Source: a bacterium
GTDB taxonomy: Bacteria > Pseudomonadota > Alphaproteobacteria > Rs-D84 > CACZYB01
Direction: 5' to 3'
Length of the DNA stretch: 61,345 nt
Assembly (NCBI GenBank): GCA_014803575.1
Contig: JAAVBO010000009.1
Span: 1-61,345, forward strand
The translations under genes were made by a program, and so were the position numbers. The notes below the pieces were generated by a model, which saw only the letters and a list, made by a program, of their open reading frames with translations, made no database searches and was not told the origin of the DNA. Of the stretch, positions 1 to 61,345 are shown piece by piece. Every line of letters starts with the position of its first letter. Positions within the stretch are counted from its first letter, which is position 1.

Positions 1-71
1 AAATGCTCCAGCTTCTCTTTGAACTCGCGCCTTAGGGCGCTCTCCTTAAACTCTAATTCTTCTACAGTCAT
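1..71 (-). CDS. hypothetical protein, 5' fragment (gene runs off left edge)
   Basis: ATG at 71-69 overlaps the stop of ORF 68..382 (ATGA). Reads MTVEELEFKESALRREFKEKLEH, then leaves the window. Confidence 0.35.
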   Translation of the reverse strand, partial: MTVEELEFKESALRREFKEKLEH

Positions 72-382
72 GAGCAAACTCCTAGCAAGTTAAAGTGGTC
101 AGGGTCGCTGAAGAATCTGACTCTGATTACTTTGCGCCAGCTCAATGTCCTTGCCCTGGCGTAGTTTCCAGTGCAGCCTTGCAGCACGCTTCCTGTAACC
201 GTGCCGTTAGTTATAGACACTATAGTTCCGCTAGTGTCAGCTGGAACTTGCGTGCTTATAAGGATGTCGTATATGCAGCCAGGAACAAATGTCGTGCCTG
301 CTGGCACTGTTATAGTTGTAGTAGCAGCGTCGCCTGTTCCAGCTACTGCTATTGACGTTGCAGTTATTCTATTTATATACAT
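68..382 (-). CDS. hypothetical small protein (fibre module), 104 aa
   Basis: GGAGG 6 nt upstream of ATG at 382 (MYINRITATS...). The longer track ORF start at 409 has no RBS. Confidence 0.55.
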   Translation of the reverse strand: MYINRITATSIAVAGTGDAATTTITVPAGTTFVPGCIYDILISTQVPADTSGTIVSITNGTVTGSVLQGCTGNYARARTLSWRKVIRVRFFSDPDHFNLLGVCS

Positions 383-399
383 ATAAAACCTCCATGACA

Positions 400-419
400 C
401 CTGCAGCATAAGCTGCAGG
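400..419 (-). other. perfect 8-bp stem-loop between fibre genes
   Basis: CCTGCAGC-ataa-GCTGCAGG. No U-tract follows, so the function is unclear. Confidence 0.4.
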
Positions 420-433
420 GAAATTAAAGCATG

Positions 434-1231
434 CTACGCCTTGTTCCAAATATCTTCTATCTTCGCGTCGTTGATAGGAGTGTTGGCGCAAGATGTGTAC
501 AAATATTCTAGCATTCCTTCAACAGTCTCAACGTCCAAGCTGCCGAGCCGAGTCGCTGTCAGCTTGCTGCTTGTGCTTTCATGCGTAACAGTGAGCAAGT
601 AGATGCCGTTGTTATGGCCGTCTTCGTCATTGGCGACTTTTACAATCGCGCCTTCAAAGTCGCTAAGCTGGCCGGTATGCCCTTGCTCTGGGTCTGGGTC
701 TTCAGCTGCATAAGGGTCGCTCATCCATGACGCAAGGTGGCTGTAGTTGTCGAACTCGCGCATTCTGCTCAAGTCGATGAACGGGTTGGTAAGCGCTTTT
801 GTCTGCAGAGCGGACGTGTCGATGACTCCAGAAAGCACGTCAAACTTGTATGTGGGCTCTTCGTCGCTAGGCTCTCCAACGTTCACGACAATGACATTTA
901 CGCCGCTGTCAATGTGGTGTCCAGCTCCCTCCAAGAAGCTTGCATCAGTGTGGAACTCGCGTATCACATTGAACGCGTCGCCTTCTTTGAAAGCATCTAC
1001 TTTTACCCAGTCGCCGTTAACCTTTTGGTGCATGCCAGCGCTTGTAATGCTGCTTGCTCCAGGCGCCACTTTGTCTTTCTCTTCATCAGACAAAGCTAGG
1101 AAAGCGTCGTCTGCAAAGATAGCGCTTCCTTTGATAGTGTACATGCTCGGGAGGTCGTTGAACTGCTTCTTTATTAGCTTTATCAACGTCCCCAAGCCAT
1201 GCTCGTCTAAATACTTCACTACGTCAGCCAT
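434..1231 (-). CDS. tail fibre-like protein, 265 aa
   Basis: AGGAGA RBS. The N-terminal VKYLDEHGLGTLIKLIKK resembles the N-terminus of 3704..4744 (EYVDEKGLAAFAGLVKASI). Lies in the fibre gene cluster. Confidence 0.55.
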   Translation of the reverse strand: MADVVKYLDEHGLGTLIKLIKKQFNDLPSMYTIKGSAIFADDAFLALSDEEKDKVAPGASSITSAGMHQKVNGDWVKVDAFKEGDAFNVIREFHTDASFLEGAGHHIDSGVNVIVVNVGEPSDEEPTYKFDVLSGVIDTSALQTKALTNPFIDLSRMREFDNYSHLASWMSDPYAAEDPDPEQGHTGQLSDFEGAIVKVANDEDGHNNGIYLLTVTHESTSSKLTATRLGSLDVETVEGMLEYLYTSCANTPINDAKIEDIWNKA

Positions 1232-1244
1232 TTAATTTCTCCTG

Positions 1245-1856
1245 TTAAATTGAGTTGTTGCAGCACTCGAGCAAGTTGCTGTTGCAGCAGCCGCTTCTTC
1301 CAAGGTTGTTGAAGCGGATGTCTGCCTTCAAGTCTTGGATGTTTTGCGATTGCTGGGCGAGCGCGTCGCGGAGCCTCTGGATTTCGCTCTGGTCCATCTT
1401 GGTGCTCAAAGCATTGAAGCGCTTCTCGTTCTCAAGGTTGAGCGCTGCAATCTGCTGCTTAACCTCGCAGCAGCACTGGTTCTGGTTAGCAAGGACTTGC
1501 TGCACTTGCACTTGGTTGTTGTAAATGTCGCGCTGTAGCTCTGAGTATTTGTCAGAAACATTTTGAGCGAGAGCGTCAAACGCCCTGTTGACGTTGTTGT
1601 TTATGTCGCGGTTCTGGTCCTGCAAGTCGTTGAAGTTCATGCTGTTCTGCAGCTGAGCAGAAGAAGCAGGAGCTTGGTCTCCAGTCATAGGGCCGAATCC
1701 GCCGCGGCCCCAGCCGCCAAAGCCGCCTCCAAATCCGCCTCCCATCATAGCAAGGAAAGCGAGGAACATCAGGCCGTTTCCTCCGAAACAGTCTCCGTTT
1801 CCATAACCATTGCCTAGCATAATGTTAGGCTGTCCACTAGAAATTTCCATACCCAT
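1245..1856 (-). CDS. Gly-rich / coiled-coil / Cys-cluster protein, 203 aa
   Basis: AGGAGG 7 nt upstream of ATG. N-terminus has GGGFGGGFGGWGRGGFG with a hydrophobic stretch, then a Q/N-rich heptad region. Cys clusters are QCCCE and GCCNSNLLECCNN. Confidence 0.6.
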   Translation of the reverse strand: MGMEISSGQPNIMLGNGYGNGDCFGGNGLMFLAFLAMMGGGFGGGFGGWGRGGFGPMTGDQAPASSAQLQNSMNFNDLQDQNRDINNNVNRAFDALAQNVSDKYSELQRDIYNNQVQVQQVLANQNQCCCEVKQQIAALNLENEKRFNALSTKMDQSEIQRLRDALAQQSQNIQDLKADIRFNNLGRSGCCNSNLLECCNNSI

Positions 1857-1908
1857 AGTTGTACCTCCTAGTACATATGTTAAATATATTTAGCAGCATG
1901 TCATACTG

Positions 1909-2328
1909 CTATTCCACAACCTTAATGCATGACTCGTCGCATACATATGTATGCATAGCAAAATTTTCTTTCTTGCGTGTCAGCACTTCGTATTCAAAAG
2001 ACATCTCGCTCAGCTCCAGCTCTTTTTCTTCTTGCAGAGTCTTGCCGTTCTCGTCAAGCACTGGCCTCAATTCGCTGTCAAGCTTAGGCACCGTTACAGT
2101 CTCCTTGACTACGTTGTTTGGATGTTTTTCATAAATTTCTGTCATCAAGACAGGAATCTTTATGTTTGACGGCAGGTCGCTGTTTGTCAGCTCAGGCACA
2201 ACAACTAGCCTTTCGTCAAACGGAATTGACGAGCCGCGGTCTGAGAGCAGCCACACTTCTGCATTGTTAAAGTCTGCAAACCCTTGCAGCGTCTCGTCCT
2301 CGATAATCTGCACCTTAATCTTTTCCAT
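1909..2328 (-). CDS. hypothetical protein, 139 aa
   Basis: AAGGAGG RBS upstream of ATG at 2328. Compact spacing with neighbouring genes. Confidence 0.6.
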   Translation of the reverse strand: MEKIKVQIIEDETLQGFADFNNAEVWLLSDRGSSIPFDERLVVVPELTNSDLPSNIKIPVLMTEIYEKHPNNVVKETVTVPKLDSELRPVLDENGKTLQEEKELELSEMSFEYEVLTRKKENFAMHTYVCDESCIKVVE

Positions 2329-2339
2329 ATGTTTCCTCC

Positions 2340-3035
2340 TTAGTCAAATACGATGCTAGTTAAAACAGTTATAGGGTATTCACCTGAATTACCGTAAAGT
2401 ATGTAACAGCCTTGTACACTAAATTTGGTGACAGGACTTAATGTAAATAATGTGTCTGTAATAGCTGTGCCACCAAAATCGCACACATGTTGACCTATTG
2501 GAGAGGAAAGTTTAGTCCATACTGTGACTTTTTTTCCTGTACATGTAAACACTTTCCCATTAACTACTACGCTGAATATATTTTTAGTAGTTTTAATAGT
2601 TTTGCCTTTTGAACTATTAGTTGAAACATTAAATCCAACCGCATTTAGCCGTGCAGCGAATTGTGACTGTGTATAAGTGCCTGCTGGTATTACTGAACTG
2701 CCCTCTGCTATCGTATCAGCAAGTATGTTAAAGTCATTTATGCACTGACATTTATATCCATATTTGCTACAAAAAAATATATTTTTATATTTTGACGAAA
2801 CTCCAGCTGAACATTTGCCAAAAGCGTCTGTATTTATTACTATCCTATCTGGAGAATCTGCTAACATGCCGGGTAATGTATATACTTTACCGTCTTCAGC
2901 TTTATAATTAAAGTAGCCAATAATGTAGTCGAGTCCGCCATATGACACTTGGCTTGGAAACCTACCTTGTTCAAACGCATTAGGAATTTGCAGAACATTA
3001 GATGAATCTCTAAATTTTAATACAGTAGCAGCCAT
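2340..3035 (-). CDS. hypothetical protein (fibre module), 231 aa
   Basis: AGAGGA RBS. Follows the collagen-like gene directly. No motif recognised. Confidence 0.55.
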   Translation of the reverse strand: MAATVLKFRDSSNVLQIPNAFEQGRFPSQVSYGGLDYIIGYFNYKAEDGKVYTLPGMLADSPDRIVINTDAFGKCSAGVSSKYKNIFFCSKYGYKCQCINDFNILADTIAEGSSVIPAGTYTQSQFAARLNAVGFNVSTNSSKGKTIKTTKNIFSVVVNGKVFTCTGKKVTVWTKLSSPIGQHVCDFGGTAITDTLFTLSPVTKFSVQGCYILYGNSGEYPITVLTSIVFD

Positions 3036-3047
3036 TTATTTATTCCT

Positions 3048-3365
3048 CTAAGATATCCAAATGTCTCCAGCTACAGGGTTTGCTGGAGCTGTAGTGCTGA
3101 GCCTGCTTATCGACGGACCAGCTGGGCCCTGAGGGCCTGTAGCACCGGTCGCGCCTTTTGCTCCTGCCGGCCCTTGCGGTCCTTGTGGTCCAGTGGCGCC
3201 AGTGTCGCCTTTCGGTCCTTGTGGTCCAGTGGCGCCAGTGTCGCCTTTCGGTCCTTGCGGTCCAGTGGCTCCTGCTGGACCTGCTGGTCCCGGCACTCCA
3301 GGCTCGCCTTGCTTGCCCTTGTCTGCCCGGCTCCATTTTCCGTTAGCGTCTTTAACTAGAATCAT
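3048..3365 (-). CDS. collagen-like repeat protein, 105 aa
   Basis: AAGGAGGG RBS. About 24 uninterrupted G-X-Y triplets ([42 protein letters not shown]...). Confidence 0.8.
3178..3249 (-). repeat. perfect 36-bp tandem duplication inside the collagen-like CDS
   Basis: 3178..3213 is identical to 3214..3249, with a partial third copy. Confidence 0.9.
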
Positions 3366-3375
3366 CTTACCCTCC

Positions 3376-3693
3376 TTATAGCGCTCCGCCTATGCCTACA
3401 AAGCGGACATAGGCTTTTTCAAACGTATCAACATCACATGTATAGTACTCATTGTTCTCATCTTTAACTATATACTCGCCTATATCGGCGTTTATAACGC
3501 TTCCTTTAACATTTATAGACACGCTGCCATTATCTTTGACAGTGAAGTCGTTCAGCCCGACTAAGCGCATATATTGCTTTACAGCGTTAGAATTGTCCCA
3601 TAGTATAGTCTGTACTAGAACAGGCTTCTTGTACCAGTTGCTTACTAACGGAACGCATTGGCTGTTCAGTACGTCGTTGCTTTCTTGTAACAT
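3376..3693 (-). CDS. hypothetical protein, 105 aa
   Basis: AAGGAGG 5 nt upstream of ATG at 3693. This start avoids overlap with the stop at 3704. Confidence 0.55.
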
Positions 3694-3703
3694 AGCGTCC
3701 TCC

Positions 3704-4744
3704 TTAAGCATTTAAAGCGCTTTCTATATTAGCAACTCTGCTTAACAAATCGTTCACTTTAGTCTGCAGCGTGTCAATCTCGTAGCGGTAGCGCTCGATT
3801 TTTTCAAGCTTTTTGAATGTATATGAATTTAAATAGTATGTGTTGCCATCGCTGTCATTACAAACATAACGTCCATCAAACGTCATATTCCATGTTCTAT
3901 CCACCCATTGTCCGTCCACAAGCTGCTTTTGTACGCTTTCACTTGAATAGAACACGTTGCCGTCGTCGTCATGCCAAACATTTTTTCCGTAAATATCTAT
4001 ATTCCATTTTTCACTATACCATTTATTACTTAATAATTTAACGTTATGACTTCCACTTGAATAGTGTGTGTTGCCATCGTTGTCATGCCAAACATTTTCT
4101 GCACTATAAATACCGTTCATATTAGTCCAGTAGTTATCTATCCATTGGCCATCAACAAGTTTTTTACCATAATCATACTCGAAGCCGAAGTATGTATTAC
4201 CGTCACTATCATGCCATACTTCTGCCCCTGAAATACCAATATAGTTCCAACTTATCTTAATCCATTTACCATCAACAAGCTTATAATGTCTGTCGCTTTT
4301 TGCTGAGTAGTATGTATTACCATCACTATCATGCCAAATATATTTTCCTTCTAAAATATCACTACTAAAAGTTTTATTCACCCATTGACCGTCAACAAGT
4401 TGTTTATGATTACCATTCATAGTATGATACGTATTACCATCACTGTCATGCCAAACATTTTCTCCTGAAAAACTATAGTCGCCAGTAAATACAGGCACAC
4501 TAGCCCAATTACCACTAATGTATTCAGGCTTATAACAGTTGATGTTGTTTCCTGAGCTGTTTTCGTCCTCATCTACAGTGGTGTCGTCCACGTCTATGAT
4601 TTCAGCCCTGTCGTACTTGTCTTTCTCGCTGTCAGTGAGCTTCTCCCATTCTTCAAGCGTGCCGACAAAAGTCTTTGGTATGCTGGCCTTTACTAAGCCA
4701 GCAAATGCAGCAAGGCCTTTCTCGTCTACATATTCTTTTTTCAT
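3704..4744 (-). CDS. fibre-like protein with six WHDSDGNTY repeats and a C-terminal coiled coil, 346 aa
   Basis: GGGGAG 7 nt upstream of ATG at 4744 (ATGA overlap with 4741..4953). Six repeats of about 40 aa: (N/E)VWHD(S/N/D)DGNT(Y/H)...KLVDGQW. Confidence 0.65.
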   Translation of the reverse strand: MKKEYVDEKGLAAFAGLVKASIPKTFVGTLEEWEKLTDSEKDKYDRAEIIDVDDTTVDEDENSSGNNINCYKPEYISGNWASVPVFTGDYSFSGENVWHDSDGNTYHTMNGNHKQLVDGQWVNKTFSSDILEGKYIWHDSDGNTYYSAKSDRHYKLVDGKWIKISWNYIGISGAEVWHDSDGNTYFGFEYDYGKKLVDGQWIDNYWTNMNGIYSAENVWHDNDGNTHYSSGSHNVKLLSNKWYSEKWNIDIYGKNVWHDDDGNVFYSSESVQKQLVDGQWVDRTWNMTFDGRYVCNDSDGNTYYLNSYTFKKLEKIERYRYEIDTLQTKVNDLLSRVANIESALNA

Positions 4745-4953
4745 ATCTGCACTCCCCATTGCTTGGCCATTGCGTCAAGGTCCATTCCCTTGCTCTTGTA
4801 CAGCTGCCTCAAGGCGCTGACTTGCTGCTTGCGGCTCTTGCCTTCAAACATGCTCTGGCACTGCTTCATAGCTTCTGGATTTTGCCTAGCAAGCTCGTTT
4901 ATAAAGTACATTTGGGGGTTCTGTATAGCCCCCATCATGTTCATCATGTTCAT
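4741..4953 (-). CDS. hypothetical protein, 70 aa
   Basis: GAGGAGG 7 nt upstream of ATG at 4953. Translationally coupled on both sides. Confidence 0.55.
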   Translation of the reverse strand: MNMMNMMGAIQNPQMYFINELARQNPEAMKQCQSMFEGKSRKQQVSALRQLYKSKGMDLDAMAKQWGVQI

Positions 4954-5963
4954 GCTTCTACCTCCTCGTATAGCCTCGCTATGTCGCTGTCTTTGAACGC
5001 CTTGAGCATCAAGCCGCTCAGGTCCAGCTCCTCAGCTTCTTCTGGATACTCTGCGTCTGGGTCATACTGCTCTGAGCCTGGATATTTGTACAGCTTCAAT
5101 TTAGGCTGCCCGAACAAATGCCAGCTGCCTTGCACGTTTGTGTCTTTTATGTAGCCGCGCAGCTCTCCGTCTTCATCGCCGTGCGTGAAGTAAACTCTGT
5201 CAGGCTTAGCAGTAGGCCATGTAGGAAGCTTGCTGACTATTTCAAACGGGCAAGGCCTGGCTCCAAGCTGCCAGAACATGTTGAATTCGTTCGGATTCTT
5301 TATGTAGCCTATAATGCTGTCCCCGTCAGGCGTAACGTACATCTTGTTAGCTTCAGCTGACGCCCATGCAGGCAGCTTGTCAACTAGCTCAAACCCATGG
5401 ACAGAGCCAGCGCCAAGCTGGTACCAGCCGCTTCCATCTTTCTGCTTAATGTATCCTGTAGCAGTGGTGCCGCTAGCAGTGATATACATAATTCCCTGAG
5501 CAGCGTCTTCCAGTTCAGGCAGCTTGTCGACTATTTCAAACGACTTGCTGTTAGTTATGTTATACCACTTGCCTTCTACACTTTTCTTTGTGTAGCATGC
5601 TGGCTCAGACGGAACATAATAGATGACGCCGTCCAGAGCATGCTTCCACAAAGGCAGCTCGTCGACTGTAACAATAGAGTCTGAGACGCTGATAGGAGTC
5701 CATTCAGCGCCTGACGACACGTAGAACAAGCCTTTTTTATATTCAGGCCCGTCGCCAACGTATTGCACGATTGAGCCTGTATAAAACATAGGGCTAGGCA
5801 TGTCTTTGAACTGCATCCAGTCTTGCTTGTCCTGCAAGTCTTTTTGCACGCTCTTGAACAGTTCGTCAAGCTTCCTGTCTGTCTTGAGCAGCAGCCTGTT
5901 GACCAAGTCAAGCTCAGCTTGCTCTATGCCGCTTACTGCTTCATGCACTGTTTTTTGCGCCAT
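4950..5963 (-). CDS. fibre-like protein with four internal repeats, 337 aa
   Basis: GAGGAG RBS. Four repeats of about 45 aa: FE(I/L)V(D/S)KLP.W....(M/V)Y(V/I/F)T....GYIK....W(Q/H)LG. Confidence 0.6.
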   Translation of the reverse strand: MAQKTVHEAVSGIEQAELDLVNRLLLKTDRKLDELFKSVQKDLQDKQDWMQFKDMPSPMFYTGSIVQYVGDGPEYKKGLFYVSSGAEWTPISVSDSIVTVDELPLWKHALDGVIYYVPSEPACYTKKSVEGKWYNITNSKSFEIVDKLPELEDAAQGIMYITASGTTATGYIKQKDGSGWYQLGAGSVHGFELVDKLPAWASAEANKMYVTPDGDSIIGYIKNPNEFNMFWQLGARPCPFEIVSKLPTWPTAKPDRVYFTHGDEDGELRGYIKDTNVQGSWHLFGQPKLKLYKYPGSEQYDPDAEYPEEAEELDLSGLMLKAFKDSDIARLYEEVEA

Positions 5964-5966
5964 TTA

Positions 5967-6545
5967 TTACTCCTCGGTAATATACATAACAGATGCAGTG
6001 TTTATATTACCTACATAAGTGTCTGTGAGCTTTGTCAAGTCAACGACCTTTATATTTCCATCACTGTCAAGCCTTAAGGTGACTCCATAATACGCTCTCG
6101 CATTCTCGTCATCAGCGTCAATAAGCTCAGCTACAAGCGAGAACGCTACAGGTATTTTAGGGTGGTATTCGTCGCTTAAAGAAGCGACTGTGTCGTTCCT
6201 GTGCAAGAGCTGGTCATGCAGCTCTATAGTTAGCTGCGCGATTGGAAGGTTCACGAGCCTAGTGCAGATTACGTTCTCCATCTGCATGTCGTCTTTCTTC
6301 ATCTCATTGAGCCGCTCTACAGCGCTTTCGATTACAGCTTCCTTTTCATTCGCTAAGTTTGACTGCAGCTCAGCGACTTGCTCTTCAAAGCCTTTCTTAG
6401 CGCCTGCAAGCGCCGCATCAAATACAGCTGTTGCTTTGTCAATCATACTGTCAATATCTTCTTTAGGCGTTACTACAGCTTCAAGTAGCGCCTCAACCTC
6501 TTGCTTTGTTACAAGCTGCACGTTTCCAAGAACATGTGTGCTCAT
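5967..6545 (-). CDS. hypothetical protein, 192 aa
   Basis: AGGAGGA RBS. The N-terminal half looks helical or coiled-coil. Confidence 0.6.
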   Translation of the reverse strand: MSTHVLGNVQLVTKQEVEALLEAVVTPKEDIDSMIDKATAVFDAALAGAKKGFEEQVAELQSNLANEKEAVIESAVERLNEMKKDDMQMENVICTRLVNLPIAQLTIELHDQLLHRNDTVASLSDEYHPKIPVAFSLVAELIDADDENARAYYGVTLRLDSDGNIKVVDLTKLTDTYVGNINTASVMYITEE

Positions 6546-6554
6546 GCTATCCTC

Positions 6555-6935
6555 CTAATACTTTATTTTTATTATTTTCTGCATCACGTACGGCAGCCAA
6601 ATCTTGCCGTCTGTGGTCACGTTGCCATTGCCAGGCATGAATGCTGCAATGTCTTTGTATTCGTCAGCAAGCAGCTCAGCGCTGCCGTCCAGAGCATGCC
6701 AGCCGTCAGGAACGCCGTCGCTTATCAAAAGCTTAATACTTGCACTTTTAGGGCTGACTGTAACGTCTCGCTTGTTGAGCGTGAACGTTATTTCTTCGTC
6801 TGACTCCAAGGCGCGCTCTTCTACTTTATAAGCTGGCCAGAACATAGTCTCGCCTACCTTAGCGCCTTTCAAGTCTGAAGCTTCTTTGTTGTAGATTATC
6901 TGGCCGCCAGCATAGTGTATCTCTTTAGGCTCCAT
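6555..6935 (-). CDS. protein with tail-collar-like motif, 126 aa
   Basis: CAGGAGG RBS. GVPDGWHALDGSAELLADEYKDIAAFM resembles the phage tail collar P-x-GW-x-x-(C)DG...Y..L motif. Confidence 0.5.
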   Translation of the reverse strand: MEPKEIHYAGGQIIYNKEASDLKGAKVGETMFWPAYKVEERALESDEEITFTLNKRDVTVSPKSASIKLLISDGVPDGWHALDGSAELLADEYKDIAAFMPGNGNVTTDGKIWLPYVMQKIIKIKY

Positions 6936-7132
6936 TAACTTACCTCCTGTTCTTGTTCAGCGCTCTGGTCCTGAGGGCCTTGCGTCTGAAGCAGTTGTGC
7001 GCTGGCTTGCTGAATTATGCCAAGCAGCCAGTTCCTGTATATCTCTCCAACGCTGTCAGGTATGTCCTTCTCGCGCTGGAGGTTCTCAACCCATTTATCT
7101 TTAATTATTTGGTTCTGCTCTTCTTTCGTCAT
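6935..7132 (-). CDS. hypothetical protein, 65 aa
   Basis: Weak AAGGCGG RBS. Overlaps the end of 7101..8357 by 32 nt. Confidence 0.4.
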   Translation of the reverse strand: MTKEEQNQIIKDKWVENLQREKDIPDSVGEIYRNWLLGIIQQASAQLLQTQGPQDQSAEQEQEVS

Positions 7133-8357
7133 ATCTTGCCGCCTTCTTTATGCGGATGATAGAGTAGTCTTGCAGCGGATATGTGTCTCCAATAAGCTCT
7201 ATCAAGTCGGTAAGGCTTTCGTCTACGCTAGAGCCGTCACAAGCATGTGCCCAGTCTGGAACGTCAATAGCCACGCCGTTGTCATCACACCTAGGCCAAA
7301 ACGTTATCTCTCCTATAGCGTTTTCATTAGTCAGCGACTTGAGGTTGCTCTCAATGTTTTCGACCTTGTCGCTTAATCCAGTGTACTCTACACTAGCAAC
7401 AACTTTAGTTTCTCCGTTCGGAGACACATAGCCTTCAGAGCCGACTGGAGCGAAGTTTATTCCTGCGCACCTGAACTCAAGGGCGCTGAATACGCCATAC
7501 ATGTTGTCTTCAAATACTTTAGTCCACTCGTCTGCGCGCACAGCAAGGTAAGCATGGTGCTCTCCTTCTTTAGCAGTGCCTTGTACTACCATGAAGCGCA
7601 CGCCGTGGTACTCGTCTTCATGGAAGTTAGCAAGTACGTCAAGCTGTCCGCTGCAATAAGCTCCATCTTTCTTGCTTGCAGCGAAGTGCACTACAGCAGA
7701 GAAAGGCTTAGTGTTGACATACTCTATATACGCTGTGCCAGCGTTCTCTTTCAGCATGCCGAGCATGTAGTATACGCCGTCCTCATCAGAGCCGCACACA
7801 TTAGAGCTAAACTTGCTGAACTCAAAGTTAATCTGCCCTATCGCGTGGACAAGCCCTGACAGAGTATTTGCTGAAACAAGCTGAGCGCTGAGAGTTTCAG
7901 TGTTTATTAAGTCTAGACTGTCGCTCTTGTCGCTTGACTTCAGCCAGCTCTTCAGCTTTTTTAGATAGTCGTTTATAGACGTTATCTCTTCGCTAAACTT
8001 AAGGTCTGACGCCTTGAGGTATTCAGACAAGCCGTCTTTTGCAGCATACTTATTGTCAGCGTTGGCTGACAGCAAATAGCCGCTTAGGTCAGGAATGTCT
8101 TCTTCTTTAGCGTAAGTGCTTTCAGCGTCACTTGTTTTCAGGTATCCAGCCAAGCTTGGAATCTTGTTTTTTTCGAAATCTGCTAGCTGCTGTGCGACAT
8201 ACTCTTTTATCTTGTGAGGGTCGTCAGTGCTGCCTACATCTTTTATATGGTTGTCTATTTTAGAGACAAGCTCAGAGTAAGCGTTGGCGAATTCTATCAG
8301 GTCTTTGGCCCTTACGTCGCTGCCTTGCGGCCCGTTCCAGTTAGTGAATGTGCTCAT
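7101..8357 (-). CDS. tail fibre protein, 418 aa
   Basis: Repeated (S/A)GYL(K/L)xSDAxxxYA(K) segments are typical of phage fibres. C-terminal IGEITFWPR...VPDWAHACDGSSV...LIELIGDTY is tail-collar-like. Confidence 0.6.
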   Translation of the reverse strand: MSTFTNWNGPQGSDVRAKDLIEFANAYSELVSKIDNHIKDVGSTDDPHKIKEYVAQQLADFEKNKIPSLAGYLKTSDAESTYAKEEDIPDLSGYLLSANADNKYAAKDGLSEYLKASDLKFSEEITSINDYLKKLKSWLKSSDKSDSLDLINTETLSAQLVSANTLSGLVHAIGQINFEFSKFSSNVCGSDEDGVYYMLGMLKENAGTAYIEYVNTKPFSAVVHFAASKKDGAYCSGQLDVLANFHEDEYHGVRFMVVQGTAKEGEHHAYLAVRADEWTKVFEDNMYGVFSALEFRCAGINFAPVGSEGYVSPNGETKVVASVEYTGLSDKVENIESNLKSLTNENAIGEITFWPRCDDNGVAIDVPDWAHACDGSSVDESLTDLIELIGDTYPLQDYSIIRIKKAARYDERRAEPNN

Positions 8358-8360
8358 AGA

Positions 8361-8756
8361 CTACTCCACGTTATCATCAGCTGCATAAACATCGCTTGGC
8401 TCTGGCGGCCCTGCTGGCACGTCTTCCGCATTTCTCATTTGCTGCATAAGGTCGATTGGCTCGTTACTTGTATCTAATACACGGTTACCAATTTGTTCAT
8501 CACCAATTATTGTGTTGCTGCCAAGCTCGCTTTCAGCAACTACAGGCTGTACAGGAATATTGTTTTCTGACAAGATGTTTCCTGACGAGCCATTCGGAAG
8601 CTGCAAGTTTTTAGGTATGCCGCCGCCAATAAGCATTTCACATTCTTCTCTGGAAATGACTCCAAGCATAGCAAGGTCTATTGCTATGCACTGGTACGCT
8701 TCGCTGCGCCTTATTCCGCGCATATTCTTATTGTTAAGTCTGCAAGTGCCTATCAT
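8361..8756 (-). CDS. hypothetical protein, 131 aa
   Basis: GGAGGA RBS. ATGA-type overlap with the upstream gene. Confidence 0.55.
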   Translation of the reverse strand: MIGTCRLNNKNMRGIRRSEAYQCIAIDLAMLGVISREECEMLIGGGIPKNLQLPNGSSGNILSENNIPVQPVVAESELGSNTIIGDEQIGNRVLDTSNEPIDLMQQMRNAEDVPAGPPEPSDVYAADDNVE

Positions 8757-10369
8757 TCTGTTCCTCCATCTTGAATAATAAAGTCATATTGAGAAGCATA
8801 AGGCCTCCTGGCTATAAGCTTCTCATTGCTGTATATATCATGCTTATGATTCTTGAGGAAGTTTAACGCTGCCTCGTAATCATTCTGCGCTATTAGCCTC
8901 TTATATGTTGGAGCATGCTCTACTGATATTGCTCCAGGCACGGTTGGGTTTGCAAAGCTCTTTAGCTCTGAAATCGTCCACGGCCTTCCAACATAAGTAG
9001 CTGCATACTTAGTTGGATTGTCTGCTCTGCGTATCACTGAAGATATTCTCAGATAATCGTTCAAAGCAGCCTTGTCATTAGCGAACACTTCGTGCGGCGT
9101 CACTGTAACCCTAGCAGGATTAAGCGACGCCTTTACGTGGTAGTTCTTGTAGCGCTTGTCTGCAAAGTCCTCGTTAGTGCCAGTGACCATTTTATCAGCT
9201 TGGCTCATCACGTACTCTGTGACCTTGTTCATACTAGGCTTGCCGCTCTTTCCCTGCAGCTCTGGGTCTGTAAGAGCTTTAGCATAGGCTTCTTTCCACA
9301 GCTTCTGTTTGTCTTCTTCAGACATGCCAGTGCTCTTGCCTGATAACTCTGCTTCTCTTGCAGATTGCGCCTCACTTATCGCTTGGCTCATTCTATTAGA
9401 CAAGTCTATGTACCTAGCATAATCTTTAGGCCCAAGCACTTCTTTTAATCCAGGCCCTGACGCAGCTCCTGCAGCATGGTTTTCATAGTAGTCTGCGCCA
9501 ACGCCTCCAACCTCTATTACGCCTTCGCCTGTGTCTTTGCTGTTGACAGTCTGCATTTGCACGCCTTTAGAAGCACGCCCATGCTCTTCTTGCTGCCATC
9601 TAGCATACTCTTCTTCTGAGAGTATAGCAGTTACTTTTTCTCCAGGCTTAAGCTCTCGACCGTAAAACCTTCCTCCAAGGACTTTCTTTATGTTCTCATC
9701 GGACAGAACTACGCTATACCTTTTGTTTGAGCCAGTTAGCTTGTAGCGCCCTCTTGACTCATATTCAAAAGGATAGCGCGCTCCGTGCCTTTGCCCTCGT
9801 ATTCTCACCAAGTCCCAGAACACCATTCCAAGGACATGCCTGTACTTTCTGTCTACTGCGCTTATGCGTGTAGCCTTAGTCTTAGCAAGCGAAAGCAGTT
9901 CGCCTGCCACAGCAGTAGGCACTCTATAGAACAAGCATATTGCGCCGTTGTTCGTAAACGTTACGCGCAGCACTTGCTGCACCTGCGCATACTCAAGCAT
10001 AGCAATATGTCCGCAGCCTTCCTGCTCAAATATTGGGCCATGCGAAGGGTCGTTCTTGTCAAACGCATTCATAGCATAAGACAAGGCGTCTTCGTCTGGC
10101 TCGTCGTGGCTATGGAATCCGATAGTGTCATCATAGCCAGTCGTCTTGTACACAGTAACGGTCCGTCCGTCAGGCGCAGTTCTCTGCACTTTCTGGACAA
10201 GGCCGCTCTTCTTTCCATTGCTAATCCAGCCTCGCTGGCGTTTAGCGTGCCAGCCTTCAGACAGGTCCCATTCCATGTTGCCTGAACTGAGCTTGCGCCG
10301 CTGGCGCCCTGATTTTGTAGTCTCAGAGACTCCTTTGTACCAGGGAGCCTTGCCAACATGGGCTTCCAT
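8753..10369 (-). CDS. virion-module protein with KTSC-like domain, 538 aa
   Basis: Lies directly downstream of the putative capsid gene. GHIAMLEYAQVQQVLRVTFTNNGAICLFYRVPTAVAGELLSLA resembles the KTSC domain pattern as I recall it. Confidence 0.45.
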   Translation of the reverse strand: MEAHVGKAPWYKGVSETTKSGRQRRKLSSGNMEWDLSEGWHAKRQRGWISNGKKSGLVQKVQRTAPDGRTVTVYKTTGYDDTIGFHSHDEPDEDALSYAMNAFDKNDPSHGPIFEQEGCGHIAMLEYAQVQQVLRVTFTNNGAICLFYRVPTAVAGELLSLAKTKATRISAVDRKYRHVLGMVFWDLVRIRGQRHGARYPFEYESRGRYKLTGSNKRYSVVLSDENIKKVLGGRFYGRELKPGEKVTAILSEEEYARWQQEEHGRASKGVQMQTVNSKDTGEGVIEVGGVGADYYENHAAGAASGPGLKEVLGPKDYARYIDLSNRMSQAISEAQSAREAELSGKSTGMSEEDKQKLWKEAYAKALTDPELQGKSGKPSMNKVTEYVMSQADKMVTGTNEDFADKRYKNYHVKASLNPARVTVTPHEVFANDKAALNDYLRISSVIRRADNPTKYAATYVGRPWTISELKSFANPTVPGAISVEHAPTYKRLIAQNDYEAALNFLKNHKHDIYSNEKLIARRPYASQYDFIIQDGGTE

Positions 10370-10380
10370 GTTTTACCGCC

Positions 10381-12129
10381 TTACACAGTCGTGATGTCGA
10401 AAATCGGCTTGCGGAGCTTGATGATTGTGTAGCAGTACGGGTATTCAGTGAATATCGCTCCCATCTCATGCATAGCAACTGTGATGTTGTTTTTCGGGTG
10501 GCGGATTCTAGCGCCGTTGTTGAACGTAGGAAGCACACCGTCTTTCAAAGATGGAGGTCCGTACGTGATGCGCTCTGAAAGGTCAAGCTTAGTTACAAGC
10601 TCATCTGGGATTGACAAGTTCTCAATAGCAGGCGGCTTTGACTTGCCCCATGTCTCTTGTATGTACTTGTCAATCTCGAACGTCGGGTTGTCCCAACAGT
10701 TGTAAGACAAGTCGTTCTTCGGGCCGATTACAATTACGTCTGTAGGCATGTTAAGGTCTTCAATAACCTCGTTAACAACCTGGTTTCCAATCTGGTAAGA
10801 CGTAGACTTAACGCCTCTCTGGTAAACAATTGGACCTTCGATGAAGTTGTCGCGGATAACTTTTACGTTTTCGCCTTCTTCGTAGCCCATTTCAATTCTA
10901 GTGACTGGGTTCATCCAGATGCCGATTTCTGCATATGGAACTGTAGACTTTGTCAAGAACGCGCCGCGCATGATAGCGTCAATGATATGCTCGTTCTCTT
11001 GCTGAAGCACAAATCCGCCAGCTTGCTCAGTGCTGTAGCGCAATCTGTTTGGCTGGTCGCGGAATCCAAGCTCAAGTCCAAGGCGCCGCTCAATGCCGTT
11101 GTTAAGCTCGTTCGGGTCAAGGTACCATGGGAACAGGTCAGCAAGTCCTTCCATAGCACCAACTACCGCTCTGTTTCCTGACGTGTATTTCAAGTTTCCA
11201 GTGTAGTTGAACATTGTGTATTTTCCAGCGTACGGGCCGTACTGAACGGTGATTGCTTCAGGCTCCCAAGAGTCTTGGAAAATCTTAATGTTTGGCGCTA
11301 CTTCGCGGTTTCCAAACACTTCAAGGAATTCACCATCTTTCCAGTCTGTCACTGTAGTTCCTACTGAAAGCAGCGTCAAGTAGCCTGGCTGGTTTTCAAG
11401 AATCATGTACATTTCAGATGCGTCAGCTTCACCCCAAGGAGCGTTTTCATGCGTCTTGATTAAATACTTGCCAGCTTTGAAGTTGCTATTGAATACGTTG
11501 ATTGGAACTTTGATTCTGAATGGAACTCTGTTTGCGCCTGTTCCGCCGATTGCAGCAGCGTTGAATGTGTTAGGGCACATATATAATGCAGTGCCGCCAC
11601 CAATAGTTACAGCATGGACTGTGTTGTCGTTGTTATTTGGAGACGTTCCTCCGCGCCACACGTTGCCGTCCTGATATGGAGCAGACAGTTGGTGCAGGAC
11701 TCCAAACTGTCCGTGAATAGCGAAGTTCTTGAACTGGCTAGCGACGTTCATTCTCAAAGCATGGAATCGCGTAGCATAGTCGCTTTCGAATGACACTTTC
11801 TTATCCTCTGTTTCAAGGTTAAGCGTCATGTCAACTTGGAAGCCGTCAGATACCGTGCCATAAGAAGCCCTGAACGTTCCATATTCAAGGTCTCCAGGGT
11901 TAATCATCTCAACGTTGTCTCTATAAATCTGAGAGTTTAATGAGCCGCCTGTATACACTCCAGCAAGCAACATTCTATACTCAAATTTATCGGTGAACTT
12001 CCATTCGCGCTTTTTGCTGCGAATCAACCTGACTACGTCAGACTGACATGGAAACATACCGTTGAGCAGGTACTCAACGATAAAAGCTTGTTTAGATAGA
12101 CTTTCAAGCTGGTCTTTAGAAATAGGCAT
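10381..12129 (-). CDS. putative major capsid protein, 582 aa
   Basis: Call is by position: a large ORF directly after two acidic scaffold-like genes. Strong RBS ACGGAGGA. C-ending codon bias suggests high expression. No motif-level proof. Confidence 0.5.
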   Translation of the reverse strand: MPISKDQLESLSKQAFIVEYLLNGMFPCQSDVVRLIRSKKREWKFTDKFEYRMLLAGVYTGGSLNSQIYRDNVEMINPGDLEYGTFRASYGTVSDGFQVDMTLNLETEDKKVSFESDYATRFHALRMNVASQFKNFAIHGQFGVLHQLSAPYQDGNVWRGGTSPNNNDNTVHAVTIGGGTALYMCPNTFNAAAIGGTGANRVPFRIKVPINVFNSNFKAGKYLIKTHENAPWGEADASEMYMILENQPGYLTLLSVGTTVTDWKDGEFLEVFGNREVAPNIKIFQDSWEPEAITVQYGPYAGKYTMFNYTGNLKYTSGNRAVVGAMEGLADLFPWYLDPNELNNGIERRLGLELGFRDQPNRLRYSTEQAGGFVLQQENEHIIDAIMRGAFLTKSTVPYAEIGIWMNPVTRIEMGYEEGENVKVIRDNFIEGPIVYQRGVKSTSYQIGNQVVNEVIEDLNMPTDVIVIGPKNDLSYNCWDNPTFEIDKYIQETWGKSKPPAIENLSIPDELVTKLDLSERITYGPPSLKDGVLPTFNNGARIRHPKNNITVAMHEMGAIFTEYPYCYTIIKLRKPIFDITTV

Positions 12130-12149
12130 ATTATGTCCTCCGTTATATT

Positions 12150-12770
12150 TTAATATCTGTGCTCAGATATCGCTTTGATTATGTTCTTCTGAGTCCTGTC
12201 AGAAACAACGTTATGGCGGCCTTGCAGCTCAATATTAGCATGCTCTAGCATTGCTTTCTCTTCAGGAGTCATGTCTCCAGAAAGGCCTTTGCTGCGCTTG
12301 CCGCTAAGTATCTTTAGCATGGCATCTTCTTCTGGAGTTGTTTCTCCAGCAAGCAGCTTTTCGTCATGCGGCTCGTCATGCTCTTCTATGTGCATTCCGC
12401 CGTCATAATCATCGTAATCCTCATCCGCCATATCCTCGTCAACGGTGTCAGAAGGCAAGTCTTCGTCTTCTTCAACGTCATTAGATATAGTGTCAAGGTC
12501 GTTGTCGTGAGCGTGGTCAATGCCGGAATCATCACTAGCGTCATCAGCTTCTTTTATCTGCACAGCGTAAGGCGTGCCGCTAAGCACGAACTGCTCCCAT
12601 TCATGCACAGCGTCGTTGTCATAGTCATCGTTGTTATATGCTTCTTTAACCTCTTCAGGCGCATTGTCGTACATGAACGTTGTAAGCGCAGCTATATACT
12701 CTTCATCTACGTCTTCGCTAGGATTTTCGCCGCCGAATTTTTCTTTTAATGCTCTAAGCTCTTCTTCCAT
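12150..12770 (-). CDS. acidic scaffold-like protein, 206 aa
   Basis: AAGGGGG RBS. D/E-rich. The N-terminal domain is paralogous to early proteins (FMYDNAPEEVKEAY...WEQFVLSGTPY). The C-terminal tail is VVSDRTQKNIIKAISEHRY. Confidence 0.5.
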   Translation of the reverse strand: MEEELRALKEKFGGENPSEDVDEEYIAALTTFMYDNAPEEVKEAYNNDDYDNDAVHEWEQFVLSGTPYAVQIKEADDASDDSGIDHAHDNDLDTISNDVEEDEDLPSDTVDEDMADEDYDDYDGGMHIEEHDEPHDEKLLAGETTPEEDAMLKILSGKRSKGLSGDMTPEEKAMLEHANIELQGRHNVVSDRTQKNIIKAISEHRY

Positions 12771-13559
12771 CTAGTACCCCCTTGACGCAGCTGCAATCAA
12801 GCTAGCTGACGGCCTGAATATGTTCTTCAAGTTCCTGTCAGAAACAACTGTGTCTTTCTTATCTTCTTTATCTTCTTTTTTCTTGTCTTCTTTCTTTTGT
12901 GTTGACGTCCTGCCCCACCTAGACTTCATCTTTTCTATTCGCTTCATGCGCTCGTCTGAAATAGGCCTGTCCACTGGATTCTCTTTCGCTGGCTCTTGTG
13001 CAGGCGCTTGAGCTGGTTCTTGTGCAGGTTCAGGCTCAGGCTCTGCAGCTGGCTCTTGCTCTTGTTCAGGCTCTAGCTCTTCTGAGCCGTCAACTCCAAG
13101 CGCTGCCATGTCTTCTTCAGTAGGCTCTTGTGCAAGTGAATTAGGGTCAAGCGCATCGACTTCAGGCGGAACTTCATTAGGCTCAACCATAGCAGGCATT
13201 TCATCTGGCATTGACGCGTTTGGATTGTTAGCAACAGCGTTAGACACCGCGTTAGCCACAGTCTCGACTTTCTTAGCTTCTTGAATTATCTCATCTTGCA
13301 TAACAGCAATCGCATCGATAATATTCTGGCAGTCTGTCCTGAGCGTGTCAAGAATTTCTTGCACAGCCTCGTCAGCAGCAGAAGTGTCTATACCGCGAGC
13401 GTCAAGCTCATTCAAGACAGCCATACCAATGCCGTGGTTATTAGACCACCTGCTGCCATAAGTGTCCATGAATTTCTTCTGTCTTTCAGCTTCCTTGTCG
13501 CCAAAGTAGCTCTGCTCAAGCTGAGCTAGGCGCATCATAAGCTCTTCGTTTCCAGGCAT
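12771..13559 (-). CDS. scaffold-like protein, 262 aa
   Basis: Consensus promoter and AGGAG RBS upstream. Contains low-complexity EPEQEQEPAAEPEPEPAQEPAQAPAQEP and a K/E/D-rich region. Carries SDERMK and SDRNLKNI...ASRGY tail motifs. Confidence 0.5.
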   Translation of the reverse strand: MPGNEELMMRLAQLEQSYFGDKEAERQKKFMDTYGSRWSNNHGIGMAVLNELDARGIDTSAADEAVQEILDTLRTDCQNIIDAIAVMQDEIIQEAKKVETVANAVSNAVANNPNASMPDEMPAMVEPNEVPPEVDALDPNSLAQEPTEEDMAALGVDGSEELEPEQEQEPAAEPEPEPAQEPAQAPAQEPAKENPVDRPISDERMKRIEKMKSRWGRTSTQKKEDKKKEDKEDKKDTVVSDRNLKNIFRPSASLIAAASRGY

Positions 13560-13582
13560 TTTAAACTCCTAACTTTTATAAT

Positions 13583-13618
13583 ATTATATGAATAAAAGCA
13601 ACAGTTGTAAATATACAA
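13583..13618 (-). promoter_or_regulatory. consensus sigma70-type promoter (TTGTATATTTACA-17-TATAAT)
   Basis: On the minus strand, TTTACA is at 13611..13606, followed by a 17-nt spacer and TATAAT at 13588..13583. Lies 24 nt upstream of the ATG at 13559. Confidence 0.7.
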
Positions 13619-13627
13619 AAATTGCTT

Positions 13628-13963
13628 TCACCACCGCAAATCTGACATGGTCTTCTTAATCACGTCAAAGCTGCTTTCATGCTTTTTGCCGAAGTTTCGG
13701 CCAGTGTCGCCATGCTGCTCATTGTTATTCTTAAAGTTATCTATAGCTTTAATAATGTCATCTCTAGCATGAGACATGTCTGAGCCGCCATTAGTGCAGT
13801 ATGTGACATATTCTTCAAGCATAAGCCTCTTGTCAGCGTCTGTGAAGTTATGGCCAGGCTCGTAGTTAGTCATCAAGTAAGAGTATATATGGTTGTATGG
13901 CGAGTATGAGCCTTCTTGATTCTTCCTTTTTTCGTGGTCTATGCTCTTGTTAGCGTACGCCAT
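13628..13963 (-). CDS. hypothetical protein, 111 aa
   Basis: GGAGGA upstream of ATG at 13963. The track start at 13975 is a GTG that lies inside the RBS. Confidence 0.55.
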   Translation of the reverse strand: MAYANKSIDHEKRKNQEGSYSPYNHIYSYLMTNYEPGHNFTDADKRLMLEEYVTYCTNGGSDMSHARDDIIKAIDNFKNNNEQHGDTGRNFGKKHESSFDVIKKTMSDLRW

Positions 13964-13974
13964 ACTATCCTCCA

Positions 13975-15414
13975 CTATAGCCAGTCAGATGCGTTTGACG
14001 GGTTTACATTTCTAATACGCTCCCAAGCAGACTTATCTTTCTTCAAGAACGCTTGGAAAGCGAACTTTGCGTCAGCAAGCTCGCTCTGCACTGCCATTAC
14101 ATTTGACTCGTTAAGCGCGCTGAACTTTTCAGCGAGCCTAGCTACAAGGTACCTGTACACCTCTGGAGCAGGATATACAAGGCGCGTGTCAGGAGTCCAG
14201 CCAAGCTCTTTAACTCTCGGGCTAGTCTCTTTTTTAGCTACAGATGGTATGCTGTCCCTTATAATCTCTTTCCACTCTTTGCTAGACGCATTATACTGCT
14301 TGATAACTCCATTTACATTCACTACGTCCCTGTCATCTGGGCCAGACGGCGCTTCTTTAGAGAAAGGCACTCTTTCATAGTTGTAGTCAGTAGCATACCT
14401 GTTATACCAGTAGCCTTGAGTCATTTGAGTCACTGTGCCGTCAGAGCATTTGTACTCAAAGTCATTCTCCACGAATATGATTGAGCTAGCTTTTTCAGGC
14501 AGCTTCTCTGTGTTGAGCAGCTTTGTCTCTATGTCGTTCCAGTCTCTGACAATAACGCCCATTCCAGTCTTGTCGTTATAGTGGCAAGACAGATACTCGA
14601 CATTGTCATTACGCCCTATCCATTCAAACGGATTATAGTCCGTCCACTCCATGTTCTTGTCAAAGAATCCAGACATCCACTCATCAGTTATAGAATGCTG
14701 GTACGAGCAGAATATATAAGGGAAGTCACACGATATATACTTCAGCTCCCACTTGCCGTCTTCATCTGAATCCTTGAGCACATAGCCTGTTATGTCCACG
14801 TCGTCTATGTTTGCCAAGACATTCTTATGAACGAGCAGCACTTTGTTTATGCTGGCAATCTGCTCCTTAGTTACGCTCGGGCTTGATATGTCTATAAACT
14901 CTTCACCTTTATAGCAAGCTAACGACCTTATGTTGTAGTTGCTAGAGCGCTCTGTAGCATGTCCATCTGGATATATCTTAGGGTCCCTGTTATGGTGAGT
15001 GAAGAATATCTGTGAAGGCTGAGGGCAATATTCTAGCCATACAGTCCTGCGGGCTGCGTCTGGACAAAACAGGTCTGTGCCTGAAATCCTGTACCGGCTA
15101 AAGTCACGCTGGTCAGTGTCGCCAGACTGCCTGAATACGTCGCGCCTGTAGTCTGTAGGCCTCTGCGCAGCATAAATCATTATAGTGTTTTTTACAAACT
15201 TAGGCAGCTTCGTAAGCTCTTCCTTAAGCTGCACAGTTATGCTGTAATATCCAGAGTCAATCATGCATATCTGAGAGTAGATGTCAGACCACACGTAATT
15301 CAGAAAGTTCAAGCAGTCTGAAAATGTATAGCTGTTAAGAGATTTTGTCTGGGCAAGCCTCATAGCATCTTCAAGCGCATCACTTGCAAAAGGCATAATA
15401 TCAACTTGCAGCAT
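13975..15414 (-). CDS. hypothetical virion-module protein, 479 aa
   Basis: AAGGAGA 6 nt upstream of ATG at 15414. No motif recognised. Confidence 0.6.
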   Translation of the reverse strand: MLQVDIMPFASDALEDAMRLAQTKSLNSYTFSDCLNFLNYVWSDIYSQICMIDSGYYSITVQLKEELTKLPKFVKNTIMIYAAQRPTDYRRDVFRQSGDTDQRDFSRYRISGTDLFCPDAARRTVWLEYCPQPSQIFFTHHNRDPKIYPDGHATERSSNYNIRSLACYKGEEFIDISSPSVTKEQIASINKVLLVHKNVLANIDDVDITGYVLKDSDEDGKWELKYISCDFPYIFCSYQHSITDEWMSGFFDKNMEWTDYNPFEWIGRNDNVEYLSCHYNDKTGMGVIVRDWNDIETKLLNTEKLPEKASSIIFVENDFEYKCSDGTVTQMTQGYWYNRYATDYNYERVPFSKEAPSGPDDRDVVNVNGVIKQYNASSKEWKEIIRDSIPSVAKKETSPRVKELGWTPDTRLVYPAPEVYRYLVARLAEKFSALNESNVMAVQSELADAKFAFQAFLKKDKSAWERIRNVNPSNASDWL

Positions 15415-15416
15415 GT

Positions 15417-16391
15417 TTATTCTCCTTGCATGTCTCTAACTGCTTTTACTTCGGCTTTACTTCTCTTTCTAGCGTCCCATTTAGCGCCGAACTTCTGGCT
15501 GCGAATAGCATTGCGCTCGCTCACATTGTTACTTAAAGCTTGCAAAGTGTATATGTCTCGCTCTGCTTTCTGCAGCGCAGAGTATTCAGACATGCCTTCA
15601 CTCATATACTTGTTCTTAAGCTCCATAATCGTTTTCTGTATAGCTCTCTCTTCTATAGCAGGAGTTGATATACCGTACATAGTGTTTGTAAGAAGGTTAG
15701 CAAGCTGGCTGTCTGTATTTGACAGGTCCATAAGAGCAGTGAGCGTGTTCGTGTCGAATGCGCGCATAAACTCTTTGTTCCATTGCACAGCGTCTTTTGC
15801 AAGGACACTTGAAGCTTGTTGCTGCTGCATCCACTGCCTGATTGCTTGTTCTGCTTGCATAGTCGTGAGCTGAACGCCAAACATTTTTTCGTATACATTT
15901 ACAAACGCATCATAGTCTTTGTGATTTATAGCGTCTTGCAGCGCTATAGCAAGCTGCTTTTGTTCAGTGTCAAGCTTGATAGACTGGTCCATAGCTCTAG
16001 TCTCCATCGTCTCAAGCTTAGGCCTTTCATACATCTTGCCAAGGTTCTTGGCTCCGCCTGTATGCCTCGTGCCTACAGAGAAAGCGTCTTCAACAGGCTT
16101 GTTATTATATTTATCTATGTTGCGAATCATCCTCAGTGTGTCGCTATAGCTCTTGTTGTTTATGGAGCCTTTGCTGCCTTCACCTTTAGCTATATTCTTG
16201 TTTTGGTCTCCAGTAGGGTTTAGCGAGTTTGTGCTCACGCTCTTCTGTTTGTCATAGATATTCTGGATGTTTTCCACTGCCTTGTCTTTTGCAGCAGTTG
16301 TCTGGCTTACTGCCTTGTCAGACTTAGCGTCTATATTTTTGCGCGTAGCTTCATTCTCTATGCCAGGCTCTTTCCAATTGTTAACTGCCAT
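15417..16391 (-). CDS. low-complexity putative internal virion protein, 324 aa
   Basis: AGGAGG RBS. Q/N/K/A-rich and predicted helical. Confidence 0.55.
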   Translation of the reverse strand: MAVNNWKEPGIENEATRKNIDAKSDKAVSQTTAAKDKAVENIQNIYDKQKSVSTNSLNPTGDQNKNIAKGEGSKGSINNKSYSDTLRMIRNIDKYNNKPVEDAFSVGTRHTGGAKNLGKMYERPKLETMETRAMDQSIKLDTEQKQLAIALQDAINHKDYDAFVNVYEKMFGVQLTTMQAEQAIRQWMQQQQASSVLAKDAVQWNKEFMRAFDTNTLTALMDLSNTDSQLANLLTNTMYGISTPAIEERAIQKTIMELKNKYMSEGMSEYSALQKAERDIYTLQALSNNVSERNAIRSQKFGAKWDARKRSKAEVKAVRDMQGE

Positions 16392-16400
16392 GACAACCTC

Positions 16401-17027
16401 CTACTTATTGTTTTTCTTAGCCTGCGCGCTCGCACGCTGCAAACTGTTAGCATAGTTATAAAAGTTTCCAGGAGCTCTAAGCACTGTCTGCGCTTCCATA
16501 GCACGAGACACGTCTTCTCTCTGGCCATAAAGCCCGACAACATCGTTTATAGTCTTAGTGACTTGGTCAGTTATATTCTTTGTATTCTCGCCGCGCCTAA
16601 GCCTTTCTTGCGCCCACATGTTAGCTGCATTCTCAGCCCTGCTCGGGCCATATATTTCATTCTGCCTGTTGCTGTTAACTCTGTTAGCTGCAAGTATAGC
16701 TGAAGCAAGGTGGTTTGCGTCTGTTACAGCTATGTTTCCTATAGCATCAGACAATCCAGTAGCTGCAGACGCTGCTGCGCGCACCAGGTAATCTTTCGGG
16801 CCTCCAACCATTATATTGCGCAAGAGCTTTCTTTTGTCTTCATTAGACATGCTGTTCAAATCGTCGTCTTCTCGGCTGTAGCCAGCTTCATATCCAGAAA
16901 TATTGCCAACGTTTTTATCATCAGCTTTGCCAGCAACTGCTTCTCCAGCTTCTTTAAGCAGCTTCCTTCCAGCTGGAGACTTTAAGAATTCAGCGGCTGC
17001 AATTATCGCTTGTATAGGTATAGCCAT
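16401..17027 (-). CDS. low-complexity putative internal virion protein, 208 aa
   Basis: TAGGAG RBS. A/N/R-rich. Confidence 0.55.
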   Translation of the reverse strand: MAIPIQAIIAAAEFLKSPAGRKLLKEAGEAVAGKADDKNVGNISGYEAGYSREDDDLNSMSNEDKRKLLRNIMVGGPKDYLVRAAASAATGLSDAIGNIAVTDANHLASAILAANRVNSNRQNEIYGPSRAENAANMWAQERLRRGENTKNITDQVTKTINDVVGLYGQREDVSRAMEAQTVLRAPGNFYNYANSLQRASAQAKKNNK

Positions 17028-17028
17028 A

Positions 17029-18768
17029 TTAAACTCCTAACTTTAATAGTCTATCTTTCAAGTCATCTAACTCTCTAACTAAGTCACCAATAGCCCCAGC
17101 GTTCATCATTGAAAGCCTCTGAGTGTCTACTGTCTTGACTCCTTCTGGCGTCTCTTTTATGCAAGCAGGATTTACCTTCTCTATGTCTTGCGCCATTGGG
17201 CCTATATGCTCTTCATTTGGGTCTATCCGCGAATCTATCTCAGTAGCTTCAGGCTTATATGTATATAAGTAATTGCGTATAAACTTGCCGTAGCCATCTA
17301 GCACAGAGCCGTCTTCGTCGTCAGACCAGTCATCGTCATCAAAAAAGTTATACTCGCGGCCGTTGTTATTAAACTTTCCGCCTGAATGCATAGCAAGGAA
17401 CATGAAGTCTTCTGGCGTCATCTCGCCTCCAGACTCTAGAGCAGACTTTATATGCTTGCACCTTATGTCAGACAAACAGCCTATTATGTTCTTGACCCGC
17501 TCGTCAGACATTGGGTCATCATCGCTCTCGTCAGACACTGGATTATCGTCGCGCTCCCTTATCTTATTCAAAGAGTCTTGCGTATCTTGCCCTTTCTGCC
17601 AGAATATAGCTTCAATAGACTTAGGGCCAAAGCCCATTTCAACAAGCTGCTGCTCCGTGTATTTGCGGAACAGCTGCAAGTCCGCGTCAGAAGCAATGCC
17701 TTGCTTTATCCTGGTGAAGGCGTCTAGCTCTGCAGCTGACATGCTTCCCTGCCCTGGCTGTGCTTCAGGATTATTCTGCCCGCTCTGTTCAATATTGTTT
17801 TGCCAGTCTTGTTCGGCGGCCTGTTCATTTTGTTCAGCGTTGTTCTGTTCAGCAGCTTGGCCTGCGCTGCCACCTGCAGACATATTAGCAGAGTACGCTT
17901 TGTCAGCGTCCATTTGCCTAGACTTAATGTTAAATGAATCTGCAAGCCCGCTGTATTCAGTCGCTCCTTGCTGCGCCATGTCCATCTCTTCGCGCCGCTG
18001 GTTAGCGACATTACGCTGCTGGTCTTGCCTAGCTTGCTGACTTTGTACGTCAGGAGCATTAGTCTTCCTGTTTATAGCTGAAGCTGTTCCAGCTGCAAAG
18101 CTAGTGTTGCTTATATTTTGCCTGTTCTCAGCGTCATTCTGCACTGACGCAATTTTTCCAGCTTCTGAATATTCATTACGGTTTGCTATCTGCTGTGAGG
18201 CTTGAGACTCCATTTGGCGGTTAGCTGCCTCGTTCCTCTGGTTACTAGCTTGCTCTTGAGCAGTGGCTGCTGCAGCGTCAAGAGCGTTGCGGTTAGTTCC
18301 TCTTATAGCTCCAGCAACACCGTCATAAAAAGCTTGGCTAAGCTGCATGCCGCTTGACGCAACTCCTTTTCCAAAATCACGAGCGTCTTTTGCAACAGCG
18401 CCAAAGAATTTTTTAGCTTTGCTTTCTTTAGGAGCGTCGCCAGGCTGGCCTCCATCAGCTACAGGGTTGTCTGGGTTTGTTGGCATGTCAAGCGTGTCTT
18501 GCTTAGACTGGCCTTCTCCATACACCCTGGCTTTTTCAGCATTGTTAAACTCTTTGTTTTTAAGGCGCTGCATTTTAAGCGCGCCTTTAGCGTCTTCTAA
18601 GTTAGCCCTTGCATTCCTGACTTTCTCTATATCTTGAGGTCTCTCGCGCTTCGCAGCCCTGTATGCACTTTGCGCGTCTTCTTTTGCAGCCTTCAAGTTG
18701 TTATACTCTTCTTTAAGCTGCTCCTGTCCAGCTGAACGCGTCATTAAAGTCCTTGTGTTAGCAGGCAT
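17029..18768 (-). CDS. Q/N/A-rich protein with C-terminal peptidase S74-like (intramolecular chaperone) domain, 579 aa
   Basis: AAGGAG RBS. The last 159 aa run SDERVKNIIGCLSDIRCKHI...IRNYLYTYKPE...HIGPMAQDIEKVNPACI...VKTVDTQRLSMMNAGAIGDLVRELDDLKDRL. This matches the S74 pattern SDxRxKxNI...Y.YK....GhiAQEhe.v.P..V.....vdy..L....i.aiqeL. Confidence 0.6.
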   Translation of the reverse strand: MPANTRTLMTRSAGQEQLKEEYNNLKAAKEDAQSAYRAAKRERPQDIEKVRNARANLEDAKGALKMQRLKNKEFNNAEKARVYGEGQSKQDTLDMPTNPDNPVADGGQPGDAPKESKAKKFFGAVAKDARDFGKGVASSGMQLSQAFYDGVAGAIRGTNRNALDAAAATAQEQASNQRNEAANRQMESQASQQIANRNEYSEAGKIASVQNDAENRQNISNTSFAAGTASAINRKTNAPDVQSQQARQDQQRNVANQRREEMDMAQQGATEYSGLADSFNIKSRQMDADKAYSANMSAGGSAGQAAEQNNAEQNEQAAEQDWQNNIEQSGQNNPEAQPGQGSMSAAELDAFTRIKQGIASDADLQLFRKYTEQQLVEMGFGPKSIEAIFWQKGQDTQDSLNKIRERDDNPVSDESDDDPMSDERVKNIIGCLSDIRCKHIKSALESGGEMTPEDFMFLAMHSGGKFNNNGREYNFFDDDDWSDDEDGSVLDGYGKFIRNYLYTYKPEATEIDSRIDPNEEHIGPMAQDIEKVNPACIKETPEGVKTVDTQRLSMMNAGAIGDLVRELDDLKDRLLKLGV

Positions 18769-18778
18769 CTGTCACTCC

Positions 18779-19792
18779 TTATAAGCCATTGCGCGCGCCG
18801 TTCTGCACTAGCCTTATCTTAAATTCGCGCTTCTTTATAGCTTTATTATATGTGTCAATCCATTTTTGCTGCGCAGCTTGTATGTTCTTGTCATTAGGAT
18901 ATTTCTTCATTATAGCTTTGCACTGCAAAATCTTTTTCTCTAAGTCAGCGATAACCTTGTCTTTAAGCTCTTGCTGATATATAGGATTTTCTGGATTATA
19001 TGGATTATACGTGCTGTCAGTATTCTGACTAACTGTTTCTGAACGCTGTTCAGCCTTGCGCTGCTTAGCGTCATTAAACTTGTCAACAACTTTGTCTACT
19101 AAAGGCTGCGCCCAGCTTGTGTAGCCGCCGCCTCGCTGCTGTGCTTGCGGCGCTTGTTGCTGAGGCATTTTCTGTCTAGCCTGCTGCGTGCGCGTATTGC
19201 CGCGCATAGCGTTATCTACATAGCCAGGCGCTTTAGGCAGCTGTTGTTTTGTTTGCTGTGCTTGCGGCGCTTGCTGGGCGTTCTGATTGTTTTGCGTAGC
19301 AATAGATTTTGATGCTTGTGGCTGTGGCGATTGTGGAGCTTGCTTAGGCATCTTGAGCAGTGTCTTTGCCATAGTTCTGTCAAGCATAGCTCCAGATATG
19401 TCAAAGTTCTTCGGCACGCTGTTAGGAAACCTGCGCCTTATATTAGCTTCAATAGCCCTCAAGCGAAACTTAAGGGCTTTTGCATTTTGGTTAGGATTGT
19501 TTTTAAGCACAGCAGCAATCTGCTGTTCCAGCTCTCTCTTAGCTTCTGGGTCAGTTATATTGTTGTCTATATAGCTCTGCCACTTGGTGCCTTTATTAAA
19601 TGAAACATTTCTGCCTGTATTAGGGTCTGTCCTGTGATACCTGTTAGCTGTGTCTTTAAAGTTTTTGAACAAGCCGTTAGAGCCAACATATTTAGACGTG
19701 TCTCTTATTCCGCCGCTAAAAGGCTCGCTCACAGCTTGCTTAGCTTTCTCTTCCTGCTCTTCTGTAGGCTCAATGTATTCATTATCGTTCAT
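18779..19792 (-). CDS. Q-rich putative internal virion protein, 337 aa
   Basis: GAGGTG upstream of ATG at 19792. Consensus promoter 19812..19847 lies just upstream. Contains PQAQQ-type repeats. Confidence 0.55.
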   Translation of the reverse strand: MNDNEYIEPTEEQEEKAKQAVSEPFSGGIRDTSKYVGSNGLFKNFKDTANRYHRTDPNTGRNVSFNKGTKWQSYIDNNITDPEAKRELEQQIAAVLKNNPNQNAKALKFRLRAIEANIRRRFPNSVPKNFDISGAMLDRTMAKTLLKMPKQAPQSPQPQASKSIATQNNQNAQQAPQAQQTKQQLPKAPGYVDNAMRGNTRTQQARQKMPQQQAPQAQQRGGGYTSWAQPLVDKVVDKFNDAKQRKAEQRSETVSQNTDSTYNPYNPENPIYQQELKDKVIADLEKKILQCKAIMKKYPNDKNIQAAQQKWIDTYNKAIKKREFKIRLVQNGARNGL

Positions 19793-19811
19793 AAAGCACC
19801 TCAATCATTTA

Positions 19812-19847
19812 ATTATAGCGCTAGCACATAAAAATGTAAATGTGTAT
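19812..19847 (-). promoter_or_regulatory. consensus sigma70-type promoter (ATACACATTTACA-17-TATAAT)
   Basis: TTTACA at 19840..19835, a 17-nt spacer and TATAAT at 19817..19812. Upstream of 18779..19792. Confidence 0.7.
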
Positions 19848-19851
19848 AAAA

Positions 19852-22800
19852 TCACAGCTCTTTAAGCTTGCTCACGTCAATTTGCTGCGTAAGCTGCTCT
19901 GCGCGCCTTGACGTCATGACTTTGTACTCACAATCTATGCTTGATATAGCAATGTACTGGTCTGACCAGATATGCAGGCGCTCTCTGTTGCCCATGCCAT
20001 TGTTGCCTTGGAACCTGAACGAGTAGTATCCGTAATTGCCGTCGCGAGTGAACAGCTCTTTTTGCAGATAAACGTGCGTAGGCCTAGTCACTTTCTTTCC
20101 GCCTGGAGTCATAGTCTCAGCTACTATATTAACACAAGCATAGTTGTCAACGCCATAAATCAAGTCCATTTCAATAGGCCAGCAGAACGTCACGACCCAC
20201 TCAAACATGCAGTCTGTGTCTTCGTTGCTGCCTAAAGCGCTAGTAACAAGCACAAACGGATTGTACGTCCAGCCGTCTACTCCAGACACTTCTGACATAA
20301 CGTCAGCATACTTTTCCCTGTAAACTCTGTGGGTTACATACTTCTCCCTGTTCATTTTAGACCACTTGCCTAAATTGTTCTTCAACGAGTCAAGCATGTG
20401 CTCTACGAATATGCTCCTATTTATTATAACACGGTTAGGCCCTTGGTAAGCAAGGCCTGACGGCAGAGACACGACTTTAAACCATGAGCGGTCGTTGAAT
20501 ATAGTGGTTATTGGAGGAGGAAGCTCTCCAGACACTTGGCTTTTTGAAAGCACAGGCATGACTATATTGTCTGTTTCAGTGTCCTTGTCTTCAACCTCTG
20601 CATTGAGCCTCTTGAAAGTCATCAAGCTTGGCAATACAACCTCTTGGTTAACGAAGTCCCAGTAGCCTTTCTGCACGTCCCTGAAACGCTCCATTGTGTC
20701 CATTTTAGTAAGGCTGCTGCCTGTAAATATATAGAACGCCCTGGTGCTTTCGCTATAGAAGTATGCTTCTGTTGGCGTAGAGCCAATATACCTGAGGCCT
20801 GAGATAGGTATAATGTCGCTCACTATGTCCACACCGTCTTTCGTATTCACTGAGCAGATGTACTCTTCAGTAGCACGGTACACGTTTTTACCTATATTAA
20901 AGTCTATTGACAGCGGAGCCTTGTAAGCAGTCTGGTTGTTAGCTATCTCAGTGCACATGCTTGTGATGCCTTCTACAACGCCTAGCGGCATAGCTGTAAG
21001 CGTCTTTACTACAGCAGGGAGCGTAGACAAATGCTCAGTGAACACAGGCACTGCCAAGCGCTTCAAGTCTTTATCTTCTCCAATTGTACCAGCTTCAAGC
21101 CCTTTCTCTCTTGAGGCCACTGTCATTTGCGTCCACAGCTTGTCAATGCTCTCTATAGCTTGCACAGGCTCAGACTCAAAGTTGCCTTGCAGCTCATTTG
21201 CTGGCAGCTTGTTAGACCTCTTGAACCTGTCGTTCACTTGGAACGAGTACCAGAACGCCTGCCTGTTCTTGCCCATTCCAGGCGAGCCTACAAGGTTAAC
21301 CAAGCGATAAGACATGCCGTCAAAAGCATGGTACAGCTTGTTGTCTAAAATGCTGTTATATCCAGTGCAGTTAAGAGCTATAACGTTAGGCGTTATAGCG
21401 TAAGGCCTCATATATGCTTTCTCAACGCCGCGCTTAACTTCAACAGCTGCATACGGACAAGCGACTCCGCAGAAAGATTCGTTAACAATCATGTTGCTAG
21501 GAGGGCAGCTGATAATCTTAGTGTCTTTTACTGCAATCCACTGAGTCATGCCGTACGTGCAGCACATCGATAAGTCCCAGTCTTTGTCAATGACATAGTC
21601 CTGGAACAAAGACGGCGCAAACGCAGGCTCTGACACGCCTATGTTCTCGTTCTTAAACGCTGTGTTAGGCAATATCCTGCTCACGCCTTCAACGCACGCC
21701 ATGTCGTCTGGAAGCGTTTTTTCCTCAGCGTCACCGTATGGCGCTGCCTGGTAAAACGGCACGTTGCCTTTCATATAGTAAGCACGGAACGTGTCGCCTG
21801 CTTCAGTATCATAGTCTTCTTTAGTGTTGTCATATGTCCATGAGCCGCCGCATTTTTCTTTAGCAGTGGATTCAGAAGCTCTCAAGTTGCTAGAGTATTT
21901 AGGCACTTGCCAGCTGAAAATGTCCGTGTTCAGCTTGTTCATGTTGCTAGTGTCATACTTTTTCACTGAGCTAAGCGTCAGCTTCCATGGCGTATTCTTA
22001 ACGCCGCATTCTACATGCTCATCAGTATACTTGACGCTTCCTGACGCTATCCCCCAGCAAGGCCACATGAACACCTCGTTCTTCTCGCCGTACTTATGCT
22101 TGCCTTCGACGCTGAGAGCTTTCCTTGAAACAGCCCCGTCTTGCGTTACCACCAAGCCGTTGCTGCACATAACGTCTAAAATCTTGTCTATAGCTTCAAG
22201 AGCATACTTCTGAGCTGCGATGACGGCTCGTATAGCTGTAGCAGTAGCATGCAACGCTACTCCAACTAAGCCCAAGCTGTTGGCGCAAACCATCTGAGCT
22301 GCTGTGGCCTCAGCTGCCTTGTCAATGCCATCTGCAACATACTCTTCAATCCTTATAGCAGTGCCTATCTGCAACGTTGTCAACGAGCGCAAGCATAAGA
22401 AGAACTGCTGCACGCTTCCTTGCACTTGAACGTCTGTTACAGACTGCGCCACGCAGTCAGCTACAAACTGGTGCTCAACAAAGCCAGGCCCTGCAAAAAC
22501 GCGCTGCTGGTCAGACGTAGAATAGAACATGTCTAGCGACTTAAGCCCTGTAACAGCTGACGTCAATCCAGAGTCATTCTTAGACTGCGTGACTATAGCT
22601 GACGCTAGTAAGTCGCCTGTGTTAGCCATAGCGTTGTCAACAAACTTTCTTCCCAAGTCGCTTATCGCGCTCTGGTTGAGCTCCTCATTTACAGACTGCT
22701 TTCTGTCCAAGACGTTAAGGCTTTGCGAGAATGACGCCATTAGCACTGTAAGCATGTTGTCACCGAACTTTAGCTCTGTGTCAGCGCTCTGCGTAAACTT

Positions 22801-25800
22801 CTGCTTGTCAAACACAAAGTCAGAGCTGAGCAGCGGGTCAGTCTGCCTGTTCGTCTTCTCATTTATTCCTGAGCCTATGCCGTCGTCTTGCGCTTCTTTT
22901 TCAGGCTTGCTGTTAGAGCTGTTATAGTGGACGTAAGCGTACTGGCCGAAAGTCTGCTGCAAGTATATAATCTGAGCGAACCGCGGAGCAAGCGCATATA
23001 GCATTGGGTGAGTCAACGCGACGTCTAGTATATTCCAAACTGTTTGAGCAGCGCCGTCAAAACTAAGCATTTCTTTAAACTGAATAAATTGGACGAACTT
23101 GTCGCCAAACACCGAGCTCGCCCAAGACGGAGACTTATATACGGAAGCGTAGTTGTTCGTTATAGGCAGCAGCTGCTTAGTGAACGAGCCGTCTTCAAAA
23201 GACAAATGAGACACTATTCCATGCACTTTTTTAGATATATACCATTGCTGCTCGCTAGTCCCTACAACACGGTCAGTTATATTGTTCGCGTCGTTTACAT
23301 CACCAACCTCATTAGCAGCGTCAAGATTATTCAAATAGTCTCTATAATTGCTGCTGTCAAGAACGCTCAAAGGCTCGACCTTTCCATCGAAACCTTTATT
23401 AACGTCAAAGTTGCCGTCAGGAATCTGGCCTCCAGTCAAGTCTCCATGCAAGCCTACATAGCCGTACCCTTGAATCACTTTTACAAGCGACTTCTTGTTC
23501 AAGTCTATCACCATGGCCCATTGGTCAAAGTTATTAGACAAATGAACGCCTATTATAAGCCAGTCGCCTACAACTGTGTTAGACCAGTCAGCTTTAGACA
23601 GCAGCTGCGAAGCGTTCAAAGGATTGTAAGTGTTGAACACGGCTGCATTGTCTTCCATAATGACGTCATTCAAGTCGTCGCCTAAATTGCGCTGCCTAAC
23701 CCTTATCCTCTGCTCAAGCAGCTTGCTGAACGCGTTGCGCGGCTCATATACCTTTATCAGCGCATAGCCGTTGTCTTCTTGAACCGTAACAAGCATCGCC
23801 TGCCTGCTAGACTTGTACATGTTAGTGACAAAATGCTGCATTATGCTTGTAGGCAGCACTTCGTGGCGGCCTATCTCGAAGACCTTCTCAAACCTCTCTC
23901 CATCCCAGTCGTGCAGCTCTCCGGTGTTGCGCTTCAACACTAAGCTGCCGCTGTTAAGCTCAAGGACATGCTTGCTGTCAATCCACCAAAAGTTCTCAAC
24001 TTCAACCGTGCTGTTCCATTGCTGCTTCAGCAGCTGGTACTGGCCTAGCTGCTCTATCTTGCCAATCTTCTTAGTCTTGTTAGTCTTTATGTCTGTCGAG
24101 AGGACATACACTCCAGTGTCCACGTCTCTAGACAAATCCCATTTAAATGTCTTGCCGTTATAAGTGAACGACGCTATTGAGCCGTCTATTTTCCCTGTAA
24201 ATATGTCTTTTATAAAGGCGTTGCACTTAACAGCAATAATACGCTCTATCTTTACGCGCTGGCCGTCTTGCATTGTGACTACGTCTGTCGTCACGTTTTT
24301 AATAGGGTCTACAGTGGCGCGGCTCTGCACGCTATAAGTAGCTTGATGTATGCCATCTGATATAACGCACCTGTCGCCATCAGAAGAAACAAGAGTATAC
24401 TTGCTAAGCTGCACGAACTTGGCAGTGTTGTTCTTATACGTTAAGTCAAGGTTAAGGTAAAGCACGACTCTTTCTTTAGAAACTGTAGTGGAGTTACTAC
24501 TGTCATCTCTAGTTGTATAGTACCCATAGCTGCTGACCTTTACATTCTCAGTTACATTAGACAGTATGTCTGCATTGACGTCACATATAGTGTCTCCAAC
24601 TCCGTCGCCGCCAGCAGTGCTATAGTGCAATACCAAATCCTTGTTCGGGAACTTCAGCTTTATGTCTCTCTTCAGCGTGCTAAAGTTTATGTCGCCTAGC
24701 TCATACTCAATGTTATTTAGCAGCTTGTAATGCGAGTCAAAGAATATATGCTTAACGCTCTTTTCATTTATATTTGAAAACTTAGTAGATACAGATATTG
24801 GATAGTTGCTGAATGAAGGCAGCCAGTTTAATTCAAGCACTGAGTTATAAGCCACTACGCTCATGTTGCCTTCATCACTATTTACGTCGCCATAAGCTAT
24901 TCCAGGTATATAATAGTCGCATACAGTCTCCACCATCTTGTTGTCTTTTAAAATCGTGCTTTTCTTAGCATAGAAAAGGCTTGGCTCATAGTCTAGCTCT
25001 TTGAGCTTTTCAAGAGTTATGCTGAACGAACCTACATGCTTTACATTGCCGTTGCTGTCTTCTTCTTTGTAATGCGGCCTGCGCGAATTCTCAACGACGT
25101 CAAACATGTGGATGCATTTGCTGCCAGCTATATCCCTGTCAAAGTACACTGTGTCTTTGCTGCCAGACAGCTGGCTTGTAGGAACTGTCTCAAGCTTAAA
25201 TATAACTTTTTCATTCTTGTCTTCGCCGTCAATCGCGCCATTTCCAATGGGCTTGTCGTTTATATTGCTCGCATTAACTATCTTCGTATACGTCAGCCTT
25301 GTCTCTGAATTGCCCCATATAGGCCAGCCTACCTTTATGCCTTGGTTTATGTCGCCAGCGCAATACGGCTGCGCGCTGCTGTCAACAGCTTCTACTCCAG
25401 CGTTCAGCTTATAGGCTTCAGGAGAGCATTTGCCGCGGCTATACTTCACGAGCAAGCTGCTAAACCAGTCCGAACTGCCAGCGTTCTGCTGCACAAACTT
25501 GCCATCTGAATACTTGTAGTTTATTCCGAACACTATCTCTGAAGACACAAGGCTAGCCCTCGCCGTTTTTATAGCGCCTTTGCCATCGCTATCCTTTTCA
25601 CTATACACTAAGTTCATGTAGTTGTCAGGCCCGAAGTAGTACGGCAAGTCATGCTTCTGGTTGTTATATGATATGCTTCCTTTCTTGTAGCTTTTTGCCA
25701 GCCTGTTATTATACTGGTTTGTAGCGTCTTTAGAGTGGTGCCACACTTTAGTCACTATGTTTGACTCTGAAATGCCGCTGCTGTTTTCAAAAGGAATGAC

Positions 25801-28017
25801 GCCTACAGTGTTGCCAAACGGCACAGCGTACTTGCTATCAAACTCATATACTCCAGGGTCAGCATAATACAGCTCGTCTGACTCTTCAACTATCTTAACT
25901 TCAATATTGTTATAATCAAGATACGTTGTGTCATTGCTCAAAGCATAAGGGTCGAACACGTCATAAGGGCTAGGCTTTCCCTGGTACCACTTCTTCCAGT
26001 TCTTGTCAAATATGTCTTTTTCTTTCTGATAGTCTGACTGGTCTTCAAAGTCAGACTTCTTCAAGAACTTAAAGTCAAACGCTGCTATGTGCCTAATTAC
26101 AACTCTCTCCCTTTTATATGTTTTAGGCGTTACAGCTGTGTTTTTAGGGTCCACAGCAGAATCATATCTACCTAACACTTCAAATTTGAGATTGCTAAAT
26201 ACGCCAACTAAATGTATTGTACCATCGCTATATTTTTCTGCATAATAGCAGCCTTTATGCACAACGCCACTGTTGTCTTTAATGTTGAACTTTGGAACAT
26301 ACTGAAAAGGCCAGAAATCAGCTCCATTTTCATTAACATATCTAGATTCAAACGTACCGCCTATATACCTGCCACTGCTATCATATAGCTCATCATATGT
26401 TTTTGCAGCTTGGTCTTCTCTATATAATCCGTATACAATGCCAATAAACTTGGCGATTATGTTTGAAACATTGAGCTGTTCTGTTAGCAATGTATTTATA
26501 GCGTATGAATTTTCATCTGTAGTTACAGTAGTGTCTATGTCATCTGTTTTACGCTTTATCGATGTAACGTTGCTTATATCTTTTGTAGCATACATCTTGC
26601 TACTAGGCTCAAATATATTAAAGAAATCATCATTATAATCAAGATAATCATTAGGGTTAATGCTAAAGCTGCTGCTGAAAGAATAACAATACCCAAGATA
26701 TTTGTTCATTGTATCAGTGTTTTTTTCACGAATGTTAGCGTATTGCCTTGACGAGCCTAGCCACAGCTCGTCATTTAACGTGCTTCTCTTACAGCCAAAT
26801 ATGAAAGTATTCAAAGATACGGATATAGTGTTTCCAATAGATATTTGGTTGAACCTTAGCTTGAGCCCTTGTATAGGCTTGTACTCCTTGTCTTTGTCAG
26901 CTTCAGAAGTGCTTATATCGTACTCCTCGCCAAACACATTAAGAGCTTTTCCCTTGAACGTTGTCTTTGCGCTGCTCACCAAGCGCACTTCACCATTGTC
27001 CACGTTGTCACACTTCTTTGCGCTCGAAGTGCCTATGTTAAATCCTGCGCTAGCTACAGCCCATAATGGAACCTTATAGTTTATAACTAGGCCTTTGCTG
27101 TCGCCAGCCTTGAGCGTAGTGCCGCTAACATCAGCAGTGTACTTGTTAAACTTCAAGCTTTGCGACGGATTTTCTGTACCTATAAGCATGTCTTTTCCGT
27201 TAGTCTGGTCAGTGCAATTTACATATTGGAATGAAGTATAGAAAGAAGACATGTTATACATAATCTCTATGCTTTCTTTTGTATCATTGTATGTATAGTC
27301 AAACGTTATCTGGTTTCCTTTTACTGTAGGCGTCAGCGCTTTGCCTTCAGGAGTTGTGAGCTTCTTATCGCTCAAGCTGTATTTGTAGCTTCCCCATGAA
27401 TGGACGCCGTCCTTATAGCCAGTGTAGTTTATTCCTTCAATGCTGTCTCCAGAAAGCTTATAGCCTACAAGCATGTCAAAGTCAAGCAAGAAATAGCTCT
27501 CCAAGTCTTTTACAGTGAACGTTATAGAATAGTCGCTGTTCAACGTATAATCTAGCCCAAACTTGCTGGCGTCTGACTTGTTAAGCAGCTTCTTGTTTGC
27601 AGAGTCCCACTGCAGCTTGTACGGCTTTCCGTTAACGCTTCCAGCTATATCGCTGCCATTTACTTCTATGTCGCCTACAACAGCTACGCTCTCTGGAACC
27701 ACGTACACTTTATAAACAGGGTTATACGCCTTCTCGCTCTCATACACATTCAGCGTCTTCACGTACTTGTTGAACTGGCCCAAGCCAACAAAACAGCCGT
27801 TCTGGCTTTCACGGCTAGTGTTGTAGTCAAAGTTATACACTGACCATCCAGCAGCCCAGCCGTTTTTCTCAAACCTCAAGCTGTTAGGAAGGTATTTGCC
27901 CTGATACTTCTGCCAGTTATGCTGGAACGTCTGGCTTTGAAAAGGCACGAGCATGTCGCTCGTGTGTATGTCTAACCCTGCTTCAAGGTTTATTCTTGCT
28001 TTGCTTCCGCCTTCCAT
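19852..28017 (-). CDS. giant virion-module protein of unknown function, 2721 aa
   Basis: Uninterrupted 8166-nt ORF. GAGGTGG lies 7 nt upstream of an ATG whose first base (28017) is also the last base of the stop codon of the portal-like gene. No catalytic motif could be assigned by eye. Confidence 0.8.
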   Translation of the reverse strand: MEGGSKARINLEAGLDIHTSDMLVPFQSQTFQHNWQKYQGKYLPNSLRFEKNGWAAGWSVYNFDYNTSRESQNGCFVGLGQFNKYVKTLNVYESEKAYNPVYKVYVVPESVAVVGDIEVNGSDIAGSVNGKPYKLQWDSANKKLLNKSDASKFGLDYTLNSDYSITFTVKDLESYFLLDFDMLVGYKLSGDSIEGINYTGYKDGVHSWGSYKYSLSDKKLTTPEGKALTPTVKGNQITFDYTYNDTKESIEIMYNMSSFYTSFQYVNCTDQTNGKDMLIGTENPSQSLKFNKYTADVSGTTLKAGDSKGLVINYKVPLWAVASAGFNIGTSSAKKCDNVDNGEVRLVSSAKTTFKGKALNVFGEEYDISTSEADKDKEYKPIQGLKLRFNQISIGNTISVSLNTFIFGCKRSTLNDELWLGSSRQYANIREKNTDTMNKYLGYCYSFSSSFSINPNDYLDYNDDFFNIFEPSSKMYATKDISNVTSIKRKTDDIDTTVTTDENSYAINTLLTEQLNVSNIIAKFIGIVYGLYREDQAAKTYDELYDSSGRYIGGTFESRYVNENGADFWPFQYVPKFNIKDNSGVVHKGCYYAEKYSDGTIHLVGVFSNLKFEVLGRYDSAVDPKNTAVTPKTYKRERVVIRHIAAFDFKFLKKSDFEDQSDYQKEKDIFDKNWKKWYQGKPSPYDVFDPYALSNDTTYLDYNNIEVKIVEESDELYYADPGVYEFDSKYAVPFGNTVGVIPFENSSGISESNIVTKVWHHSKDATNQYNNRLAKSYKKGSISYNNQKHDLPYYFGPDNYMNLVYSEKDSDGKGAIKTARASLVSSEIVFGINYKYSDGKFVQQNAGSSDWFSSLLVKYSRGKCSPEAYKLNAGVEAVDSSAQPYCAGDINQGIKVGWPIWGNSETRLTYTKIVNASNINDKPIGNGAIDGEDKNEKVIFKLETVPTSQLSGSKDTVYFDRDIAGSKCIHMFDVVENSRRPHYKEEDSNGNVKHVGSFSITLEKLKELDYEPSLFYAKKSTILKDNKMVETVCDYYIPGIAYGDVNSDEGNMSVVAYNSVLELNWLPSFSNYPISVSTKFSNINEKSVKHIFFDSHYKLLNNIEYELGDINFSTLKRDIKLKFPNKDLVLHYSTAGGDGVGDTICDVNADILSNVTENVKVSSYGYYTTRDDSSNSTTVSKERVVLYLNLDLTYKNNTAKFVQLSKYTLVSSDGDRCVISDGIHQATYSVQSRATVDPIKNVTTDVVTMQDGQRVKIERIIAVKCNAFIKDIFTGKIDGSIASFTYNGKTFKWDLSRDVDTGVYVLSTDIKTNKTKKIGKIEQLGQYQLLKQQWNSTVEVENFWWIDSKHVLELNSGSLVLKRNTGELHDWDGERFEKVFEIGRHEVLPTSIMQHFVTNMYKSSRQAMLVTVQEDNGYALIKVYEPRNAFSKLLEQRIRVRQRNLGDDLNDVIMEDNAAVFNTYNPLNASQLLSKADWSNTVVGDWLIIGVHLSNNFDQWAMVIDLNKKSLVKVIQGYGYVGLHGDLTGGQIPDGNFDVNKGFDGKVEPLSVLDSSNYRDYLNNLDAANEVGDVNDANNITDRVVGTSEQQWYISKKVHGIVSHLSFEDGSFTKQLLPITNNYASVYKSPSWASSVFGDKFVQFIQFKEMLSFDGAAQTVWNILDVALTHPMLYALAPRFAQIIYLQQTFGQYAYVHYNSSNSKPEKEAQDDGIGSGINEKTNRQTDPLLSSDFVFDKQKFTQSADTELKFGDNMLTVLMASFSQSLNVLDRKQSVNEELNQSAISDLGRKFVDNAMANTGDLLASAIVTQSKNDSGLTSAVTGLKSLDMFYSTSDQQRVFAGPGFVEHQFVADCVAQSVTDVQVQGSVQQFFLCLRSLTTLQIGTAIRIEEYVADGIDKAAEATAAQMVCANSLGLVGVALHATATAIRAVIAAQKYALEAIDKILDVMCSNGLVVTQDGAVSRKALSVEGKHKYGEKNEVFMWPCWGIASGSVKYTDEHVECGVKNTPWKLTLSSVKKYDTSNMNKLNTDIFSWQVPKYSSNLRASESTAKEKCGGSWTYDNTKEDYDTEAGDTFRAYYMKGNVPFYQAAPYGDAEEKTLPDDMACVEGVSRILPNTAFKNENIGVSEPAFAPSLFQDYVIDKDWDLSMCCTYGMTQWIAVKDTKIISCPPSNMIVNESFCGVACPYAAVEVKRGVEKAYMRPYAITPNVIALNCTGYNSILDNKLYHAFDGMSYRLVNLVGSPGMGKNRQAFWYSFQVNDRFKRSNKLPANELQGNFESEPVQAIESIDKLWTQMTVASREKGLEAGTIGEDKDLKRLAVPVFTEHLSTLPAVVKTLTAMPLGVVEGITSMCTEIANNQTAYKAPLSIDFNIGKNVYRATEEYICSVNTKDGVDIVSDIIPISGLRYIGSTPTEAYFYSESTRAFYIFTGSSLTKMDTMERFRDVQKGYWDFVNQEVVLPSLMTFKRLNAEVEDKDTETDNIVMPVLSKSQVSGELPPPITTIFNDRSWFKVVSLPSGLAYQGPNRVIINRSIFVEHMLDSLKNNLGKWSKMNREKYVTHRVYREKYADVMSEVSGVDGWTYNPFVLVTSALGSNEDTDCMFEWVVTFCWPIEMDLIYGVDNYACVNIVAETMTPGGKKVTRPTHVYLQKELFTRDGNYGYYSFRFQGNNGMGNRERLHIWSDQYIAISSIDCEYKVMTSRRAEQLTQQIDVSKLKEL

Positions 28018-29681
28018 TATATAACCACCTCGCCAATCTTAATGCTCTCAACAAAAGCAGATATAAGGAACGTATGGACGCTGTCAGGCACAGCGATTCC
28101 AAGCGCCTCAAACTTGATGAGCGTTACGGCAAGCATAAGCGTAACTTGCTGCCAGTTTATATAGTAAGGCAAAGATTCAAATGTAACCTTTCCCCTAACA
28201 ATGTCAAGCACAGCTCGCGCCACTGCAAGCTGCATATAGTCAATCGGCTCAGAGCGAGACTTATCCTCGTCGCTAAGCGGGTCGTTCAAATGCACAGGCT
28301 TTAGCGAAATGTACGCTGTGTCAATAAGCTCGTTAACAGCGTCCCAGTCCATGTTGCTGTCATTATTCTTATACCCAGCGTTATACTTTATATAAAGCGC
28401 CAGAGCATCACTTATAAAGTCTGCCAGGCCAGACAATTGAGCTTGGAACACACTATCTCTAGTCTGGTCCAAAGCTACAACTGCTGCGGCACTCCTCATA
28501 TTCTCCATGTCAAATGAGGCATTTTGTATACCTGCTAGCTCATACATAGCTGTCTTGTAATCTTGAACTGTAGCAGATATTTGCGGGTCCAGAGGCGTCG
28601 GGTTTATAACCGTCGCCAATGCGTCGAGCGGCCTCTGGCTGTCCACATATAAACATTCACCAGCACCATTCGTAATGCTCTTCATCGCCAGTTCAATGTC
28701 AGAGTTGAACACTGGCGTAGCGCCTTTGTAATTGCGAATGAGCTGCTGCTCCTTAGCGTTCATCTTGTTGATTTCACGCTGCAACGGATAAAGAATGTCG
28801 AAAAGCGACGCGCCCATAACGTTAGCAAAGCCAGTGTCCCATTTCATGATAGCGACAAGCACCTCATCAAACGGATAGTCTTTTGCTGGCAAAACCTTGC
28901 CGTCAATAGAAACATGACACGTGTGCGTCAAGCAGTTGAAGTACATGCACAAGTCAACGCTCACTTTGCTTGACATGCAATCAATCAGCTCCTTTAGCTC
29001 TCCTTTATCTGTAACCAGCTCTCTGACATACACAAGAGCCTGCGCTGAAGGGAAAGCATAGTCGCGGTAAAGCAGTTGGCTTATCTTGCCTTTGTTCATT
29101 TGGCTTTCAAATATGCCTATCTCATAGTCGTTGGCTTTGAAAAGCTTGCCTGTAAATGGGTCTATGAGCGCGTAAGAATAACCTAGCACTGCTGCGTCAT
29201 GGAACACGTCAATGCTCATGCGGTTAAACTTATCTTTATTTATATACATCCTAAGGATTCGCTCAACTTCGTCCTTATAGATAATATATTCAAAGTTCTG
29301 GTCTTCAGACATAAGGTAAGGCACAAACTGAATCGTGCCAAGCCTGCTAGTTATCTGGTCTATGATTTGCTTCAAATAGTTCTTAGACAAGCCAGTGCCA
29401 TAGTCAGAGCGCTCTTGGTCTACCCATGTGAAAGGGCTAGCAAGATAACTAGACGAGGCCCAGTCTGAGCCTTTAAGCGACGGAAACATCTTGTTATAAA
29501 ACGCGCAAATCTTCAAGTACTCTTTAGAATACTTGTTAGATATAATAGAGCTCAAGCGGTGGAAGTCAGTGCTTATCTCGTCTGGAATCTGCCAGTTCCT
29601 TGACTTCTCGCCTGGATAAAGAGAAGGCCTGTTTATCTGCTCAATCTCGTCATAGACGTACTCAATGCCATTTATTGTCAC
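28017..29681 (-). CDS. putative portal protein, 554 aa
   Basis: Call is by position and size: two genes downstream of the large terminase. GTG start (GTGA overlap with the upstream stop) preceded by AGAGGT. Confidence 0.5.
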   Translation of the reverse strand: MTINGIEYVYDEIEQINRPSLYPGEKSRNWQIPDEISTDFHRLSSIISNKYSKEYLKICAFYNKMFPSLKGSDWASSSYLASPFTWVDQERSDYGTGLSKNYLKQIIDQITSRLGTIQFVPYLMSEDQNFEYIIYKDEVERILRMYINKDKFNRMSIDVFHDAAVLGYSYALIDPFTGKLFKANDYEIGIFESQMNKGKISQLLYRDYAFPSAQALVYVRELVTDKGELKELIDCMSSKVSVDLCMYFNCLTHTCHVSIDGKVLPAKDYPFDEVLVAIMKWDTGFANVMGASLFDILYPLQREINKMNAKEQQLIRNYKGATPVFNSDIELAMKSITNGAGECLYVDSQRPLDALATVINPTPLDPQISATVQDYKTAMYELAGIQNASFDMENMRSAAAVVALDQTRDSVFQAQLSGLADFISDALALYIKYNAGYKNNDSNMDWDAVNELIDTAYISLKPVHLNDPLSDEDKSRSEPIDYMQLAVARAVLDIVRGKVTFESLPYYINWQQVTLMLAVTLIKFEALGIAVPDSVHTFLISAFVESIKIGEVVI

Positions 29682-29989
29682 TTGCCATACCTCTTTATAA
29701 ACCGCTGGACAGCAGCCTCGTCATCAAGCTTATTAAAAATGTCACCGTCAGCATTAAGCGACTCGCTATAGTCTTTAATAGAGCTAATCCTAATCTTGCG
29801 GCCAGACTCAGTCTCAACTTCAATAACTATATCTTTCTTAAGCATCTGGGCTGACTTCCTGACAACCTCGCACAGGAATTCAAAAGACCAGTCAGCTTTA
29901 GCGAGCTGCCTTATAGCCTTGCGCCTCTTGGCTTGTTCGTAATGTATAGCTATAATCTGCCTCAAAAAGCTAGGCTCTTTGCTCTTCAT
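29678..29989 (-). CDS. hypothetical protein, 103 aa
   Basis: AAGGAAG RBS. Coupled to both neighbouring genes. Confidence 0.55.
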   Translation of the reverse strand: MKSKEPSFLRQIIAIHYEQAKRRKAIRQLAKADWSFEFLCEVVRKSAQMLKKDIVIEVETESGRKIRISSIKDYSESLNADGDIFNKLDDEAAVQRFIKRYGK

Positions 29990-31248
29990 CAGTACTTCCT
30001 TGAAAAGGCGCTCACGACATTGCTCCAGCTGCGCTTCTTATTATAATGGTTAACCAAGTTGTTAAAATGGCCTTTGACATCTTTGAACCTGGCGTCTGAC
30101 AACACCTCACAGCAACCTTGCACGTCCTTTATCCTCTCGTCAGAAGGAACTGTCTTCGTCTCTTCAGGCTTTCCTTTTCTGTGTATTATGATAGTTTTCT
30201 TAGCCTTAGGGCTTTCTGGATTATAGTCATATTTCTTAGCCTGGCCATGTGCTGGCTGGTACGTCCCTGCTTTCTTAGCTTCGCTCTTAGCCTTGTCCCT
30301 AGCATTAGCTGCAGCAACAGACGCCTCGTTAGCCTTGCGGCTGTTATGCACTTCTGACATTTTAGGCCCTTCAGCATGCAAGTCCTTCTTGTTCTTTATA
30401 AAGCTTCCAGCGTTCTGGTGCTGGTCATCATACTCATTTATCCATTCGTCATATCCGTCGTTCAAATCGCCAAGGCCTGGCCTTCTGCCTTTATGCGTTG
30501 TGCGGTCAGTTGTTAATGGCATCTGGTCTAACGGAATGTACTCTTCAGCATCCCTTACCTTTTCAGCCCAGTCTTCCATCAAGTACTTTAAAGTAGTCAA
30601 CGGATGCGCTGGACTAACTTGTCCATTTTCATCAATTGCATTTACAACATAAGATTTAGGAATGCCGCTAGTCGTAAAGCGCAAAATCCTAGGCTGCTCG
30701 CCTAGCGTACGCTTTCTCTTCATCTGCTCGCCGTTCTCATCATACAAGATGCTTCCATCAGCATCTCGCTCAGGCTCCTCTATTTCATACGTAGGCACCA
30801 GCGCTCCAGTCTCAGGGTCAACTATAAATTCAGTCTCAACTCCAATGTTCTCGTATATAGGCTTCTGCTCAAAACCAAGAGTAGACATAAGTTTATTAGG
30901 ATTTACAACTTTTTCTGTTAAAGCAACACCTTTTTCATCAAGCATAGGCTCGCCATTATCATCTAATACTGGCACGTCTTCTACTTTTTTAACAGTCTTC
31001 GCATACGGCTGCCATGTACTGCTATGTGCTATAGGCTCTCCGCCTTTTCCATATTGGCGCATTATAACTCTTTCTATGCCATCAGGGCCTTTTATAGGCT
31101 TAGACATGACAGGAGCGCTAAGCGACTGCCAGTTTATGGCAGTGCTTCCATATTTCTTTCCTTTATCATTATACGCATTCTTTTTGTCATTTAACTGCGA
31201 CCTTTTAAGCGCAGTAGGCGAAAAGTTACTGTTCCTCTTGCTACCCAT
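29989..31248 (-). CDS. hypothetical virion-module protein, 419 aa
   Basis: Consensus promoter 31283..31318 upstream and GAGAGG RBS. The C-terminal SDERIKDVQGCCEVLSDARFKDV...AFSRKY is homologous to the S74-domain entry of 17029..18768. Confidence 0.6.
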   Translation of the reverse strand: MGSKRNSNFSPTALKRSQLNDKKNAYNDKGKKYGSTAINWQSLSAPVMSKPIKGPDGIERVIMRQYGKGGEPIAHSSTWQPYAKTVKKVEDVPVLDDNGEPMLDEKGVALTEKVVNPNKLMSTLGFEQKPIYENIGVETEFIVDPETGALVPTYEIEEPERDADGSILYDENGEQMKRKRTLGEQPRILRFTTSGIPKSYVVNAIDENGQVSPAHPLTTLKYLMEDWAEKVRDAEEYIPLDQMPLTTDRTTHKGRRPGLGDLNDGYDEWINEYDDQHQNAGSFIKNKKDLHAEGPKMSEVHNSRKANEASVAAANARDKAKSEAKKAGTYQPAHGQAKKYDYNPESPKAKKTIIIHRKGKPEETKTVPSDERIKDVQGCCEVLSDARFKDVKGHFNNLVNHYNKKRSWSNVVSAFSRKY

Positions 31249-31282
31249 AAAAACCTCTCAATTTAAACACTTTTAATTATAC

Positions 31283-31318
31283 ATTATAAACTATGCTTCA
31301 TTCAATGTAAATATGTAT
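31283..31318 (-). promoter_or_regulatory. consensus sigma70-type promoter (ATACATATTTACA-17-TATAAT)
   Basis: TTTACA at 31311..31306, a 17-nt spacer and TATAAT at 31288..31283. Upstream of 29989..31248. Confidence 0.7.
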
Positions 31319-31322
31319 AAAA

Positions 31323-33242
31323 TTAAAAACCTATAACGTTCCACATACAATACCTCATACACGGCAGAAGGTCTGGATGATACACCTTGTCATCTATCTC
31401 GCTAAATATTTCGCCATTCGGACCTCTCAACAATATAGTGCTCTCACACTCGCGGCAAATCTTAGAGCCTTTTATAAACAACAAGCGGCCAGTCCTCATA
31501 AGCTCGTCAATCTTGTCCCACATAATCTTTTTGTCAGTTTTATGCGCATTAGCTATCTGCATTGACAGCGGAGCCCTCAGCTCGTCATCAAACTTGCAGT
31601 ACAAGCCTAGCTCCTGCGTAACATGTTGGTCATTATCATCAGCGTCCCATAAAATCTGCTTGTTCGCCCTCTTGTAATCTTCAACAGTGTAGCCTGAATC
31701 AGGGCCTCCAGGAAGCATTATATCTAGCGCCTTCTCCCATGCAACCATAACCTGCTGCTTCAAATACTCGAGCTGGCTTATCTTATAGTCATTGACATCC
31801 AGCCTATTAAACTTAACTTCAAAGAACTGGTACCCTTTTCCTTCATCATCTGACCACGCCACTCCAAATACAGAGTCATTGTCAGAACAACCATAGTCAA
31901 TTCCAAAAAACACGCGCGAAATCTTCCACTGAGGTATGCCTTCTTCAGGATTATACACTTTATAGTTAGGGTACAAGACTAGGTCGTCGTCATAAGCCCA
32001 TTCACCCCTGTACTCGCGCCTTGCAAACGACGACTCCCATGTGAGGCCTTTCTCTTCAAGAACCTTCTCAACATAAGCTCGCCTAGATTCAATATCTACT
32101 GGATGCGGGTTGTCTTCCCATGTCCAAGAGAAATGCGGAACTTCCCAGCTCTTCCACGCCATCTCGCCATACGTGCCTTTAATCTGCGGAGGAGTTCCAG
32201 CGCAAATAAACTTATACCCATCAGCATAATCCATCTGCATAGGCTGCAGAACTTCCCTCTGCAGATACTCCAACAAGTCAGACTTCAAATGATAAAACTC
32301 ATCAATAACAATTATGACAGCCTTGTGGCCGCGAATCTGGTCAGGATCCTTCGTGTTAGACAATCCGCGCACAAGTATCTGGCTGCCGTTATCCATTTTG
32401 CGCCAGTTAAACCGCTTGCCCTTCTTATCCTGCAAATGGCACTTGTCAACAATCTCATTCACTGCCGAGTCAATCAAGCCTTCCGTCAGCTCCATAGTCT
32501 CGCCAATGTAAATGCATGTCGTATTAGGCCGCCTCATACACTCTATCAAGCATGTCGCGACCAACATGTGAGTTTTTCCGGCACGCCGCGAGCAGCACAC
32601 GAGGACAGTCCCATTGCCAGCGTTTATAACGTCTAACTGCTTCTTGAACAAAGTATGCAGAATCATGTAAATGTTATACGCATTATCATAAGAAAGCTCT
32701 GCAACTTTCGTCTCTCCTGCACGGCCGTCAATCCTATCGATAAGATACATCTGAGCACGAGTATCTCTATGCAATATAGCGCTTATATACATCTTGCGTA
32801 TCAACATATCACGCTTAGACGCTGACTGAGACACTGTCAGGGCTAAGTCTGTAACAAACTCAAGTTCTGACTTAGCCTGGCTTACGCGCAGCTCCAGGGC
32901 CTTCATCTGATTCTTTCCAACTTCAACCGAACCTTCATCTGTATTTATCACTCCAGTCAACGAAACTTGCGTAAGGACGTTAGTCCACTTCGCATAAGAC
33001 ATTTCCGCCAACAAGAGCGCGTACTCAGGGTTATCCTGTATGAACTGAATCACAGGCTTGTTGTTCAGTGCAGCTACCTCATAAATACTGTCAAGAGACT
33101 CTTCTACAGAACCATCTCTTTTACCGCCATAAGGAACTGTGAACTTCTCGTTCATCATTTTCCTTGTAGCTTCAGTAAAGGAAATGTTAGCTATCTGGTC
33201 ATTGTCAATTTGCACATCTTCACGCAAAGCTAATTCATTCAT
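31323..33242 (-). CDS. terL: terminase large subunit, 639 aa
   Basis: Walker A-like VCCSRRAGKTH. Walker B-like AVIIVIDEFYH. C-terminal nuclease-like FFGIDYGCSDNDSVFGVAW. Lies upstream of the portal-like gene. Confidence 0.8.
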   Translation of the reverse strand: MNELALREDVQIDNDQIANISFTEATRKMMNEKFTVPYGGKRDGSVEESLDSIYEVAALNNKPVIQFIQDNPEYALLLAEMSYAKWTNVLTQVSLTGVINTDEGSVEVGKNQMKALELRVSQAKSELEFVTDLALTVSQSASKRDMLIRKMYISAILHRDTRAQMYLIDRIDGRAGETKVAELSYDNAYNIYMILHTLFKKQLDVINAGNGTVLVCCSRRAGKTHMLVATCLIECMRRPNTTCIYIGETMELTEGLIDSAVNEIVDKCHLQDKKGKRFNWRKMDNGSQILVRGLSNTKDPDQIRGHKAVIIVIDEFYHLKSDLLEYLQREVLQPMQMDYADGYKFICAGTPPQIKGTYGEMAWKSWEVPHFSWTWEDNPHPVDIESRRAYVEKVLEEKGLTWESSFARREYRGEWAYDDDLVLYPNYKVYNPEEGIPQWKISRVFFGIDYGCSDNDSVFGVAWSDDEGKGYQFFEVKFNRLDVNDYKISQLEYLKQQVMVAWEKALDIMLPGGPDSGYTVEDYKRANKQILWDADDNDQHVTQELGLYCKFDDELRAPLSMQIANAHKTDKKIMWDKIDELMRTGRLLFIKGSKICRECESTILLRGPNGEIFSEIDDKVYHPDLLPCMRYCMWNVIGF

Positions 33243-33805
33243 TAAATCACCTCTGCAAACTTACAACATTCTTTTATTATGTTCTTGAAGTCTTCTACTT
33301 TCTCATTCAGCACTTTAATCTTTACAAGCGTAAAACCGTCTAGCTTAGCTGCAATGCTCGAACCTGCGTGCCCCTCTGCTACTGAAGGCTTGGCTACAAA
33401 CTTAGATATTGACGGCGCTACATAGCCAGGGATAGAGACACAAAACTGCTTGTACCCAGCCTTTGTAATCTTTCCATAACTAGACGTTATCTGCAGCAAA
33501 GCCCTGCGCGCATCCTGCTCAGTCTCTGCAGACACATACACCACTGGCCAGTCAGCTGTCAATATATCTGCGTCACTTGCTGCAAGCCTTATAAGCGCTT
33601 CCTTCCTTCCATGCCCGTCAAGCAACAAATTCTCGTCGCCATTCTTCCACACTGCAAAAGGCATCATCAAGCCCTCTTTAACCAAGCTCTCAGACAGCTT
33701 AGCTATATCATCATCTGTCCTCTTCTTCAAGTTGCCCTGAAAAGACACCAAGTCAGTCAGCTTTATAGAATCGCTAGCAGCGCAATTTATCTTAATCATT
33801 TTCAA
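33242..33805 (-). CDS. ParB-like nuclease domain protein (possible small terminase or DNA-recognition subunit), 187 aa
   Basis: GGAGG RBS. IKLTDL...IAKLSESLVKEGLMMPFAVWKNGDENLLLDGHGRKEAL fits the ParB N-terminal domain pattern. Start and stop are coupled to terL. Confidence 0.55.
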   Translation of the reverse strand: MKMIKINCAASDSIKLTDLVSFQGNLKKRTDDDIAKLSESLVKEGLMMPFAVWKNGDENLLLDGHGRKEALIRLAASDADILTADWPVVYVSAETEQDARRALLQITSSYGKITKAGYKQFCVSIPGYVAPSISKFVAKPSVAEGHAGSSIAAKLDGFTLVKIKVLNEKVEDFKNIIKECCKFAEVI

Positions 33806-33857
33806 ACCTCCGCTATATAATAGAACATTATCATGTTTTCAGCACCTTGTAAACAAT

Positions 33858-33898
33858 ATTAGCTAATAAAACCAAACAAAATTCAACTGCTATATAAT
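33858..33898 (+). promoter_or_regulatory. ATTAGCTAAT-N25-TATAAT promoter-like element
   Basis: Palindrome at 33858..33867 and TATAAT at 33893..33898. Points into the non-coding hub. Lies 53 nt from the ParB-like gene start. Confidence 0.5.
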
Positions 33899-34020
33899 AT
33901 AACCGACAATAACTGCTAGAACAACAACATATTCTACGCGTAATATAGCAGGTTGTACGGCAACAACGGCGCCGTTCCGTGTCACGCTACACAATTCATT
34001 TGTAAATCTAAAAGTGTTAT

Positions 34021-34049
34021 TTGACATTCTAAAGGCTACAAATTATAAA
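34021..34049 (+). promoter_or_regulatory. TTGACA-17-TATAAA promoter-like element (rightward)
   Basis: TTGACA at 34021..34026 and TATAAA at 34044..34049. Located in the divergent hub. Confidence 0.45.
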
Positions 34050-34070
34050 TGTACAAAAAATATTTTTGAA
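34042..34070 (-). promoter_or_regulatory. TTCAAA-17-TATAAT promoter-like element (leftward, towards ParB-like/terL)
   Basis: On the minus strand, TTCAAA is at 34070..34065 and TATAAT at 34047..34042. Its -10 overlaps the -10 of the rightward element. Confidence 0.4.
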
Positions 34071-34143
34071 TTTCATTTTTCAATTTGAAAAATAAAAATT
34101 TTTTTGTACCAAAGTTATAAAATTGAGCTTTTCAAAATAAAAA

Positions 34144-34177
34144 TTGTACATTCACAATTTCATGTGTAAAGTAAAAT
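34144..34177 (+). promoter_or_regulatory. 13-mer TTGTACATTCACA with a downstream TAAAAT (15-nt spacer)
   Basis: 13-mer at 34144..34156 and TAAAAT at 34172..34177. The spacing is suboptimal. Confidence 0.3.
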
Positions 34178-34219
34178 ATTGCATGTTTAACGTTTTATGT
34201 GCCGTTCTTGAAGCTGTCC

Positions 34220-34254
34220 GTGTCGTTGTCCATGAATTTTGTGTCGCTGTCCAT
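34220..34254. repeat. direct repeat GTGTCG(T/C)TGTCCAT x2, 21 nt apart
   Basis: Copies at 34220..34233 and 34241..34254, in a GC-richer island of the hub. The 12-bp palindrome AACGGCGCCGTT lies nearby at 33965..33976. Confidence 0.6.
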
Positions 34255-34378
34255 TATTAGTTGTGCATGGCACATGAATATTGGCCCGGGGTTTTTGGGA
34301 AACGCGCTAGAAAAATTCTACCTGTGTTTTTAAATGTATTCTATTATATAAAATTATTTAATAATATAAATAAAAAAA

Positions 34379-34695
34379 TTAAATATATTTAATAAATAAT
34401 TAAATATAAAAAATTATTTATTAAATATATAAAATAAAAAATTAAATATATTTAATAAATAATTAAATAAAATTATTAAATATATTTAATAAATAATTAA
34501 ATATAAAAAATTATTTATTAAATATAAAAAATTATTTATTAAATATATTTAATAAATAATTAAATAAAATTATTAAATATATTTAATAAATAATTAAATA
34601 TAAAAAATTATTTATTAAATATATTTAATAAATAAAATATTAAATATATAAAACTATTAAATATATTTAATAAATAAAACATTAAATATATTTAA
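34379..34695. repeat. array of eight copies of the 14-bp perfect palindrome TTAAATATATTTAA
   Basis: Copies start at 34379, 34442, 34476, 34539, 34573, 34615, 34657 and 34682. Most are followed by TAAATAA. A 97-bp higher-order unit is repeated (34442 to 34539 and 34476 to 34573). Confidence 0.9.
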
Positions 34696-34990
34696 TAGAA
34701 CAAGGGATGGAGTACAATGGACCTTGCAGCTTAACTTTTAGTCCGTGACACTTTGTACATGTGAGGAGACCACGCCCCACGGTAATTGGATGGAGTGACT
34801 TGTGTTTGAGTTCCAAAGAAAGAAATGTGGTTAGTGTTCATGCTTTACGTTTCATTTCCATACCTCATTTTACCTCAATTTGGCTTCACGTTCTTGAACA
34901 GTGGAAAATGATTCAGGAATTATGGTTCAAGATTCACTGGTCAGGGTACGTGGAATAGTTCTAACTAATAGTTACACAGGAGGTGTTACT

Positions 34991-35284
34991 TTGAATATCA
35001 CTGTAGAAATGGTCAAGAAACTTGACGAAATTAACCAGAAACATAAGGATTGGTGCACGCCAAATATGGAATGTTACACTGATGAGGATTTTGATAACTA
35101 TGAAGAAGTTATTGAAGAGAACAAGCAGCATTACCTGGATGACCTTGTCGACTTTATGAACGATGAGGCTCCAGAAGACATTAAGGATGTTCTTTGGCGC
35201 CCTTGTGGTGAAAAAGAAACTGAAGAGTGGGAGGAGTTTGTCTTTAAGGGAACTCCTTGGGAAGGCGAAACTTATAGAAAGTAA
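34991..35284 (+). CDS. early protein, GTP(W/F/Y)-motif family member, 97 aa
   Basis: AGGAGG 7 nt upstream of TTG at 34991 (the alternative ATG is at 35009). C-terminal EEWEEFVFKGTPWEG. FMNDEAPEDIKDVL matches 12150..12770. Confidence 0.55.
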   Translation: MNITVEMVKKLDEINQKHKDWCTPNMECYTDEDFDNYEEVIEENKQHYLDDLVDFMNDEAPEDIKDVLWRPCGEKETEEWEEFVFKGTPWEGETYRK

Positions 35285-35306
35285 AAACAAATAGAGAGGT
35301 AAAACA

Positions 35307-35738
35307 ATGAATGAAGGAAAGGATTACAGAAACTCAGTTGGCTATTTCCGTGACCCGTTCACGGGAAAAGAATTTGATGATGCAATTATCAAGGCGCCGC
35401 GAGTGCCTGGCCACAAGTTTGCGCATATCTATGCGTCTGACGGAAAAACCGTGATACCTATCTCTTCACGGTTCTGGACCAGAGAAGAGAAAGACGCATA
35501 CTACGCGAGCCGCAAGAATGGCTCTTCAGGTTCTGGTCCACAGAAGACTGAAGAATTGAGGCAGTCTCTGAATGAACTCAGAGAGTATTTGGAATCTGTC
35601 TTGCCGAACGACAAGAAGGTTCGAGGTATGATAGACAAGATGATGCCTGCAGACCCTGCAATTGCAAGGATGCAGAAACAAGTCGAAAGCATGTCGGAAG
35701 AACAAAAACAGTTATTCTTAGCAATGCTTAATAAATAG
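35307..35738 (+). CDS. hypothetical early protein, 143 aa (paralogue of 42637..43140)
   Basis: GAGAGG RBS. Shares YRNSVGYFRDP...RFWTREEKDAYYASRKNG with YHNSTGYWKDP...KLWNANEKQCYKEYRSGG. Confidence 0.65.
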   Translation: MNEGKDYRNSVGYFRDPFTGKEFDDAIIKAPRVPGHKFAHIYASDGKTVIPISSRFWTREEKDAYYASRKNGSSGSGPQKTEELRQSLNELREYLESVLPNDKKVRGMIDKMMPADPAIARMQKQVESMSEEQKQLFLAMLNK

Positions 35739-35751
35739 GAGGAATAAAGAA

Positions 35752-36072
35752 ATGCACGAAAATGAGGTTGAGGACATGTTAAGCGCATACTATAACGCAG
35801 AAAATAGTGGCGAAGAAAATGAAGTAACTAAGAAAGCGTATGAATCGCTTCAAAGCATGTTAAAGGATGATTTTAACGAGATATTCGTTGAGTTCATTGA
35901 TTTGGGCCGCAAGCTGAGCAAGCTGATGTTCAAGTATGGCGGAGACGTTGTTAGTATGAGCAAGCAGTACTCGCTAATGATTAACCTGTTGAGGTATACC
36001 AATCCAAACGCATACGATTATTGGATTAACGATGGAGAGGTTGAAGTTCCTGAAGAATGTAAGGGAATGTAA
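35752..36072 (+). CDS. hypothetical early protein, 106 aa
   Basis: AGGAGGA RBS. Confidence 0.6.
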   Translation: MHENEVEDMLSAYYNAENSGEENEVTKKAYESLQSMLKDDFNEIFVEFIDLGRKLSKLMFKYGGDVVSMSKQYSLMINLLRYTNPNAYDYWINDGEVEVPEECKGM

Positions 36073-36097
36073 TAAATAAGTGTAAGAGATAAAAGAA

Positions 36098-36208
36098 ATG
36101 AAAGAGCTGACTAAATGGGATAATAACCCAAGAATGCTACATGTTTGGGACGAAGACTTTTCTATGAATGTAATTAGAAAAGTCATATACGTTGCTGAAG
36201 TTGAATAA
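36098..36208 (+). pseudogene. 36-codon truncated paralogue of the 46123/46578 family
   Basis: MKELTKWDNNPRMLHVWDEDFSMNVIRKVIYVAEVE aligns with the N-terminus of 46578..46982 (MKEIIEWDNNPRLMWVWDNEYKSKIKAKVIYIQD), then stops. Confidence 0.4.
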
Positions 36209-36233
36209 AGTAAAATAAGATGAGGAGGTTGAA

Positions 36234-36602
36234 ATGAGTATAAGCATATCATTCAAGGTTACACCTAGAATGGTGAAAGACTTGGCAAGCATAAACGCTA
36301 GATTTGCTGACAAGATTGGCTCTACGATAAGGGAGTACATTACGGATACAAAGAATTTGAGTGATGCAGAGCAGAGGTATCTAAACGAGATTGTCGAGTT
36401 TGAAAACGAGTATGTTCCAATGGAATATGAAAACATTATGTTCTCTCTAAACGACAACGGGCTAGGGCAATACGTGACGAGAGCATGGGAGAACTGGGTG
36501 TTTGCTGGCACGCCGTTCAGGCTGCAGCATCTTAAGAGCTACAAAGTATCATATGAGCTAGACACAGATGATTTTGTGGCTTTGAATATGGTAGAAGAAT
36601 AA
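36234..36602 (+). CDS. early protein, GTP(W/F/Y)-motif family member, 122 aa
   Basis: GAGGAGG RBS. Contains TRAWENWVFAGTPF. Confidence 0.65.
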   Translation: MSISISFKVTPRMVKDLASINARFADKIGSTIREYITDTKNLSDAEQRYLNEIVEFENEYVPMEYENIMFSLNDNGLGQYVTRAWENWVFAGTPFRLQHLKSYKVSYELDTDDFVALNMVEE

Positions 36603-36629
36603 ATTAAAATAATAGTGAGGTAAGAAAAA

Positions 36630-37259
36630 ATGGAAAACATGGAAAAGAATTTTAAAGAGATTATCGCTAAGCACATGAACGAGTACGGTCAGAAGTATAC
36701 GAACCATGACTTGTTGTTTAGAATCAAGAATGATTTTAGAAGCGTCAAGCTGTTCAGATGCTTTGGATACAAGCAAGAAGATAGAGAGAAAATCTTCGAG
36801 TATTACAGAGAGCTTACTGATTTTATAATGATTTATGCTCCAGATGGATGCTGTAGTGGTACGTGTGACGAAGATGCATGCTGGGAAGACGACTGGCCGT
36901 TCACGAGAGCTTGGGTGGATGCATGTTTGGACGGCACGCCGTTTGAAAGAGGCTTTGGACAGCGCTTGCTTGACGATATATTTTACAAGGGAGAGCATAG
37001 CAGTCCTATGAAAGACTCTTATGAGAATAAGATGAAGATGCTGCGTAAAAAATGGGGGCCTGAATCTGAAGGGTATAAGCCTGACATGTTTCTTAAAAAG
37101 CTTGTCGAGTTTTATTGGAAAGACATGCCGCATGACTTCAAGGTGCTAACAGATATGTACTTATTCAACGGTAAAATGAGCATTGACAGGTCAGAGAATG
37201 CATGGAAGAACTGGGTGTTTGGTGGAACTCCATGGGAAGACATAGACTTCGGGCACTGA
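36630..37259 (+). CDS. early protein, GTP(W/F/Y)-motif family member (two motif copies), 209 aa
   Basis: GTGAGG RBS. Contains TRAWVDACLDGTPF and ENAWKNWVFGGTPW. Confidence 0.65.
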   Translation: MENMEKNFKEIIAKHMNEYGQKYTNHDLLFRIKNDFRSVKLFRCFGYKQEDREKIFEYYRELTDFIMIYAPDGCCSGTCDEDACWEDDWPFTRAWVDACLDGTPFERGFGQRLLDDIFYKGEHSSPMKDSYENKMKMLRKKWGPESEGYKPDMFLKKLVEFYWKDMPHDFKVLTDMYLFNGKMSIDRSENAWKNWVFGGTPWEDIDFGH

Positions 37260-37330
37260 TATCATACAAATTACGCTATGCATAAAACAAAATGCATAGC
37301 GTAAAAGAGAAATGGAAGTGAGGAGGCAGC

Positions 37331-37597
37331 ATGGTCTACACTGAAAACATAGATACTGTATCTGAACTGATACAGTATCTGCAAGAGTCATGCCTCGACC
37401 GCGGATACGCGGCGACAATAGACTCTGATGCATTTGACTACTATATTGAGATTGGTAAGATGGAAGACTTTACTGTATGCTTTACTATAGAAGACTTGAT
37501 ATCACGGCTAAGCGAGTTAGACCCAGAATTAAATGCAAGTCTTAACATTATTGTCGATGAATCTATCAATATAATGGTTGAAAAAGAAGATTGGTAG
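37331..37597 (+). CDS. hypothetical early protein, 88 aa
   Basis: GAGGAGG RBS. Confidence 0.6.
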   Translation: MVYTENIDTVSELIQYLQESCLDRGYAATIDSDAFDYYIEIGKMEDFTVCFTIEDLISRLSELDPELNASLNIIVDESINIMVEKEDW

Positions 37598-37632
37598 CAG
37601 AAACGAATGTTTTTATCTTGTGGGAGGTAAAG

Positions 37633-37818
37633 ATGGAAGAGAAATACGACAAGCCATGGACTAGAAAAGAGTTGTCCATGCGTATTGGCTTCGGTGAGCT
37701 TGCAAAAGCAGTCATTGAGCAATGGAACAAAGACGGTCGTCCTGAAAGCGACAGGAAGCAGATTGAATACTGGTTCAAAGTTATTGAACAATCAAGAGAG
37801 AAGCATGCGACAAGATAA
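37633..37818 (+). CDS. hypothetical early protein, 61 aa
   Basis: GGGAGG 6 nt upstream of ATG at 37633. The earlier track start has no RBS. Confidence 0.5.
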   Translation: MEEKYDKPWTRKELSMRIGFGELAKAVIEQWNKDGRPESDRKQIEYWFKVIEQSREKHATR

Positions 37819-37864
37819 TAGCTGCTCTTAAAGGAAAGTATAACACATTAAGAGGTGATGAGTG

Positions 37865-38032
37865 ATGGAAGAGATACTAGTTGCGATGTTCGCTATATTC
37901 GGCGCAGCATTTGGATTCGGCGTGCTGCTTAACCCTTTCTTCTGGCAAGGGTTAAGGAACAGCAAGTACTGGGACGAGCGCAAGAAGAACGCTAGTAATA
38001 GCAGAGACTTAGCAGACCCAGATAAAATGTGA
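37865..38032 (+). CDS. small single-pass membrane protein, 55 aa
   Basis: GAGGTGATGAG upstream. MEEILVAMFAIFGAAFGFGVLLNPFFW is followed by a basic tail. Below the 60-aa cut-off of the ORF track. Confidence 0.45.
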   Translation: MEEILVAMFAIFGAAFGFGVLLNPFFWQGLRNSKYWDERKKNASNSRDLADPDKM

Positions 38033-38039
38033 GGTACAA

Positions 38040-38297
38040 ATGAACAAGCAATACATGCTAGCTATAATAAAAATACGTCTCAAGGACGTTGAGCGTAAAT
38101 ACAGAGCGTGCTTCGACACCAACGGCCCGAGCAAATCTAAGTCTGGAGCTACTGTAAACAGGAGCAGATGCATGAAAGAGATAAGGACACTGAGGCTGAT
38201 AGAGCATCTTATATTGAGATGCCCTGACACATTGACAATAGACAATGAAGAGCTGTGCAAAGCGTTCGACCAGTTGACAGAACCAGGGAGGAAATAA
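38040..38297 (+). CDS. hypothetical early protein, 85 aa
   Basis: GTGAGG RBS. Confidence 0.55.
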   Translation: MNKQYMLAIIKIRLKDVERKYRACFDTNGPSKSKSGATVNRSRCMKEIRTLRLIEHLILRCPDTLTIDNEELCKAFDQLTEPGRK

Positions 38298-38307
38298 AGG
38301 TAAAACT

Positions 38308-38658
38308 ATGAGGATAAAGCAGAAAGTTCTGATGAACAAGAAAGCTATTAAATGCTACACTCGCAGAGTGAACGGCATACTGACTGCTGTTTATCTATAT
38401 TATTTAGGCGGCAAGTTCTACGTAAATATAGTGAGCGTTACAGATGATAAGATAATCAGGCAATGCTATAATATTAGCAAGGAGATGTTCGACATATACA
38501 TGCTTGGCGATGACACAGAAAAACAGAGCAAACTAATTGCTAAAGGAGGCAGGATATACAGGGCGTTTGATAAGAAGAAATCCAGGTATAAATTCTGGAC
38601 GATGCGCAATGAATATAAGTTAAAAAAGGAGGCTAGAGATGTTCGAAAACGAAGCTGA
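38308..38658 (+). CDS. hypothetical basic protein, 116 aa
   Basis: Weak AAAGG RBS. K/R-rich. Confidence 0.5.
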   Translation: MRIKQKVLMNKKAIKCYTRRVNGILTAVYLYYLGGKFYVNIVSVTDDKIIRQCYNISKEMFDIYMLGDDTEKQSKLIAKGGRIYRAFDKKKSRYKFWTMRNEYKLKKEARDVRKRS

Positions 38659-39247
38659 ATTTAGCAAATGGGTCATCGACAAATTCAAACAATGCCAGTT
38701 CGATGTGACTAGGATTGAGAGCCATGGGACATGCAACGGAATACCTGACATGTACGTCCAGGGGTTCAGACAAGACTGGTTCATTGAGCTTAAGTGCGAC
38801 AAAAAAGCTAGCATACTAGACGACAGCATCATAGTTAAGTGGAGGCCTGGACAGCAAGCATGGGCTAAGAGATATTTCCTTAACCATTGCCACAAAGCTG
38901 AGCTGACTATGGTAGCGTGTGAAGACGGAATAATCTTCGTGCCGATGCATATGTGGTATGGTGAAAACACAGTAAACGAAGTGCAAGGAGTTCCATATAA
39001 AGCGGTGGACATGTTCACATTGCCAAGGCTCGTGCACGCAGCATGTAATGTCTACACTCACTTTGATACTTATGAAGAAGCTGTAATGTACATGCTTGAA
39101 GACTGCAAGGTTACGAATTTAGAGTTTGATATGCTGCATGCTGATGAGCTGCTGGACTTAGACGTCAACGCTACTTTTGACAGCCTGACGTTTAATAATA
39201 TGAAGATGGACGTGTTCCACACTATGTTTAACGCGTCATGTAATTAA
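38639..39247 (+). CDS. PD-(D/E)XK (VRR-NUC-like) nuclease, 202 aa
   Basis: AAGGAGG RBS. GIPDMYV...DWFIELKCDKK supplies the D...E-x-K signature in the expected order. Confidence 0.55.
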   Translation: MFENEAEFSKWVIDKFKQCQFDVTRIESHGTCNGIPDMYVQGFRQDWFIELKCDKKASILDDSIIVKWRPGQQAWAKRYFLNHCHKAELTMVACEDGIIFVPMHMWYGENTVNEVQGVPYKAVDMFTLPRLVHAACNVYTHFDTYEEAVMYMLEDCKVTNLEFDMLHADELLDLDVNATFDSLTFNNMKMDVFHTMFNASCN

Positions 39248-39257
39248 GGAGGATTAT

Positions 39258-39518
39258 ATGACTATAAGTGAGTATGAAAAAGCGAAAGAGATTATACAGA
39301 ATATTGAAACAAGTGATTTGAGTATCAATAAGTTTAATAGGTTTGTTAGACTAATACCAGATAATGCGGAAATAAAAATAGAATTAAAGTGTGGCGATTC
39401 AATAGATATTGGCTGTGTATGTATACAAAATTGTTATTGCAAGGATTTTTTAACAAGCTTAGGGCAGCTACTGCAAAAACAATATGATGATAATAAGCAA
39501 GAGCTCGTGGACTTATAA
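39258..39518 (+). CDS. hypothetical protein, 86 aa
   Basis: AAGGAGGA RBS. Confidence 0.6.
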   Translation: MTISEYEKAKEIIQNIETSDLSINKFNRFVRLIPDNAEIKIELKCGDSIDIGCVCIQNCYCKDFLTSLGQLLQKQYDDNKQELVDL

Positions 39519-39573
39519 AGCAAGTATATGAACAACAACAACACAAAGTGTGTAGCGTAATCTAACACATGCT

Positions 39574-39690
39574 TACTGTGAATATACAAAAAAATTTATT
39601 AGCTAATCAATTCTTAACTTTGGATTTAAAAAATTTTTTAAACTCAAGTTGAAAATTGAAATTGAAAATTAAAAATTGTATATTTACAGT
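39574..39690. repeat. inverted repeat pair flanking an AT-rich core
   Basis: ACTGTGAATATACAA (39574..39588) and its near-complement TTGTATATTTACAGT (39676..39690). A similar pair lies at 34044..34056 and 34144..34156. Confidence 0.7.
39598..39607. promoter_or_regulatory. eighth ATTAGCTAAT copy with no -10 at the standard distance
   Basis: Sits between two inverted 13-mer promoter-like elements (39577..39589 and 39676..39688). Confidence 0.4.
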
Positions 39691-39710
39691 CAAGCTGTTA
39701 GTGTTACGTT
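39676..39710 (+). promoter_or_regulatory. 13-mer TTGTATATTTACA-16-TACGTT promoter-like element
   Basis: TTTACA at 39683..39688 and TACGTT at 39705..39710. Precedes the SD-led mini-ORF. Confidence 0.35.
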
Positions 39711-39728
39711 GTTAAATGGAGGTTATAA

Positions 39729-39770
39729 ATGAACATAGAATTGGCTCCGTCAAATTTCCTTCTATTATAA
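39729..39770 (+). CDS. 13-codon mini-ORF (possible leader peptide)
   Basis: Near-perfect SD (TGGAGGT) 7 nt upstream of ATG. Encodes MNIELAPSNFLLL. Lies between a promoter-like 13-mer and the TTAG(C/T)TAA box array. Confidence 0.25.
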   Translation: MNIELAPSNFLLL

Positions 39771-39798
39771 CGGAATTTTGGCGGAATTTTTTATTGGT

Positions 39799-39887
39799 TT
39801 AGCTAAATTTATTCATTAAATTTAGTTAATTTATTCATTAAATTTAGTTAATTTATTCGCCGGTTTTAGCTATATTTATTAGCTAAT
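39799..39887. repeat. phased array of five TTAG(C/T)TA(A/T) boxes
   Basis: Boxes start at 39799, 39822, 39844, 39866 and 39879, giving spacings of 23, 22, 22 and 13 nt. The last is the core of ATTAGCTAAT. Confidence 0.75.
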
Positions 39888-39919
39888 TTATTAAATTATT
39901 ATAGTTTATGCTGTATAAT
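39878..39919 (+). promoter_or_regulatory. ATTAGCTAAT-N26-TATAAT promoter-like element
   Basis: Palindrome at 39878..39887 and TATAAT at 39914..39919. Upstream of 39973..40500. Confidence 0.6.
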
Positions 39920-39972
39920 TTCAACATAAACAAAATGAAAGCAAACGAAATATGTTTGCAAGGAGAAATATT

Positions 39973-40500
39973 ATGGAAAAAGTTAATGGAACAGTTGGCG
40001 CTGCAGGCATAACGCCTGTACAGGACAAAGTTAATGGAACAGTTGGCGCTGCAGGCATAACGCCTGTACAGGACAACGCACGGGTTGCAGAGAAAGCTGC
40101 TGAGTTGAAGGCGAAGAAAAGCGCTGCTGCAAAAGCATGGAAAGAGAGAAAGAACAACGAAGCTGCTGAACGAAAAAAGACTGCTGCTGAACTTATCAAG
40201 TATCTTGCTGACAAGAAGGTTCAGCTGCCTGAAACATTCAGCAAGCTCTTGAATGACATTGCTAATCCATCTAGCCGTTCAAGTGGAACTGGTTCGAGCC
40301 CATTGTTCGAAAAGCTCTTTGGCTCTGCTCCAAAGGTCGGAGACAAAGTTACGCTTCTTGAAGTGTTCCAGAAGTCTTACAAATCTAAGGCTGAAATCGA
40401 CAGGTATGTAAAGATTTGGGCAGAGAAAGGTACAGTTGTTACCTTCAAGCCTAAAGCTAACATGCTGGAGTCGACTTATGTTATTGAGAAAATAGCGTAG
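39973..40500 (+). CDS. Lys/Ala-rich protein with exact 16-aa tandem duplication, 175 aa
   Basis: AAGGAGA 6 nt upstream of ATG at 39973. KVNGTVGAAGITPVQD occurs twice. Has its own promoter region and its own terminator (40534..40572). Confidence 0.65.
   Translation: MEKVNGTVGAAGITPVQDKVNGTVGAAGITPVQDNARVAEKAAELKAKKSAAAKAWKERKNNEAAERKKTAAELIKYLADKKVQLPETFSKLLNDIANPSSRSSGTGSSPLFEKLFGSAPKVGDKVTLLEVFQKSYKSKAEIDRYVKIWAEKGTVVTFKPKANMLESTYVIEKIA
39979..40074 (+). repeat. perfect 48-bp tandem duplication inside a CDS
   Basis: 39979..40026 is identical to 40027..40074. Confidence 0.9.
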
Positions 40501-40533
40501 TTTAACTGCGTCTATTTTATTTTCTTCCCACTT

Positions 40534-40572
40534 GTGGAGCTATTACTTAACTAGTAATAGCTCCACTTTTAT
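40534..40572 (+). terminator. rho-independent terminator
   Basis: GTGGAGCTATTAC pairs with GTAATAGCTCCAC in a 13-bp stem, followed by TTTTATTAT. Lies directly after 39973..40500. Confidence 0.8.
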
Positions 40573-40585
40573 TATGTGTTTATTT

Positions 40586-40626
40586 ATTAGCTAATAACTG
40601 CATTTTTAATTGCTGCAGTGTAAAAT
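40586..40626 (+). promoter_or_regulatory. ATTAGCTAAT-N25-TAAAAT promoter-like element
   Basis: Palindrome at 40586..40595 and TAAAAT at 40621..40626. Lies just after terminator 40534..40572 and upstream of 40643. Confidence 0.6.
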
Positions 40627-40642
40627 ATATCAAGAGGATTAT

Positions 40643-41398
40643 ATGAAAGACAATGAGATAAGGCTTGTGCATCGTGAGGAAACGTTCAATGACCTAGCAG
40701 TGCGTGAGCTAGCTCGAGGACGCTCAGCTTGTATATGCAGGTTGCAGTTTGGGGCGTGCAAGAAAGCAGAGTGCAAGGCTTGCGAGATAAGCCGTAACTA
40801 TAGTACATGCTATAAAAACTTGAACGAGTACGATAGAGAGCGGCTAGTTACGTACGTGAGTGATTGCTATGTAGAAGACTCATTGACGCCGGAAAGATGG
40901 ATGAGCTACCGTAGTCTTAAGGTGCACTTGTTAAAGTGGATAGTTCTTATTTTCCTATGCTTGGCTTTTATATTCGTGCCGCTGGTTATGTTAGCGCCAG
41001 GAAATATGCCTGGTGACATGCCAAAATCTACTATAGAAGTTTCTGATAACACGCATAAGCGTATTGTTATAACAAAGAAGCTGGTTGATAAGAATATAAA
41101 AGATATAAATGGAGATGGTTCGGTTAACTGCCAGGACTATGCTATAATATTCAAGCTTATATGGGATGACGTGTTTCCTAACTATAAAAGTGACTGCATT
41201 ATAATAAGGAATAGGAGCGTGTTCATGCACCATTTATTTAATGGAGTGTATGATAGAAGTGACTTAGTATTTGTAGAGCCATGGGCTAGCGACCCATATA
41301 ATTATTTGATGTGTGATAATTGGAGCTATAAATGGAATCCAAGGTATAATATCTATGATGAGACAGAAATGTGGTTGGAGAAGGTGCAATATGAGTAA
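40643..41398 (+). CDS. Cys-rich membrane protein, 251 aa
   Basis: AGAGGA RBS. One TM helix (WIVLIFLCLAFIFVPLVMLA). Also has an EF-hand- or dockerin-like loop DINGDGSVNCQDY. Confidence 0.6.
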   Translation: MKDNEIRLVHREETFNDLAVRELARGRSACICRLQFGACKKAECKACEISRNYSTCYKNLNEYDRERLVTYVSDCYVEDSLTPERWMSYRSLKVHLLKWIVLIFLCLAFIFVPLVMLAPGNMPGDMPKSTIEVSDNTHKRIVITKKLVDKNIKDINGDGSVNCQDYAIIFKLIWDDVFPNYKSDCIIIRNRSVFMHHLFNGVYDRSDLVFVEPWASDPYNYLMCDNWSYKWNPRYNIYDETEMWLEKVQYE

Positions 41399-41609
41399 TC
41401 GAAACAAGAACGGCAGTTGGAACTGTAAAAATAACTATGGTTACAAGAAGCCGTTCTCCAATTTAGCTGCTGCTATATTGGAGTATGCTGAGAGGGACAA
41501 CGACGTCAGGTTCTTTAAGAGTAATTGGTGTGAATGTCTTAGAATGATGTGCAGGCTAGATAGCAAGATGTATGACCAGAAAAATACAGACTATCTAGAG
41601 ATATATTAA
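41391..41609 (+). CDS. hypothetical protein, 72 aa
   Basis: GGAGAAGG upstream of ATG at 41391. Overlaps the previous stop by 8 nt. Confidence 0.5.
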   Translation: MSNRNKNGSWNCKNNYGYKKPFSNLAAAILEYAERDNDVRFFKSNWCECLRMMCRLDSKMYDQKNTDYLEIY

Positions 41610-41618
41610 GGAGGTTTT

Positions 41619-42206
41619 ATGATTAAGCTGAAGCCATTCATAAATACTGCTAGAGTGTGGGCTGAAAACAGCAGTTGCGCTAGGCTTAAGGTTGGCGCGT
41701 GTATAATAAACATGGAGACTAGGCGCTTGTTGAGCATAGGCTATAATGGAACGATTAGCGGCATGTACAATTGCAATAACATATTCGTTAAAAATGGTGA
41801 AGATTATTATGTATCTAAGGATATACTTAAATATATGGAAGTTGATTTGCCTTTTGAGCGTGACGGCTTTGCTCATATTGACAGGGATAACTGGCTGAGG
41901 CACCATCACTTGTTTAGCGATAAGCTTGAAGTGCATGCTGAGCAGAACGCTATATATAACTTGATTAAGACAGGCGCGTCTTATGATACAGATAACCTTG
42001 CTATTGTTTGCACGCATGCTCCTTGCAGGCAGTGCGCTAAAGCGATAGCTGCTTTAGGAATAAAGTACGTGTTCTATATAAATGAGTATGATAACAACGA
42101 AGAGATTGTAATGAAGTACTTTAACAGTGTAGGCGTTATATGCAGGCAAGTGCAAGATGACTGCGTGTATAATGAAGACGAGGAGGAGGATTTTGAGGAA
42201 GAGTAA
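41619..42206 (+). CDS. dCMP (deoxycytidylate) deaminase, 195 aa
   Basis: AAGGAGG RBS. Zinc-binding motifs VHAEQNAI and PCRQCAKAI of the CDA/dCMP deaminase family. Confidence 0.85.
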   Translation: MIKLKPFINTARVWAENSSCARLKVGACIINMETRRLLSIGYNGTISGMYNCNNIFVKNGEDYYVSKDILKYMEVDLPFERDGFAHIDRDNWLRHHHLFSDKLEVHAEQNAIYNLIKTGASYDTDNLAIVCTHAPCRQCAKAIAALGIKYVFYINEYDNNEEIVMKYFNSVGVICRQVQDDCVYNEDEEEDFEEE

Positions 42207-42513
42207 TGACGGATATCTAGAGAGAAGGTACAAGGTAAAAGGCGAAGAGAAGTACGTGATAAAGCTGAATGAGTTCAGCAATGGAATAGAGACTACTGGC
42301 GGCATTTATAGTGAAGACAATCTTGAAGAAGTTAATGGCGCTTTGAGCATTACATATGATTCAGACCATGCTATTGAGCTGCCAGTTTACTGGAGAAGGA
42401 TGCTGTTTCTTGATGACAATAACAAGAGGCAGGCTATTAAACATATACATTTTAATGAGTCCCCTGCTTATGAAATGGCAGACGGCTCGATGAGCTATGA
42501 GGTGACGTCATGA
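42157..42513 (+). CDS. hypothetical protein, up to 118 aa (start uncertain)
   Basis: Candidate starts are ATG 42157, ATG 42172 and TTG 42193. Only the TTG follows an SD (AGGAGGAGGA). Confidence 0.5.
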   Translation: MTACIMKTRRRILRKSNDGYLERRYKVKGEEKYVIKLNEFSNGIETTGGIYSEDNLEEVNGALSITYDSDHAIELPVYWRRMLFLDDNNKRQAIKHIHFNESPAYEMADGSMSYEVTS

Positions 42514-42650
42514 CGATAAAGCAATGCCCTAAATGTACGTACCCAATGAGGCGCGTTTATTCAGACAAGTATTATAATGTAGTATGCACTAACAAAAATT
42601 GCATGTTCTCTTATAAAAGGAAAAGGAGAGATGCTTATGCCAAACGATGA
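42510..42650 (+). CDS. zinc-ribbon mini-protein, 46 aa
   Basis: ATGA overlap with the previous stop. CPKC...(16 aa)...CTNKNC followed by a basic tail. Confidence 0.4.
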   Translation: MTIKQCPKCTYPMRRVYSDKYYNVVCTNKNCMFSYKRKRRDAYAKR

Positions 42651-43140
42651 GTATCATAATAGCACGGGATATTGGAAAGACCCGTGCAATGACAGAGAAC
42701 TTGCTGTGGAAGAGCCGCGCGTAGTTACATGCAAGTCTGGCGAGCCGTTCACATGGCCGATGATAGCTCTTGCTGATGGTAATGTAGTTAAGCTTAACTC
42801 TAAGCTATGGAACGCAAATGAGAAGCAATGCTATAAGGAGTATAGGAGCGGAGGTAAGAGCAAAAATGCAGATACAAAACAAGATAAGCCTGTTAAAAAC
42901 AAAAATGAAAATAGTATTGTTAATGACGCTAGCCCAAAGAGCTTAGTCAAGTATGACCCGGAGTCTGTGTCTGTTGAAGGGACTTTAGAGACTATAGCTA
43001 AGTGTGACAAGCTATATGGAGTGAGCATTATAGCTGGAATGACTTATGTGCTATGCGGTTCGCATAGTTCTAATACAGTGCATAGTATACCTCGCTCTCT
43101 GATGCCAGATTCAGAGTTTGCTAGGCTTACGGAGACTTAA
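42637..43140 (+). CDS. hypothetical protein, 167 aa (paralogue of 35307..35738)
   Basis: AAGGAGAG lies 7 nt upstream of ATG at 42637 and 1 nt upstream of ATG at 42631. See 35307..35738 for the shared motifs. Confidence 0.6.
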   Translation: MPNDEYHNSTGYWKDPCNDRELAVEEPRVVTCKSGEPFTWPMIALADGNVVKLNSKLWNANEKQCYKEYRSGGKSKNADTKQDKPVKNKNENSIVNDASPKSLVKYDPESVSVEGTLETIAKCDKLYGVSIIAGMTYVLCGSHSSNTVHSIPRSLMPDSEFARLTET

Positions 43141-43141
43141 T

Positions 43142-43297
43142 GTGGAAAGGTTTGAAGTGAAGAACAAATGGAACGGAAATCTGTATGTCGTCAAGTATAC
43201 TGATGATGAGGCTGGAGTCGTGCACCTTATAAGAGATGACGACACAGAGTTTTCTATAAAGTATAGTGACTATGTATTTAACTATAGGAGGATATGA
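43142..43297 (+). CDS. possible small protein, 51 aa
   Basis: GTG start after GGAGA. Fills an otherwise empty 150-nt gap. Encodes VKNKWNGNLYVVKYTDDEAGVVHLIRDD. Confidence 0.3.
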   Translation: MERFEVKNKWNGNLYVVKYTDDEAGVVHLIRDDDTEFSIKYSDYVFNYRRI

Positions 43298-45204
43298 TGC
43301 CGTCAGCTACTGACCATTGCTGTACCTGCTTTTACTATGACAGGGATAAGTGTAACGAAGATAAAGATCATTGGTGCAACTTGCTTGATACGTTTGTAGG
43401 CATGTTTAAGATATGCCCTGGCTGGAAGCAGAGGGAGTATTCAGCGGAAGAGATTGCGGAAAGGGAGAGGCTGCTTGCTTTGTATAATGTTAATAGTGTT
43501 AACAATAGTAATGTTAAAAATACAAGTAAAATTAGCAAGCAGAAAACTAAGCTAGTTGAAAGGGAATTAGAGCGAGATGATACTGTAAAATTGTTCAAGC
43601 ATCAGGTGGAAGCTAGGGAGAAGTTTAAATGCTTAGATGAGATAGCTTTGTTCTTTGAGATGGGTTGCGGAAAGACTCTTACAAGCATGATGATTATGTG
43701 CGATAAGTTCAAAGAGAAAAAGATAGATAGCTTGCTCATTGTAGCGCCTAATGACGTGCACAAGCAGTGGTTTGATGATTTGTGTGATGATGATAGCGTC
43801 TTGTCTAAAGCTATAGCTCAAGAAGAAGTTGAGTGTGATGGTCAGATTATAGGCGGACGTGGAGGACAGAAAGAGCTGTACGAGTTTGACTATGATAATA
43901 ATAAGCTGCACATTGTTTGCGTTAACATTGACACGTTCTCGACGCCGAGCAAGTGGAAGCCTATAGTTGAGTGGGCTAATGAGCATAACACTGCTATAAT
44001 ACTTGATGAAGCTACAGTGATAAAGAATCATAAGAGCATGAGGAGTCAGAGAATGCTATATGAATTCAATGACGTCAAGAGGAGAGGCAGAAACACTATA
44101 CTTAGCTCTACAAAGAAGCATCCAGTAAGAGTTGTATTGACTGGAACTCCAGTAACTAATGGCCCAATAGATTTGTGGGCCATAATGGAGTTTGTTAGGC
44201 CTAACTATTTTAAGCGTAATTACTATAGCTTCACAAACTACTATGGCATGCACACGCAGCTGACTGCTCAAGATAGGGTTGTAAACGTGCTGCTTAACGA
44301 GAAGACATGGAGAGGCATAAAAAACTGTTATGACTTTGCAGAAGCACATTCTATCTTTGGCTGCTCTGAAGACACGTATCTTACTGTAATGCACCAAGAC
44401 CATTATTCAGGTCCTTACAAGCATGCTGACGAGCTGAAGATGTTGCTTGAGCCTAATGCTGTATTTGCTAAGTTGGTTGATTGTGCTGACATGCCTGCTG
44501 TCAATTACATAGTTCGCAATATATCTATGTCTAACGCACAAAAGGCTGCCTATAGTAGCATGAAGAAAGATATGCTTGCTGAATTTAATGAGCACGTTTC
44601 TTATGCTAAGAACAAGCTTGTAATGTCTATACGCTTGCAGCAAATATCTTCTGGATTTATTACAGGGCATAGAGAAGTAATGAATGAAGACGAGCCTATG
44701 TGGAGCGATGACGCTTATGATGTTATGCCTGATGAAGTTGTGTGGCTTGATGACACGAATCCTAAGCTTGAAGCGCTGCTGCGTGACATTGATGAGCTTG
44801 ATAAGCCCTTGCTTATATTTACTAGGTTCTCTGCTGAAGCTGCAAAGATATATGATAAAATAAAGGATAACTATAGCACTATGCTTTTCACTGGCTGGAA
44901 GACTACAGGAACTATAGAAGATTTTAAAGTAGGCAAGTATGATATAATAGTAGCTAATGTGAGCAAAATCGCTAGGGGATTTAACTTGCAATGCGCTCAT
45001 ACAACGCTATATTATAGCAATACGTTTAGCATGGAGATAAGGCAGCAGTCAGAATTCAGGACGTTCCGCATGGGCCAGCAGCATCCTTGCACTTATATAG
45101 ACTATATATCTTGTGACATTGATAAGACTATTATTGAAGCTCTTCGCTTGAAGAAAAGCCTGCTAGACTATATAAGGGACAGGGACGCCGGCAGCATTTT
45201 TTAA
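43294..45204 (+). CDS. SNF2-family (SF2) helicase / DNA-dependent ATPase, 636 aa
   Basis: Motif I FEMGCGKTLT. Motif II AIILDEATVIKN. C-terminal RGFNLQ...TLYYSNTFSMEIRQQSEFRTFRMGQ. Cys-rich N-terminal extension. Confidence 0.8.
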   Translation: MMPSATDHCCTCFYYDRDKCNEDKDHWCNLLDTFVGMFKICPGWKQREYSAEEIAERERLLALYNVNSVNNSNVKNTSKISKQKTKLVERELERDDTVKLFKHQVEAREKFKCLDEIALFFEMGCGKTLTSMMIMCDKFKEKKIDSLLIVAPNDVHKQWFDDLCDDDSVLSKAIAQEEVECDGQIIGGRGGQKELYEFDYDNNKLHIVCVNIDTFSTPSKWKPIVEWANEHNTAIILDEATVIKNHKSMRSQRMLYEFNDVKRRGRNTILSSTKKHPVRVVLTGTPVTNGPIDLWAIMEFVRPNYFKRNYYSFTNYYGMHTQLTAQDRVVNVLLNEKTWRGIKNCYDFAEAHSIFGCSEDTYLTVMHQDHYSGPYKHADELKMLLEPNAVFAKLVDCADMPAVNYIVRNISMSNAQKAAYSSMKKDMLAEFNEHVSYAKNKLVMSIRLQQISSGFITGHREVMNEDEPMWSDDAYDVMPDEVVWLDDTNPKLEALLRDIDELDKPLLIFTRFSAEAAKIYDKIKDNYSTMLFTGWKTTGTIEDFKVGKYDIIVANVSKIARGFNLQCAHTTLYYSNTFSMEIRQQSEFRTFRMGQQHPCTYIDYISCDIDKTIIEALRLKKSLLDYIRDRDAGSIF

Positions 45205-45267
45205 TAAATTATTTAATTTATTTCTATATTATATAGAATAATTATATAAATAATTTAATTTAATTCG

Positions 45268-45308
45268 ATTAGCTAATAGTTATTATATTATTTTAAATAT
45301 TATAAAAT
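45268..45308 (+). promoter_or_regulatory. ATTAGCTAAT-N25-TAAAAT promoter-like element
   Basis: Palindrome at 45268..45277 and TAAAAT at 45303..45308. Upstream of 45391. Confidence 0.55.
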
Positions 45309-45390
45309 AACTATATAAATAAATAAATTATTTAATAGTTTATTTTATTTAGTTAATAGTTATATAAATAAATATTTGGAGGTATTTATT

Positions 45391-45705
45391 ATGGGTAGAG
45401 GAAGTGATTTAATGGGCACAATGATGTGCATGAAGTTGCTAGGCAATGATTCTAGTGACATGGACCTTGGCAAGATGTTTTTGTTGCAGCAGATGTCAGA
45501 TGGCGAGCCGCTGCAGATTACAGACGTCGTCAAGTCTAAGATTATAAGCAAGCTAAACTTAGACGCTGATAATGATGACCTGCCTTTGGACAAGCTTATG
45601 TTGCTGCAGATGCTCAATAATAGCGATGAACTGGATATGGCGCAATTGATTCAAATGAAGATGCTTGAAAAGATGTTCGAAGAAGATAGCAGTAAAAAGG
45701 AATAG
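45391..45705 (+). CDS. acidic Met/Leu-rich protein, 104 aa
   Basis: GGAGG 9 nt upstream of ATG at 45391. Repeated (F/M)LLQ(Q)M segments. Confidence 0.55.
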   Translation: MGRGSDLMGTMMCMKLLGNDSSDMDLGKMFLLQQMSDGEPLQITDVVKSKIISKLNLDADNDDLPLDKLMLLQMLNNSDELDMAQLIQMKMLEKMFEEDSSKKE

Positions 45706-45733
45706 CGATAAAGAATAGTTTTGAGAGGCGCGT

Positions 45734-46114
45734 ATGTATTTGAAGATGACTGATGAACTCATGGACATGTTCTTGGAGCATGAAAAGCAAACGAGATATA
45801 CTGAGATGCTTAAGCTGATGAAGCTAATGAAGGGCTATGATGTCCGTGTAATTCCTACATTTGGAGGGTGGCAGCTTGTTTCAAGAGATTTTGATGCAAA
45901 TGACCCTCATTTAAAGGTAGGTTACGCTGTGCAGAGCCATTCTATGTCTGTGTGCGAGGCAAATGAGCTAGAAGTGTCATATAATTTAATGACAAGAGAA
46001 CAGCGCATAGAAAGAGAGAATGAGCATGAAGAATACTTCGGCGTCTTTGACTCTGCAGAAGAAGTCTTTAAAAGGATTAAGAAGTTCTTGATAGAAAACC
46101 ATAGAGAGGATTAG
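45734..46114 (+). CDS. hypothetical protein, 126 aa
   Basis: GAGAGG RBS. Confidence 0.6.
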   Translation: MYLKMTDELMDMFLEHEKQTRYTEMLKLMKLMKGYDVRVIPTFGGWQLVSRDFDANDPHLKVGYAVQSHSMSVCEANELEVSYNLMTREQRIERENEHEEYFGVFDSAEEVFKRIKKFLIENHRED

Positions 46115-46122
46115 GAGGAGAA

Positions 46123-46581
46123 ATGAAAAAAGTTACATTCAAAGACTGGGACGGGAACCAGAGAGAAATGTATGTGTGGAATGATACTTATAAAAAGCCA
46201 TATAAACGTTTTGTAACAGCTATAATTGATTCTCAAAAATATCTTGAGTATAAGAGATTTGATGTTAAATATCCTGTCTTAGCTTTATGTGAAGAAGATG
46301 ATAAAGTACACTGTTACCAACACTGTGCGGATATAGAGAAGCGACTTATGACAAACAGGGAGCTTTCAGATTGGCTCAATGAAGACAGGAGAAGAGAGTA
46401 TTGCATAGATATATGCAGCAGCTCAGCTGTCGTTGAAAAAATATTTAAGTACAAGTTGAGTGAAGAGAATAAACAAGTGCCAAGTAAATTGCGGATAAGA
46501 GAAGGTGGTGGTGATTTTAGTGATTGGAAGCAACCGCTAGTTGATTTGCCTTTAAATATAGGTAAGGAGGAACAGCAATGA
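46123..46581 (+). CDS. hypothetical protein, 152 aa (tandem paralogue A)
   Basis: AGGAGGAG RBS. WDGNQREMYVWND...YQHCADIE...KLRIREGGGDFSDWKQPLV parallels the next gene. Confidence 0.65.
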   Translation: MKKVTFKDWDGNQREMYVWNDTYKKPYKRFVTAIIDSQKYLEYKRFDVKYPVLALCEEDDKVHCYQHCADIEKRLMTNRELSDWLNEDRRREYCIDICSSSAVVEKIFKYKLSEENKQVPSKLRIREGGGDFSDWKQPLVDLPLNIGKEEQQ

Positions 46582-46982
46582 AAGAAATAATTGAATGGGA
46601 TAACAACCCGAGGTTGATGTGGGTTTGGGACAATGAATATAAAAGTAAGATAAAAGCAAAAGTTATCTATATACAAGATTGTGATGTAAGTTTTAAAGTC
46701 GTTGCTATAAATGATAATGATGGAAGTGATGGATGTGTTTATCAATATAAACATTGCGCTGAGATTGAAGCTGGGGAATATAAACGTATGACATACCATC
46801 AATTAGCTAGATGGTTGTCTGAAAAGCCGTATAGGGAGTTTAAGGACGCGAACTATGTCTATCCTTATATATCTTATAAAGAAGATAGAAGCAATGAGGA
46901 AGTACCCGAATATATTAAAATAAGGGAGAATGATGGCGAGTGGCTTGAGCCAATAGTGCCTAACCTTGAAGATGAGGAGTGA
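46578..46982 (+). CDS. hypothetical protein, 134 aa (tandem paralogue B)
   Basis: AAGGAGGA RBS and ATGA overlap. Contains WDNNPRLMWVWDN...YKHCAEIE...YIKIRENDGEWLEPIV. Confidence 0.65.
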   Translation: MKEIIEWDNNPRLMWVWDNEYKSKIKAKVIYIQDCDVSFKVVAINDNDGSDGCVYQYKHCAEIEAGEYKRMTYHQLARWLSEKPYREFKDANYVYPYISYKEDRSNEEVPEYIKIRENDGEWLEPIVPNLEDEE

Positions 46983-46983
46983 A

Positions 46984-47307
46984 ATGAATTTAAGCATAGA
47001 TTATTACAAAGCTATTGATTTAGAGTGTATAATGTTTTATTATCTTAAAGAAGCAAAAAGCAAGTTTGACGAGCTAAAAGCGCTAGTCAATAGTAGCCTT
47101 GCTTGTAATGGCATAATGACTGGCATTACATATAATTTTGAAAAAGGTGAAGCGAGGTATACATTCAACACGTTTGACTATTGCAGCAGTGTTGAAGAGA
47201 TGCGCAAGCTGAAATATATAGACGCTGATAAGTTTAAGCTTGACAAGCTTGCTGACCAAATAATTAGTAAAATTGGAGCAAGAGATGAACGGCAAGCAGA
47301 GGGCTGA
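46984..47307 (+). CDS. hypothetical protein, 107 aa
   Basis: GAGGAG upstream of ATG at 46984. Confidence 0.55.
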   Translation: MNLSIDYYKAIDLECIMFYYLKEAKSKFDELKALVNSSLACNGIMTGITYNFEKGEARYTFNTFDYCSSVEEMRKLKYIDADKFKLDKLADQIISKIGARDERQAEG

Positions 47308-47596
47308 ATTCAGGAAGTCTGCAGAATGGCGCAAGTTCAAGGCGAAATGCAGGCTGCACACTTCAAAAGACTTTATAACTAAAGAGCCTTTGCAGCGCAG
47401 CTGGAACTTGCATCATTTAGATTTGAATGTGCAGCGTTATAGCGCTATAGATGATATGAACAGGTTCATGCCTCTTAATTCTAAGACGCATGAAGTGATA
47501 CATGAGATATTTAAATGGTATAAGAAAGACCGCAAAGTGCTTGAGCGCATAGCGGTTGTATTAGAAAAAATGGAGGTATACACAAATGAACTTTAA
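47285..47596 (+). CDS. HNH-like endonuclease (tentative), 103 aa
   Basis: GGAG upstream of ATG at 47285. WNLHHLDLN...NRFMPLNSKTHEVIHE has an H-N-H-like residue order but no Cys pairs. Confidence 0.4.
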   Translation: MNGKQRAEFRKSAEWRKFKAKCRLHTSKDFITKEPLQRSWNLHHLDLNVQRYSAIDDMNRFMPLNSKTHEVIHEIFKWYKKDRKVLERIAVVLEKMEVYTNEL

Positions 47597-47783
47597 TGCA
47601 GCGAAATACAGGAATAACAAGACAGGCAACGTATATTATGTATATACAAAATATGCTATAGAAAGTACTAATGGTCGTGAGGACATACCGTATACTATAT
47701 ATACCAATGCTGAAAAGAACAAAGTGTTTGTCCGTGAGACTAAAGAGTTTAACAACAAGTTCACGCTGTGTGAGCGTGAATAA
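47586..47783 (+). CDS. small protein, DUF1653-like (tentative), 65 aa
   Basis: TGGAGG RBS. Contains KYRNNKTGNVYYVYTKYAIESTNGREDIPYTIY...VFVRETKEF. Confidence 0.45.
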   Translation: MNFNAAKYRNNKTGNVYYVYTKYAIESTNGREDIPYTIYTNAEKNKVFVRETKEFNNKFTLCERE

Positions 47784-47786
47784 ATT

Positions 47787-47827
47787 ATTAGCTAATAATT
47801 AAAAATTATATATTTACAGTTTATAAT
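47787..47827 (+). promoter_or_regulatory. ATTAGCTAAT-N25-TATAAT promoter-like element
   Basis: Palindrome at 47787..47796 and TATAAT at 47822..47827. The ATG of 47834 lies 6 nt downstream. Confidence 0.6.
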
Positions 47828-47833
47828 ATAGTC

Positions 47834-48100
47834 ATGAATAAAAATACTGATAGACAAATGCTTAGGCAAATGGCTGAAGAGATAATTAGCCCTATATTTG
47901 AGAGTGTTGTAGATATGTATTGCGATATGGTGTGCATTATATATGACAACTTGAATAGTGTTCCCGAGGCTGAGAGAAACAAAGTCATTAAGATGGTTAT
48001 AGAAAACCATTCGCAAGCGCTGTTAAACGGATTTAAAGCAGGCATTCCGCCTGACTTTGAAGATAAATTGAAGGAGGCTGTAAATGGCGGACAGCTATGA
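47834..48100 (+). CDS. hypothetical protein, 88 aa (possibly leaderless)
   Basis: No SD. The ATG lies 6 nt after the TATAAT of promoter 47787..47827. Confidence 0.5.
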   Translation: MNKNTDRQMLRQMAEEIISPIFESVVDMYCDMVCIIYDNLNSVPEAERNKVIKMVIENHSQALLNGFKAGIPPDFEDKLKEAVNGGQL

Positions 48101-48635
48101 TTATTTGACTGAGGACTCTATAAGTTCTCAGGATAAGAGTGTGCTTAAGAACTTAAGTTCTATGGGCGAAAAGCTGAAAGAGCTTCAGTGCAAAATGTTA
48201 GAGACTCAAGCAGCTGCTGAGCTTGCTAAAAAAGAGTATGAGCATTACGCTCATGTAATCTTGCCGCAAGAGATGTTTAGCGCTGGAGTAGATTCTATTG
48301 GCCTAAGCTCTGGAGGAAGCTTAAAGATTAAGCATAATTTCTATTGCCAGCCTAATAAGAATCTGGCTGATAGAAAGAAAATTGTTGAGTGGCTTAGAGC
48401 CAACGGTGGCGAGCATCTTGTCAACCATGATGCTACTGTGAGTGCGAGTGATATGAGCAAGCTTAGTGATAATGGTATACCATTTGTTGAGAATACAGTG
48501 GTAAATACTTCATCGCTTAAAGCGTTCTTGAAAGATAAGATAGGAGCTACTACAGGCGTACAGCAGATTGATATAAAGGATATTCCTGAGTGTATACACT
48601 TTCAGGAAGTTACGACAGTAGAGCTTGAGGTATAA
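48084..48635 (+). CDS. hypothetical replication- or recombination-module protein, 183 aa
   Basis: AAGGAGG RBS. N-terminal coiled coil. No motif assigned. Confidence 0.6.
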   Translation: MADSYDYLTEDSISSQDKSVLKNLSSMGEKLKELQCKMLETQAAAELAKKEYEHYAHVILPQEMFSAGVDSIGLSSGGSLKIKHNFYCQPNKNLADRKKIVEWLRANGGEHLVNHDATVSASDMSKLSDNGIPFVENTVVNTSSLKAFLKDKIGATTGVQQIDIKDIPECIHFQEVTTVELEV

Positions 48636-48636
48636 A

Positions 48637-48777
48637 ATGGTTGAAGCGCTGCTGTTGCTTGTAATTGTTGCGTCTTCATTCTTCACTGGGTATTTTGTAT
48701 ATGACTTGGTACATACAGAGTGGTCTGAAGCGCATAAATGTTTTGGCCGTGATGACGGTCATGGAGGTTGCGGCTGA
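48637..48777 (+). CDS. small single-pass membrane protein, 46 aa
   Basis: Starts 2 nt after the previous stop. Encodes MVEALLLLVIVASSFFTGYFVYDLV. Confidence 0.35.
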   Translation: MVEALLLLVIVASSFFTGYFVYDLVHTEWSEAHKCFGRDDGHGGCG

Positions 48778-48869
48778 TGAGTGAAGTGATATTATGCATT
48801 GCTTGCATATTGTTTCTAGCTTTTATATACAAAACTATTAAAGATATGTTTAATAACAATGAGGAGTAA
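48777..48869 (+). CDS. small single-pass membrane protein, 30 aa
   Basis: TGATG overlap with the previous gene. Encodes MSEVILCIACILFLAFIYKTIK. Confidence 0.3.
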   Translation: MSEVILCIACILFLAFIYKTIKDMFNNNEE

Positions 48870-48872
48870 ATA

Positions 48873-49199
48873 ATGGAAGACAAAAAAGAGAACGAGAAAG
48901 TAGAAAAGGTTGAGACGAAGGAGGTGGCTTATAACATCTACCTGCGCCTTAAGACAGAAAAGAGTGCTTCAAAGCAAGCTAAGGCTACGCTTGTTGTATC
49001 AGGAGTTCCTGCAGATTTGCCAAAAGAATATGAGCATACTACAGAAATTGCTGTGCGCAGGCAGTTTAGCGAGCTCATAAACACAAGAAACTATATAGAG
49101 CTTGTTGACGATTCAAGCGGGACAAGCTGCCCGTTCTTAGTTAACTTGAGAAAAATATTGTACATCAGCATATATAAGATTGAAAAAGCTGCAGAGTAA
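48873..49199 (+). CDS. hypothetical protein, 108 aa
   Basis: GAGGAG RBS. Confidence 0.6.
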   Translation: MEDKKENEKVEKVETKEVAYNIYLRLKTEKSASKQAKATLVVSGVPADLPKEYEHTTEIAVRRQFSELINTRNYIELVDDSSGTSCPFLVNLRKILYISIYKIEKAAE

Positions 49200-49306
49200 T
49201 GAGTTTATTATCTATATTATTTATAACAGTTATGAGTGTTGCAACTGTTTGGGGGCTTTTTGAAGTACTTGATGTATTTCATGACGATTATATACATCCG
49301 TGGTGA
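49199..49306 (+). CDS. small single-pass membrane protein, 35 aa
   Basis: TAATG overlap with the previous gene. Encodes MSLLSILFITVMSVATVWGLFEVL. Confidence 0.3.
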   Translation: MSLLSILFITVMSVATVWGLFEVLDVFHDDYIHPW

Positions 49307-49318
49307 AGGAGATAATGC

Positions 49319-51904
49319 ATGTCATTGTATGACGATGTATACGGGCTGTCTTATAAAGCTGCTGAAGCGAAGAAAATGCTGCTTAATGAAGACATAAAGC
49401 AGCATGTGAATAAAGGCTTTGCTTCTAAAGAAGAGCTTGAAGAATGGGCGCATGACTGCTTGCTTGATAAAGTGGTTTATATGAACATGAGCCACAAGTT
49501 CTTTTATGTGTCGCATAAAGGAGAGCTGTTGTTATATAAAGATTTTATAGATTACTACGGCTCGCTTTTGTTTTATCAAGAAAGGCGTGGAGCTAAAATA
49601 ATAGAAGTGCCATGGGCTCCAGGAGGATATGATTTCTATGACAAGGCTTACATTGCCGCCGAACAGTCTGACGGCGTTCACCGCCCTCTGTATTATAGAG
49701 ATTATACAGTGCCTAGCGGATATTATAATGAGGAAAAAGATGCTTTCAATGTTGCGAAGCCGTTCCCAGTATTCGCTAAAGAAACTGGTAGAGATACGTC
49801 ACACATATACATATATATTCAACATATTGCAGGCGAGTGTGCTCCTTGGCTTCTTGCTTGGCTGCGCGCTAAGCTGCTATATCCTACCATAAAAACGCAG
49901 ATAGTTCCAATTATAGTGTCGCGAGCGCAAGGCTCTGGCAAAACGACTTTTGCTGAGGTTATATGCAAAGCTTTGTTTGGAAAAGACAACGTCATAGTGT
50001 CAGACCAGTATGACAGCACTGCTAGGTTTAATGCAGACTATGCTGACGCTTTGATTGTGTGCCAGGAAGAGAAAGAATATGAAGACAAGCGCAACCCAGC
50101 AGGAGCGTTAAAGTCTAGGGCTACAGCTACAACAATCAGGAAAGAGCAGAAAGGTGTAGACCCTATCTACCAGGAGTCTTATACAGACTTTATAATGACT
50201 ACAAACAAAGATGTGCCTATAAAGTTTGATGGGCGCGAGGACCAGCGGAGGTTCATGATTATGGAAGCGGACGAGCATTTCACGAGGAAAGAGTCTTCGC
50301 TTGCTGACGAAGTGTTCAGCAAGCTGTATGGGCTCGACGCTGAGTACAACAAGGTTGGCGTTCCATTTCAAGAAGACAAAGACCTTATCGCTCAGTTCAA
50401 GCACGAGCTGTTCACGCGGCAAGACATAGCTGACGTTCCTTTGCGCAACTTCCCGAAGACTGCAGCATACAACAGGTGCTTCACTTTGCCGCGCACTTCT
50501 GAAGCTACTGAAATTGAGAGCATATTGAGGGCTTTAGCTCCGTTTATAAAAGCTAGCTTGGAGCAGAACACGCTTGTAACAGAAATGCCTGATGGAAAAG
50601 TTAGTGACGTTATACAGATAGTAGATGCTATGCAGTTTATGCCAGAGTACAAAGAGTATAAGAAGTTCGTAGCATTGTGCAGGCCTCTTGTATTCTATGA
50701 AATGGGGACAGGAAAGCCTTACGCTCATTCAACAGTTGAGCGCGGGATATATGACTGCGCTCCATGGCTTTTGGCAGAGTTTGGCATTGCTATAAACCCT
50801 AACATGGAGCCTTTGCCTGGCGGCTTTAACAAGATAGCTGGCAGGTACAGGATGGCCCCAACTGCTAGGTTTTGCTTGGCGAATGACGTTGTGAGCCAGC
50901 ATAAAGATATGGTGTCATACAAGCCGCTGCCTTCTACAAGCGAGCAAGCCCAGCGTGTTGGCGAGCGCTTGCGCGTTAACAGCATGTTCAAGGTTGACAG
51001 CAATGGCTGCTTTGAGACCGTAAATGAGATGAAGCCAGGGACAGCTGACCTTAAGAACAAGAGCAAGAATGTGCAGTACATGGACACATTTTTATTAGAG
51101 TCTGATGAGACTAGTTACTTGAACATGCAGCTTGAAAAGCAGAGGGCTCAAGAGTGGAAAGAAGCGTTTGGAGAAGATAAGCCTATAGGCGCAAAGACAT
51201 TATATAAAGAGCGGCTCTCTGTAGCTGAGAAAGAAGCTGCAAAGCTTTTTAATGATGGGATAGCCTGCAGAGTAGTTTATTCAGGAGCAAAATCTTACCA
51301 TATACTTATAAGAGTTAAAGACGCTCCGGAGACGCTAGAGCAATATTCTTGGCTACATGCTTACTTGTGCATGACTGTATCAGACAAGCTCAAGTTTGAC
51401 TCAAGCACTTCAGACCCTGCTAGGTTGACAAGGTCGCCTTTAAACATAAAGCGAACTACTCAGGTGTATGGCGTAAACGTTGAAGGAGAGCAGTGCGAGC
51501 TGCTATGCGACTGGAAGCATGTATACGACATTGATTGGCGTGATTTGTATGATTTGTGGTGCCACAGGCCGCTGAAGCCTATTGAACAAACTAATAGCAA
51601 GAGGCTGATTCCTACTAAGCCTGAGTACCAAGAAGCTGCTCAAGCTATAATAGACACTACATTCTGGACAAACTCTAAGTGGGACGGCCAGCGGCAAGCT
51701 TGCTTCTTCCCGGCTTACCGTGTGCTTCGCTTGCTTGGATACACGCATAATCAGCTTTGGGACGAAGGCTTGATGACTAAAGGAATAGGTAATTATAAAA
51801 AGAGAGATGAAATAACATACTGGAAGACAAGGTATAAGTCTGAGATTATACAGCAGATTGATGCTCAGATAGACGAATACAATAGCTTGTTTGAGGAGGA
51901 TTAG
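49319..51904 (+). CDS. SF3 (D5/P4-type) helicase with C-terminal AEP-like primase domain, 861 aa
   Basis: Walker A SRAQGSGKTTFAE. Walker B ALIVCQEE. Motif C FIMTTN, then RRFMIME. C-terminal AEP-like motifs are FLLESDE, VVYSGAKSYHILIRV and DPARLTRSPLNIKR. Confidence 0.65.
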   Translation: MSLYDDVYGLSYKAAEAKKMLLNEDIKQHVNKGFASKEELEEWAHDCLLDKVVYMNMSHKFFYVSHKGELLLYKDFIDYYGSLLFYQERRGAKIIEVPWAPGGYDFYDKAYIAAEQSDGVHRPLYYRDYTVPSGYYNEEKDAFNVAKPFPVFAKETGRDTSHIYIYIQHIAGECAPWLLAWLRAKLLYPTIKTQIVPIIVSRAQGSGKTTFAEVICKALFGKDNVIVSDQYDSTARFNADYADALIVCQEEKEYEDKRNPAGALKSRATATTIRKEQKGVDPIYQESYTDFIMTTNKDVPIKFDGREDQRRFMIMEADEHFTRKESSLADEVFSKLYGLDAEYNKVGVPFQEDKDLIAQFKHELFTRQDIADVPLRNFPKTAAYNRCFTLPRTSEATEIESILRALAPFIKASLEQNTLVTEMPDGKVSDVIQIVDAMQFMPEYKEYKKFVALCRPLVFYEMGTGKPYAHSTVERGIYDCAPWLLAEFGIAINPNMEPLPGGFNKIAGRYRMAPTARFCLANDVVSQHKDMVSYKPLPSTSEQAQRVGERLRVNSMFKVDSNGCFETVNEMKPGTADLKNKSKNVQYMDTFLLESDETSYLNMQLEKQRAQEWKEAFGEDKPIGAKTLYKERLSVAEKEAAKLFNDGIACRVVYSGAKSYHILIRVKDAPETLEQYSWLHAYLCMTVSDKLKFDSSTSDPARLTRSPLNIKRTTQVYGVNVEGEQCELLCDWKHVYDIDWRDLYDLWCHRPLKPIEQTNSKRLIPTKPEYQEAAQAIIDTTFWTNSKWDGQRQACFFPAYRVLRLLGYTHNQLWDEGLMTKGIGNYKKRDEITYWKTRYKSEIIQQIDAQIDEYNSLFEED

Positions 51905-52438
51905 ATGGAGGCAGTAGTTTATGATGACCCTATATGGGAATATTGCATAGCTACAAAGATACAGCCTTATGTACAGGTTGTCAAAAAGTGGTGGGAGCAG
52001 TATGAAAAGATGGACGTTCGCGGAACTGGCGTGTTTAACTTTGAAATAGAAGGAGTTGAAGATAAAGACATTCCGCCAGGCCTAATGGTGCGGATAACAA
52101 GTACAGCTGTCCGCTCTCCGATAAAGAATATACAAGCATTCCCGTTTGTGCCCACTGCTTATCTGCAGATTGCTGGCGTTCCAGGCGGCGTTAACAGGAT
52201 GATTGAGCGCGTGTGCAAGAAAGGCCTTGTCATCGACAGCATAAAGCTGGTTGAAAAGCACAACCTGCCTTCAACATATCAGAAAGGGCAGTTCATTGCC
52301 ATGGTTCCAGAGAGCATATATGAAGGCTCTCAGAAGCTTGGCAAGTATGTTTATATGACGCTGCAAGAGCTTTGTGCTATGGCTAAAGGCAGCTTGCCGC
52401 AGTCTGTGCAATGCAAGTGCTATCAGTACATTAAATAA
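51905..52438 (+). CDS. hypothetical protein, 177 aa
   Basis: GAGGAGGA RBS. Starts directly after the previous stop codon. Confidence 0.6.
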   Translation: MEAVVYDDPIWEYCIATKIQPYVQVVKKWWEQYEKMDVRGTGVFNFEIEGVEDKDIPPGLMVRITSTAVRSPIKNIQAFPFVPTAYLQIAGVPGGVNRMIERVCKKGLVIDSIKLVEKHNLPSTYQKGQFIAMVPESIYEGSQKLGKYVYMTLQELCAMAKGSLPQSVQCKCYQYIK

Positions 52439-52440
52439 TT

Positions 52441-52481
52441 ATTAGCTAATAATATAATTTTAATTATATTATTAGTATAAT
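52441..52481 (+). promoter_or_regulatory. ATTAGCTAAT-N25-TATAAT promoter-like element
   Basis: Palindrome at 52441..52450 and TATAAT at 52476..52481. Upstream of 52551. Confidence 0.6.
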
Positions 52482-52550
52482 TATATCATATTCGTATGAA
52501 TATGAAGCGTTATTTATTTGTGGCTGTTGAGTCAGTCACTAGGAGTCATT

Positions 52551-53267
52551 ATGACAAGAGAAGATGTTAATGGCTTGGACTTTTTGGAAGACCAAGCAGG
52601 CGTTGGGCTGGAGAACATTACAGCCAACGAACAAGCTATGCCGTACCTTACAATGGTGCAGCCAGATGGAACAGCAGCAGCTGATGGCGCTGAGCCAGGA
52701 ACATGGCGCAACACAGCTACTAATGAAGAGTATGGCAATGTTGTTACCGTAGTTCCGGTAGCGTTCAAGACTATTTGGAACGAACGCGAGGGAACAGCTC
52801 CATTCAGAACAGTCGGGCGGTATGAGCCTAATTCAATCAACGTGAACGTGCAGCAGCCAAAAGGCGGAAAGGGCTATCCAAAAATGATTAACCCTGAAAC
52901 AGGCAATGAGGTTCAAGAGCTGTACATTTATGCAGTGATACTGCCTGACCATCCTGAAGCTGGAGTGCTGTACTTTAATCCTACAGTGTCTTCAATGACT
53001 ACTTGCAAGTCTTGGAATACGCAGCTCAAGTCGCAGTTGCTTCCAAACGGAAAGCAAGCTCCTATATTCGCTTACTCATGGAATCTTGCAGCGGACCTTG
53101 TCGACAATCCGCAGAAGAAAGGCGCGCAGATGGCTAAGTTTGTGAAAGTTGAGCGCAACGCTGTTATTGACAAGGAGCTGTTCACAACATTCGTTAAGCC
53201 GCAAATTTCTACAATCCAAAAGACAGTGCTTAGCATCACGCAAGACAACAGCGACTTGAGCGAATAG
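52551..53267 (+). CDS. hypothetical replication-module protein, 238 aa
   Basis: AGGAG 6 nt upstream of ATG at 52551. Followed by terminator 53275..53304. Confidence 0.6.
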   Translation: MTREDVNGLDFLEDQAGVGLENITANEQAMPYLTMVQPDGTAAADGAEPGTWRNTATNEEYGNVVTVVPVAFKTIWNEREGTAPFRTVGRYEPNSINVNVQQPKGGKGYPKMINPETGNEVQELYIYAVILPDHPEAGVLYFNPTVSSMTTCKSWNTQLKSQLLPNGKQAPIFAYSWNLAADLVDNPQKKGAQMAKFVKVERNAVIDKELFTTFVKPQISTIQKTVLSITQDNSDLSE

Positions 53268-53274
53268 CTTTCAT

Positions 53275-53304
53275 AGCCGGCATGTAATAGTGCCGGCTTA
53301 TTTT
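53275..53304 (+). terminator. rho-independent terminator
   Basis: AGCCGGCA-tgtaatag-TGCCGGCT followed by TATTTT. Confidence 0.7.
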
Positions 53305-53317
53305 ACAAGGAGTTTTT

Positions 53318-53644
53318 ATGAGCGCAGGATTAAACATAAACAGCATGGCGGTAAAGAACGTAGGGATAAAGCATGACGACGGCAAGAACAGGCTTGACTT
53401 AGTTGAGCCAAGCTTTATTGAAGGAGTTGGCGAGGTGCTTACTTTTGGAGCGCAAAAGTATGGCCCGGACTCTTGGCAGAATGTAGAAGATGGTGTTGAC
53501 AGGTACTATGCTGCCGCGTTGCGGCATTTGCTTGCTTATCGTAAAGGCGAGAAGATGGACCCAGAATCTGGAAAGAGCCACCTGTATCATGTCGCGTGTA
53601 ACATGATGTTCTTAGCGTATTGGGAGGAAAGCAATGGGCAATAA
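53318..53644 (+). CDS. dATP/dGTP pyrophosphohydrolase-like (DUF5664 / MazG-like) protein, 108 aa
   Basis: KHDDGKNRLDLVEP...VLTFGAQKYGPDSWQN...RYYAAALRHLLAYRKGEKMDPESGKSHLYHVACNMMFL matches the conserved blocks of this phage family as I recall them. Confidence 0.65.
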   Translation: MSAGLNINSMAVKNVGIKHDDGKNRLDLVEPSFIEGVGEVLTFGAQKYGPDSWQNVEDGVDRYYAAALRHLLAYRKGEKMDPESGKSHLYHVACNMMFLAYWEESNGQ

Positions 53645-54521
53645 CACAAGCGTGCTGAACATATATGGCGACTATCGTGATATTGACATAAACTATAACA
53701 TGACGTCTCAGGACTACTTTGTGCACATGCTTAGGTTTAGCCATGTAGTTGACATAGTTAAAGGCAAAAACATATTCGATATAGGCTGCGGAAAATATAC
53801 TAACCTGCTCAAGGCGCTGTGCATGATGGAGCGCGGCCCTGACTATAGGTTTTATATAGGCACTGATTATAACAAATGCAAGAAATGGCGCGAAGACTAT
53901 GCAGCTATATGGGACAAAACTGTTTTGCTAGATGAGCTTGACTTCACTGATGAGGACGACTTTGGCTTTATAATGGACAGCTTGGTGCAGGCGTTTGAAG
54001 GAGAGCCTTTTACAATCACATGCTTTGAAGTGCTAGAGCACATGGACTTCGAGATGCAGAACAAGTTCTTGTACAACTTGAGCAGGATACTGCATTATCC
54101 GAAGCTGAACGTAGAGTGCTGTCTATTCTCAACTCCAAACTTCAACGGCTATCCAGCTAAAAACCATATAAGCGAACTGAGCTGGAGGCTGCTTGAAGAG
54201 ATGTTCGATAGGTATGGTATTATTATAGCGCAAGCTCAAGGCTTGTCCGCTTGGAAGAAGTATCATAAGCAAGAATACCTTGCTCCTGGCACAAATCCTC
54301 CTGAATACGCAAAGCTTCTGCCTGTGCCGTTACAAAAAATGGTATGGGGCGCTGCGCTGCCGCGCAAGTACAGCAACAATATATTATATAATTTGATGGC
54401 TGATTTAAATGAGCTGAAGAGCTATGACGAATATAAGAAGCTAGGCTCTTATTCGTGGGGAGAATTTAGGCAAGGCGGCAGCTCTGCGGCTATATGCGAC
54501 AATCCGAATAACTTTAAGTGA
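53634..54521 (+). CDS. class I SAM-dependent methyltransferase, 295 aa
   Basis: Motif I IFDIGCGKYTN. Acidic post-I IGTDYN. ITCFEVLEHM. No DPPY or PCQ DNA-methyltransferase motifs seen. Confidence 0.55.
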   Translation: MGNNTSVLNIYGDYRDIDINYNMTSQDYFVHMLRFSHVVDIVKGKNIFDIGCGKYTNLLKALCMMERGPDYRFYIGTDYNKCKKWREDYAAIWDKTVLLDELDFTDEDDFGFIMDSLVQAFEGEPFTITCFEVLEHMDFEMQNKFLYNLSRILHYPKLNVECCLFSTPNFNGYPAKNHISELSWRLLEEMFDRYGIIIAQAQGLSAWKKYHKQEYLAPGTNPPEYAKLLPVPLQKMVWGAALPRKYSNNILYNLMADLNELKSYDEYKKLGSYSWGEFRQGGSSAAICDNPNNFK

Positions 54522-54528
54522 GGTTTAT

Positions 54529-54912
54529 ATGGCAGACTTGAATAGCTTTTCCTTTACAGGAAGATGCTCTAAAGATGCTGTTGTCAAGAAGGTTGGCAAC
54601 AACGTGTTGATGGAAGTTGATGTAGCTAACAATATCGGGTACGGTAATTACGCTACAACAAACTGGCTGAAAGTAAAAATGTGGGGCGAGCGCTGCTACA
54701 ATATTGCAGAAATCTTTAAGAAAGGAACAGTTGTAGCAGGGCAAGGCGAGCTTACGACTAACGAATGGACAGGTAATGATGGGTCTAAGCATGTAGACCT
54801 CGTTGTTACAGTGTTCAACTTGCAAGTTATAAGCAGCAAGTGCAAAGGCTGCTCTGATGAGCAGCATGAAAAGAAAGAAGAGGACAGCGAGCAAGGCGAG
54901 CTTCCATTCTAA
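54529..54912 (+). CDS. ssb: single-stranded DNA-binding protein, 127 aa
   Basis: OB-fold-like NSFSFTGRCSKDAVVK...WLKVKMWGERC...GELTTNEWTGNDGSKH. Acidic tail ends in EQGELPF. Confidence 0.8.
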   Translation: MADLNSFSFTGRCSKDAVVKKVGNNVLMEVDVANNIGYGNYATTNWLKVKMWGERCYNIAEIFKKGTVVAGQGELTTNEWTGNDGSKHVDLVVTVFNLQVISSKCKGCSDEQHEKKEEDSEQGELPF

Positions 54913-54916
54913 ACTA

Positions 54917-54949
54917 ATGGAGCCTCTAACATGGGGCTCCATTTTTATT
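54917..54949 (+). terminator. rho-independent terminator after ssb
   Basis: ATGGAGCC-tctaacatgg-GGCTCCAT followed by TTTTTATT. Confidence 0.7.
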
Positions 54950-54956
54950 GCTAGCT

Positions 54957-56963
54957 ATGGAGGAAATAGTGAACAGGCTTATAGCAATGGACGTCGAGAC
55001 ATACGGCAATTATTTGTTTGATGATGACGCGCGAATACTATGTTGCGGAGCTTATGGCGATGGCGTAAGCAAGGTGTTTGATTTCGATGACCCTAACCAA
55101 GTCAAAGAATGCATGGACATAATGTCAAATCCTAATATAGATAAAATATATCATAACTGTATATATGACACTGCGTGGAAATATTGCAAGTATGGAATGG
55201 ACATCAAAGGCGTCGTTCATGACACGATGACAAGGGCGTCGCTGATTGACGAGTACCAGCCTTTAAACTTAGATGACTGCTGTAAGAGGCTAGGAGTCAA
55301 GGGAAAGAACAAGGCAGAGACTATTGAAGCGTGGTTTGATGACTGGCAGACAGCAATGAAAGGCTGCGCTAAAGGCTTCAAGAAAGGCTTGGTAGCAGAT
55401 AATGAAGTGTTTAACCCAGATGATGGGCAAAGCTACAGGCTGTCAGATGGCGAGCTAGAAGCTCTAGTGACAGACAAGTATAAAAAAACTGTATGGGATA
55501 ACGCTCTCACGCTTTGGAGAGACTGCAAGGAATTCAAAGAAAACATGATTAAGTACAACTTGCAGGACTGCATTGCTACGTACAATCTTTTCATGGCTCA
55601 AGAGAAGTACATGAAGCCGCTGCAGAAAGTTTACGAGCTGGAGTGCAAGTTGATACCTATACTGCTTAAAATGAAGAAGACAGGCATAAGGTTTGACAAG
55701 AAGCGCGCTGACGAGCTAATTGTAAAAGTGTCAGAGAAGCGTGAAAGTGTTGAGCGTAATCTAATAGATGTATACGGAGTCACTGGCGAAATGGTAAACA
55801 GCTCAAAGCAGCTTGGAGCCAGGCTAAATAGCATGGGAGTGTATAGCCCTGTGACAACTAAGACTGGAGCGCAGTCTTGGGGTGAGGGAGCTTTGGCCAG
55901 AATACACCACCCGGTTATTTCCTTGATAAACGAGTATAAGAACTATGACGCTATATTGAACAAGTTTTTGCTAGGCTCTTTGAGCAAGTCGATTGTCAAC
56001 GGGCGCATACATTGCACGTTCTTGCCAATGCTGCGTGAGGAAGGTGGCACAGTTACAGGAAGGTTCAGCTGCAGGGACCCTAACTTGCAGCAGATACCTG
56101 CAAGGAACAAAGGCCATGGCGAAGACTTTTCACAAGACATGAGGTCGCTATTCTTGCCAGAAGAAGGCATGATGATATCTGCTATGGACTACAGCCAGAT
56201 AGAAGCAGTGCTGCTCGGACATTTCGCTAAAGGTCCTCAAGCTGAGTGGTTCAGGGAGCGGCTGAGGGCTGGAGACGACTTGCACAACATTGTCATGGAG
56301 ATGACGCATATAACTTATCGGCCAATCGTAAAAACGTTCAATTATGGCTGCATTTATGGGATGGGCTGGAAGACTGCTATGGAGAAAAACTACGTGCTGT
56401 TTGAGAAGTTTGCTAAGGAGCAGGGCGTAGACATTGAGACGTTCACAAAAAACCTTTATGACAACTACCATAAGAAGTTTCCAGTGATAAGAGACACAAT
56501 GGCATGGTGCCAGAACTTAGCTAAAGTACAAGGGTATATAGACACTATGGGAGGCAGGCGACTGCACAAGCCTAAGCCGCAGTACGACCCTAGCACAGGA
56601 AAGATAAACGACTTCATTTACAAGATGCTGAACAAGCTTATACAAGGCACTGCAGCAGATATACTTAAGCTAGCTATAGTAAAGGCTGAAGAGGAAGGTC
56701 TGTACAACGTCTTGACTCTGCACTTGCTGGTGCATGACGAGCAAGTGACCAGCGTTCCGTTTAACAAGGAAGGAGTAGAGGCAGCAGTCAGGCTGCAGCA
56801 GATTATGGCTGAGAGCTTTAAGGAAGAGCTGCTTGTGCCGATTAAAGCGAGCTGTGAACTAGGCCCTAACTGGGGGTACTGGTCTGGCGACATATACAAG
56901 GAGATGCAAGCAGGCAACTTTGACAGCAAGTTCTTCTTGGCAGACTACAAGAACACGCATTAA
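54957..56963 (+). CDS. polA: family A DNA polymerase with 3'-5' exonuclease domain, 668 aa
   Basis: Exo I AMDVETYG. Motif A DYSQIEAVLLGHF. Motif B RPIVKTFNYGCIYGMG. Motif C LLVHDEQV. Start taken at ATG 54957 (the track TTG is at 54948). Confidence 0.9.
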   Translation: MEEIVNRLIAMDVETYGNYLFDDDARILCCGAYGDGVSKVFDFDDPNQVKECMDIMSNPNIDKIYHNCIYDTAWKYCKYGMDIKGVVHDTMTRASLIDEYQPLNLDDCCKRLGVKGKNKAETIEAWFDDWQTAMKGCAKGFKKGLVADNEVFNPDDGQSYRLSDGELEALVTDKYKKTVWDNALTLWRDCKEFKENMIKYNLQDCIATYNLFMAQEKYMKPLQKVYELECKLIPILLKMKKTGIRFDKKRADELIVKVSEKRESVERNLIDVYGVTGEMVNSSKQLGARLNSMGVYSPVTTKTGAQSWGEGALARIHHPVISLINEYKNYDAILNKFLLGSLSKSIVNGRIHCTFLPMLREEGGTVTGRFSCRDPNLQQIPARNKGHGEDFSQDMRSLFLPEEGMMISAMDYSQIEAVLLGHFAKGPQAEWFRERLRAGDDLHNIVMEMTHITYRPIVKTFNYGCIYGMGWKTAMEKNYVLFEKFAKEQGVDIETFTKNLYDNYHKKFPVIRDTMAWCQNLAKVQGYIDTMGGRRLHKPKPQYDPSTGKINDFIYKMLNKLIQGTAADILKLAIVKAEEEGLYNVLTLHLLVHDEQVTSVPFNKEGVEAAVRLQQIMAESFKEELLVPIKASCELGPNWGYWSGDIYKEMQAGNFDSKFFLADYKNTH

Positions 56964-56970
56964 AATAATT

Positions 56971-57011
56971 ATTAGCTAATGGTTATATATTATATAGCCG
57001 CACTGTATAAT
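56971..57011 (+). promoter_or_regulatory. ATTAGCTAAT-N25-TATAAT promoter-like element
   Basis: Palindrome at 56971..56980 and TATAAT at 57006..57011. Upstream of 57045. Confidence 0.6.
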
Positions 57012-57044
57012 ATAATTATATATTAAATAATATGGAGGAACGCT

Positions 57045-57518
57045 ATGACGCTAGCGAAACAAACAATGGTTGTACTTAAAAGAAGGTACAAGGGGCTGTT
57101 GAACAAGTTCACGACAGTAGAGGACAAGTTTTGCATCCAGTATGAGGAATACAACACGTTATTAAAGAAGCTTAAGCAAGCGCATACAGACCTGCTTATG
57201 GTATACAACAGGCTTAAAGATTCAGATGATAAGTTCTCTGAAACAGAAAACGGCAAGAATATAAAGAGCAACATAGAGTCTTTAGAGAAGAAAATGCTGT
57301 CAGTATATAATAAGCTTAAAGAGCTTAAAAGCAAAGAAAAAGAGTATGTAGCTAAAATAGAAACTGCTATAGCTCTTAAAGAAGCTGCTAGTGTAACAAG
57401 CTCTATACCTGGATGCTCTATATCTGATAATGTAGGCGATATTATAAAAGAGTGCGACGATATGTTGTACAGGCTTGACGCTGAAATGCAGACATTAAAG
57501 CTATTTGAAGAAGACTAA
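57045..57518 (+). CDS. coiled-coil protein, 157 aa
   Basis: GGAGGA RBS within a 23-nt block that is repeated at 57719..57741. Confidence 0.6.
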   Translation: MTLAKQTMVVLKRRYKGLLNKFTTVEDKFCIQYEEYNTLLKKLKQAHTDLLMVYNRLKDSDDKFSETENGKNIKSNIESLEKKMLSVYNKLKELKSKEKEYVAKIETAIALKEAASVTSSIPGCSISDNVGDIIKECDDMLYRLDAEMQTLKLFEED

Positions 57519-57531
57519 AGGAGCAATGCCT

Positions 57532-57720
57532 ATGGAAAAAGCTAGCTTTAGCGAAGTAGAAGACTACATAGAGAGCCTGTATAATAAAAAGAAGAAAGCA
57601 AAGAGATATAGGCGCAGCGTGAACGGACAAGATGTGTTTGCGGTTATAATGACAGTATGGTTTTCGTTATGTATTGCTGTGATAATTTTTGCAATAATTA
57701 TGATGTTTCTTTGTGAATAA
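57532..57720 (+). CDS. tail-anchored small membrane protein, 62 aa
   Basis: AAGGAG 8 nt upstream of ATG at 57532. C-terminal TM FAVIMTVWFSLCIAVIIFAIIMMF. Confidence 0.5.
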   Translation: MEKASFSEVEDYIESLYNKKKKAKRYRRSVNGQDVFAVIMTVWFSLCIAVIIFAIIMMFLCE

Positions 57721-57737
57721 TAATATGGAGGAACGCT

Positions 57738-58016
57738 ATGAATCTATACCGCAAGACGTTGAACGAGCTGCTGTACAAAGCGCAAAAAGACGCAGAAAAA
57801 GAGATAAATATGATTAACCGTGCGCTTGATGAGTATACGCTTAATGTTATGCGCACGCTTGGCAATTTCGCTGACACAGGGTGCTGTGATGGCATTGAGT
57901 GCTATGACTGCCCTCTTAACGGGAATAAAGAAGCTCGCTGCATTTATAACCACAGAGAACTGAGTGCCAATGACACTGAACAGCTGAAAGAGCTGCTGAA
58001 CAGAGAGGTTGACTGA
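57738..58016 (+). CDS. hypothetical Cys-containing protein, 92 aa
   Basis: GGAGGA RBS. Contains GCCDGIECYDCP. Confidence 0.6.
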   Translation: MNLYRKTLNELLYKAQKDAEKEINMINRALDEYTLNVMRTLGNFADTGCCDGIECYDCPLNGNKEARCIYNHRELSANDTEQLKELLNREVD

Positions 58017-58238
58017 ATGAGTAGCGTTGAAGACAAAAAGAAAAGGCTTATTGCATTCAATGACGCTTTCAATCTATTTGCAAAAGCGTCTGACAATGCA
58101 AAAGACACGCTATTACAGTGTAAAATAGACGATAGCCAGGTGTCCGCTATATGCATGTTTTATATGCTGCAAACACAGTATATAAGCCAGAACATTGTAG
58201 ATGAGTGCATAAAAGATGGTAAGCAAAAAGGCGATTAA
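58017..58238 (+). CDS. hypothetical protein, 73 aa
   Basis: GAGAGG RBS. Starts directly after the previous stop codon (TGA 58014..58016). Confidence 0.55.
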   Translation: MSSVEDKKKRLIAFNDAFNLFAKASDNAKDTLLQCKIDDSQVSAICMFYMLQTQYISQNIVDECIKDGKQKGD

Positions 58239-58392
58239 GTATAGCATACAAGGCTACGTGAACAGGGACTTGTGCATTGAGCTAGGCGTGTTTGAAACTA
58301 AATTAAGCCTCAGGGAAGTCTGGGACTTGATTATAGAAATATTTGATGACGGCAGCGTGCCAGAAGGCATAGTTGCAAGGAGGATTGTATGA
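58216..58392 (+). CDS. hypothetical protein, 58 aa
   Basis: Fills the gap before the dUTPase gene. ATGA overlap with the dUTPase start. Confidence 0.35.
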   Translation: MVSKKAIKYSIQGYVNRDLCIELGVFETKLSLREVWDLIIEIFDDGSVPEGIVARRIV

Positions 58393-58811
58393 GCATTTGT
58401 TGCAAGTGCCCAGTGGTTATGTTTGAAGGCGGCATACCGCCCGTCTACAAAACAAAAGGAGCTGCATGCGCAGATTTAGCTTTGCCTAACATGATTATGA
58501 TAGGCCCTAACAAGGCGCTTAGCATAAACCTTAAGATAGGCTTCGACATACCTGAAGGCATGAAGGTTGTAATGTACCCTAGGTCAAGCTTGTTTGCTAA
58601 GTACAGCATACTGATGCCTGTGTCTGTAATAGATTCAGACTACAAAGACAAGCCAGTGCATGCGTTCTTATACAACTGCTCTGACAAGCCTGTACGGCTT
58701 GAAGCAGGCGAGAGAGTGTGCCAGATAGAGTGTGTGCCGGCTGTTAACTGCGTGAGCTGGGACCGCAATGACGTTGAGAGAGACGGGGGGCTTGGGAGCA
58801 CTGGAAAATGA
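58389..58811 (+). CDS. dut: trimeric dUTPase-family nucleotide pyrophosphatase, 140 aa
   Basis: All five dUTPase motifs in order: GAACADL, YPRSSL, VIDSDYKD, GERVCQIE, RDGGLGSTGK. Confidence 0.85.
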   Translation: MSICCKCPVVMFEGGIPPVYKTKGAACADLALPNMIMIGPNKALSINLKIGFDIPEGMKVVMYPRSSLFAKYSILMPVSVIDSDYKDKPVHAFLYNCSDKPVRLEAGERVCQIECVPAVNCVSWDRNDVERDGGLGSTGK

Positions 58812-59524
58812 TTTTAGCTAAAAATACGTCTATATACATAGACACGCTGAAGAAGTGCCTTGCAAAGCCTTGCGAGGAGAACAGCCACGGAATATCCCAC
58901 GAGCTGCTTGGAAAAAAGATAGTGTTCAGGCCGTTCCACCACATTGATGGAACGTCTGAAGAATATGTGAATAACGAGCTGAAGTGGTATGACAGCAAAG
59001 ACTTATGCATCAAGTGCCATAAAGGCATAGCAACTAACAAAGTGTGGCAGAGCTGCGCCACCGATGACGGCTTCGTTAACAGCAACTACGGCTGGTGCAT
59101 ATATAGCAAAGAAAACTACGGGCAGTTTTATGAGTGCGTGAATGCTATTGTCAATGATTTGATGACCAAGCAAGCTTGCATGTATTACACTAGGCCTAGC
59201 ATACACAAAGAGCATAACGACGGAGTACATGCTAAGCGTGACATGATATGCACTTGCTATACGAGCAGCTTGCTGAGGTTCGGGAAGCTTGAGCACCATG
59301 TGCATATGCGCAGCAACGACATTTGGTACGGGCTTCGCAACGACCTTGCATGGCAGCAAGAAGTGCAGGTGCGCTTGATTGAGGCTCTGCATGTGCGCGA
59401 TATAAGGTGTTCAGCTGGAAGCATAGTATGGTTTGCAGACAGCTTGCACTTGTATAAGCGCAACTATGACAATGTAATGAAATTCTTGGAGAAGTACAAT
59501 GAAAGAGTCAGGCCTAGCGACTAA
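58808..59524 (+). CDS. T4 gp42-like deoxypyrimidine-nucleotide C5-hydroxymethylase (thymidylate synthase superfamily), 238 aa
   Basis: Blocks match my recollection of T4 dCMP hydroxymethylase: EYVNNELKWYDSKDL, VNSNYGWCIYSKENYGQFYEC, MYYTRPSI, DMICTCY, HMRSNDIWYGLRNDLAWQ, AGSIVWFADSLHLYKRNY. Confidence 0.7.
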   Translation: MILAKNTSIYIDTLKKCLAKPCEENSHGISHELLGKKIVFRPFHHIDGTSEEYVNNELKWYDSKDLCIKCHKGIATNKVWQSCATDDGFVNSNYGWCIYSKENYGQFYECVNAIVNDLMTKQACMYYTRPSIHKEHNDGVHAKRDMICTCYTSSLLRFGKLEHHVHMRSNDIWYGLRNDLAWQQEVQVRLIEALHVRDIRCSAGSIVWFADSLHLYKRNYDNVMKFLEKYNERVRPSD

Positions 59525-59870
59525 AGCAATATTCAACGCTCTGTGCAAGACTACGTACATTAGGGCTGTTGAATGGTTCAACGAGCATCCTGAAGAAGAG
59601 TACGCTTATTGGGGCAAAGACGAGTTTCTGCCAGGCTCGGCAAGCGAGCAGGAGAAAGCAAGCTTTGCTTCAAGGCATCCTGAAGTCGACGACATTAACG
59701 ACCACACGCTGATAAAGCTCGAAGGCGACACGGCAGTGCTGTGGCATTTCTGTCCGAGGCTTAAGGAAGGCATAAAAGATTTCTACGATTCAGGATATGA
59801 TGTAGGGAAGGACTACATGTGGACTGTAAAGCCAGACGGCGACAACTACAAGGTCTTTTTTAAATGTTAA
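59499..59870 (+). CDS. hypothetical protein, 123 aa
   Basis: GGAGAAG RBS. Last gene of the plus arm, followed by hairpin 59875..59894. Confidence 0.55.
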   Translation: MKESGLATKAIFNALCKTTYIRAVEWFNEHPEEEYAYWGKDEFLPGSASEQEKASFASRHPEVDDINDHTLIKLEGDTAVLWHFCPRLKEGIKDFYDSGYDVGKDYMWTVKPDGDNYKVFFKC

Positions 59871-59894
59871 AAACGGCCCCTGTTTCCAGGAGCC
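59868..59894 (-). terminator. terminator at the convergent junction (possibly bidirectional)
   Basis: GGCCCCTG-tttc-CAGGAGCC forms 7 of 8 base pairs. On the minus strand it is followed by GTTTTTA. Lies between 59870 (plus arm end) and 59919 (minus cassette end). Confidence 0.5.
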
Positions 59895-59918
59895 AAGTGG
59901 AGGAATAAGCAGCCAGCG

Positions 59919-60113
59919 TCAAGGAGTAACCGTTGGCTGTTTGTCACTTTCAATGAATAAAGTGCAGATTTCATCTACACAACCAGCTAAAGCCACTATA
60001 ACGCCAGATATAACTGGGCCGTTTGAAACGCCCAGAAGGTTGGCTATAGTGACGCCTGCTGCGGCAACAGCAGTTGTTATTCCAGAAATAATCCTGAATG
60101 TTTTCTTAGACAT
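59919..60113 (-). CDS. holin-like two-TM protein, 64 aa
   Basis: AGGAGG RBS. Two hydrophobic helices (IISGITTAVAAAGVTIANLLGV and VISGVIVALAGCVDEICTLFI). Lies next to the amidase gene. Confidence 0.5.
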   Translation of the reverse strand: MSKKTFRIISGITTAVAAAGVTIANLLGVSNGPVISGVIVALAGCVDEICTLFIESDKQPTVTP

Positions 60114-60483
60114 ATAAACCTCCTAAAAGATTATTGTTATCTCTAACAGTTAGCTTCGCTCCAGATTGCTCAAAGCCGTTCTGCTCGAACACTATAAACG
60201 TGTCTGTGTCAAGCAGGCTTACAAGTATGCACACATGCCCATATGGGTTGGAGCTTGTCTTGTCGTAAATCAAAATGTCTCCTGGAGCTAAAGACTGCTT
60301 AGACTGCTTGAGGCTTCCGCAATTGCTCCAAATGTCTTTAGCGCCGTTTACAGGCGGAGTCTGCTCTATGCCAAGCACGTCTTTGCAGTACTGCCTATAT
60401 AAGTCAACGCACTGGTACCCGAACGCCCCGTCAAAGTCTACCTTCTTGTTAAGGTTGTTTACTATAAACCTTTTAAGCGTCAT
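60106..60483 (-). CDS. CHAP-domain peptidoglycan hydrolase (endolysin), 125 aa
   Basis: Catalytic Cys context FGYQCVDLYRQY and His context NPYGHVCILV. Single-domain protein with no wall-binding domain. Confidence 0.75.
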   Translation of the reverse strand: MTLKRFIVNNLNKKVDFDGAFGYQCVDLYRQYCKDVLGIEQTPPVNGAKDIWSNCGSLKQSKQSLAPGDILIYDKTSSNPYGHVCILVSLLDTDTFIVFEQNGFEQSGAKLTVRDNNNLLGGLYV

Positions 60484-60881
60484 AAAAAGTTAGTCCTCCC
60501 TGTAAGCTCTAGATATAGTGCAACTGACCACACTACAAGAAGCAAAATTAAAATGCTAGCTATCCCTATCAGCGCTCTCTTCAGAATCTTGCAGTGAGTC
60601 TGCTGTATAACCAGCTGCTCGTAGCAGTCGTTGTATTGCTGCGTTATAGACGTCAAGCTCTCTGATAACGCTATCGATGTCGCCTCCCATTCTTTCGCTT
60701 CTTGCTGTGACATCTGCAAGTTCTCTGATACATTCAGCAATTGCTCTGTCACGAACTCTGATTGATTCTTCAAGCCTGTCAGCTTGTCTCTGATGCTCAA
60801 GTATTGTTCGCTCAGCGCTTCTGCTGACAGTGGCGCAAGAGCAAAGCAAAATGCAAAGAGCGCAGCATAAAACTTTCTCAT
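60480..60881 (-). CDS. envelope protein: N-terminal signal-like segment, coiled coil, C-terminal TM (frame A), 133 aa
   Basis: GGGGA 7 nt upstream of ATG. ATGA coupling at both ends. N-terminal MRKFYAALFAFCFALAPLSAEA and C-terminal IGIASILILLLVVWSVALYL. Confidence 0.5.
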   Translation of the reverse strand: MRKFYAALFAFCFALAPLSAEALSEQYLSIRDKLTGLKNQSEFVTEQLLNVSENLQMSQQEAKEWEATSIALSESLTSITQQYNDCYEQLVIQQTHCKILKRALIGIASILILLLVVWSVALYLELTGRTNFL

Positions 60882-60888
60882 AGAACAT
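60556..60888 (-). CDS. overlapping alternative-frame ORF: lipobox-like signal plus Arg/Glu-rich coiled coil (frame B), 110 aa
   Basis: MFYEKVLCCALCILLCS-C fits the lipoprotein signal pattern. Leu codon usage in this frame (CTT in 6 of 11) matches the CHAP gene (CTT in 6 of 15) better than frame A does over the same DNA (CTT in 1 of 15). Confidence 0.35.
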   Translation of the reverse strand: MFYEKVLCCALCILLCSCATVSRSAERTILEHQRQADRLEESIRVRDRAIAECIRELADVTARSERMGGDIDSVIRELDVYNAAIQRLLRAAGYTADSLQDSEESADRDS

Positions 60889-61345
60889 TCCCCATTACCT
60901 TCTTATTTACATTGCGTATCCTGACTAGCTCGCAAATTACGTCCTTTATCCAGTTGTCAAGGCTAGTGTAAAACTCAGGCGTCTTCAGTTCAGGCAAGAC
61001 GTCGAACGTGCTGAATATAGCCCTTATCTTCGACTGCTTGACAGATATATACGCTTCGTCTTCTGACATATGGTTGTACATTATCCAGCAGACGACTTCA
61101 TCGTATATTATCTCAAGTATGTATTTCGCAAACCAGCCTCCATACTGCAGCACCTTGTCTTTAGCAGCGGATTCAAACTCATCTACAAGGCCTGTAATAT
61201 AGTCATGCGCGAAGTCGCATTGCTCTTGAAGTATCTTGCGCTCATAGACGCTAGCAACATGCTCATGCCCTATAGTAAAATGCTTAGTATGCACTTTCAC
61301 ATGTAGTATTTTGCTTATAATAGCAACAGCTGCTATAAGCAAAAC
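60878..61345 (-). CDS. hypothetical membrane-anchored protein (open at right edge)
   Basis: The ORF is open to the window end. A hydrophobic N-terminal stretch (LIAAVAIISKIL) follows a TTG at 61342. Stop is coupled to 60480..60881. Confidence 0.45.
   Translation of the reverse strand, partial: VLLIAAVAIISKILHVKVHTKHFTIGHEHVASVYERKILQEQCDFAHDYITGLVDEFESAAKDKVLQYGGWFAKYILEIIYDEVVCWIMYNHMSEDEAYISVKQSKIRAIFSTFDVLPELKTPEFYTSLDNWIKDVICELVRIRNVNKKVMGNVL

Follow-up and report, generated by a model that had tools for sequence, protein, structure and literature searches.

The window (the whole stretch of 61,345 nucleotides analysed here) is an uncultured rumen phage of about 61 kb, in which seven plus-strand gene blocks are headed by a 10-bp palindromic box, ATTAGCTAAT, followed after 25 or 26 nt by a −10 hexamer. 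As judged from sequence, the combination of box and −10 is supported as a real, conserved promoter architecture that lacks a −35 element. On balance, the box appears to be the site of a sequence-specific homodimer, most likely phage-encoded, that would replace −35 recognition and activate the seven promoters. Some of these promoters are situated after a terminator-like hairpin; the elements concerned are as follows.

33858–33867, no strand assigned: box ATTAGCTAAT, between the divergent late (minus-strand) and plus-strand operons
33893–33898, plus: −10 TATAAT of the plus-strand promoter, 25 nt after the box at 33858
33825–33853, minus: late promoter, −35 TTTACA (33853–33848), N17, −10 TAATGT (33830–33825) preceded by TGn
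39598–39607, no strand assigned: box without a hexamer at N25, belonging to the class III module
39577–39688, no strand assigned: class III module, AT-rich DNA flanked by the inverted arms TGTGAATATACA and TGTATATTTACA
39878–39887, plus: box ahead of the gene at 39973; no box position is more conserved in the family
39914–39919, plus: −10 TATAAT, 26 nt after the box at 39878
40586–40595, plus: box, preceded by a terminator-like hairpin (40534–40566)
40621–40626, plus: −10 TAAAAT (N25), gene ATG at 40643
45268–45277, plus: box downstream of the SNF2 helicase gene
45303–45308, plus: −10 TAAAAT (N25), gene ATG at 45391
47787–47796, plus: box, preceded by a hairpin (47760–47780)
47822–47827, plus: −10 TATAAT (N25), ATG at 47834, 6 nt downstream, no SD
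52441–52450, plus: box upstream of the Pam3-gp34-like gene; at the orthologous site, relatives carry each clade's own allele
52476–52481, plus: −10 TATAAT (N25), gene ATG at 52551
56971–56980, plus: box, an exact match, right after the PolA stop codon (56963)
57006–57011, plus: −10 TATAAT (N25), gene ATG at 57045
38040–38297, plus: candidate factor of low confidence, an 85-aa early protein (g38040), conserved family-wide
37633–37818, plus: second candidate factor of low confidence, a 61-aa early protein (g37633) with three helices, conserved family-wide

The preliminary description listed eight intergenic copies of ATTAGCTAAT, and the exact search and the ORF map agree with it: all eight boxes (8/8) lie between ORFs, and a shuffled control, which had been proposed as a check, gave a mean of 0.23 copies and a maximum of 3. 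Because a search allowing one mismatch adds just a single site, at 44949 in coding DNA, the sites are exact rather than degenerate. Each is a palindrome of 10–12 bp whose half-sites abut without a spacer, and the extension that had been noticed at three boxes is present as TTATTAGCTAATAA at 40586, 47787 and 52441. The 8-bp core was correctly reported to recur in coding DNA (56517 and 58814), but an intergenic copy at 39799, within TTTAGCTAAA, had been overlooked.

The spacing described for the downstream hexamer is likewise confirmed. TAWAAT follows the box after exactly 25 nt (N25) at six of the eight sites (33858, 40586, 45268, 47787, 52441 and 56971) and after 26 nt at 39878, and no such hexamer follows 39598; since 5 of the 944 remaining flank positions carry TAWAAT, the probability of six or more in eight is ~6e-13. 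The hexamer at the seven sites is TATAAT or TAAAAT, that is, a −10 of the sigma-A type. As had been claimed, the region where a −35 would lie is not conserved: an alignment of 60 family sites shows no conserved −35-like hexamer from box to −10, the N25 spacer being without information content. Because the minus-strand late promoters of the same genome, of the TTTACA-N17-TATAAT type (13606, 19835, 31306 and 33848, the last with TAATGT as its −10), do use a −35, the box promoters form a distinct class. Some of the sites carry TGn or a G at −13/−14 (G at −14 in about a third of sites) together with A-rich upstream DNA, so some factor-free basal activity is possible. The mRNA of the 47787 unit is probably leaderless, because the ATG at 47834 lies 6 nt past the hexamer and has no SD.

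The layout of a 10-bp palindrome, N25 and a −10 is kept in about 50 related loci, often at orthologous positions, and there are 3–8 exact box copies per genome in the family. The search of related genomes that had been suggested thus found the geometry, with a palindrome that is clade-specific, while N25 is identical. The alleles are distributed as follows.

ATTAGCTAAT: the window, L004, L005, L007, L029, L033, L154–157, L163–165, L170, L181
TTTAGCTAAW: L028, L030, L158
ATTAATTAAT: L025, L032, L162
TTTAATTAAA: L011, L168
TTGATCAA: L017, L021, L177
TTCAATTGAA: L018, L022, L024, L159–161, L171–173

In the family-wide offset histogram, a match of at least 5/6 to TATAAT stands exactly at N25 in 27 of 92 oriented type-A contexts and in 12 of 32 type-C contexts, as against 0–11 at other offsets. 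One of the type-C relatives, L173, comes from sheep rumen (SRR873601). Box type and backbone phylogeny disagree, in that the primase of type-B genomes is 75% identical to that of the window and the primase of some type-A genomes 64–66%; the A2/A4 clade has an X1-like backbone. The rigid spacing and the swapping of the palindrome between clades together support the earlier proposal of a dimeric DNA-binding factor near −42.5. In a scan of IMG/VR for ATTAGCTAAT-N25-TAWAAT, almost all of the matches listed were single matches within a contig, the unassigned contig L036 had two, and there was no enrichment in unrelated phages among the matches listed.

Not every box is accounted for by a plus-strand promoter alone. 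It had been stated that the boxes head every plus-strand unit, which holds for the seven promoter sites; the box at 39598 had been taken as a class member that lacks its hexamer and is instead part of a separate, conserved AT-rich module (class III), at which relatives have paired boxes 60–61 bp apart. In the paired-box modules, a box lies 10–11 nt upstream of TAYATT-like sequences. Because the type-B box takes the place of its type-A counterpart in the paired-box module as well, one factor is expected to read all site classes. AT-rich tandem repeats adjoin the AT-rich paired-box modules and could be origins. The TGTAYATTCACA arms were considered as DnaA boxes and dropped, the word being the extended −35 (TATATTTACA) of consensus late promoters. 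The reading of 33858 as a plus-strand promoter stands with respect to its TATAAT at N25 and is incomplete in that the same box also belongs to a divergent late promoter that has a −35. The box is 4 nt upstream of the −35 of this late promoter (33848), which leads into a ParB-like gene that starts at 33799 and into terminase; relatives too have the box at the corresponding late promoter, in the same layout (3–4 nt upstream of the −35).

In the mechanism that we propose, a homodimer would bind ATTAGCTAAT at a fixed helical position upstream of the sigma-A-type −10, with its centre near −42.5, a value predicted from geometry if the start of transcription is taken to lie about 7 nt past the hexamer. 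The dimer would substitute for −35 recognition and recruit or stabilise host RNA polymerase, for which class II activators and Mu Mor/C may serve as the model, and would thereby drive seven plus-strand units that comprise replication, nucleotide-metabolism and small early genes. That the palindrome changes among relatives while the geometry stays makes it most likely that the phage itself encodes the factor, which would co-evolve with its site. We infer the start positions, activation rather than repression, and the phage origin of the factor. The same protein probably acts also at the late promoter and at the paired boxes of the AT-rich modules. The preliminary description read the class as middle promoters, a timing that is at most putative; the first plus-strand promoter, 33858, is itself of the box type, so that a phage-made activator would need another route to its initial expression, for which the best candidate is a TGTACATTCACA element at 34145 with a poor −10.

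The phage host is probably a member of the Firmicutes (Clostridia), the single clue being a MAG contig labelled Acutalibacteraceae. No cultured relative was found by megablast of 15 kb against phage records, which gave no match, and tblastn with the terminase gave one weak match, to a Fusobacterium phage; Rfam yielded no family in the window, and a tRNA scan yielded no tRNA. Among about 75 ORFs, searches with Pfam or PHROGs found no HTH, sigma, Mor or KorA match, the Mor-family Pfam search being negative for every ORF at E<=0.05, and Pfam likewise gave no match to MotA or AsiA. No KorA homologue was found in the window or in relatives (phmmer best E 0.12, for a membrane-like ORF; hhalign probability below 1%). 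Because no ORF matches a known DNA-binding or sigma domain, the factor may be a phage-encoded protein of an unrecognised DNA-binding family, and we tentatively suggest that it could be g38040 or g37633. The AF2 model of g38040 (pLDDT 90) is a hairpin of helices whose basic central segment varies between clades, and that of g37633 (pLDDT 77) has three helices; for neither did Foldseek or PDB searches give anything significant. The g38040 family comprises 167 clusters from 1.84 billion representatives, all stand-alone proteins of 80–100 aa, and its longer members have no added Pfam domain. Variation of g38040 with box type (A, AAVNRSR; B, NASQRSR; C, AKEIRTH) is suggestive and inconsistent, as L178 and L165 deviate, and g37633, g39973 and the ParB-like proteins do not track box type. 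When ORFs were clustered by box type, spurious ORFs swamped the signal. The argument that abutting half-sites rule out an HTH dimer was rejected, since KorA reads TTTAGCTAAA.

The lack of a phage DNA-binding protein among the ORFs scanned would also be expected if a host-encoded dimeric regulator had been co-opted by the phage, in which case the box alleles would reflect host species. Such an origin would agree with the need for the factor already at the first plus-strand promoter and with the resemblance of the box position to that of host class II activators. We consider it rather unlikely, with six alleles found within one close phage family from the same habitats, mosaic with respect to the backbone, and with 3–8 exact copies in each genome, unlike a degenerate host regulon. 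Somewhat less probable still is that the box is the operator of a phage repressor, acting in shut-off, autoregulation or a carrier-state switch, and that the promoters fire unaided through the −10, a partial TGn and A-rich upstream DNA. A perfect short palindrome is a typical operator, and the 8-bp core of the box recurs in TTTAGCTAAA, the site bound by the repressor KorA of plasmid RK2 (PMC2680271). The box lies right next to the −35 of a consensus late promoter and, in the paired modules, stands 10–11 nt upstream of TAYATT-like sequences, and G at −14 is found in about a third of sites. Repression, however, would not require a −10 spacing fixed within 1 bp at dozens of sites with six alleles; moreover, the box overlaps neither the −10 nor the start site, it is exactly the box promoters that lack a −35, which others in the same genome have, and no integrase or cI-like gene was found in the phage.

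Promoter words that recur unchanged throughout a genome are characteristic of phage RNA polymerases, which raises the alternative that a phage-specific polymerase or sigma-like subunit reads the box and the hexamer, for example the virion-delivered product of a 2721-aa ORF, a giant of no recognisable family in the virion module. This is improbable, because the box is a perfect dyad, acting in either orientation, and is separated by 25 unconserved bases from a downstream element that is the TATAAT of the host. No sigma or RNA polymerase signature was found by Pfam, PHROG or PDB searches, and the reading of the giant ORF as a virion RNA polymerase found no support, as it has no match in these searches and no DxDGD motif. 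The non-canonical sigma that the preliminary description had offered is unlikely on similar grounds, namely that the dyad is perfect, that the TATAAT is of the sigma-A type and that no sigma gene was found among the ORFs scanned. Least probable of all is a non-transcriptional role in DNA metabolism (origin, partition, packaging, nicking or a restriction-related function), with the proximity to promoters being coincidental. The paired boxes in AT-rich modules beside AT-rich tandem repeats, and the ParB-like gene adjoining the 33858 box, would suit such a role, but it does not explain the rigid N25 coupling to the −10, and the ParB-like protein shows neither a recognisable HTH nor covariation with box type.

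To our knowledge, almost nothing has been learned about how uncultured gut and rumen phages programme their transcription. The present analysis gives, for an entire and abundant phage family, a promoter grammar (box, N25, −10) with predicted transcription units, together with a naturally occurring set of six or more alleles of specificity in a fixed geometry. Because the allele swaps are mosaic with respect to the genome backbone, they suggest that regulatory specificity may be exchanged or diversified in these phages, as in lambdoid immunity regions. If the factor is indeed a phage-encoded protein of a new family, the family would contain no fewer than six naturally occurring activator/box pairs, orthogonal to one another, by which host RNA polymerase is reprogrammed at promoters that lack a −35, always in the same geometry; identification of the factor could reveal a new small activator fold and could supply orthogonal promoter/activator pairs for Clostridia-type hosts.

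Class II CRP/FNR dimers, and lambda cI at PRM, are centred near −41.5 or −42 with strict helical phasing, and adjoin or replace the −35 element. Their sites, however, are 14–22 bp long with spaced half-sites (4–6 bp in CRP/FNR), whereas the box is 10–12 bp and unspaced, and the window encodes no Crp/Fnr-family protein according to Pfam and no cI-like protein. The MotA box of T4, an asymmetric site with its centre near −30, is recognised by a monomer acting with an anti-sigma-region-4 protein, in contrast to a dyad predicted at about −42.5 in a phage that lacks a Pfam match to MotA or AsiA. In the MotA/AsiA system, a phage factor replaces −35 recognition and the sigma-70 −10 is kept (PMC2988021). 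The KorA operator OA of the IncP plasmid RK2 is TTTAGCTAAA / GTTTAGCTAAAC (PMC2680271, PMC11790492), which is identical to the box variant GTTTAGCTAAAC of the relative L028 and has the core TTAGCTAA in common with the window box, and it demonstrates that a small HTH dimer can read an abutting palindrome. Whereas OA overlaps the −10 and represses, the box is 25 nt upstream of the −10, and the resemblance to KorA is limited to the DNA word. In phage Mu, Mor acts at the middle promoter Pm and C at the late promoters. The Mor site consists of two 5-bp inverted repeats with their centre at −43.5 (PMC4390567), and the late promoters have a −10 and no −35 (PMC2582627). The Mu half-sites are spaced apart in a 16-bp element (PMC4390567), whereas the 5-bp half-sites of the box abut; the phage described here has no detected Mor/C-family protein, its host is probably a Firmicute, and it has several promoters per genome with an exact site, in six alleles across relatives. 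The arrangement may resemble that of Mor/C in a presumed reliance on host sigma-70-type polymerase, a good −10 without a −35 and a presumably phage-encoded dimer, here with a predicted centre at −42.5.

Eight copies of the palindrome ATTAGCTAAT (the box) are present in the 61,345-bp window, and their positions agree exactly with the preliminary description (33858, 39598, 39878, 40586, 45268, 47787, 52441 and 56971); dinucleotide-preserving shuffles average 0.23 copies and never exceed 3. When one mismatch is tolerated, a single extra site appears (44949, within the helicase gene), where about five are expected by chance; therefore, the box sites are exact copies rather than members of a degenerate family. 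All eight boxes lie between ORFs, as had been claimed, and TATAAT or TAAAAT follows after exactly 25 nt (N25) at six of them, the exceptions being 39878, with a 26-nt gap, and 39598, with no hexamer. Because TAWAAT is found at only 5 of 944 other flank positions, the probability of six of eight at one offset is ~6e-13. The 8-bp core does occur in coding DNA (56517 and 58814), but a further, intergenic copy at 39799 had been overlooked.

The reported lack of a conserved -35 is also borne out: none of the seven box promoters has one, and in an alignment of 60 sites from the family the stretch between the box and the -10 carries no information, except for partial preferences for T-15, G-14 and G-13; an A-rich stretch lies directly 5′ of the box. 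Host-type promoters of this genome do have a -35, as indicated by four canonical late-strand promoters, which sets the box promoters apart as their own class:

13611-13583, minus strand, late promoter TTTACA-N17-TATAAT
19840-19812, minus strand, late promoter TTTACA-N17-TATAAT
31311-31283, minus strand, late promoter TTTACA-N17-TATAAT
33853-33825, minus strand, late promoter TTTACA-N17-TAATGT

The perfect trio lies inside the structural module, with TAYA and an A/T-rich tract before each. A gene starts 6-90 nt downstream of each box promoter, and terminator-like hairpins are found directly 5′ of the 40586 and 47787 boxes. The gene at 47834 probably gives a leaderless mRNA, since its ATG follows the -10 by 6 nt and lacks a Shine-Dalgarno sequence (47822-47836).

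The comparison across relatives is the core result. About 50 related metagenomic phage loci (L numbers) were recovered with terminase and primase as anchors, and the box-N25-(-10) arrangement is present among them: the window's allele (type A) recurs in many loci, e.g., six times in L156 and four times in L157. Other clades, too, have a 10-bp palindrome followed by N25 and TATAAT, frequently at orthologous positions, such as 5′ of the orthologue of gene-39973 (ORFs are named by start coordinate) and 3′ of the primase/g51905 pair. Their box alleles are:

TTCAATTGAA (type C): L018, L022, L024, L159-161, L171-173
TTGATCAA (type B): L017, L021 and the MAG contig L177
ATTAATTAAT: L025, L032, L162
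TTTAATTAAA: L011, L168
TTTAGCTAAW: L028, L030, L158

The offset histogram peaks sharply at 25: among type-A boxes, 27 of 92 oriented contexts fall at this offset, and among type-C boxes 12 of 32, compared with 0-11 at other offsets. Box type is mosaic with respect to the backbone: the primase of type-B L177 is 75% identical to that of the window, and some type-A phages, with a backbone like that of another clade, X1, have primases only 64-66% identical to it. The fixed geometry, the perfect palindromes and the exchange of alleles form the pattern expected of a co-evolving dimeric site-specific protein. On this sequence evidence, box, N25 and -10 appear to constitute a real, conserved and family-wide promoter architecture.

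The 33858 box does have the N25 hexamer described for the plus strand, but is not plus-only: it is shared with the divergent late promoter, lying on the minus strand 4 nt upstream of the -35. In relatives, the box is 3-4 nt 5′ of TGTACA or TTTACA, followed by N17-TATAAT, before the ParB-like gene and terminase; in type-C relatives, the late promoter has no box.

The 39598 box, described before as the copy with no hexamer, belongs to a different conserved module, in which inverted TGTAYATTYAYA arms flank ~90 bp of AT-rich DNA with many GAAAAT/TTTTC words. Relatives carry a pair of boxes in this module, spaced 60-61 bp apart and each separated from an arm by 9-11 nt; those of a type-B phage are TTGATCAA.

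Window 39577-39688, module with the 39598 box
Window 34044-34156, second module copy, without a box
L005 3167/3227 and L007 1485/1545, paired module boxes
L029 4682/4742 and 11988/12048, paired module boxes
L017 1518/1579, paired module boxes

In sequence, the arms are similar to the late promoters' extended -35, but the -10s that follow them are poor; the module may be a divergent promoter pair, an origin, or both. AT-rich tandem repeats with periods of ~21-22 and 97 bp (34346-34697, 39798-39900 and 45204-45265) adjoin the modules and the 45268 box. Between module and late promoter sits a non-coding element, GTTGTTGG..AACCTGCTATT (window ~33925-33965, minus strand), which has the same position in L001-L029, is kept in all clades whatever the box type, and has AGTTCCTTCTATATAA just 3′ of it in most relatives; its possible roles include leader, small RNA and packaging signal.

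No cultured relative of the phage was found; the related loci were recovered from metagenomes of gut and rumen. The genes are arranged as follows:

1-33,805, minus strand, structural genes: ParB-like protein, large terminase, portal, 2721-aa ORF, tail fibre
33.9-59.9 kb, plus strand, plus-strand gene region
41619-42206, 53318-53644, 53634-54521, 58389-58811 and 58808-59524, nucleotide gene set

Plus-strand genes include ~12 small ORFan early genes, an SNF2 helicase, a D5/VapE-type primase, PolA, SSB, dCMP deaminase, dUTPase and a thymidylate-synthase-like protein. The nucleotide set (dCMP deaminase, a dATP/dGTP diphosphohydrolase N-domain protein (PF18909), its 295-aa neighbour, dUTPase and the weak thymidylate-synthase-like protein) raises the possibility that the phage DNA contains a modified base. 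Strong AGGAGG ribosome-binding sites, a CHAP endolysin and a related contig in an Acutalibacteraceae MAG point to a Firmicutes (Clostridia) host. The 2721-aa ORF (19852-28017, minus strand), part of the virion module, lacks a DxDGD motif and matched nothing in Pfam, PHROGs or the PDB sequences. The 175-aa protein of gene 39973, always 3′ of a box promoter family-wide, has an in-frame 48-bp tandem repeat (39975-40076) that doubles VNGTVGAAGITPVQD at its N-terminus. The proteins of 35307-35738 and 42637-43140 are paralogues with a common NSxGYxxDP...PRV motif, present in most relatives.

If transcription starts ~7 nt past the hexamer, as assumed here, the box would span -47 to -38, with its centre at -42.5, and a homodimer bound there could substitute for -35 recognition. 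We lean slightly towards this reading from sequence, and the predicted homodimer is probably phage-encoded. Pfam or PHROGs scans of ~75 ORFs gave no match to HTH, sigma, Mor, KorA or Ogr proteins. All clades share two small early proteins: g38040 (85 aa; modelled by AF2 at pLDDT 90 as a helical hairpin with an additional short helix), whose family members are all stand-alone and form 167 clusters at 50% identity, and g37633 (61 aa, three helices, pLDDT 77); neither has a fold or sequence match in the PDB. The basic central segment of g38040 varies by clade (A, AAVNRSR; B, NASQRSR; C, AKEIRTH) without cleanly tracking box type. Neither the ParB-like protein nor g39973 covaries with box type.

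The foremost alternative to a phage homodimer is that a host factor reads the box; a repressor ranks next, ahead of a phage polymerase or sigma factor reading these promoters, and a non-transcriptional role for the box comes last. The operator of KorA from plasmid RK2 is TTTAGCTAAA / GTTTAGCTAAAC (PMC2680271, PMC11790492); this IncP operator, OA, is letter-for-letter the same as the L028 box GTTTAGCTAAAC (at 6529 and one further site), and its core TTAGCTAA is also that of the window box; a small HTH dimer can therefore read such a site. KorA, however, acts as a repressor from a site that overlies the -10, and searches here detected no KorA homologue.

The homodimer reading is favoured because the predicted geometry would match three known cases. 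The binding site of Mu Mor, at a promoter absolutely dependent on it, consists of two 5-bp inverted repeats with their centre at -43.5 (PMC4390567, PMC4287176), which the -42.5 predicted for the box would match; Mu late promoters have a -10 and no -35 (PMC2582627), as do the box promoters; and the position of class II activators in general agrees with the predicted box centre. The general kind, activator-dependent promoters without a -35, is already known; what is unusual here is the exact 10-bp abutting dyad, the strict N25 and the at least six specificity alleles.

Follow-up and report, generated by a model that had tools for sequence, protein, structure and literature searches.

The T4 set of enzymes for cytosine modification at the nucleotide level consists of the gp42 dCMP hydroxymethylase, the gp56 dCTPase/dUTPase, the gp1 dNMP kinase, the Cd deaminase and the alpha- and beta-glucosyltransferases. 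SPO1 gp29, the Xp12 dCMP methylase and the RB69/DLP3 enzymes share a thymidylate synthase (TS) fold, a catalytic Cys and the same pre-replicative, nucleotide-level logic. It has been reported that the products of such TS homologs can be told from a few residues (E. coli numbering): N177D indicates a dCMP substrate; L143D/E indicates a hydroxymethyl product, an acidic residue at 143 letting water in, while Leu at 143 correlates with a methyl product; D169N indicates a 5-hydroxy-dCMP product; and position 147 is also discriminating (Lee et al. 2026, PMC13326640; Yang et al. 2021, PMC8670742). In the MetaGPA study (Yang et al. 2021, eLife, PMC8670742), sewage and coastal phage contigs pair an Asp177 TS homolog with a 5-hydroxymethylcytosine (5hmC) carbamoyltransferase, whose family acts on 5hmdC/5hmdCTP and is inactive on 5mdCTP or 5hmdUTP. 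The DNA of the cultured Stenotrophomonas phage AXL3 is resistant to 35 of 37 restriction enzymes; it is cut at A/T-only sites only and withstands cleavage at all G/C-containing sites tested (McCutcheon et al. 2020, PMC7504290).

The locus described here resembles that of T4 and the T-even phages in its homologous hydroxymethylase with identical catalytic and specificity residues, its dCMP deaminase, its combination of NTP pyrophosphatase and dUTPase, and its own DNA polymerase (Table 1). However, its phage, with a genome of about 61.6 kb, is unrelated to T4 and has no T4-like structural genes; neither a gp1 kinase nor a glucosyltransferase is encoded, which places the locus outside the T-even glucosyl-hmC type; the dCTPase/dUTPase role appears to be divided over two proteins, a trimeric dUTPase and a PF18909 protein unlike gp56 in sequence; and the tailoring candidate is a methyltransferase.

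Table 1. Genes of the putative cytosine-modification pathway, with positions in the window.
Feature	Position	Strand	Details
dCMP deaminase	41619..42206	+	PF00383 E=5e-16; PHROG 174 E=9e-38
All-alpha NTP pyrophosphohydrolase, candidate dCTPase	53318..53644	+	PF18909 (formerly DUF5664) E=5e-32; PHROG 801
Class I SAM-dependent methyltransferase, candidate 5hmC-tailoring enzyme	53634..54521	+	295 aa; Methyltransf_23-like
SSB, downstream border of the variable tailoring slot	54529..54912	+	PF00436 in called gene of locus L005
Family A DNA polymerase with 3'-5' exonuclease	54948..56963	+	PF00476 E=1.6e-56; PF01612 E=4.8e-8
Trimeric dUTPase, translationally coupled to the hydroxymethylase	58389..58811	+	140 aa; PF00692 E=5e-18
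Predicted dCMP C5-hydroxymethylase (5hm-dCMP synthase), T4 gp42 type	58808..59524	+	238 aa; PDB, PF00303, PHROG 160

Genome Setting

The window (the whole stretch of DNA analysed, 61,345 nt) covers about 99.6%, and so essentially all, of the circular or permuted genome of an uncultured tailed phage. The window itself has no terminal repeat; that the genome closes into a circle was shown by an independent contig, which bridges the window end to the window start and carries 276 nt absent from the window. No tRNA genes were found in the window, and a megablast search with the region gave no match among 50,697 phage genomes. The scanned ORFs of the window contain no ThyA/ThyX, glycosyltransferase or P-loop dNMP kinase, in agreement with the initial annotation; a Walker-A search for a dNMP kinase in all frames and genes returned SNF2 and VapE helicases only, and no second TS gene was found in the genome.

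The Pfam set of the window comprises Thymidylat_synt, dCMP_cyt_deam_1, dUTPase, DUF5664, SNF2_N and DNA_pol_A, and the same set is enriched on experimentally cytosine-modified contigs in the MetaGPA study (PMC8670742). The window shares TS, dCMP deaminase, all-alpha NTP-PPase, dUTPase, PolA and SNF2 domains with the contigs described there; the difference is that one slot of the window holds a SAM methyltransferase, which that study did not flag, instead of the carbamoyltransferase.

The gp42-Type Hydroxymethylase

The ORF at 58808–59524 had been described in the initial annotation as resembling T4 dCMP hydroxymethylase and not a canonical ThyA, and this description is borne out. In a PDB sequence search, its residues 32–221 match the T4 dCMP hydroxymethylase structures (1B49/1B5D/1B5E/6A9B) with E=6e-39, while E. 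coli ThyA structures reach only E~0.08; the PF00303 match exceeds the gathering score, PHROG 160 also matches, and the closest phage matches are T4-like dCMP hydroxymethylases with 38–41% identity. Both this ORF and the preceding dUTPase ORF lie where they had been annotated, with all quoted motifs present (ELKWYDSKDL, NSNYGWCIYSKENY, YYTRPSI, DMICT and MRSNDIWYGLRNDLAWQ in the hydroxymethylase); together with the homologies found, this goes far beyond chance.

In E. coli numbering, the diagnostic residues are D143, C146, T147, D169 and D177, identical to those of T4 gp42. At positions 143/147/169/177, the controls read L/H/D/N (E. coli ThyA), D/N/D/N (SPO1 gp29) and D/T/D/D (T4 gp42), and D/T/D/D is found in 72/72 clade relatives; position 143, one column off in a small five-sequence MAFFT alignment, was settled from the larger alignments and from its distance to the catalytic Cys. 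In the numbering of the protein itself, the catalytic Cys is C148 (E. coli C146/T4 C148) and is invariant, the acidic residue at E. coli L143 is D145 in KRDMICT, three residues N-terminal of the Cys (SDFMCT in T4), and the equivalent of E. coli D169 is D171 in MRSND. The cytosine-specificity Asp, to which the initial annotation had drawn attention, is D179 in LRNDLAW and aligns with T4 FRNDYAW (E. coli N177). The phosphate/ribose ligands R168, S169, H214 and Y216 (E. coli R166, S167, H207 and Y209) are invariant, and T4 E60, Y96, R168/S169/D171 and H216/Y218 are invariant across the clade.

The ORF is thus confirmed, at the level of sequence, as a gp42-type dCMP hydroxymethylase. A dTMP-forming ThyA was considered and rejected in view of the E-value of ~0.08 and the Asp at both 177 and 143. 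Since D/T/D/D matches at every published diagnostic position, the 5hm-dU, 5m-dC, 5ho-dC and dTMP readings are all rejected at this level, and the preference for 5-hydroxymethyl-dC expressed in the initial annotation is supported by the homology to solved structures and by the published residue diagnostics (PMC13326640; PMC8670742).

The Accompanying Nucleotide Enzymes

The ORF preceding the hydroxymethylase matches solved dUTPases (best E=1e-11, 3C3I), with the five dUTPase motifs aligned (AACADL, PRSS, VIDSDYK, GERVCQ and GGLGSTG), and also gives a weak sub-threshold match to DCD (dCTP deaminase-like). The base specificity of trimeric dUTPases is set by backbone geometry. Judged by its sequence, the product is a canonical trimeric dUTPase, with predicted specificity for dUTP. 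At the junction with the hydroxymethylase, GGAAAATGATTT, the stop and start codons overlap as ATGA, and GGGAG, which resembles a Shine-Dalgarno site, lies about 10 nt upstream; the two genes are adjacent or overlapping in relatives too. The overlap had already been noted, together with the suggestion that this gene could clear dCTP and/or dUTP; its family assignment stands, and for clearing dCTP the PF18909 pyrophosphohydrolase would be the more likely partner.

The pyrophosphohydrolase and the dCMP deaminase of the initial annotation are both real genes (Table 1). BLASTP shows no similarity between the PF18909 protein and T4 gp56 (E=0.89), which gives no ground for claiming homology to the T4 dCTPase, and the protein has no sequence relative in the PDB; a dCTPase role for it is a guess. 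The name of the PF18909 family refers to dATP/dGTP hydrolysis (MazZ). A MazZ of the Z-genome (2-aminoadenine) phages was rejected: the domain is present, but Pfam scans of the genome contain no adenylosuccinate-synthetase-like ORF (PurZ). In other clades (L045/L052/L056), the PF18909 gene lies immediately upstream of gp42-like genes, and in the MetaGPA study DUF5664 is enriched on cytosine-modified contigs with p=3e-19 (PMC8670742). The dCMP deaminase family is likewise strongly enriched on such contigs (PMC8670742; bioRxiv 10.1101/2024.12.05.627091), and the deaminase of the window possibly also acts on 5hm-dCMP.

A Methyltransferase in a Variable Slot

Between the pyrophosphohydrolase and SSB genes lies a methyltransferase gene that was missed in the initial annotation. 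It overlaps the stop of the pyrophosphatase gene by 11 nt, with GGGAGGA as a Shine-Dalgarno sequence, and its product carries the signature CFEVLEHM ... STPN ... NH..E. The DIGCG motif I (D-x-G-x-G), D78 and D103 are invariant in the Methyltransf_23-like family, which has >1000 members, nearly all on phage-sized contigs; the window protein lies under the Pfam GA (17.4 vs 27 bits), while family members pass it, and tblastn of the window protein against the 50,697 phage genomes gave no match. In Foldseek, the AF2 model (pLDDT 88, pTM 0.86) matches the class I methyltransferase fold with probability 1.0, the neighbors being generic small-molecule or cap methyltransferases at TM ~0.45, and a class I fold is predicted with confidence from this model. 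The sequence NPPEY (residues 221–225) was rejected as motif IV of an N6-adenine/N4-cytosine DNA amino-methyltransferase, as it is not conserved in the family.

In the PDB, the four best sequence matches are all Hen1/HENMT1, at a marginal level (E 0.002–0.03). The two share the class I fold, and D-x-GCG, an E-V/L-I/L-E-H-L/M-D block and STPN are aligned; the marginal alignment spans STPN and E-x-x-E-H, which in Hen1 belongs to the four-residue metal site, and ends before H178. Hen1 is absent from the top 50 Foldseek matches of the model. Unlike Hen1, the window protein has no RNA-binding or Pnkp partner in the window, and its linkage is to cytosine C5-modification genes.

Related loci were retrieved from IMG/VR by alignment-based search, a single-protein search having given none. 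Among 12 unbiased loci retrieved with the TS gene, the slot before SSB holds the methyltransferase in four and a carbamoyltransferase in four and is empty in the remaining four, with both genes together in none; downstream of the slot, all relatives carry the same SSB, which is a called gene with PF00436 in L005, a locus 100% identical to the window. The carbamoyltransferase, with Carbam_trans_N/C domains, occupies the slot in sister phages L003, L007/L008, L010 and L126, whose orthologous TS genes show 45–51% identity, and is absent from the window. The specificity of this family argues that the clade makes 5hmC, while the empty slot in a third of the sister phages argues that tailoring is dispensable.

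When loci were retrieved with the methyltransferase, a gp42-like gene was present in 7/7 long loci, and in L091 the methyltransferase gene abuts the TS gene. Among the more distant homologs, an Asp-type TS gene with 143=D lies within ~3 kb in 8/9 loci with usable flank, often also with a PRA-PH pyrophosphatase, a P-loop kinase and a dCMP deaminase. Fusions of the methyltransferase domain occur with a C5-cytosine DNA methylase in L107 (a remnant in L105) and with UDG in L111; a low-sensitivity PDB sequence search of two neighbors found no TET-like partner beside the L107 fusion. As such a methylase would yield 5mC, which has no hydroxyl, this fusion is at least as compatible with methylation at N4 or elsewhere as with O-methylation.

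The AXL3 homolog of the methyltransferase (26.5% identity, E=1e-10) lies in the cassette gp31–gp27. In AXL3, which together with Pseudoxanthomonas phage PW916 is among the closest known systems, the methyltransferase is linked to an Asp-type TS with 143=D, a dCMP deaminase and an NTP pyrophosphatase; differences from the window are a P-loop kinase in the cassette, a separate ThyX and a TS of another subfamily (LPYD motif). No methyltransferase family is among the enriched domains in the part of the MetaGPA supplement table that was covered (PMC8670742), and literature searches found nothing relevant on methoxymethylcytosine or N4-methyl-5-(hydroxy)methylcytosine in phage DNA.

Proposed Pathway and Competing Explanations

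Taken from the sequence evidence, the phage probably replaces cytosine with a C5-modified cytosine by a pre-replicative, T4-like nucleotide pathway. The hydroxymethylase would convert dCMP, methylene-THF and water to 5-hydroxymethyl-dCMP. The PF18909 pyrophosphohydrolase may take the role of T4 gp56, hydrolyzing dCTP to dCMP, which would both remove the competitor and feed the hydroxymethylase. The dUTPase and the deaminase would route deoxyuridine nucleotides to dUMP for the host thymidylate synthase and keep the DNA free of uracil. A host kinase, in place of a phage gp1, would phosphorylate 5hm-dCMP to 5hm-dCDP; the phage family A polymerase would then build 5hm-dCTP into DNA. The initial annotation had proposed hypermodified pyrimidines from the hydroxymethylase and dUTPase genes; the hydroxymethylation part holds, whereas further modification does not follow from these two genes alone, and the best candidate for it is the unrecognised methyltransferase. 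This enzyme quite possibly adds a further modification to 5hmC, either in DNA or at the nucleotide level, the most likely reaction being methylation of the hydroxymethyl oxygen to give 5-methoxymethylcytosine, with N4 methylation as the alternative; the genome would thereby be shielded from restriction and other nucleases. More tentatively, the Methyltransf_23-like family may be an unrecognised class of phage DNA-modification enzyme that methylates C5-substituted cytosine to an undescribed natural base, which would account for the G/C modification of AXL3.

Several other products of the TS homolog have to be weighed. The initial annotation considered an SPO1-type pathway equally suitable, in which dUMP is hydroxymethylated and 5-hydroxymethyluracil replaces thymine. 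Deaminase and dUTPase do both yield dUMP, which they could supply to such an enzyme, and the genome has no ThyA/ThyX, but the window enzyme has Asp at the specificity position, like T4, where SPO1 gp29, like ThyA, has Asn; it has Thr at 147, where SPO1 gp29 again has Asn; T4 gp42 is far nearer to it than anything else in the PDB; and the carbamoyltransferase of the sister phages belongs to a family inactive on 5hmdUTP (PMC8670742). This pathway is accordingly regarded as extremely improbable. Direct C5 hydroxylation by a 5-hydroxy-dCMP synthase of the RB69/DLP3 type, after which the methyltransferase would form 5-methoxycytosine, might be considered because a TS homolog carrying N177D and L143D/E can also be a 5hodCMP synthase (PMC13326640). 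The diagnostic D169N is missing, however: the window enzyme keeps Asp at 169, as do each of the 120 homologs examined and every TS gene linked to the methyltransferase, and we give this product hardly any credence. It is also very unlikely that the enzyme is an Xp12-type dCMP methylase that makes 5-methyl-dCMP for a 5mC genome, with the methyltransferase acting on 5mC or elsewhere. Metagenomic Asp177-type TS homologs do make 5mdC (bioRxiv 10.1101/2024.12.05.627091), and the methyltransferase domain occurs fused to C5-cytosine DNA methylases; yet the enzyme has Asp at 143, which correlates with hydroxymethyl products, where the methyl-product type has Leu, it is 38–41% identical to T4-like hydroxymethylases, and the carbamoyltransferase of its sisters requires a hydroxyl, being inactive on 5mdCTP (PMC8670742).

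Two further explanations accept the dCMP hydroxymethylase. In one, the 5hm-dCMP is partly deaminated by the phage dCMP deaminase, so that the DNA contains 5hmC together with some 5hmU in place of thymine. It has been reported that seven phage deaminases linked to Asp-type TS gave 5hmdU in vivo with T4 gp42 and gp1, and that coupled pairs typically lie within 3 kb (bioRxiv 10.1101/2024.12.05.627091); the window phage encodes a deaminase of this kind and lacks its own thymidylate synthase, but the deaminase gene lies 17 kb from the TS gene, and this mixed composition is considered improbable. In the other, the virion DNA carries plain 5hmC and the 295-aa methyltransferase acts outside the pathway, as a Hen1-like RNA 2'-O-methyltransferase or as a small-molecule or host-directed enzyme in a variable slot. 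The Hen1/HENMT1 RNA 2'-O-methyltransferases are its sole PDB sequence relatives, its structural neighbors are small-molecule or cap methyltransferases, and the slot is empty in a third of the sister phages. Against these points, the linkage to Asp-type TS genes is repeated in unrelated lineages and in three gene orders, the domain occurs in fusions with DNA base-flipping enzymes, it never occurs together with the 5hmC carbamoyltransferase, and ORF scans of the genome found no Pnkp-type RNA-repair partner; a role outside the pathway is therefore somewhat doubtful but deserves serious consideration.

Significance

A T4-style cytosine-replacement pathway is thereby placed in an unrelated, uncultured phage lineage, and the predicted base is 5hmC and not 5mC, 5hoC or 5hmU. 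Useful as it is, the core pathway was to be expected from the MetaGPA work; what goes beyond it is the variable tailoring slot, a single position within one clade that holds the validated 5hmC carbamoyltransferase, an uncharacterised methyltransferase or nothing. The recurrence of this methyltransferase family beside dCMP-hydroxymethylase-type genes, together with the methylase fusions, leads to the hypothesis of a new natural DNA base. If true, its product would be 5-methoxymethylcytosine or N4-methyl-5-hydroxymethylcytosine, not yet described in natural DNA, and methylation would stand beside glycosylation and carbamoylation of 5hmC as a third alternative. The hypothesis is approachable in AXL3, a phage already in culture; were it to hold, the family would provide a new enzyme for handling 5hmC, with potential use in epigenetic sequencing chemistry.

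Genome organization

An independent contig (L005), 100% identical over 12.5 kb, leaves the right end of the window and re-enters its left end after 276 nt, and the phage genome, about 61.6 kb in size, is therefore circular or circularly permuted. The window, missing these 276 nt (between 61345 and 1), represents about 99.6% of the genome, and its break falls inside a minus-strand gene. Contigs of relatives measure 56–64 kb. The left 34 kb form a highly divergent structural arm, in which most proteins have no match in Pfam or PHROG and the 2721-aa ORF has none in Pfam at E ≤ 0.01, and the right arm carries the replication and nucleotide module, including the dCMP deaminase and the pyrophosphohydrolase that the initial annotation had located there. 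When all six frames were searched with a profile, a single thymidylate synthase (TS)-family gene was found; ThyX, glycosyltransferase, PurZ and P-loop nucleotide kinase were not found, and the initial annotation had likewise recognised no ordinary ThyA or ThyX, no hmdNMP kinase and no glycosyltransferase. It has been reported that particular domains are enriched on contigs surviving enzymatic selection for modified cytosine (MetaGPA; Yang et al. 2021, PMC8670742), and the domain set of the window (Thymidylat_synt, dCMP_cyt_deam_1, dUTPase, DUF5664, now PF18909, SNF2_N and DNA_pol_A) corresponds to the enriched set of that study.

Between the divergently transcribed arms, a palindromic motif that consists of A/T only (core ATTAAATATATTTAAT) occurs eight times in an intergenic gap, at spacings of 25–63 nt, and the GC skew changes sign at this gap. 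The array may be an origin or an operator array; since the motif has no cytosine, it would stay unmodified in a cytosine-modified genome.

Features of the window and of homologous loci (L numbers denote database loci or contigs)
Feature	Sequence	Coordinates	Strand	Details
Large terminase; portal-like protein; CHAP lysin	Window	left 34 kb	−	Structural arm
Tail fibre	Window	left arm	−	Peptidase_S74 chaperone
2721-aa ORF	Window	19852–28017	−	Structural arm
Intergenic gap	Window	33805–34761		32% GC
Palindromic array	Window	34373–34697		Within the gap
dCMP deaminase	Window	41619–42206	+	Right arm
SNF2 helicase; DUF5906/VapE primase-helicase; Pam3 gp33/gp34-like proteins	Window	right arm	+	
All-alpha NTP pyrophosphohydrolase	Window	53318–53644	+	PF18909; right arm
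Methyltransferase	Window	53634–54521	+	295 aa; right arm
SSB; family A DNA polymerase	Window	right arm	+	Followed by the dUTPase–hydroxymethylase pair
Trimeric dUTPase	Window	58389–58811	+	140 aa; PF00692, E = 5e-18; PHROG 135
dCMP hydroxymethylase, T4 gp42 type (predicted)	Window	58808–59524	+	238 aa; PDB and residue diagnostics
123-aa ORF	Window	59499–59870	+	
Segment missing from window	L005	12539–12814		276 nt
Glycos_transf_2 protein	L006	13595–15985		796 aa
Tad2-like gene	L007/L008	4970–5293		PF11195, anti-Thoeris family
C5-methylase remnant–methyltransferase fusion	L105	209–1567		
Paralogous methyltransferases	L106	9947–10720; 13866–14843		
C5-methylase–methyltransferase fusion	L107	7242–9773		843 aa
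Methyltransferase–UDG fusion	L111	349–1725		
RVT_1 reverse transcriptase	L124	13036–14055		
AXL3 cassette	NC_071036.1 (L121)	24050–28084		gp31 methyltransferase, gp30 NTP-PPase, gp29 kinase, gp28 'thymidylate synthase', gp27 dCMP deaminase

The dUTPase–hydroxymethylase gene pair

Both ORFs of the pair were recovered at the positions proposed for them, and that of the hydroxymethylase contains every motif quoted in the initial annotation. The dUTPase matches solved dUTPases with values up to E = 1e-11 and all five motifs aligned, and the start ATG of the hydroxymethylase, preceded by a GGGAG ribosome-binding-like site, shares an ATGA junction with the dUTPase stop codon, as the reported overlap implied. 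The best PDB matches of the hydroxymethylase, over residues 32–221, are structures of T4 deoxycytidylate hydroxymethylase (E = 6e-39), whereas E. coli ThyA structures reach E ~ 0.08 at best, in agreement with its placement in the gp42 type rather than with ThyA. Among 50,697 deposited phage genomes, its closest proteins are dCMP hydroxymethylases of T4-like and Aeromonas phages (35–41% identity), and no nucleotide-level relatives of the region were found. The 123-aa ORF, which overlaps the hydroxymethylase gene at its 3′ end, has no family match; some relatives (L003, L004, L092 and L096) have a homologue of it (33–40% identity) downstream of their TS gene.

Product specificity of the hydroxymethylase

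Four positions (E. coli ThyA numbering) have been reported to be diagnostic. With N177D the enzyme uses dCMP instead of dUMP as its substrate, and position 147 ranks second in discriminating power on contigs whose cytosine modification was shown by experiment (Yang et al. 2021, PMC8670742). An acidic residue at position 143 (L143D/E) goes together with hydroxymethyl instead of methyl products, and D169N is the mark of RB69/DLP3-type 5-hydroxy-dCMP synthases (Lee et al. 2026, PMC13326640). Asp177 by itself is compatible with dCMP methylases of the Xp12 type (bioRxiv 10.1101/2024.12.05.627091). The window enzyme was aligned with E. coli ThyA (a sequence with the expected residue at 16 landmark positions), T4 gp42, SPO1 gp29 and 120 database homologs. 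As alignment controls, positions 143/147/169/177 read L/H/D/N in ThyA, D/N/D/N in the dUMP hydroxymethylase SPO1 gp29 and D/T/D/D in T4 gp42. The window enzyme shows D/T/D/D, a pattern that it shares with all 72 clade members and with 46 of the 48 homologs that are more distant; the catalytic Cys, Glu60, Tyr96, Arg168/Ser169/Asp171 and His216/Tyr218 (T4 gp42 residues) are invariant.

Because of these diagnostics and the invariant catalytic residues, the predicted product is 5-hydroxymethyl-dCMP, and the enzyme has every feature of a dCMP hydroxymethylase for which sequence provides a test. At sequence level, D/T/D/D rules out dTMP, 5hm-dUMP, 5m-dCMP and 5ho-dCMP as products. The preference for 5hm-dC in the initial annotation is borne out, as is its reading of the specificity residue, which is Asp177 as in T4 and Asn in SPO1 gp29 and ThyA; its SPO1-type 5hm-dU alternative is rejected, the residues of SPO1 gp29 being D/N/D/N. 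Virion DNA very probably contains 5-hydroxymethylcytosine (5hmC) or a derivative.

The variable tailoring slot

Relatives keep the module Pam3_Gp34–PF18909–slot–SSB–PolA–dUTPase–TS. In the window, the slot is filled by the 295-aa gene, directly after the pyrophosphatase gene, whose stop its start overlaps by 11 nt; in the sister phages L003, L007/L008 and L126, it holds a 560–582-aa protein with Carbam_trans_N and Carbam_trans_C domains. L010 instead has its carbamoyltransferase immediately before the pyrophosphatase, in a contiguous carbamoyltransferase–pyrophosphatase–dUTPase–TS block, and in L091 the 295-aa gene is relocated directly upstream of the TS gene. In an unbiased sample, the twelve clade loci found by way of their TS gene, the 295-aa protein is present in 4/12, the carbamoyltransferase in 4/12 and neither in 4/12, and the two never occur together (0/12); the seven long loci found by way of the 295-aa protein all have a gp42-like gene, and none has a carbamoyltransferase. 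According to Yang et al. (PMC8670742), this carbamoyltransferase family converts 5hmdC in DNA and 5hmdCTP to 5-carbamoyloxymethyl-dC and shows no activity on 5mdCTP or 5hmdUTP. The sisters that carry a carbamoyltransferase thus give independent support to the formation of 5hmC by the TS enzymes of the clade.

Other genes were observed in sister phages. The Tad2-like gene of L007/L008 immediately follows the carbamoyltransferase; L006, whose slot is empty, encodes the Glycos_transf_2 protein in its structural arm, which may act on DNA or on a surface glycan; and the reverse transcriptase of L124 adjoins tail genes and may belong to a diversity-generating retroelement, of which no counterpart was seen in the window.

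The methyltransferase family

The 295-aa protein belongs to the class I SAM-dependent methyltransferases. Motif I (D-x-GCG), D78, D103, the block C-F-E-V-L-E-H-M-D-F, FSTPN and N177-H178-x-x-E181 are invariant in its family, and its AlphaFold model is confident (pLDDT 88, pTM 0.86). Its Foldseek neighbours are class I methyltransferases (NNMT, FPP-MT, UbiG, TYW4 and a viral cap MTase), at TM of only ~0.45, and its PDB sequence relatives are only Hen1/HENMT1 RNA 2′-O-methyltransferases, at marginal E of 0.002–0.03, with alignments spanning motif I, the E-x-x-E-H block and STPN. Because the family does not conserve the 'NPPEY' stretch, the protein is not a Dam/N4C-type amino-methyltransferase. 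No relatives of the window protein were found in deposited phage genomes; a diverse profile retrieves >1000 family members, most of which are stand-alone proteins of 240–300 aa encoded on contigs of 30–75 kb.

Outside the clade, a PF00303 gene lies within ~3 kb of distant homologs (22–32% identity) at eight of nine loci with usable flank, on unrelated contigs (L101, L102, L105, L106, L108, L110, L112 and L118), and every full-length gene among these TS genes is D/T/D/D. These cassettes often add a PRA-PH pyrophosphatase, a thymidylate-kinase-like P-loop protein and a dCMP deaminase, as in L101 (methyltransferase–PRA-PH–kinase–TS–deaminase–PolA). In L106, the two paralogs flank an Asp-type TS gene. 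The domain also occurs in fusions: in L107 a disordered linker of ~270 aa connects it to a complete C5-cytosine DNA methylase; in L105 it is joined to a remnant of the C-terminal part of such a methylase, and an Asp-type TS lies downstream; and in L111 its partner is a UDG-superfamily domain. Each of these partners is an enzyme that acts on DNA and flips pyrimidine bases.

Cultured carriers of the distant branch are Stenotrophomonas phage AXL3 and Pseudoxanthomonas phage PW916. AXL3 gp31 shares 26.5% identity with the window protein (E = 1e-10); gp28 has Asp three residues before Cys, T147, D169 and D177; and a ThyX (gp50) is encoded outside the gp31–gp27 cassette. It has been reported that AXL3 virion DNA resists 35 of 37 restriction enzymes, being cut only by TasI and Tru1I, which have A/T-only sites, with all tested enzymes having G/C in their site blocked; the nature of the modification was left without identification (PMC7504290).

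Proposed pathway and comparison with known systems

The gene content shows a predicted gp42-type 5hm-dCMP synthase coupled to a dUTPase; the phage also encodes a deaminase, an NTP pyrophosphatase and its own polymerase. The PF18909 protein would turn dCTP into dCMP, the role of T4 gp56, as suggested by its enrichment on cytosine-modified contigs in the MetaGPA study, by other clades (L045, L052 and L056) in which its gene immediately precedes gp42-like genes, and by the equivalent placement of PRA-PH in the distant cassettes; against this role, it has no detected similarity to T4 gp56, and its Pfam family is named for dATP/dGTP. Since no phage kinase is present, a host enzyme would have to phosphorylate 5hm-dCMP.

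The methyltransferase may then modify 5hmC, and its action on 5hmC or a derivative in virion DNA is rated at slightly under an even chance. The favoured reaction is O-methylation of the hydroxymethyl group, since the enzyme takes the place of an O-carbamoyltransferase and is similar to Hen1/UbiG-type enzymes, which methylate hydroxyls. The alternative, N4-methylation, would better fit the C5-methylase fusions, since C5-methylases make 5mC, which has no hydroxyl; a TET-like partner was not detected in L107 by an insensitive test. Neither product, O-methylated (at the hydroxymethyl group) or N4-methylated 5hmC, was found in the searchable literature.

Up to 5hmC, the locus, as read from its sequence, would work like both the T-even glucosyl-hmC and the carbamoyl-hmC types. 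It belongs to neither, having no glycosyltransferase, gp1 (T4 dNMP kinase) or gp56 homolog as in the former and no carbamoyltransferase as in the latter. The two-gene pair alone is of an already known kind; what is new is the methyltransferase in the tailoring slot, pending its chemistry.
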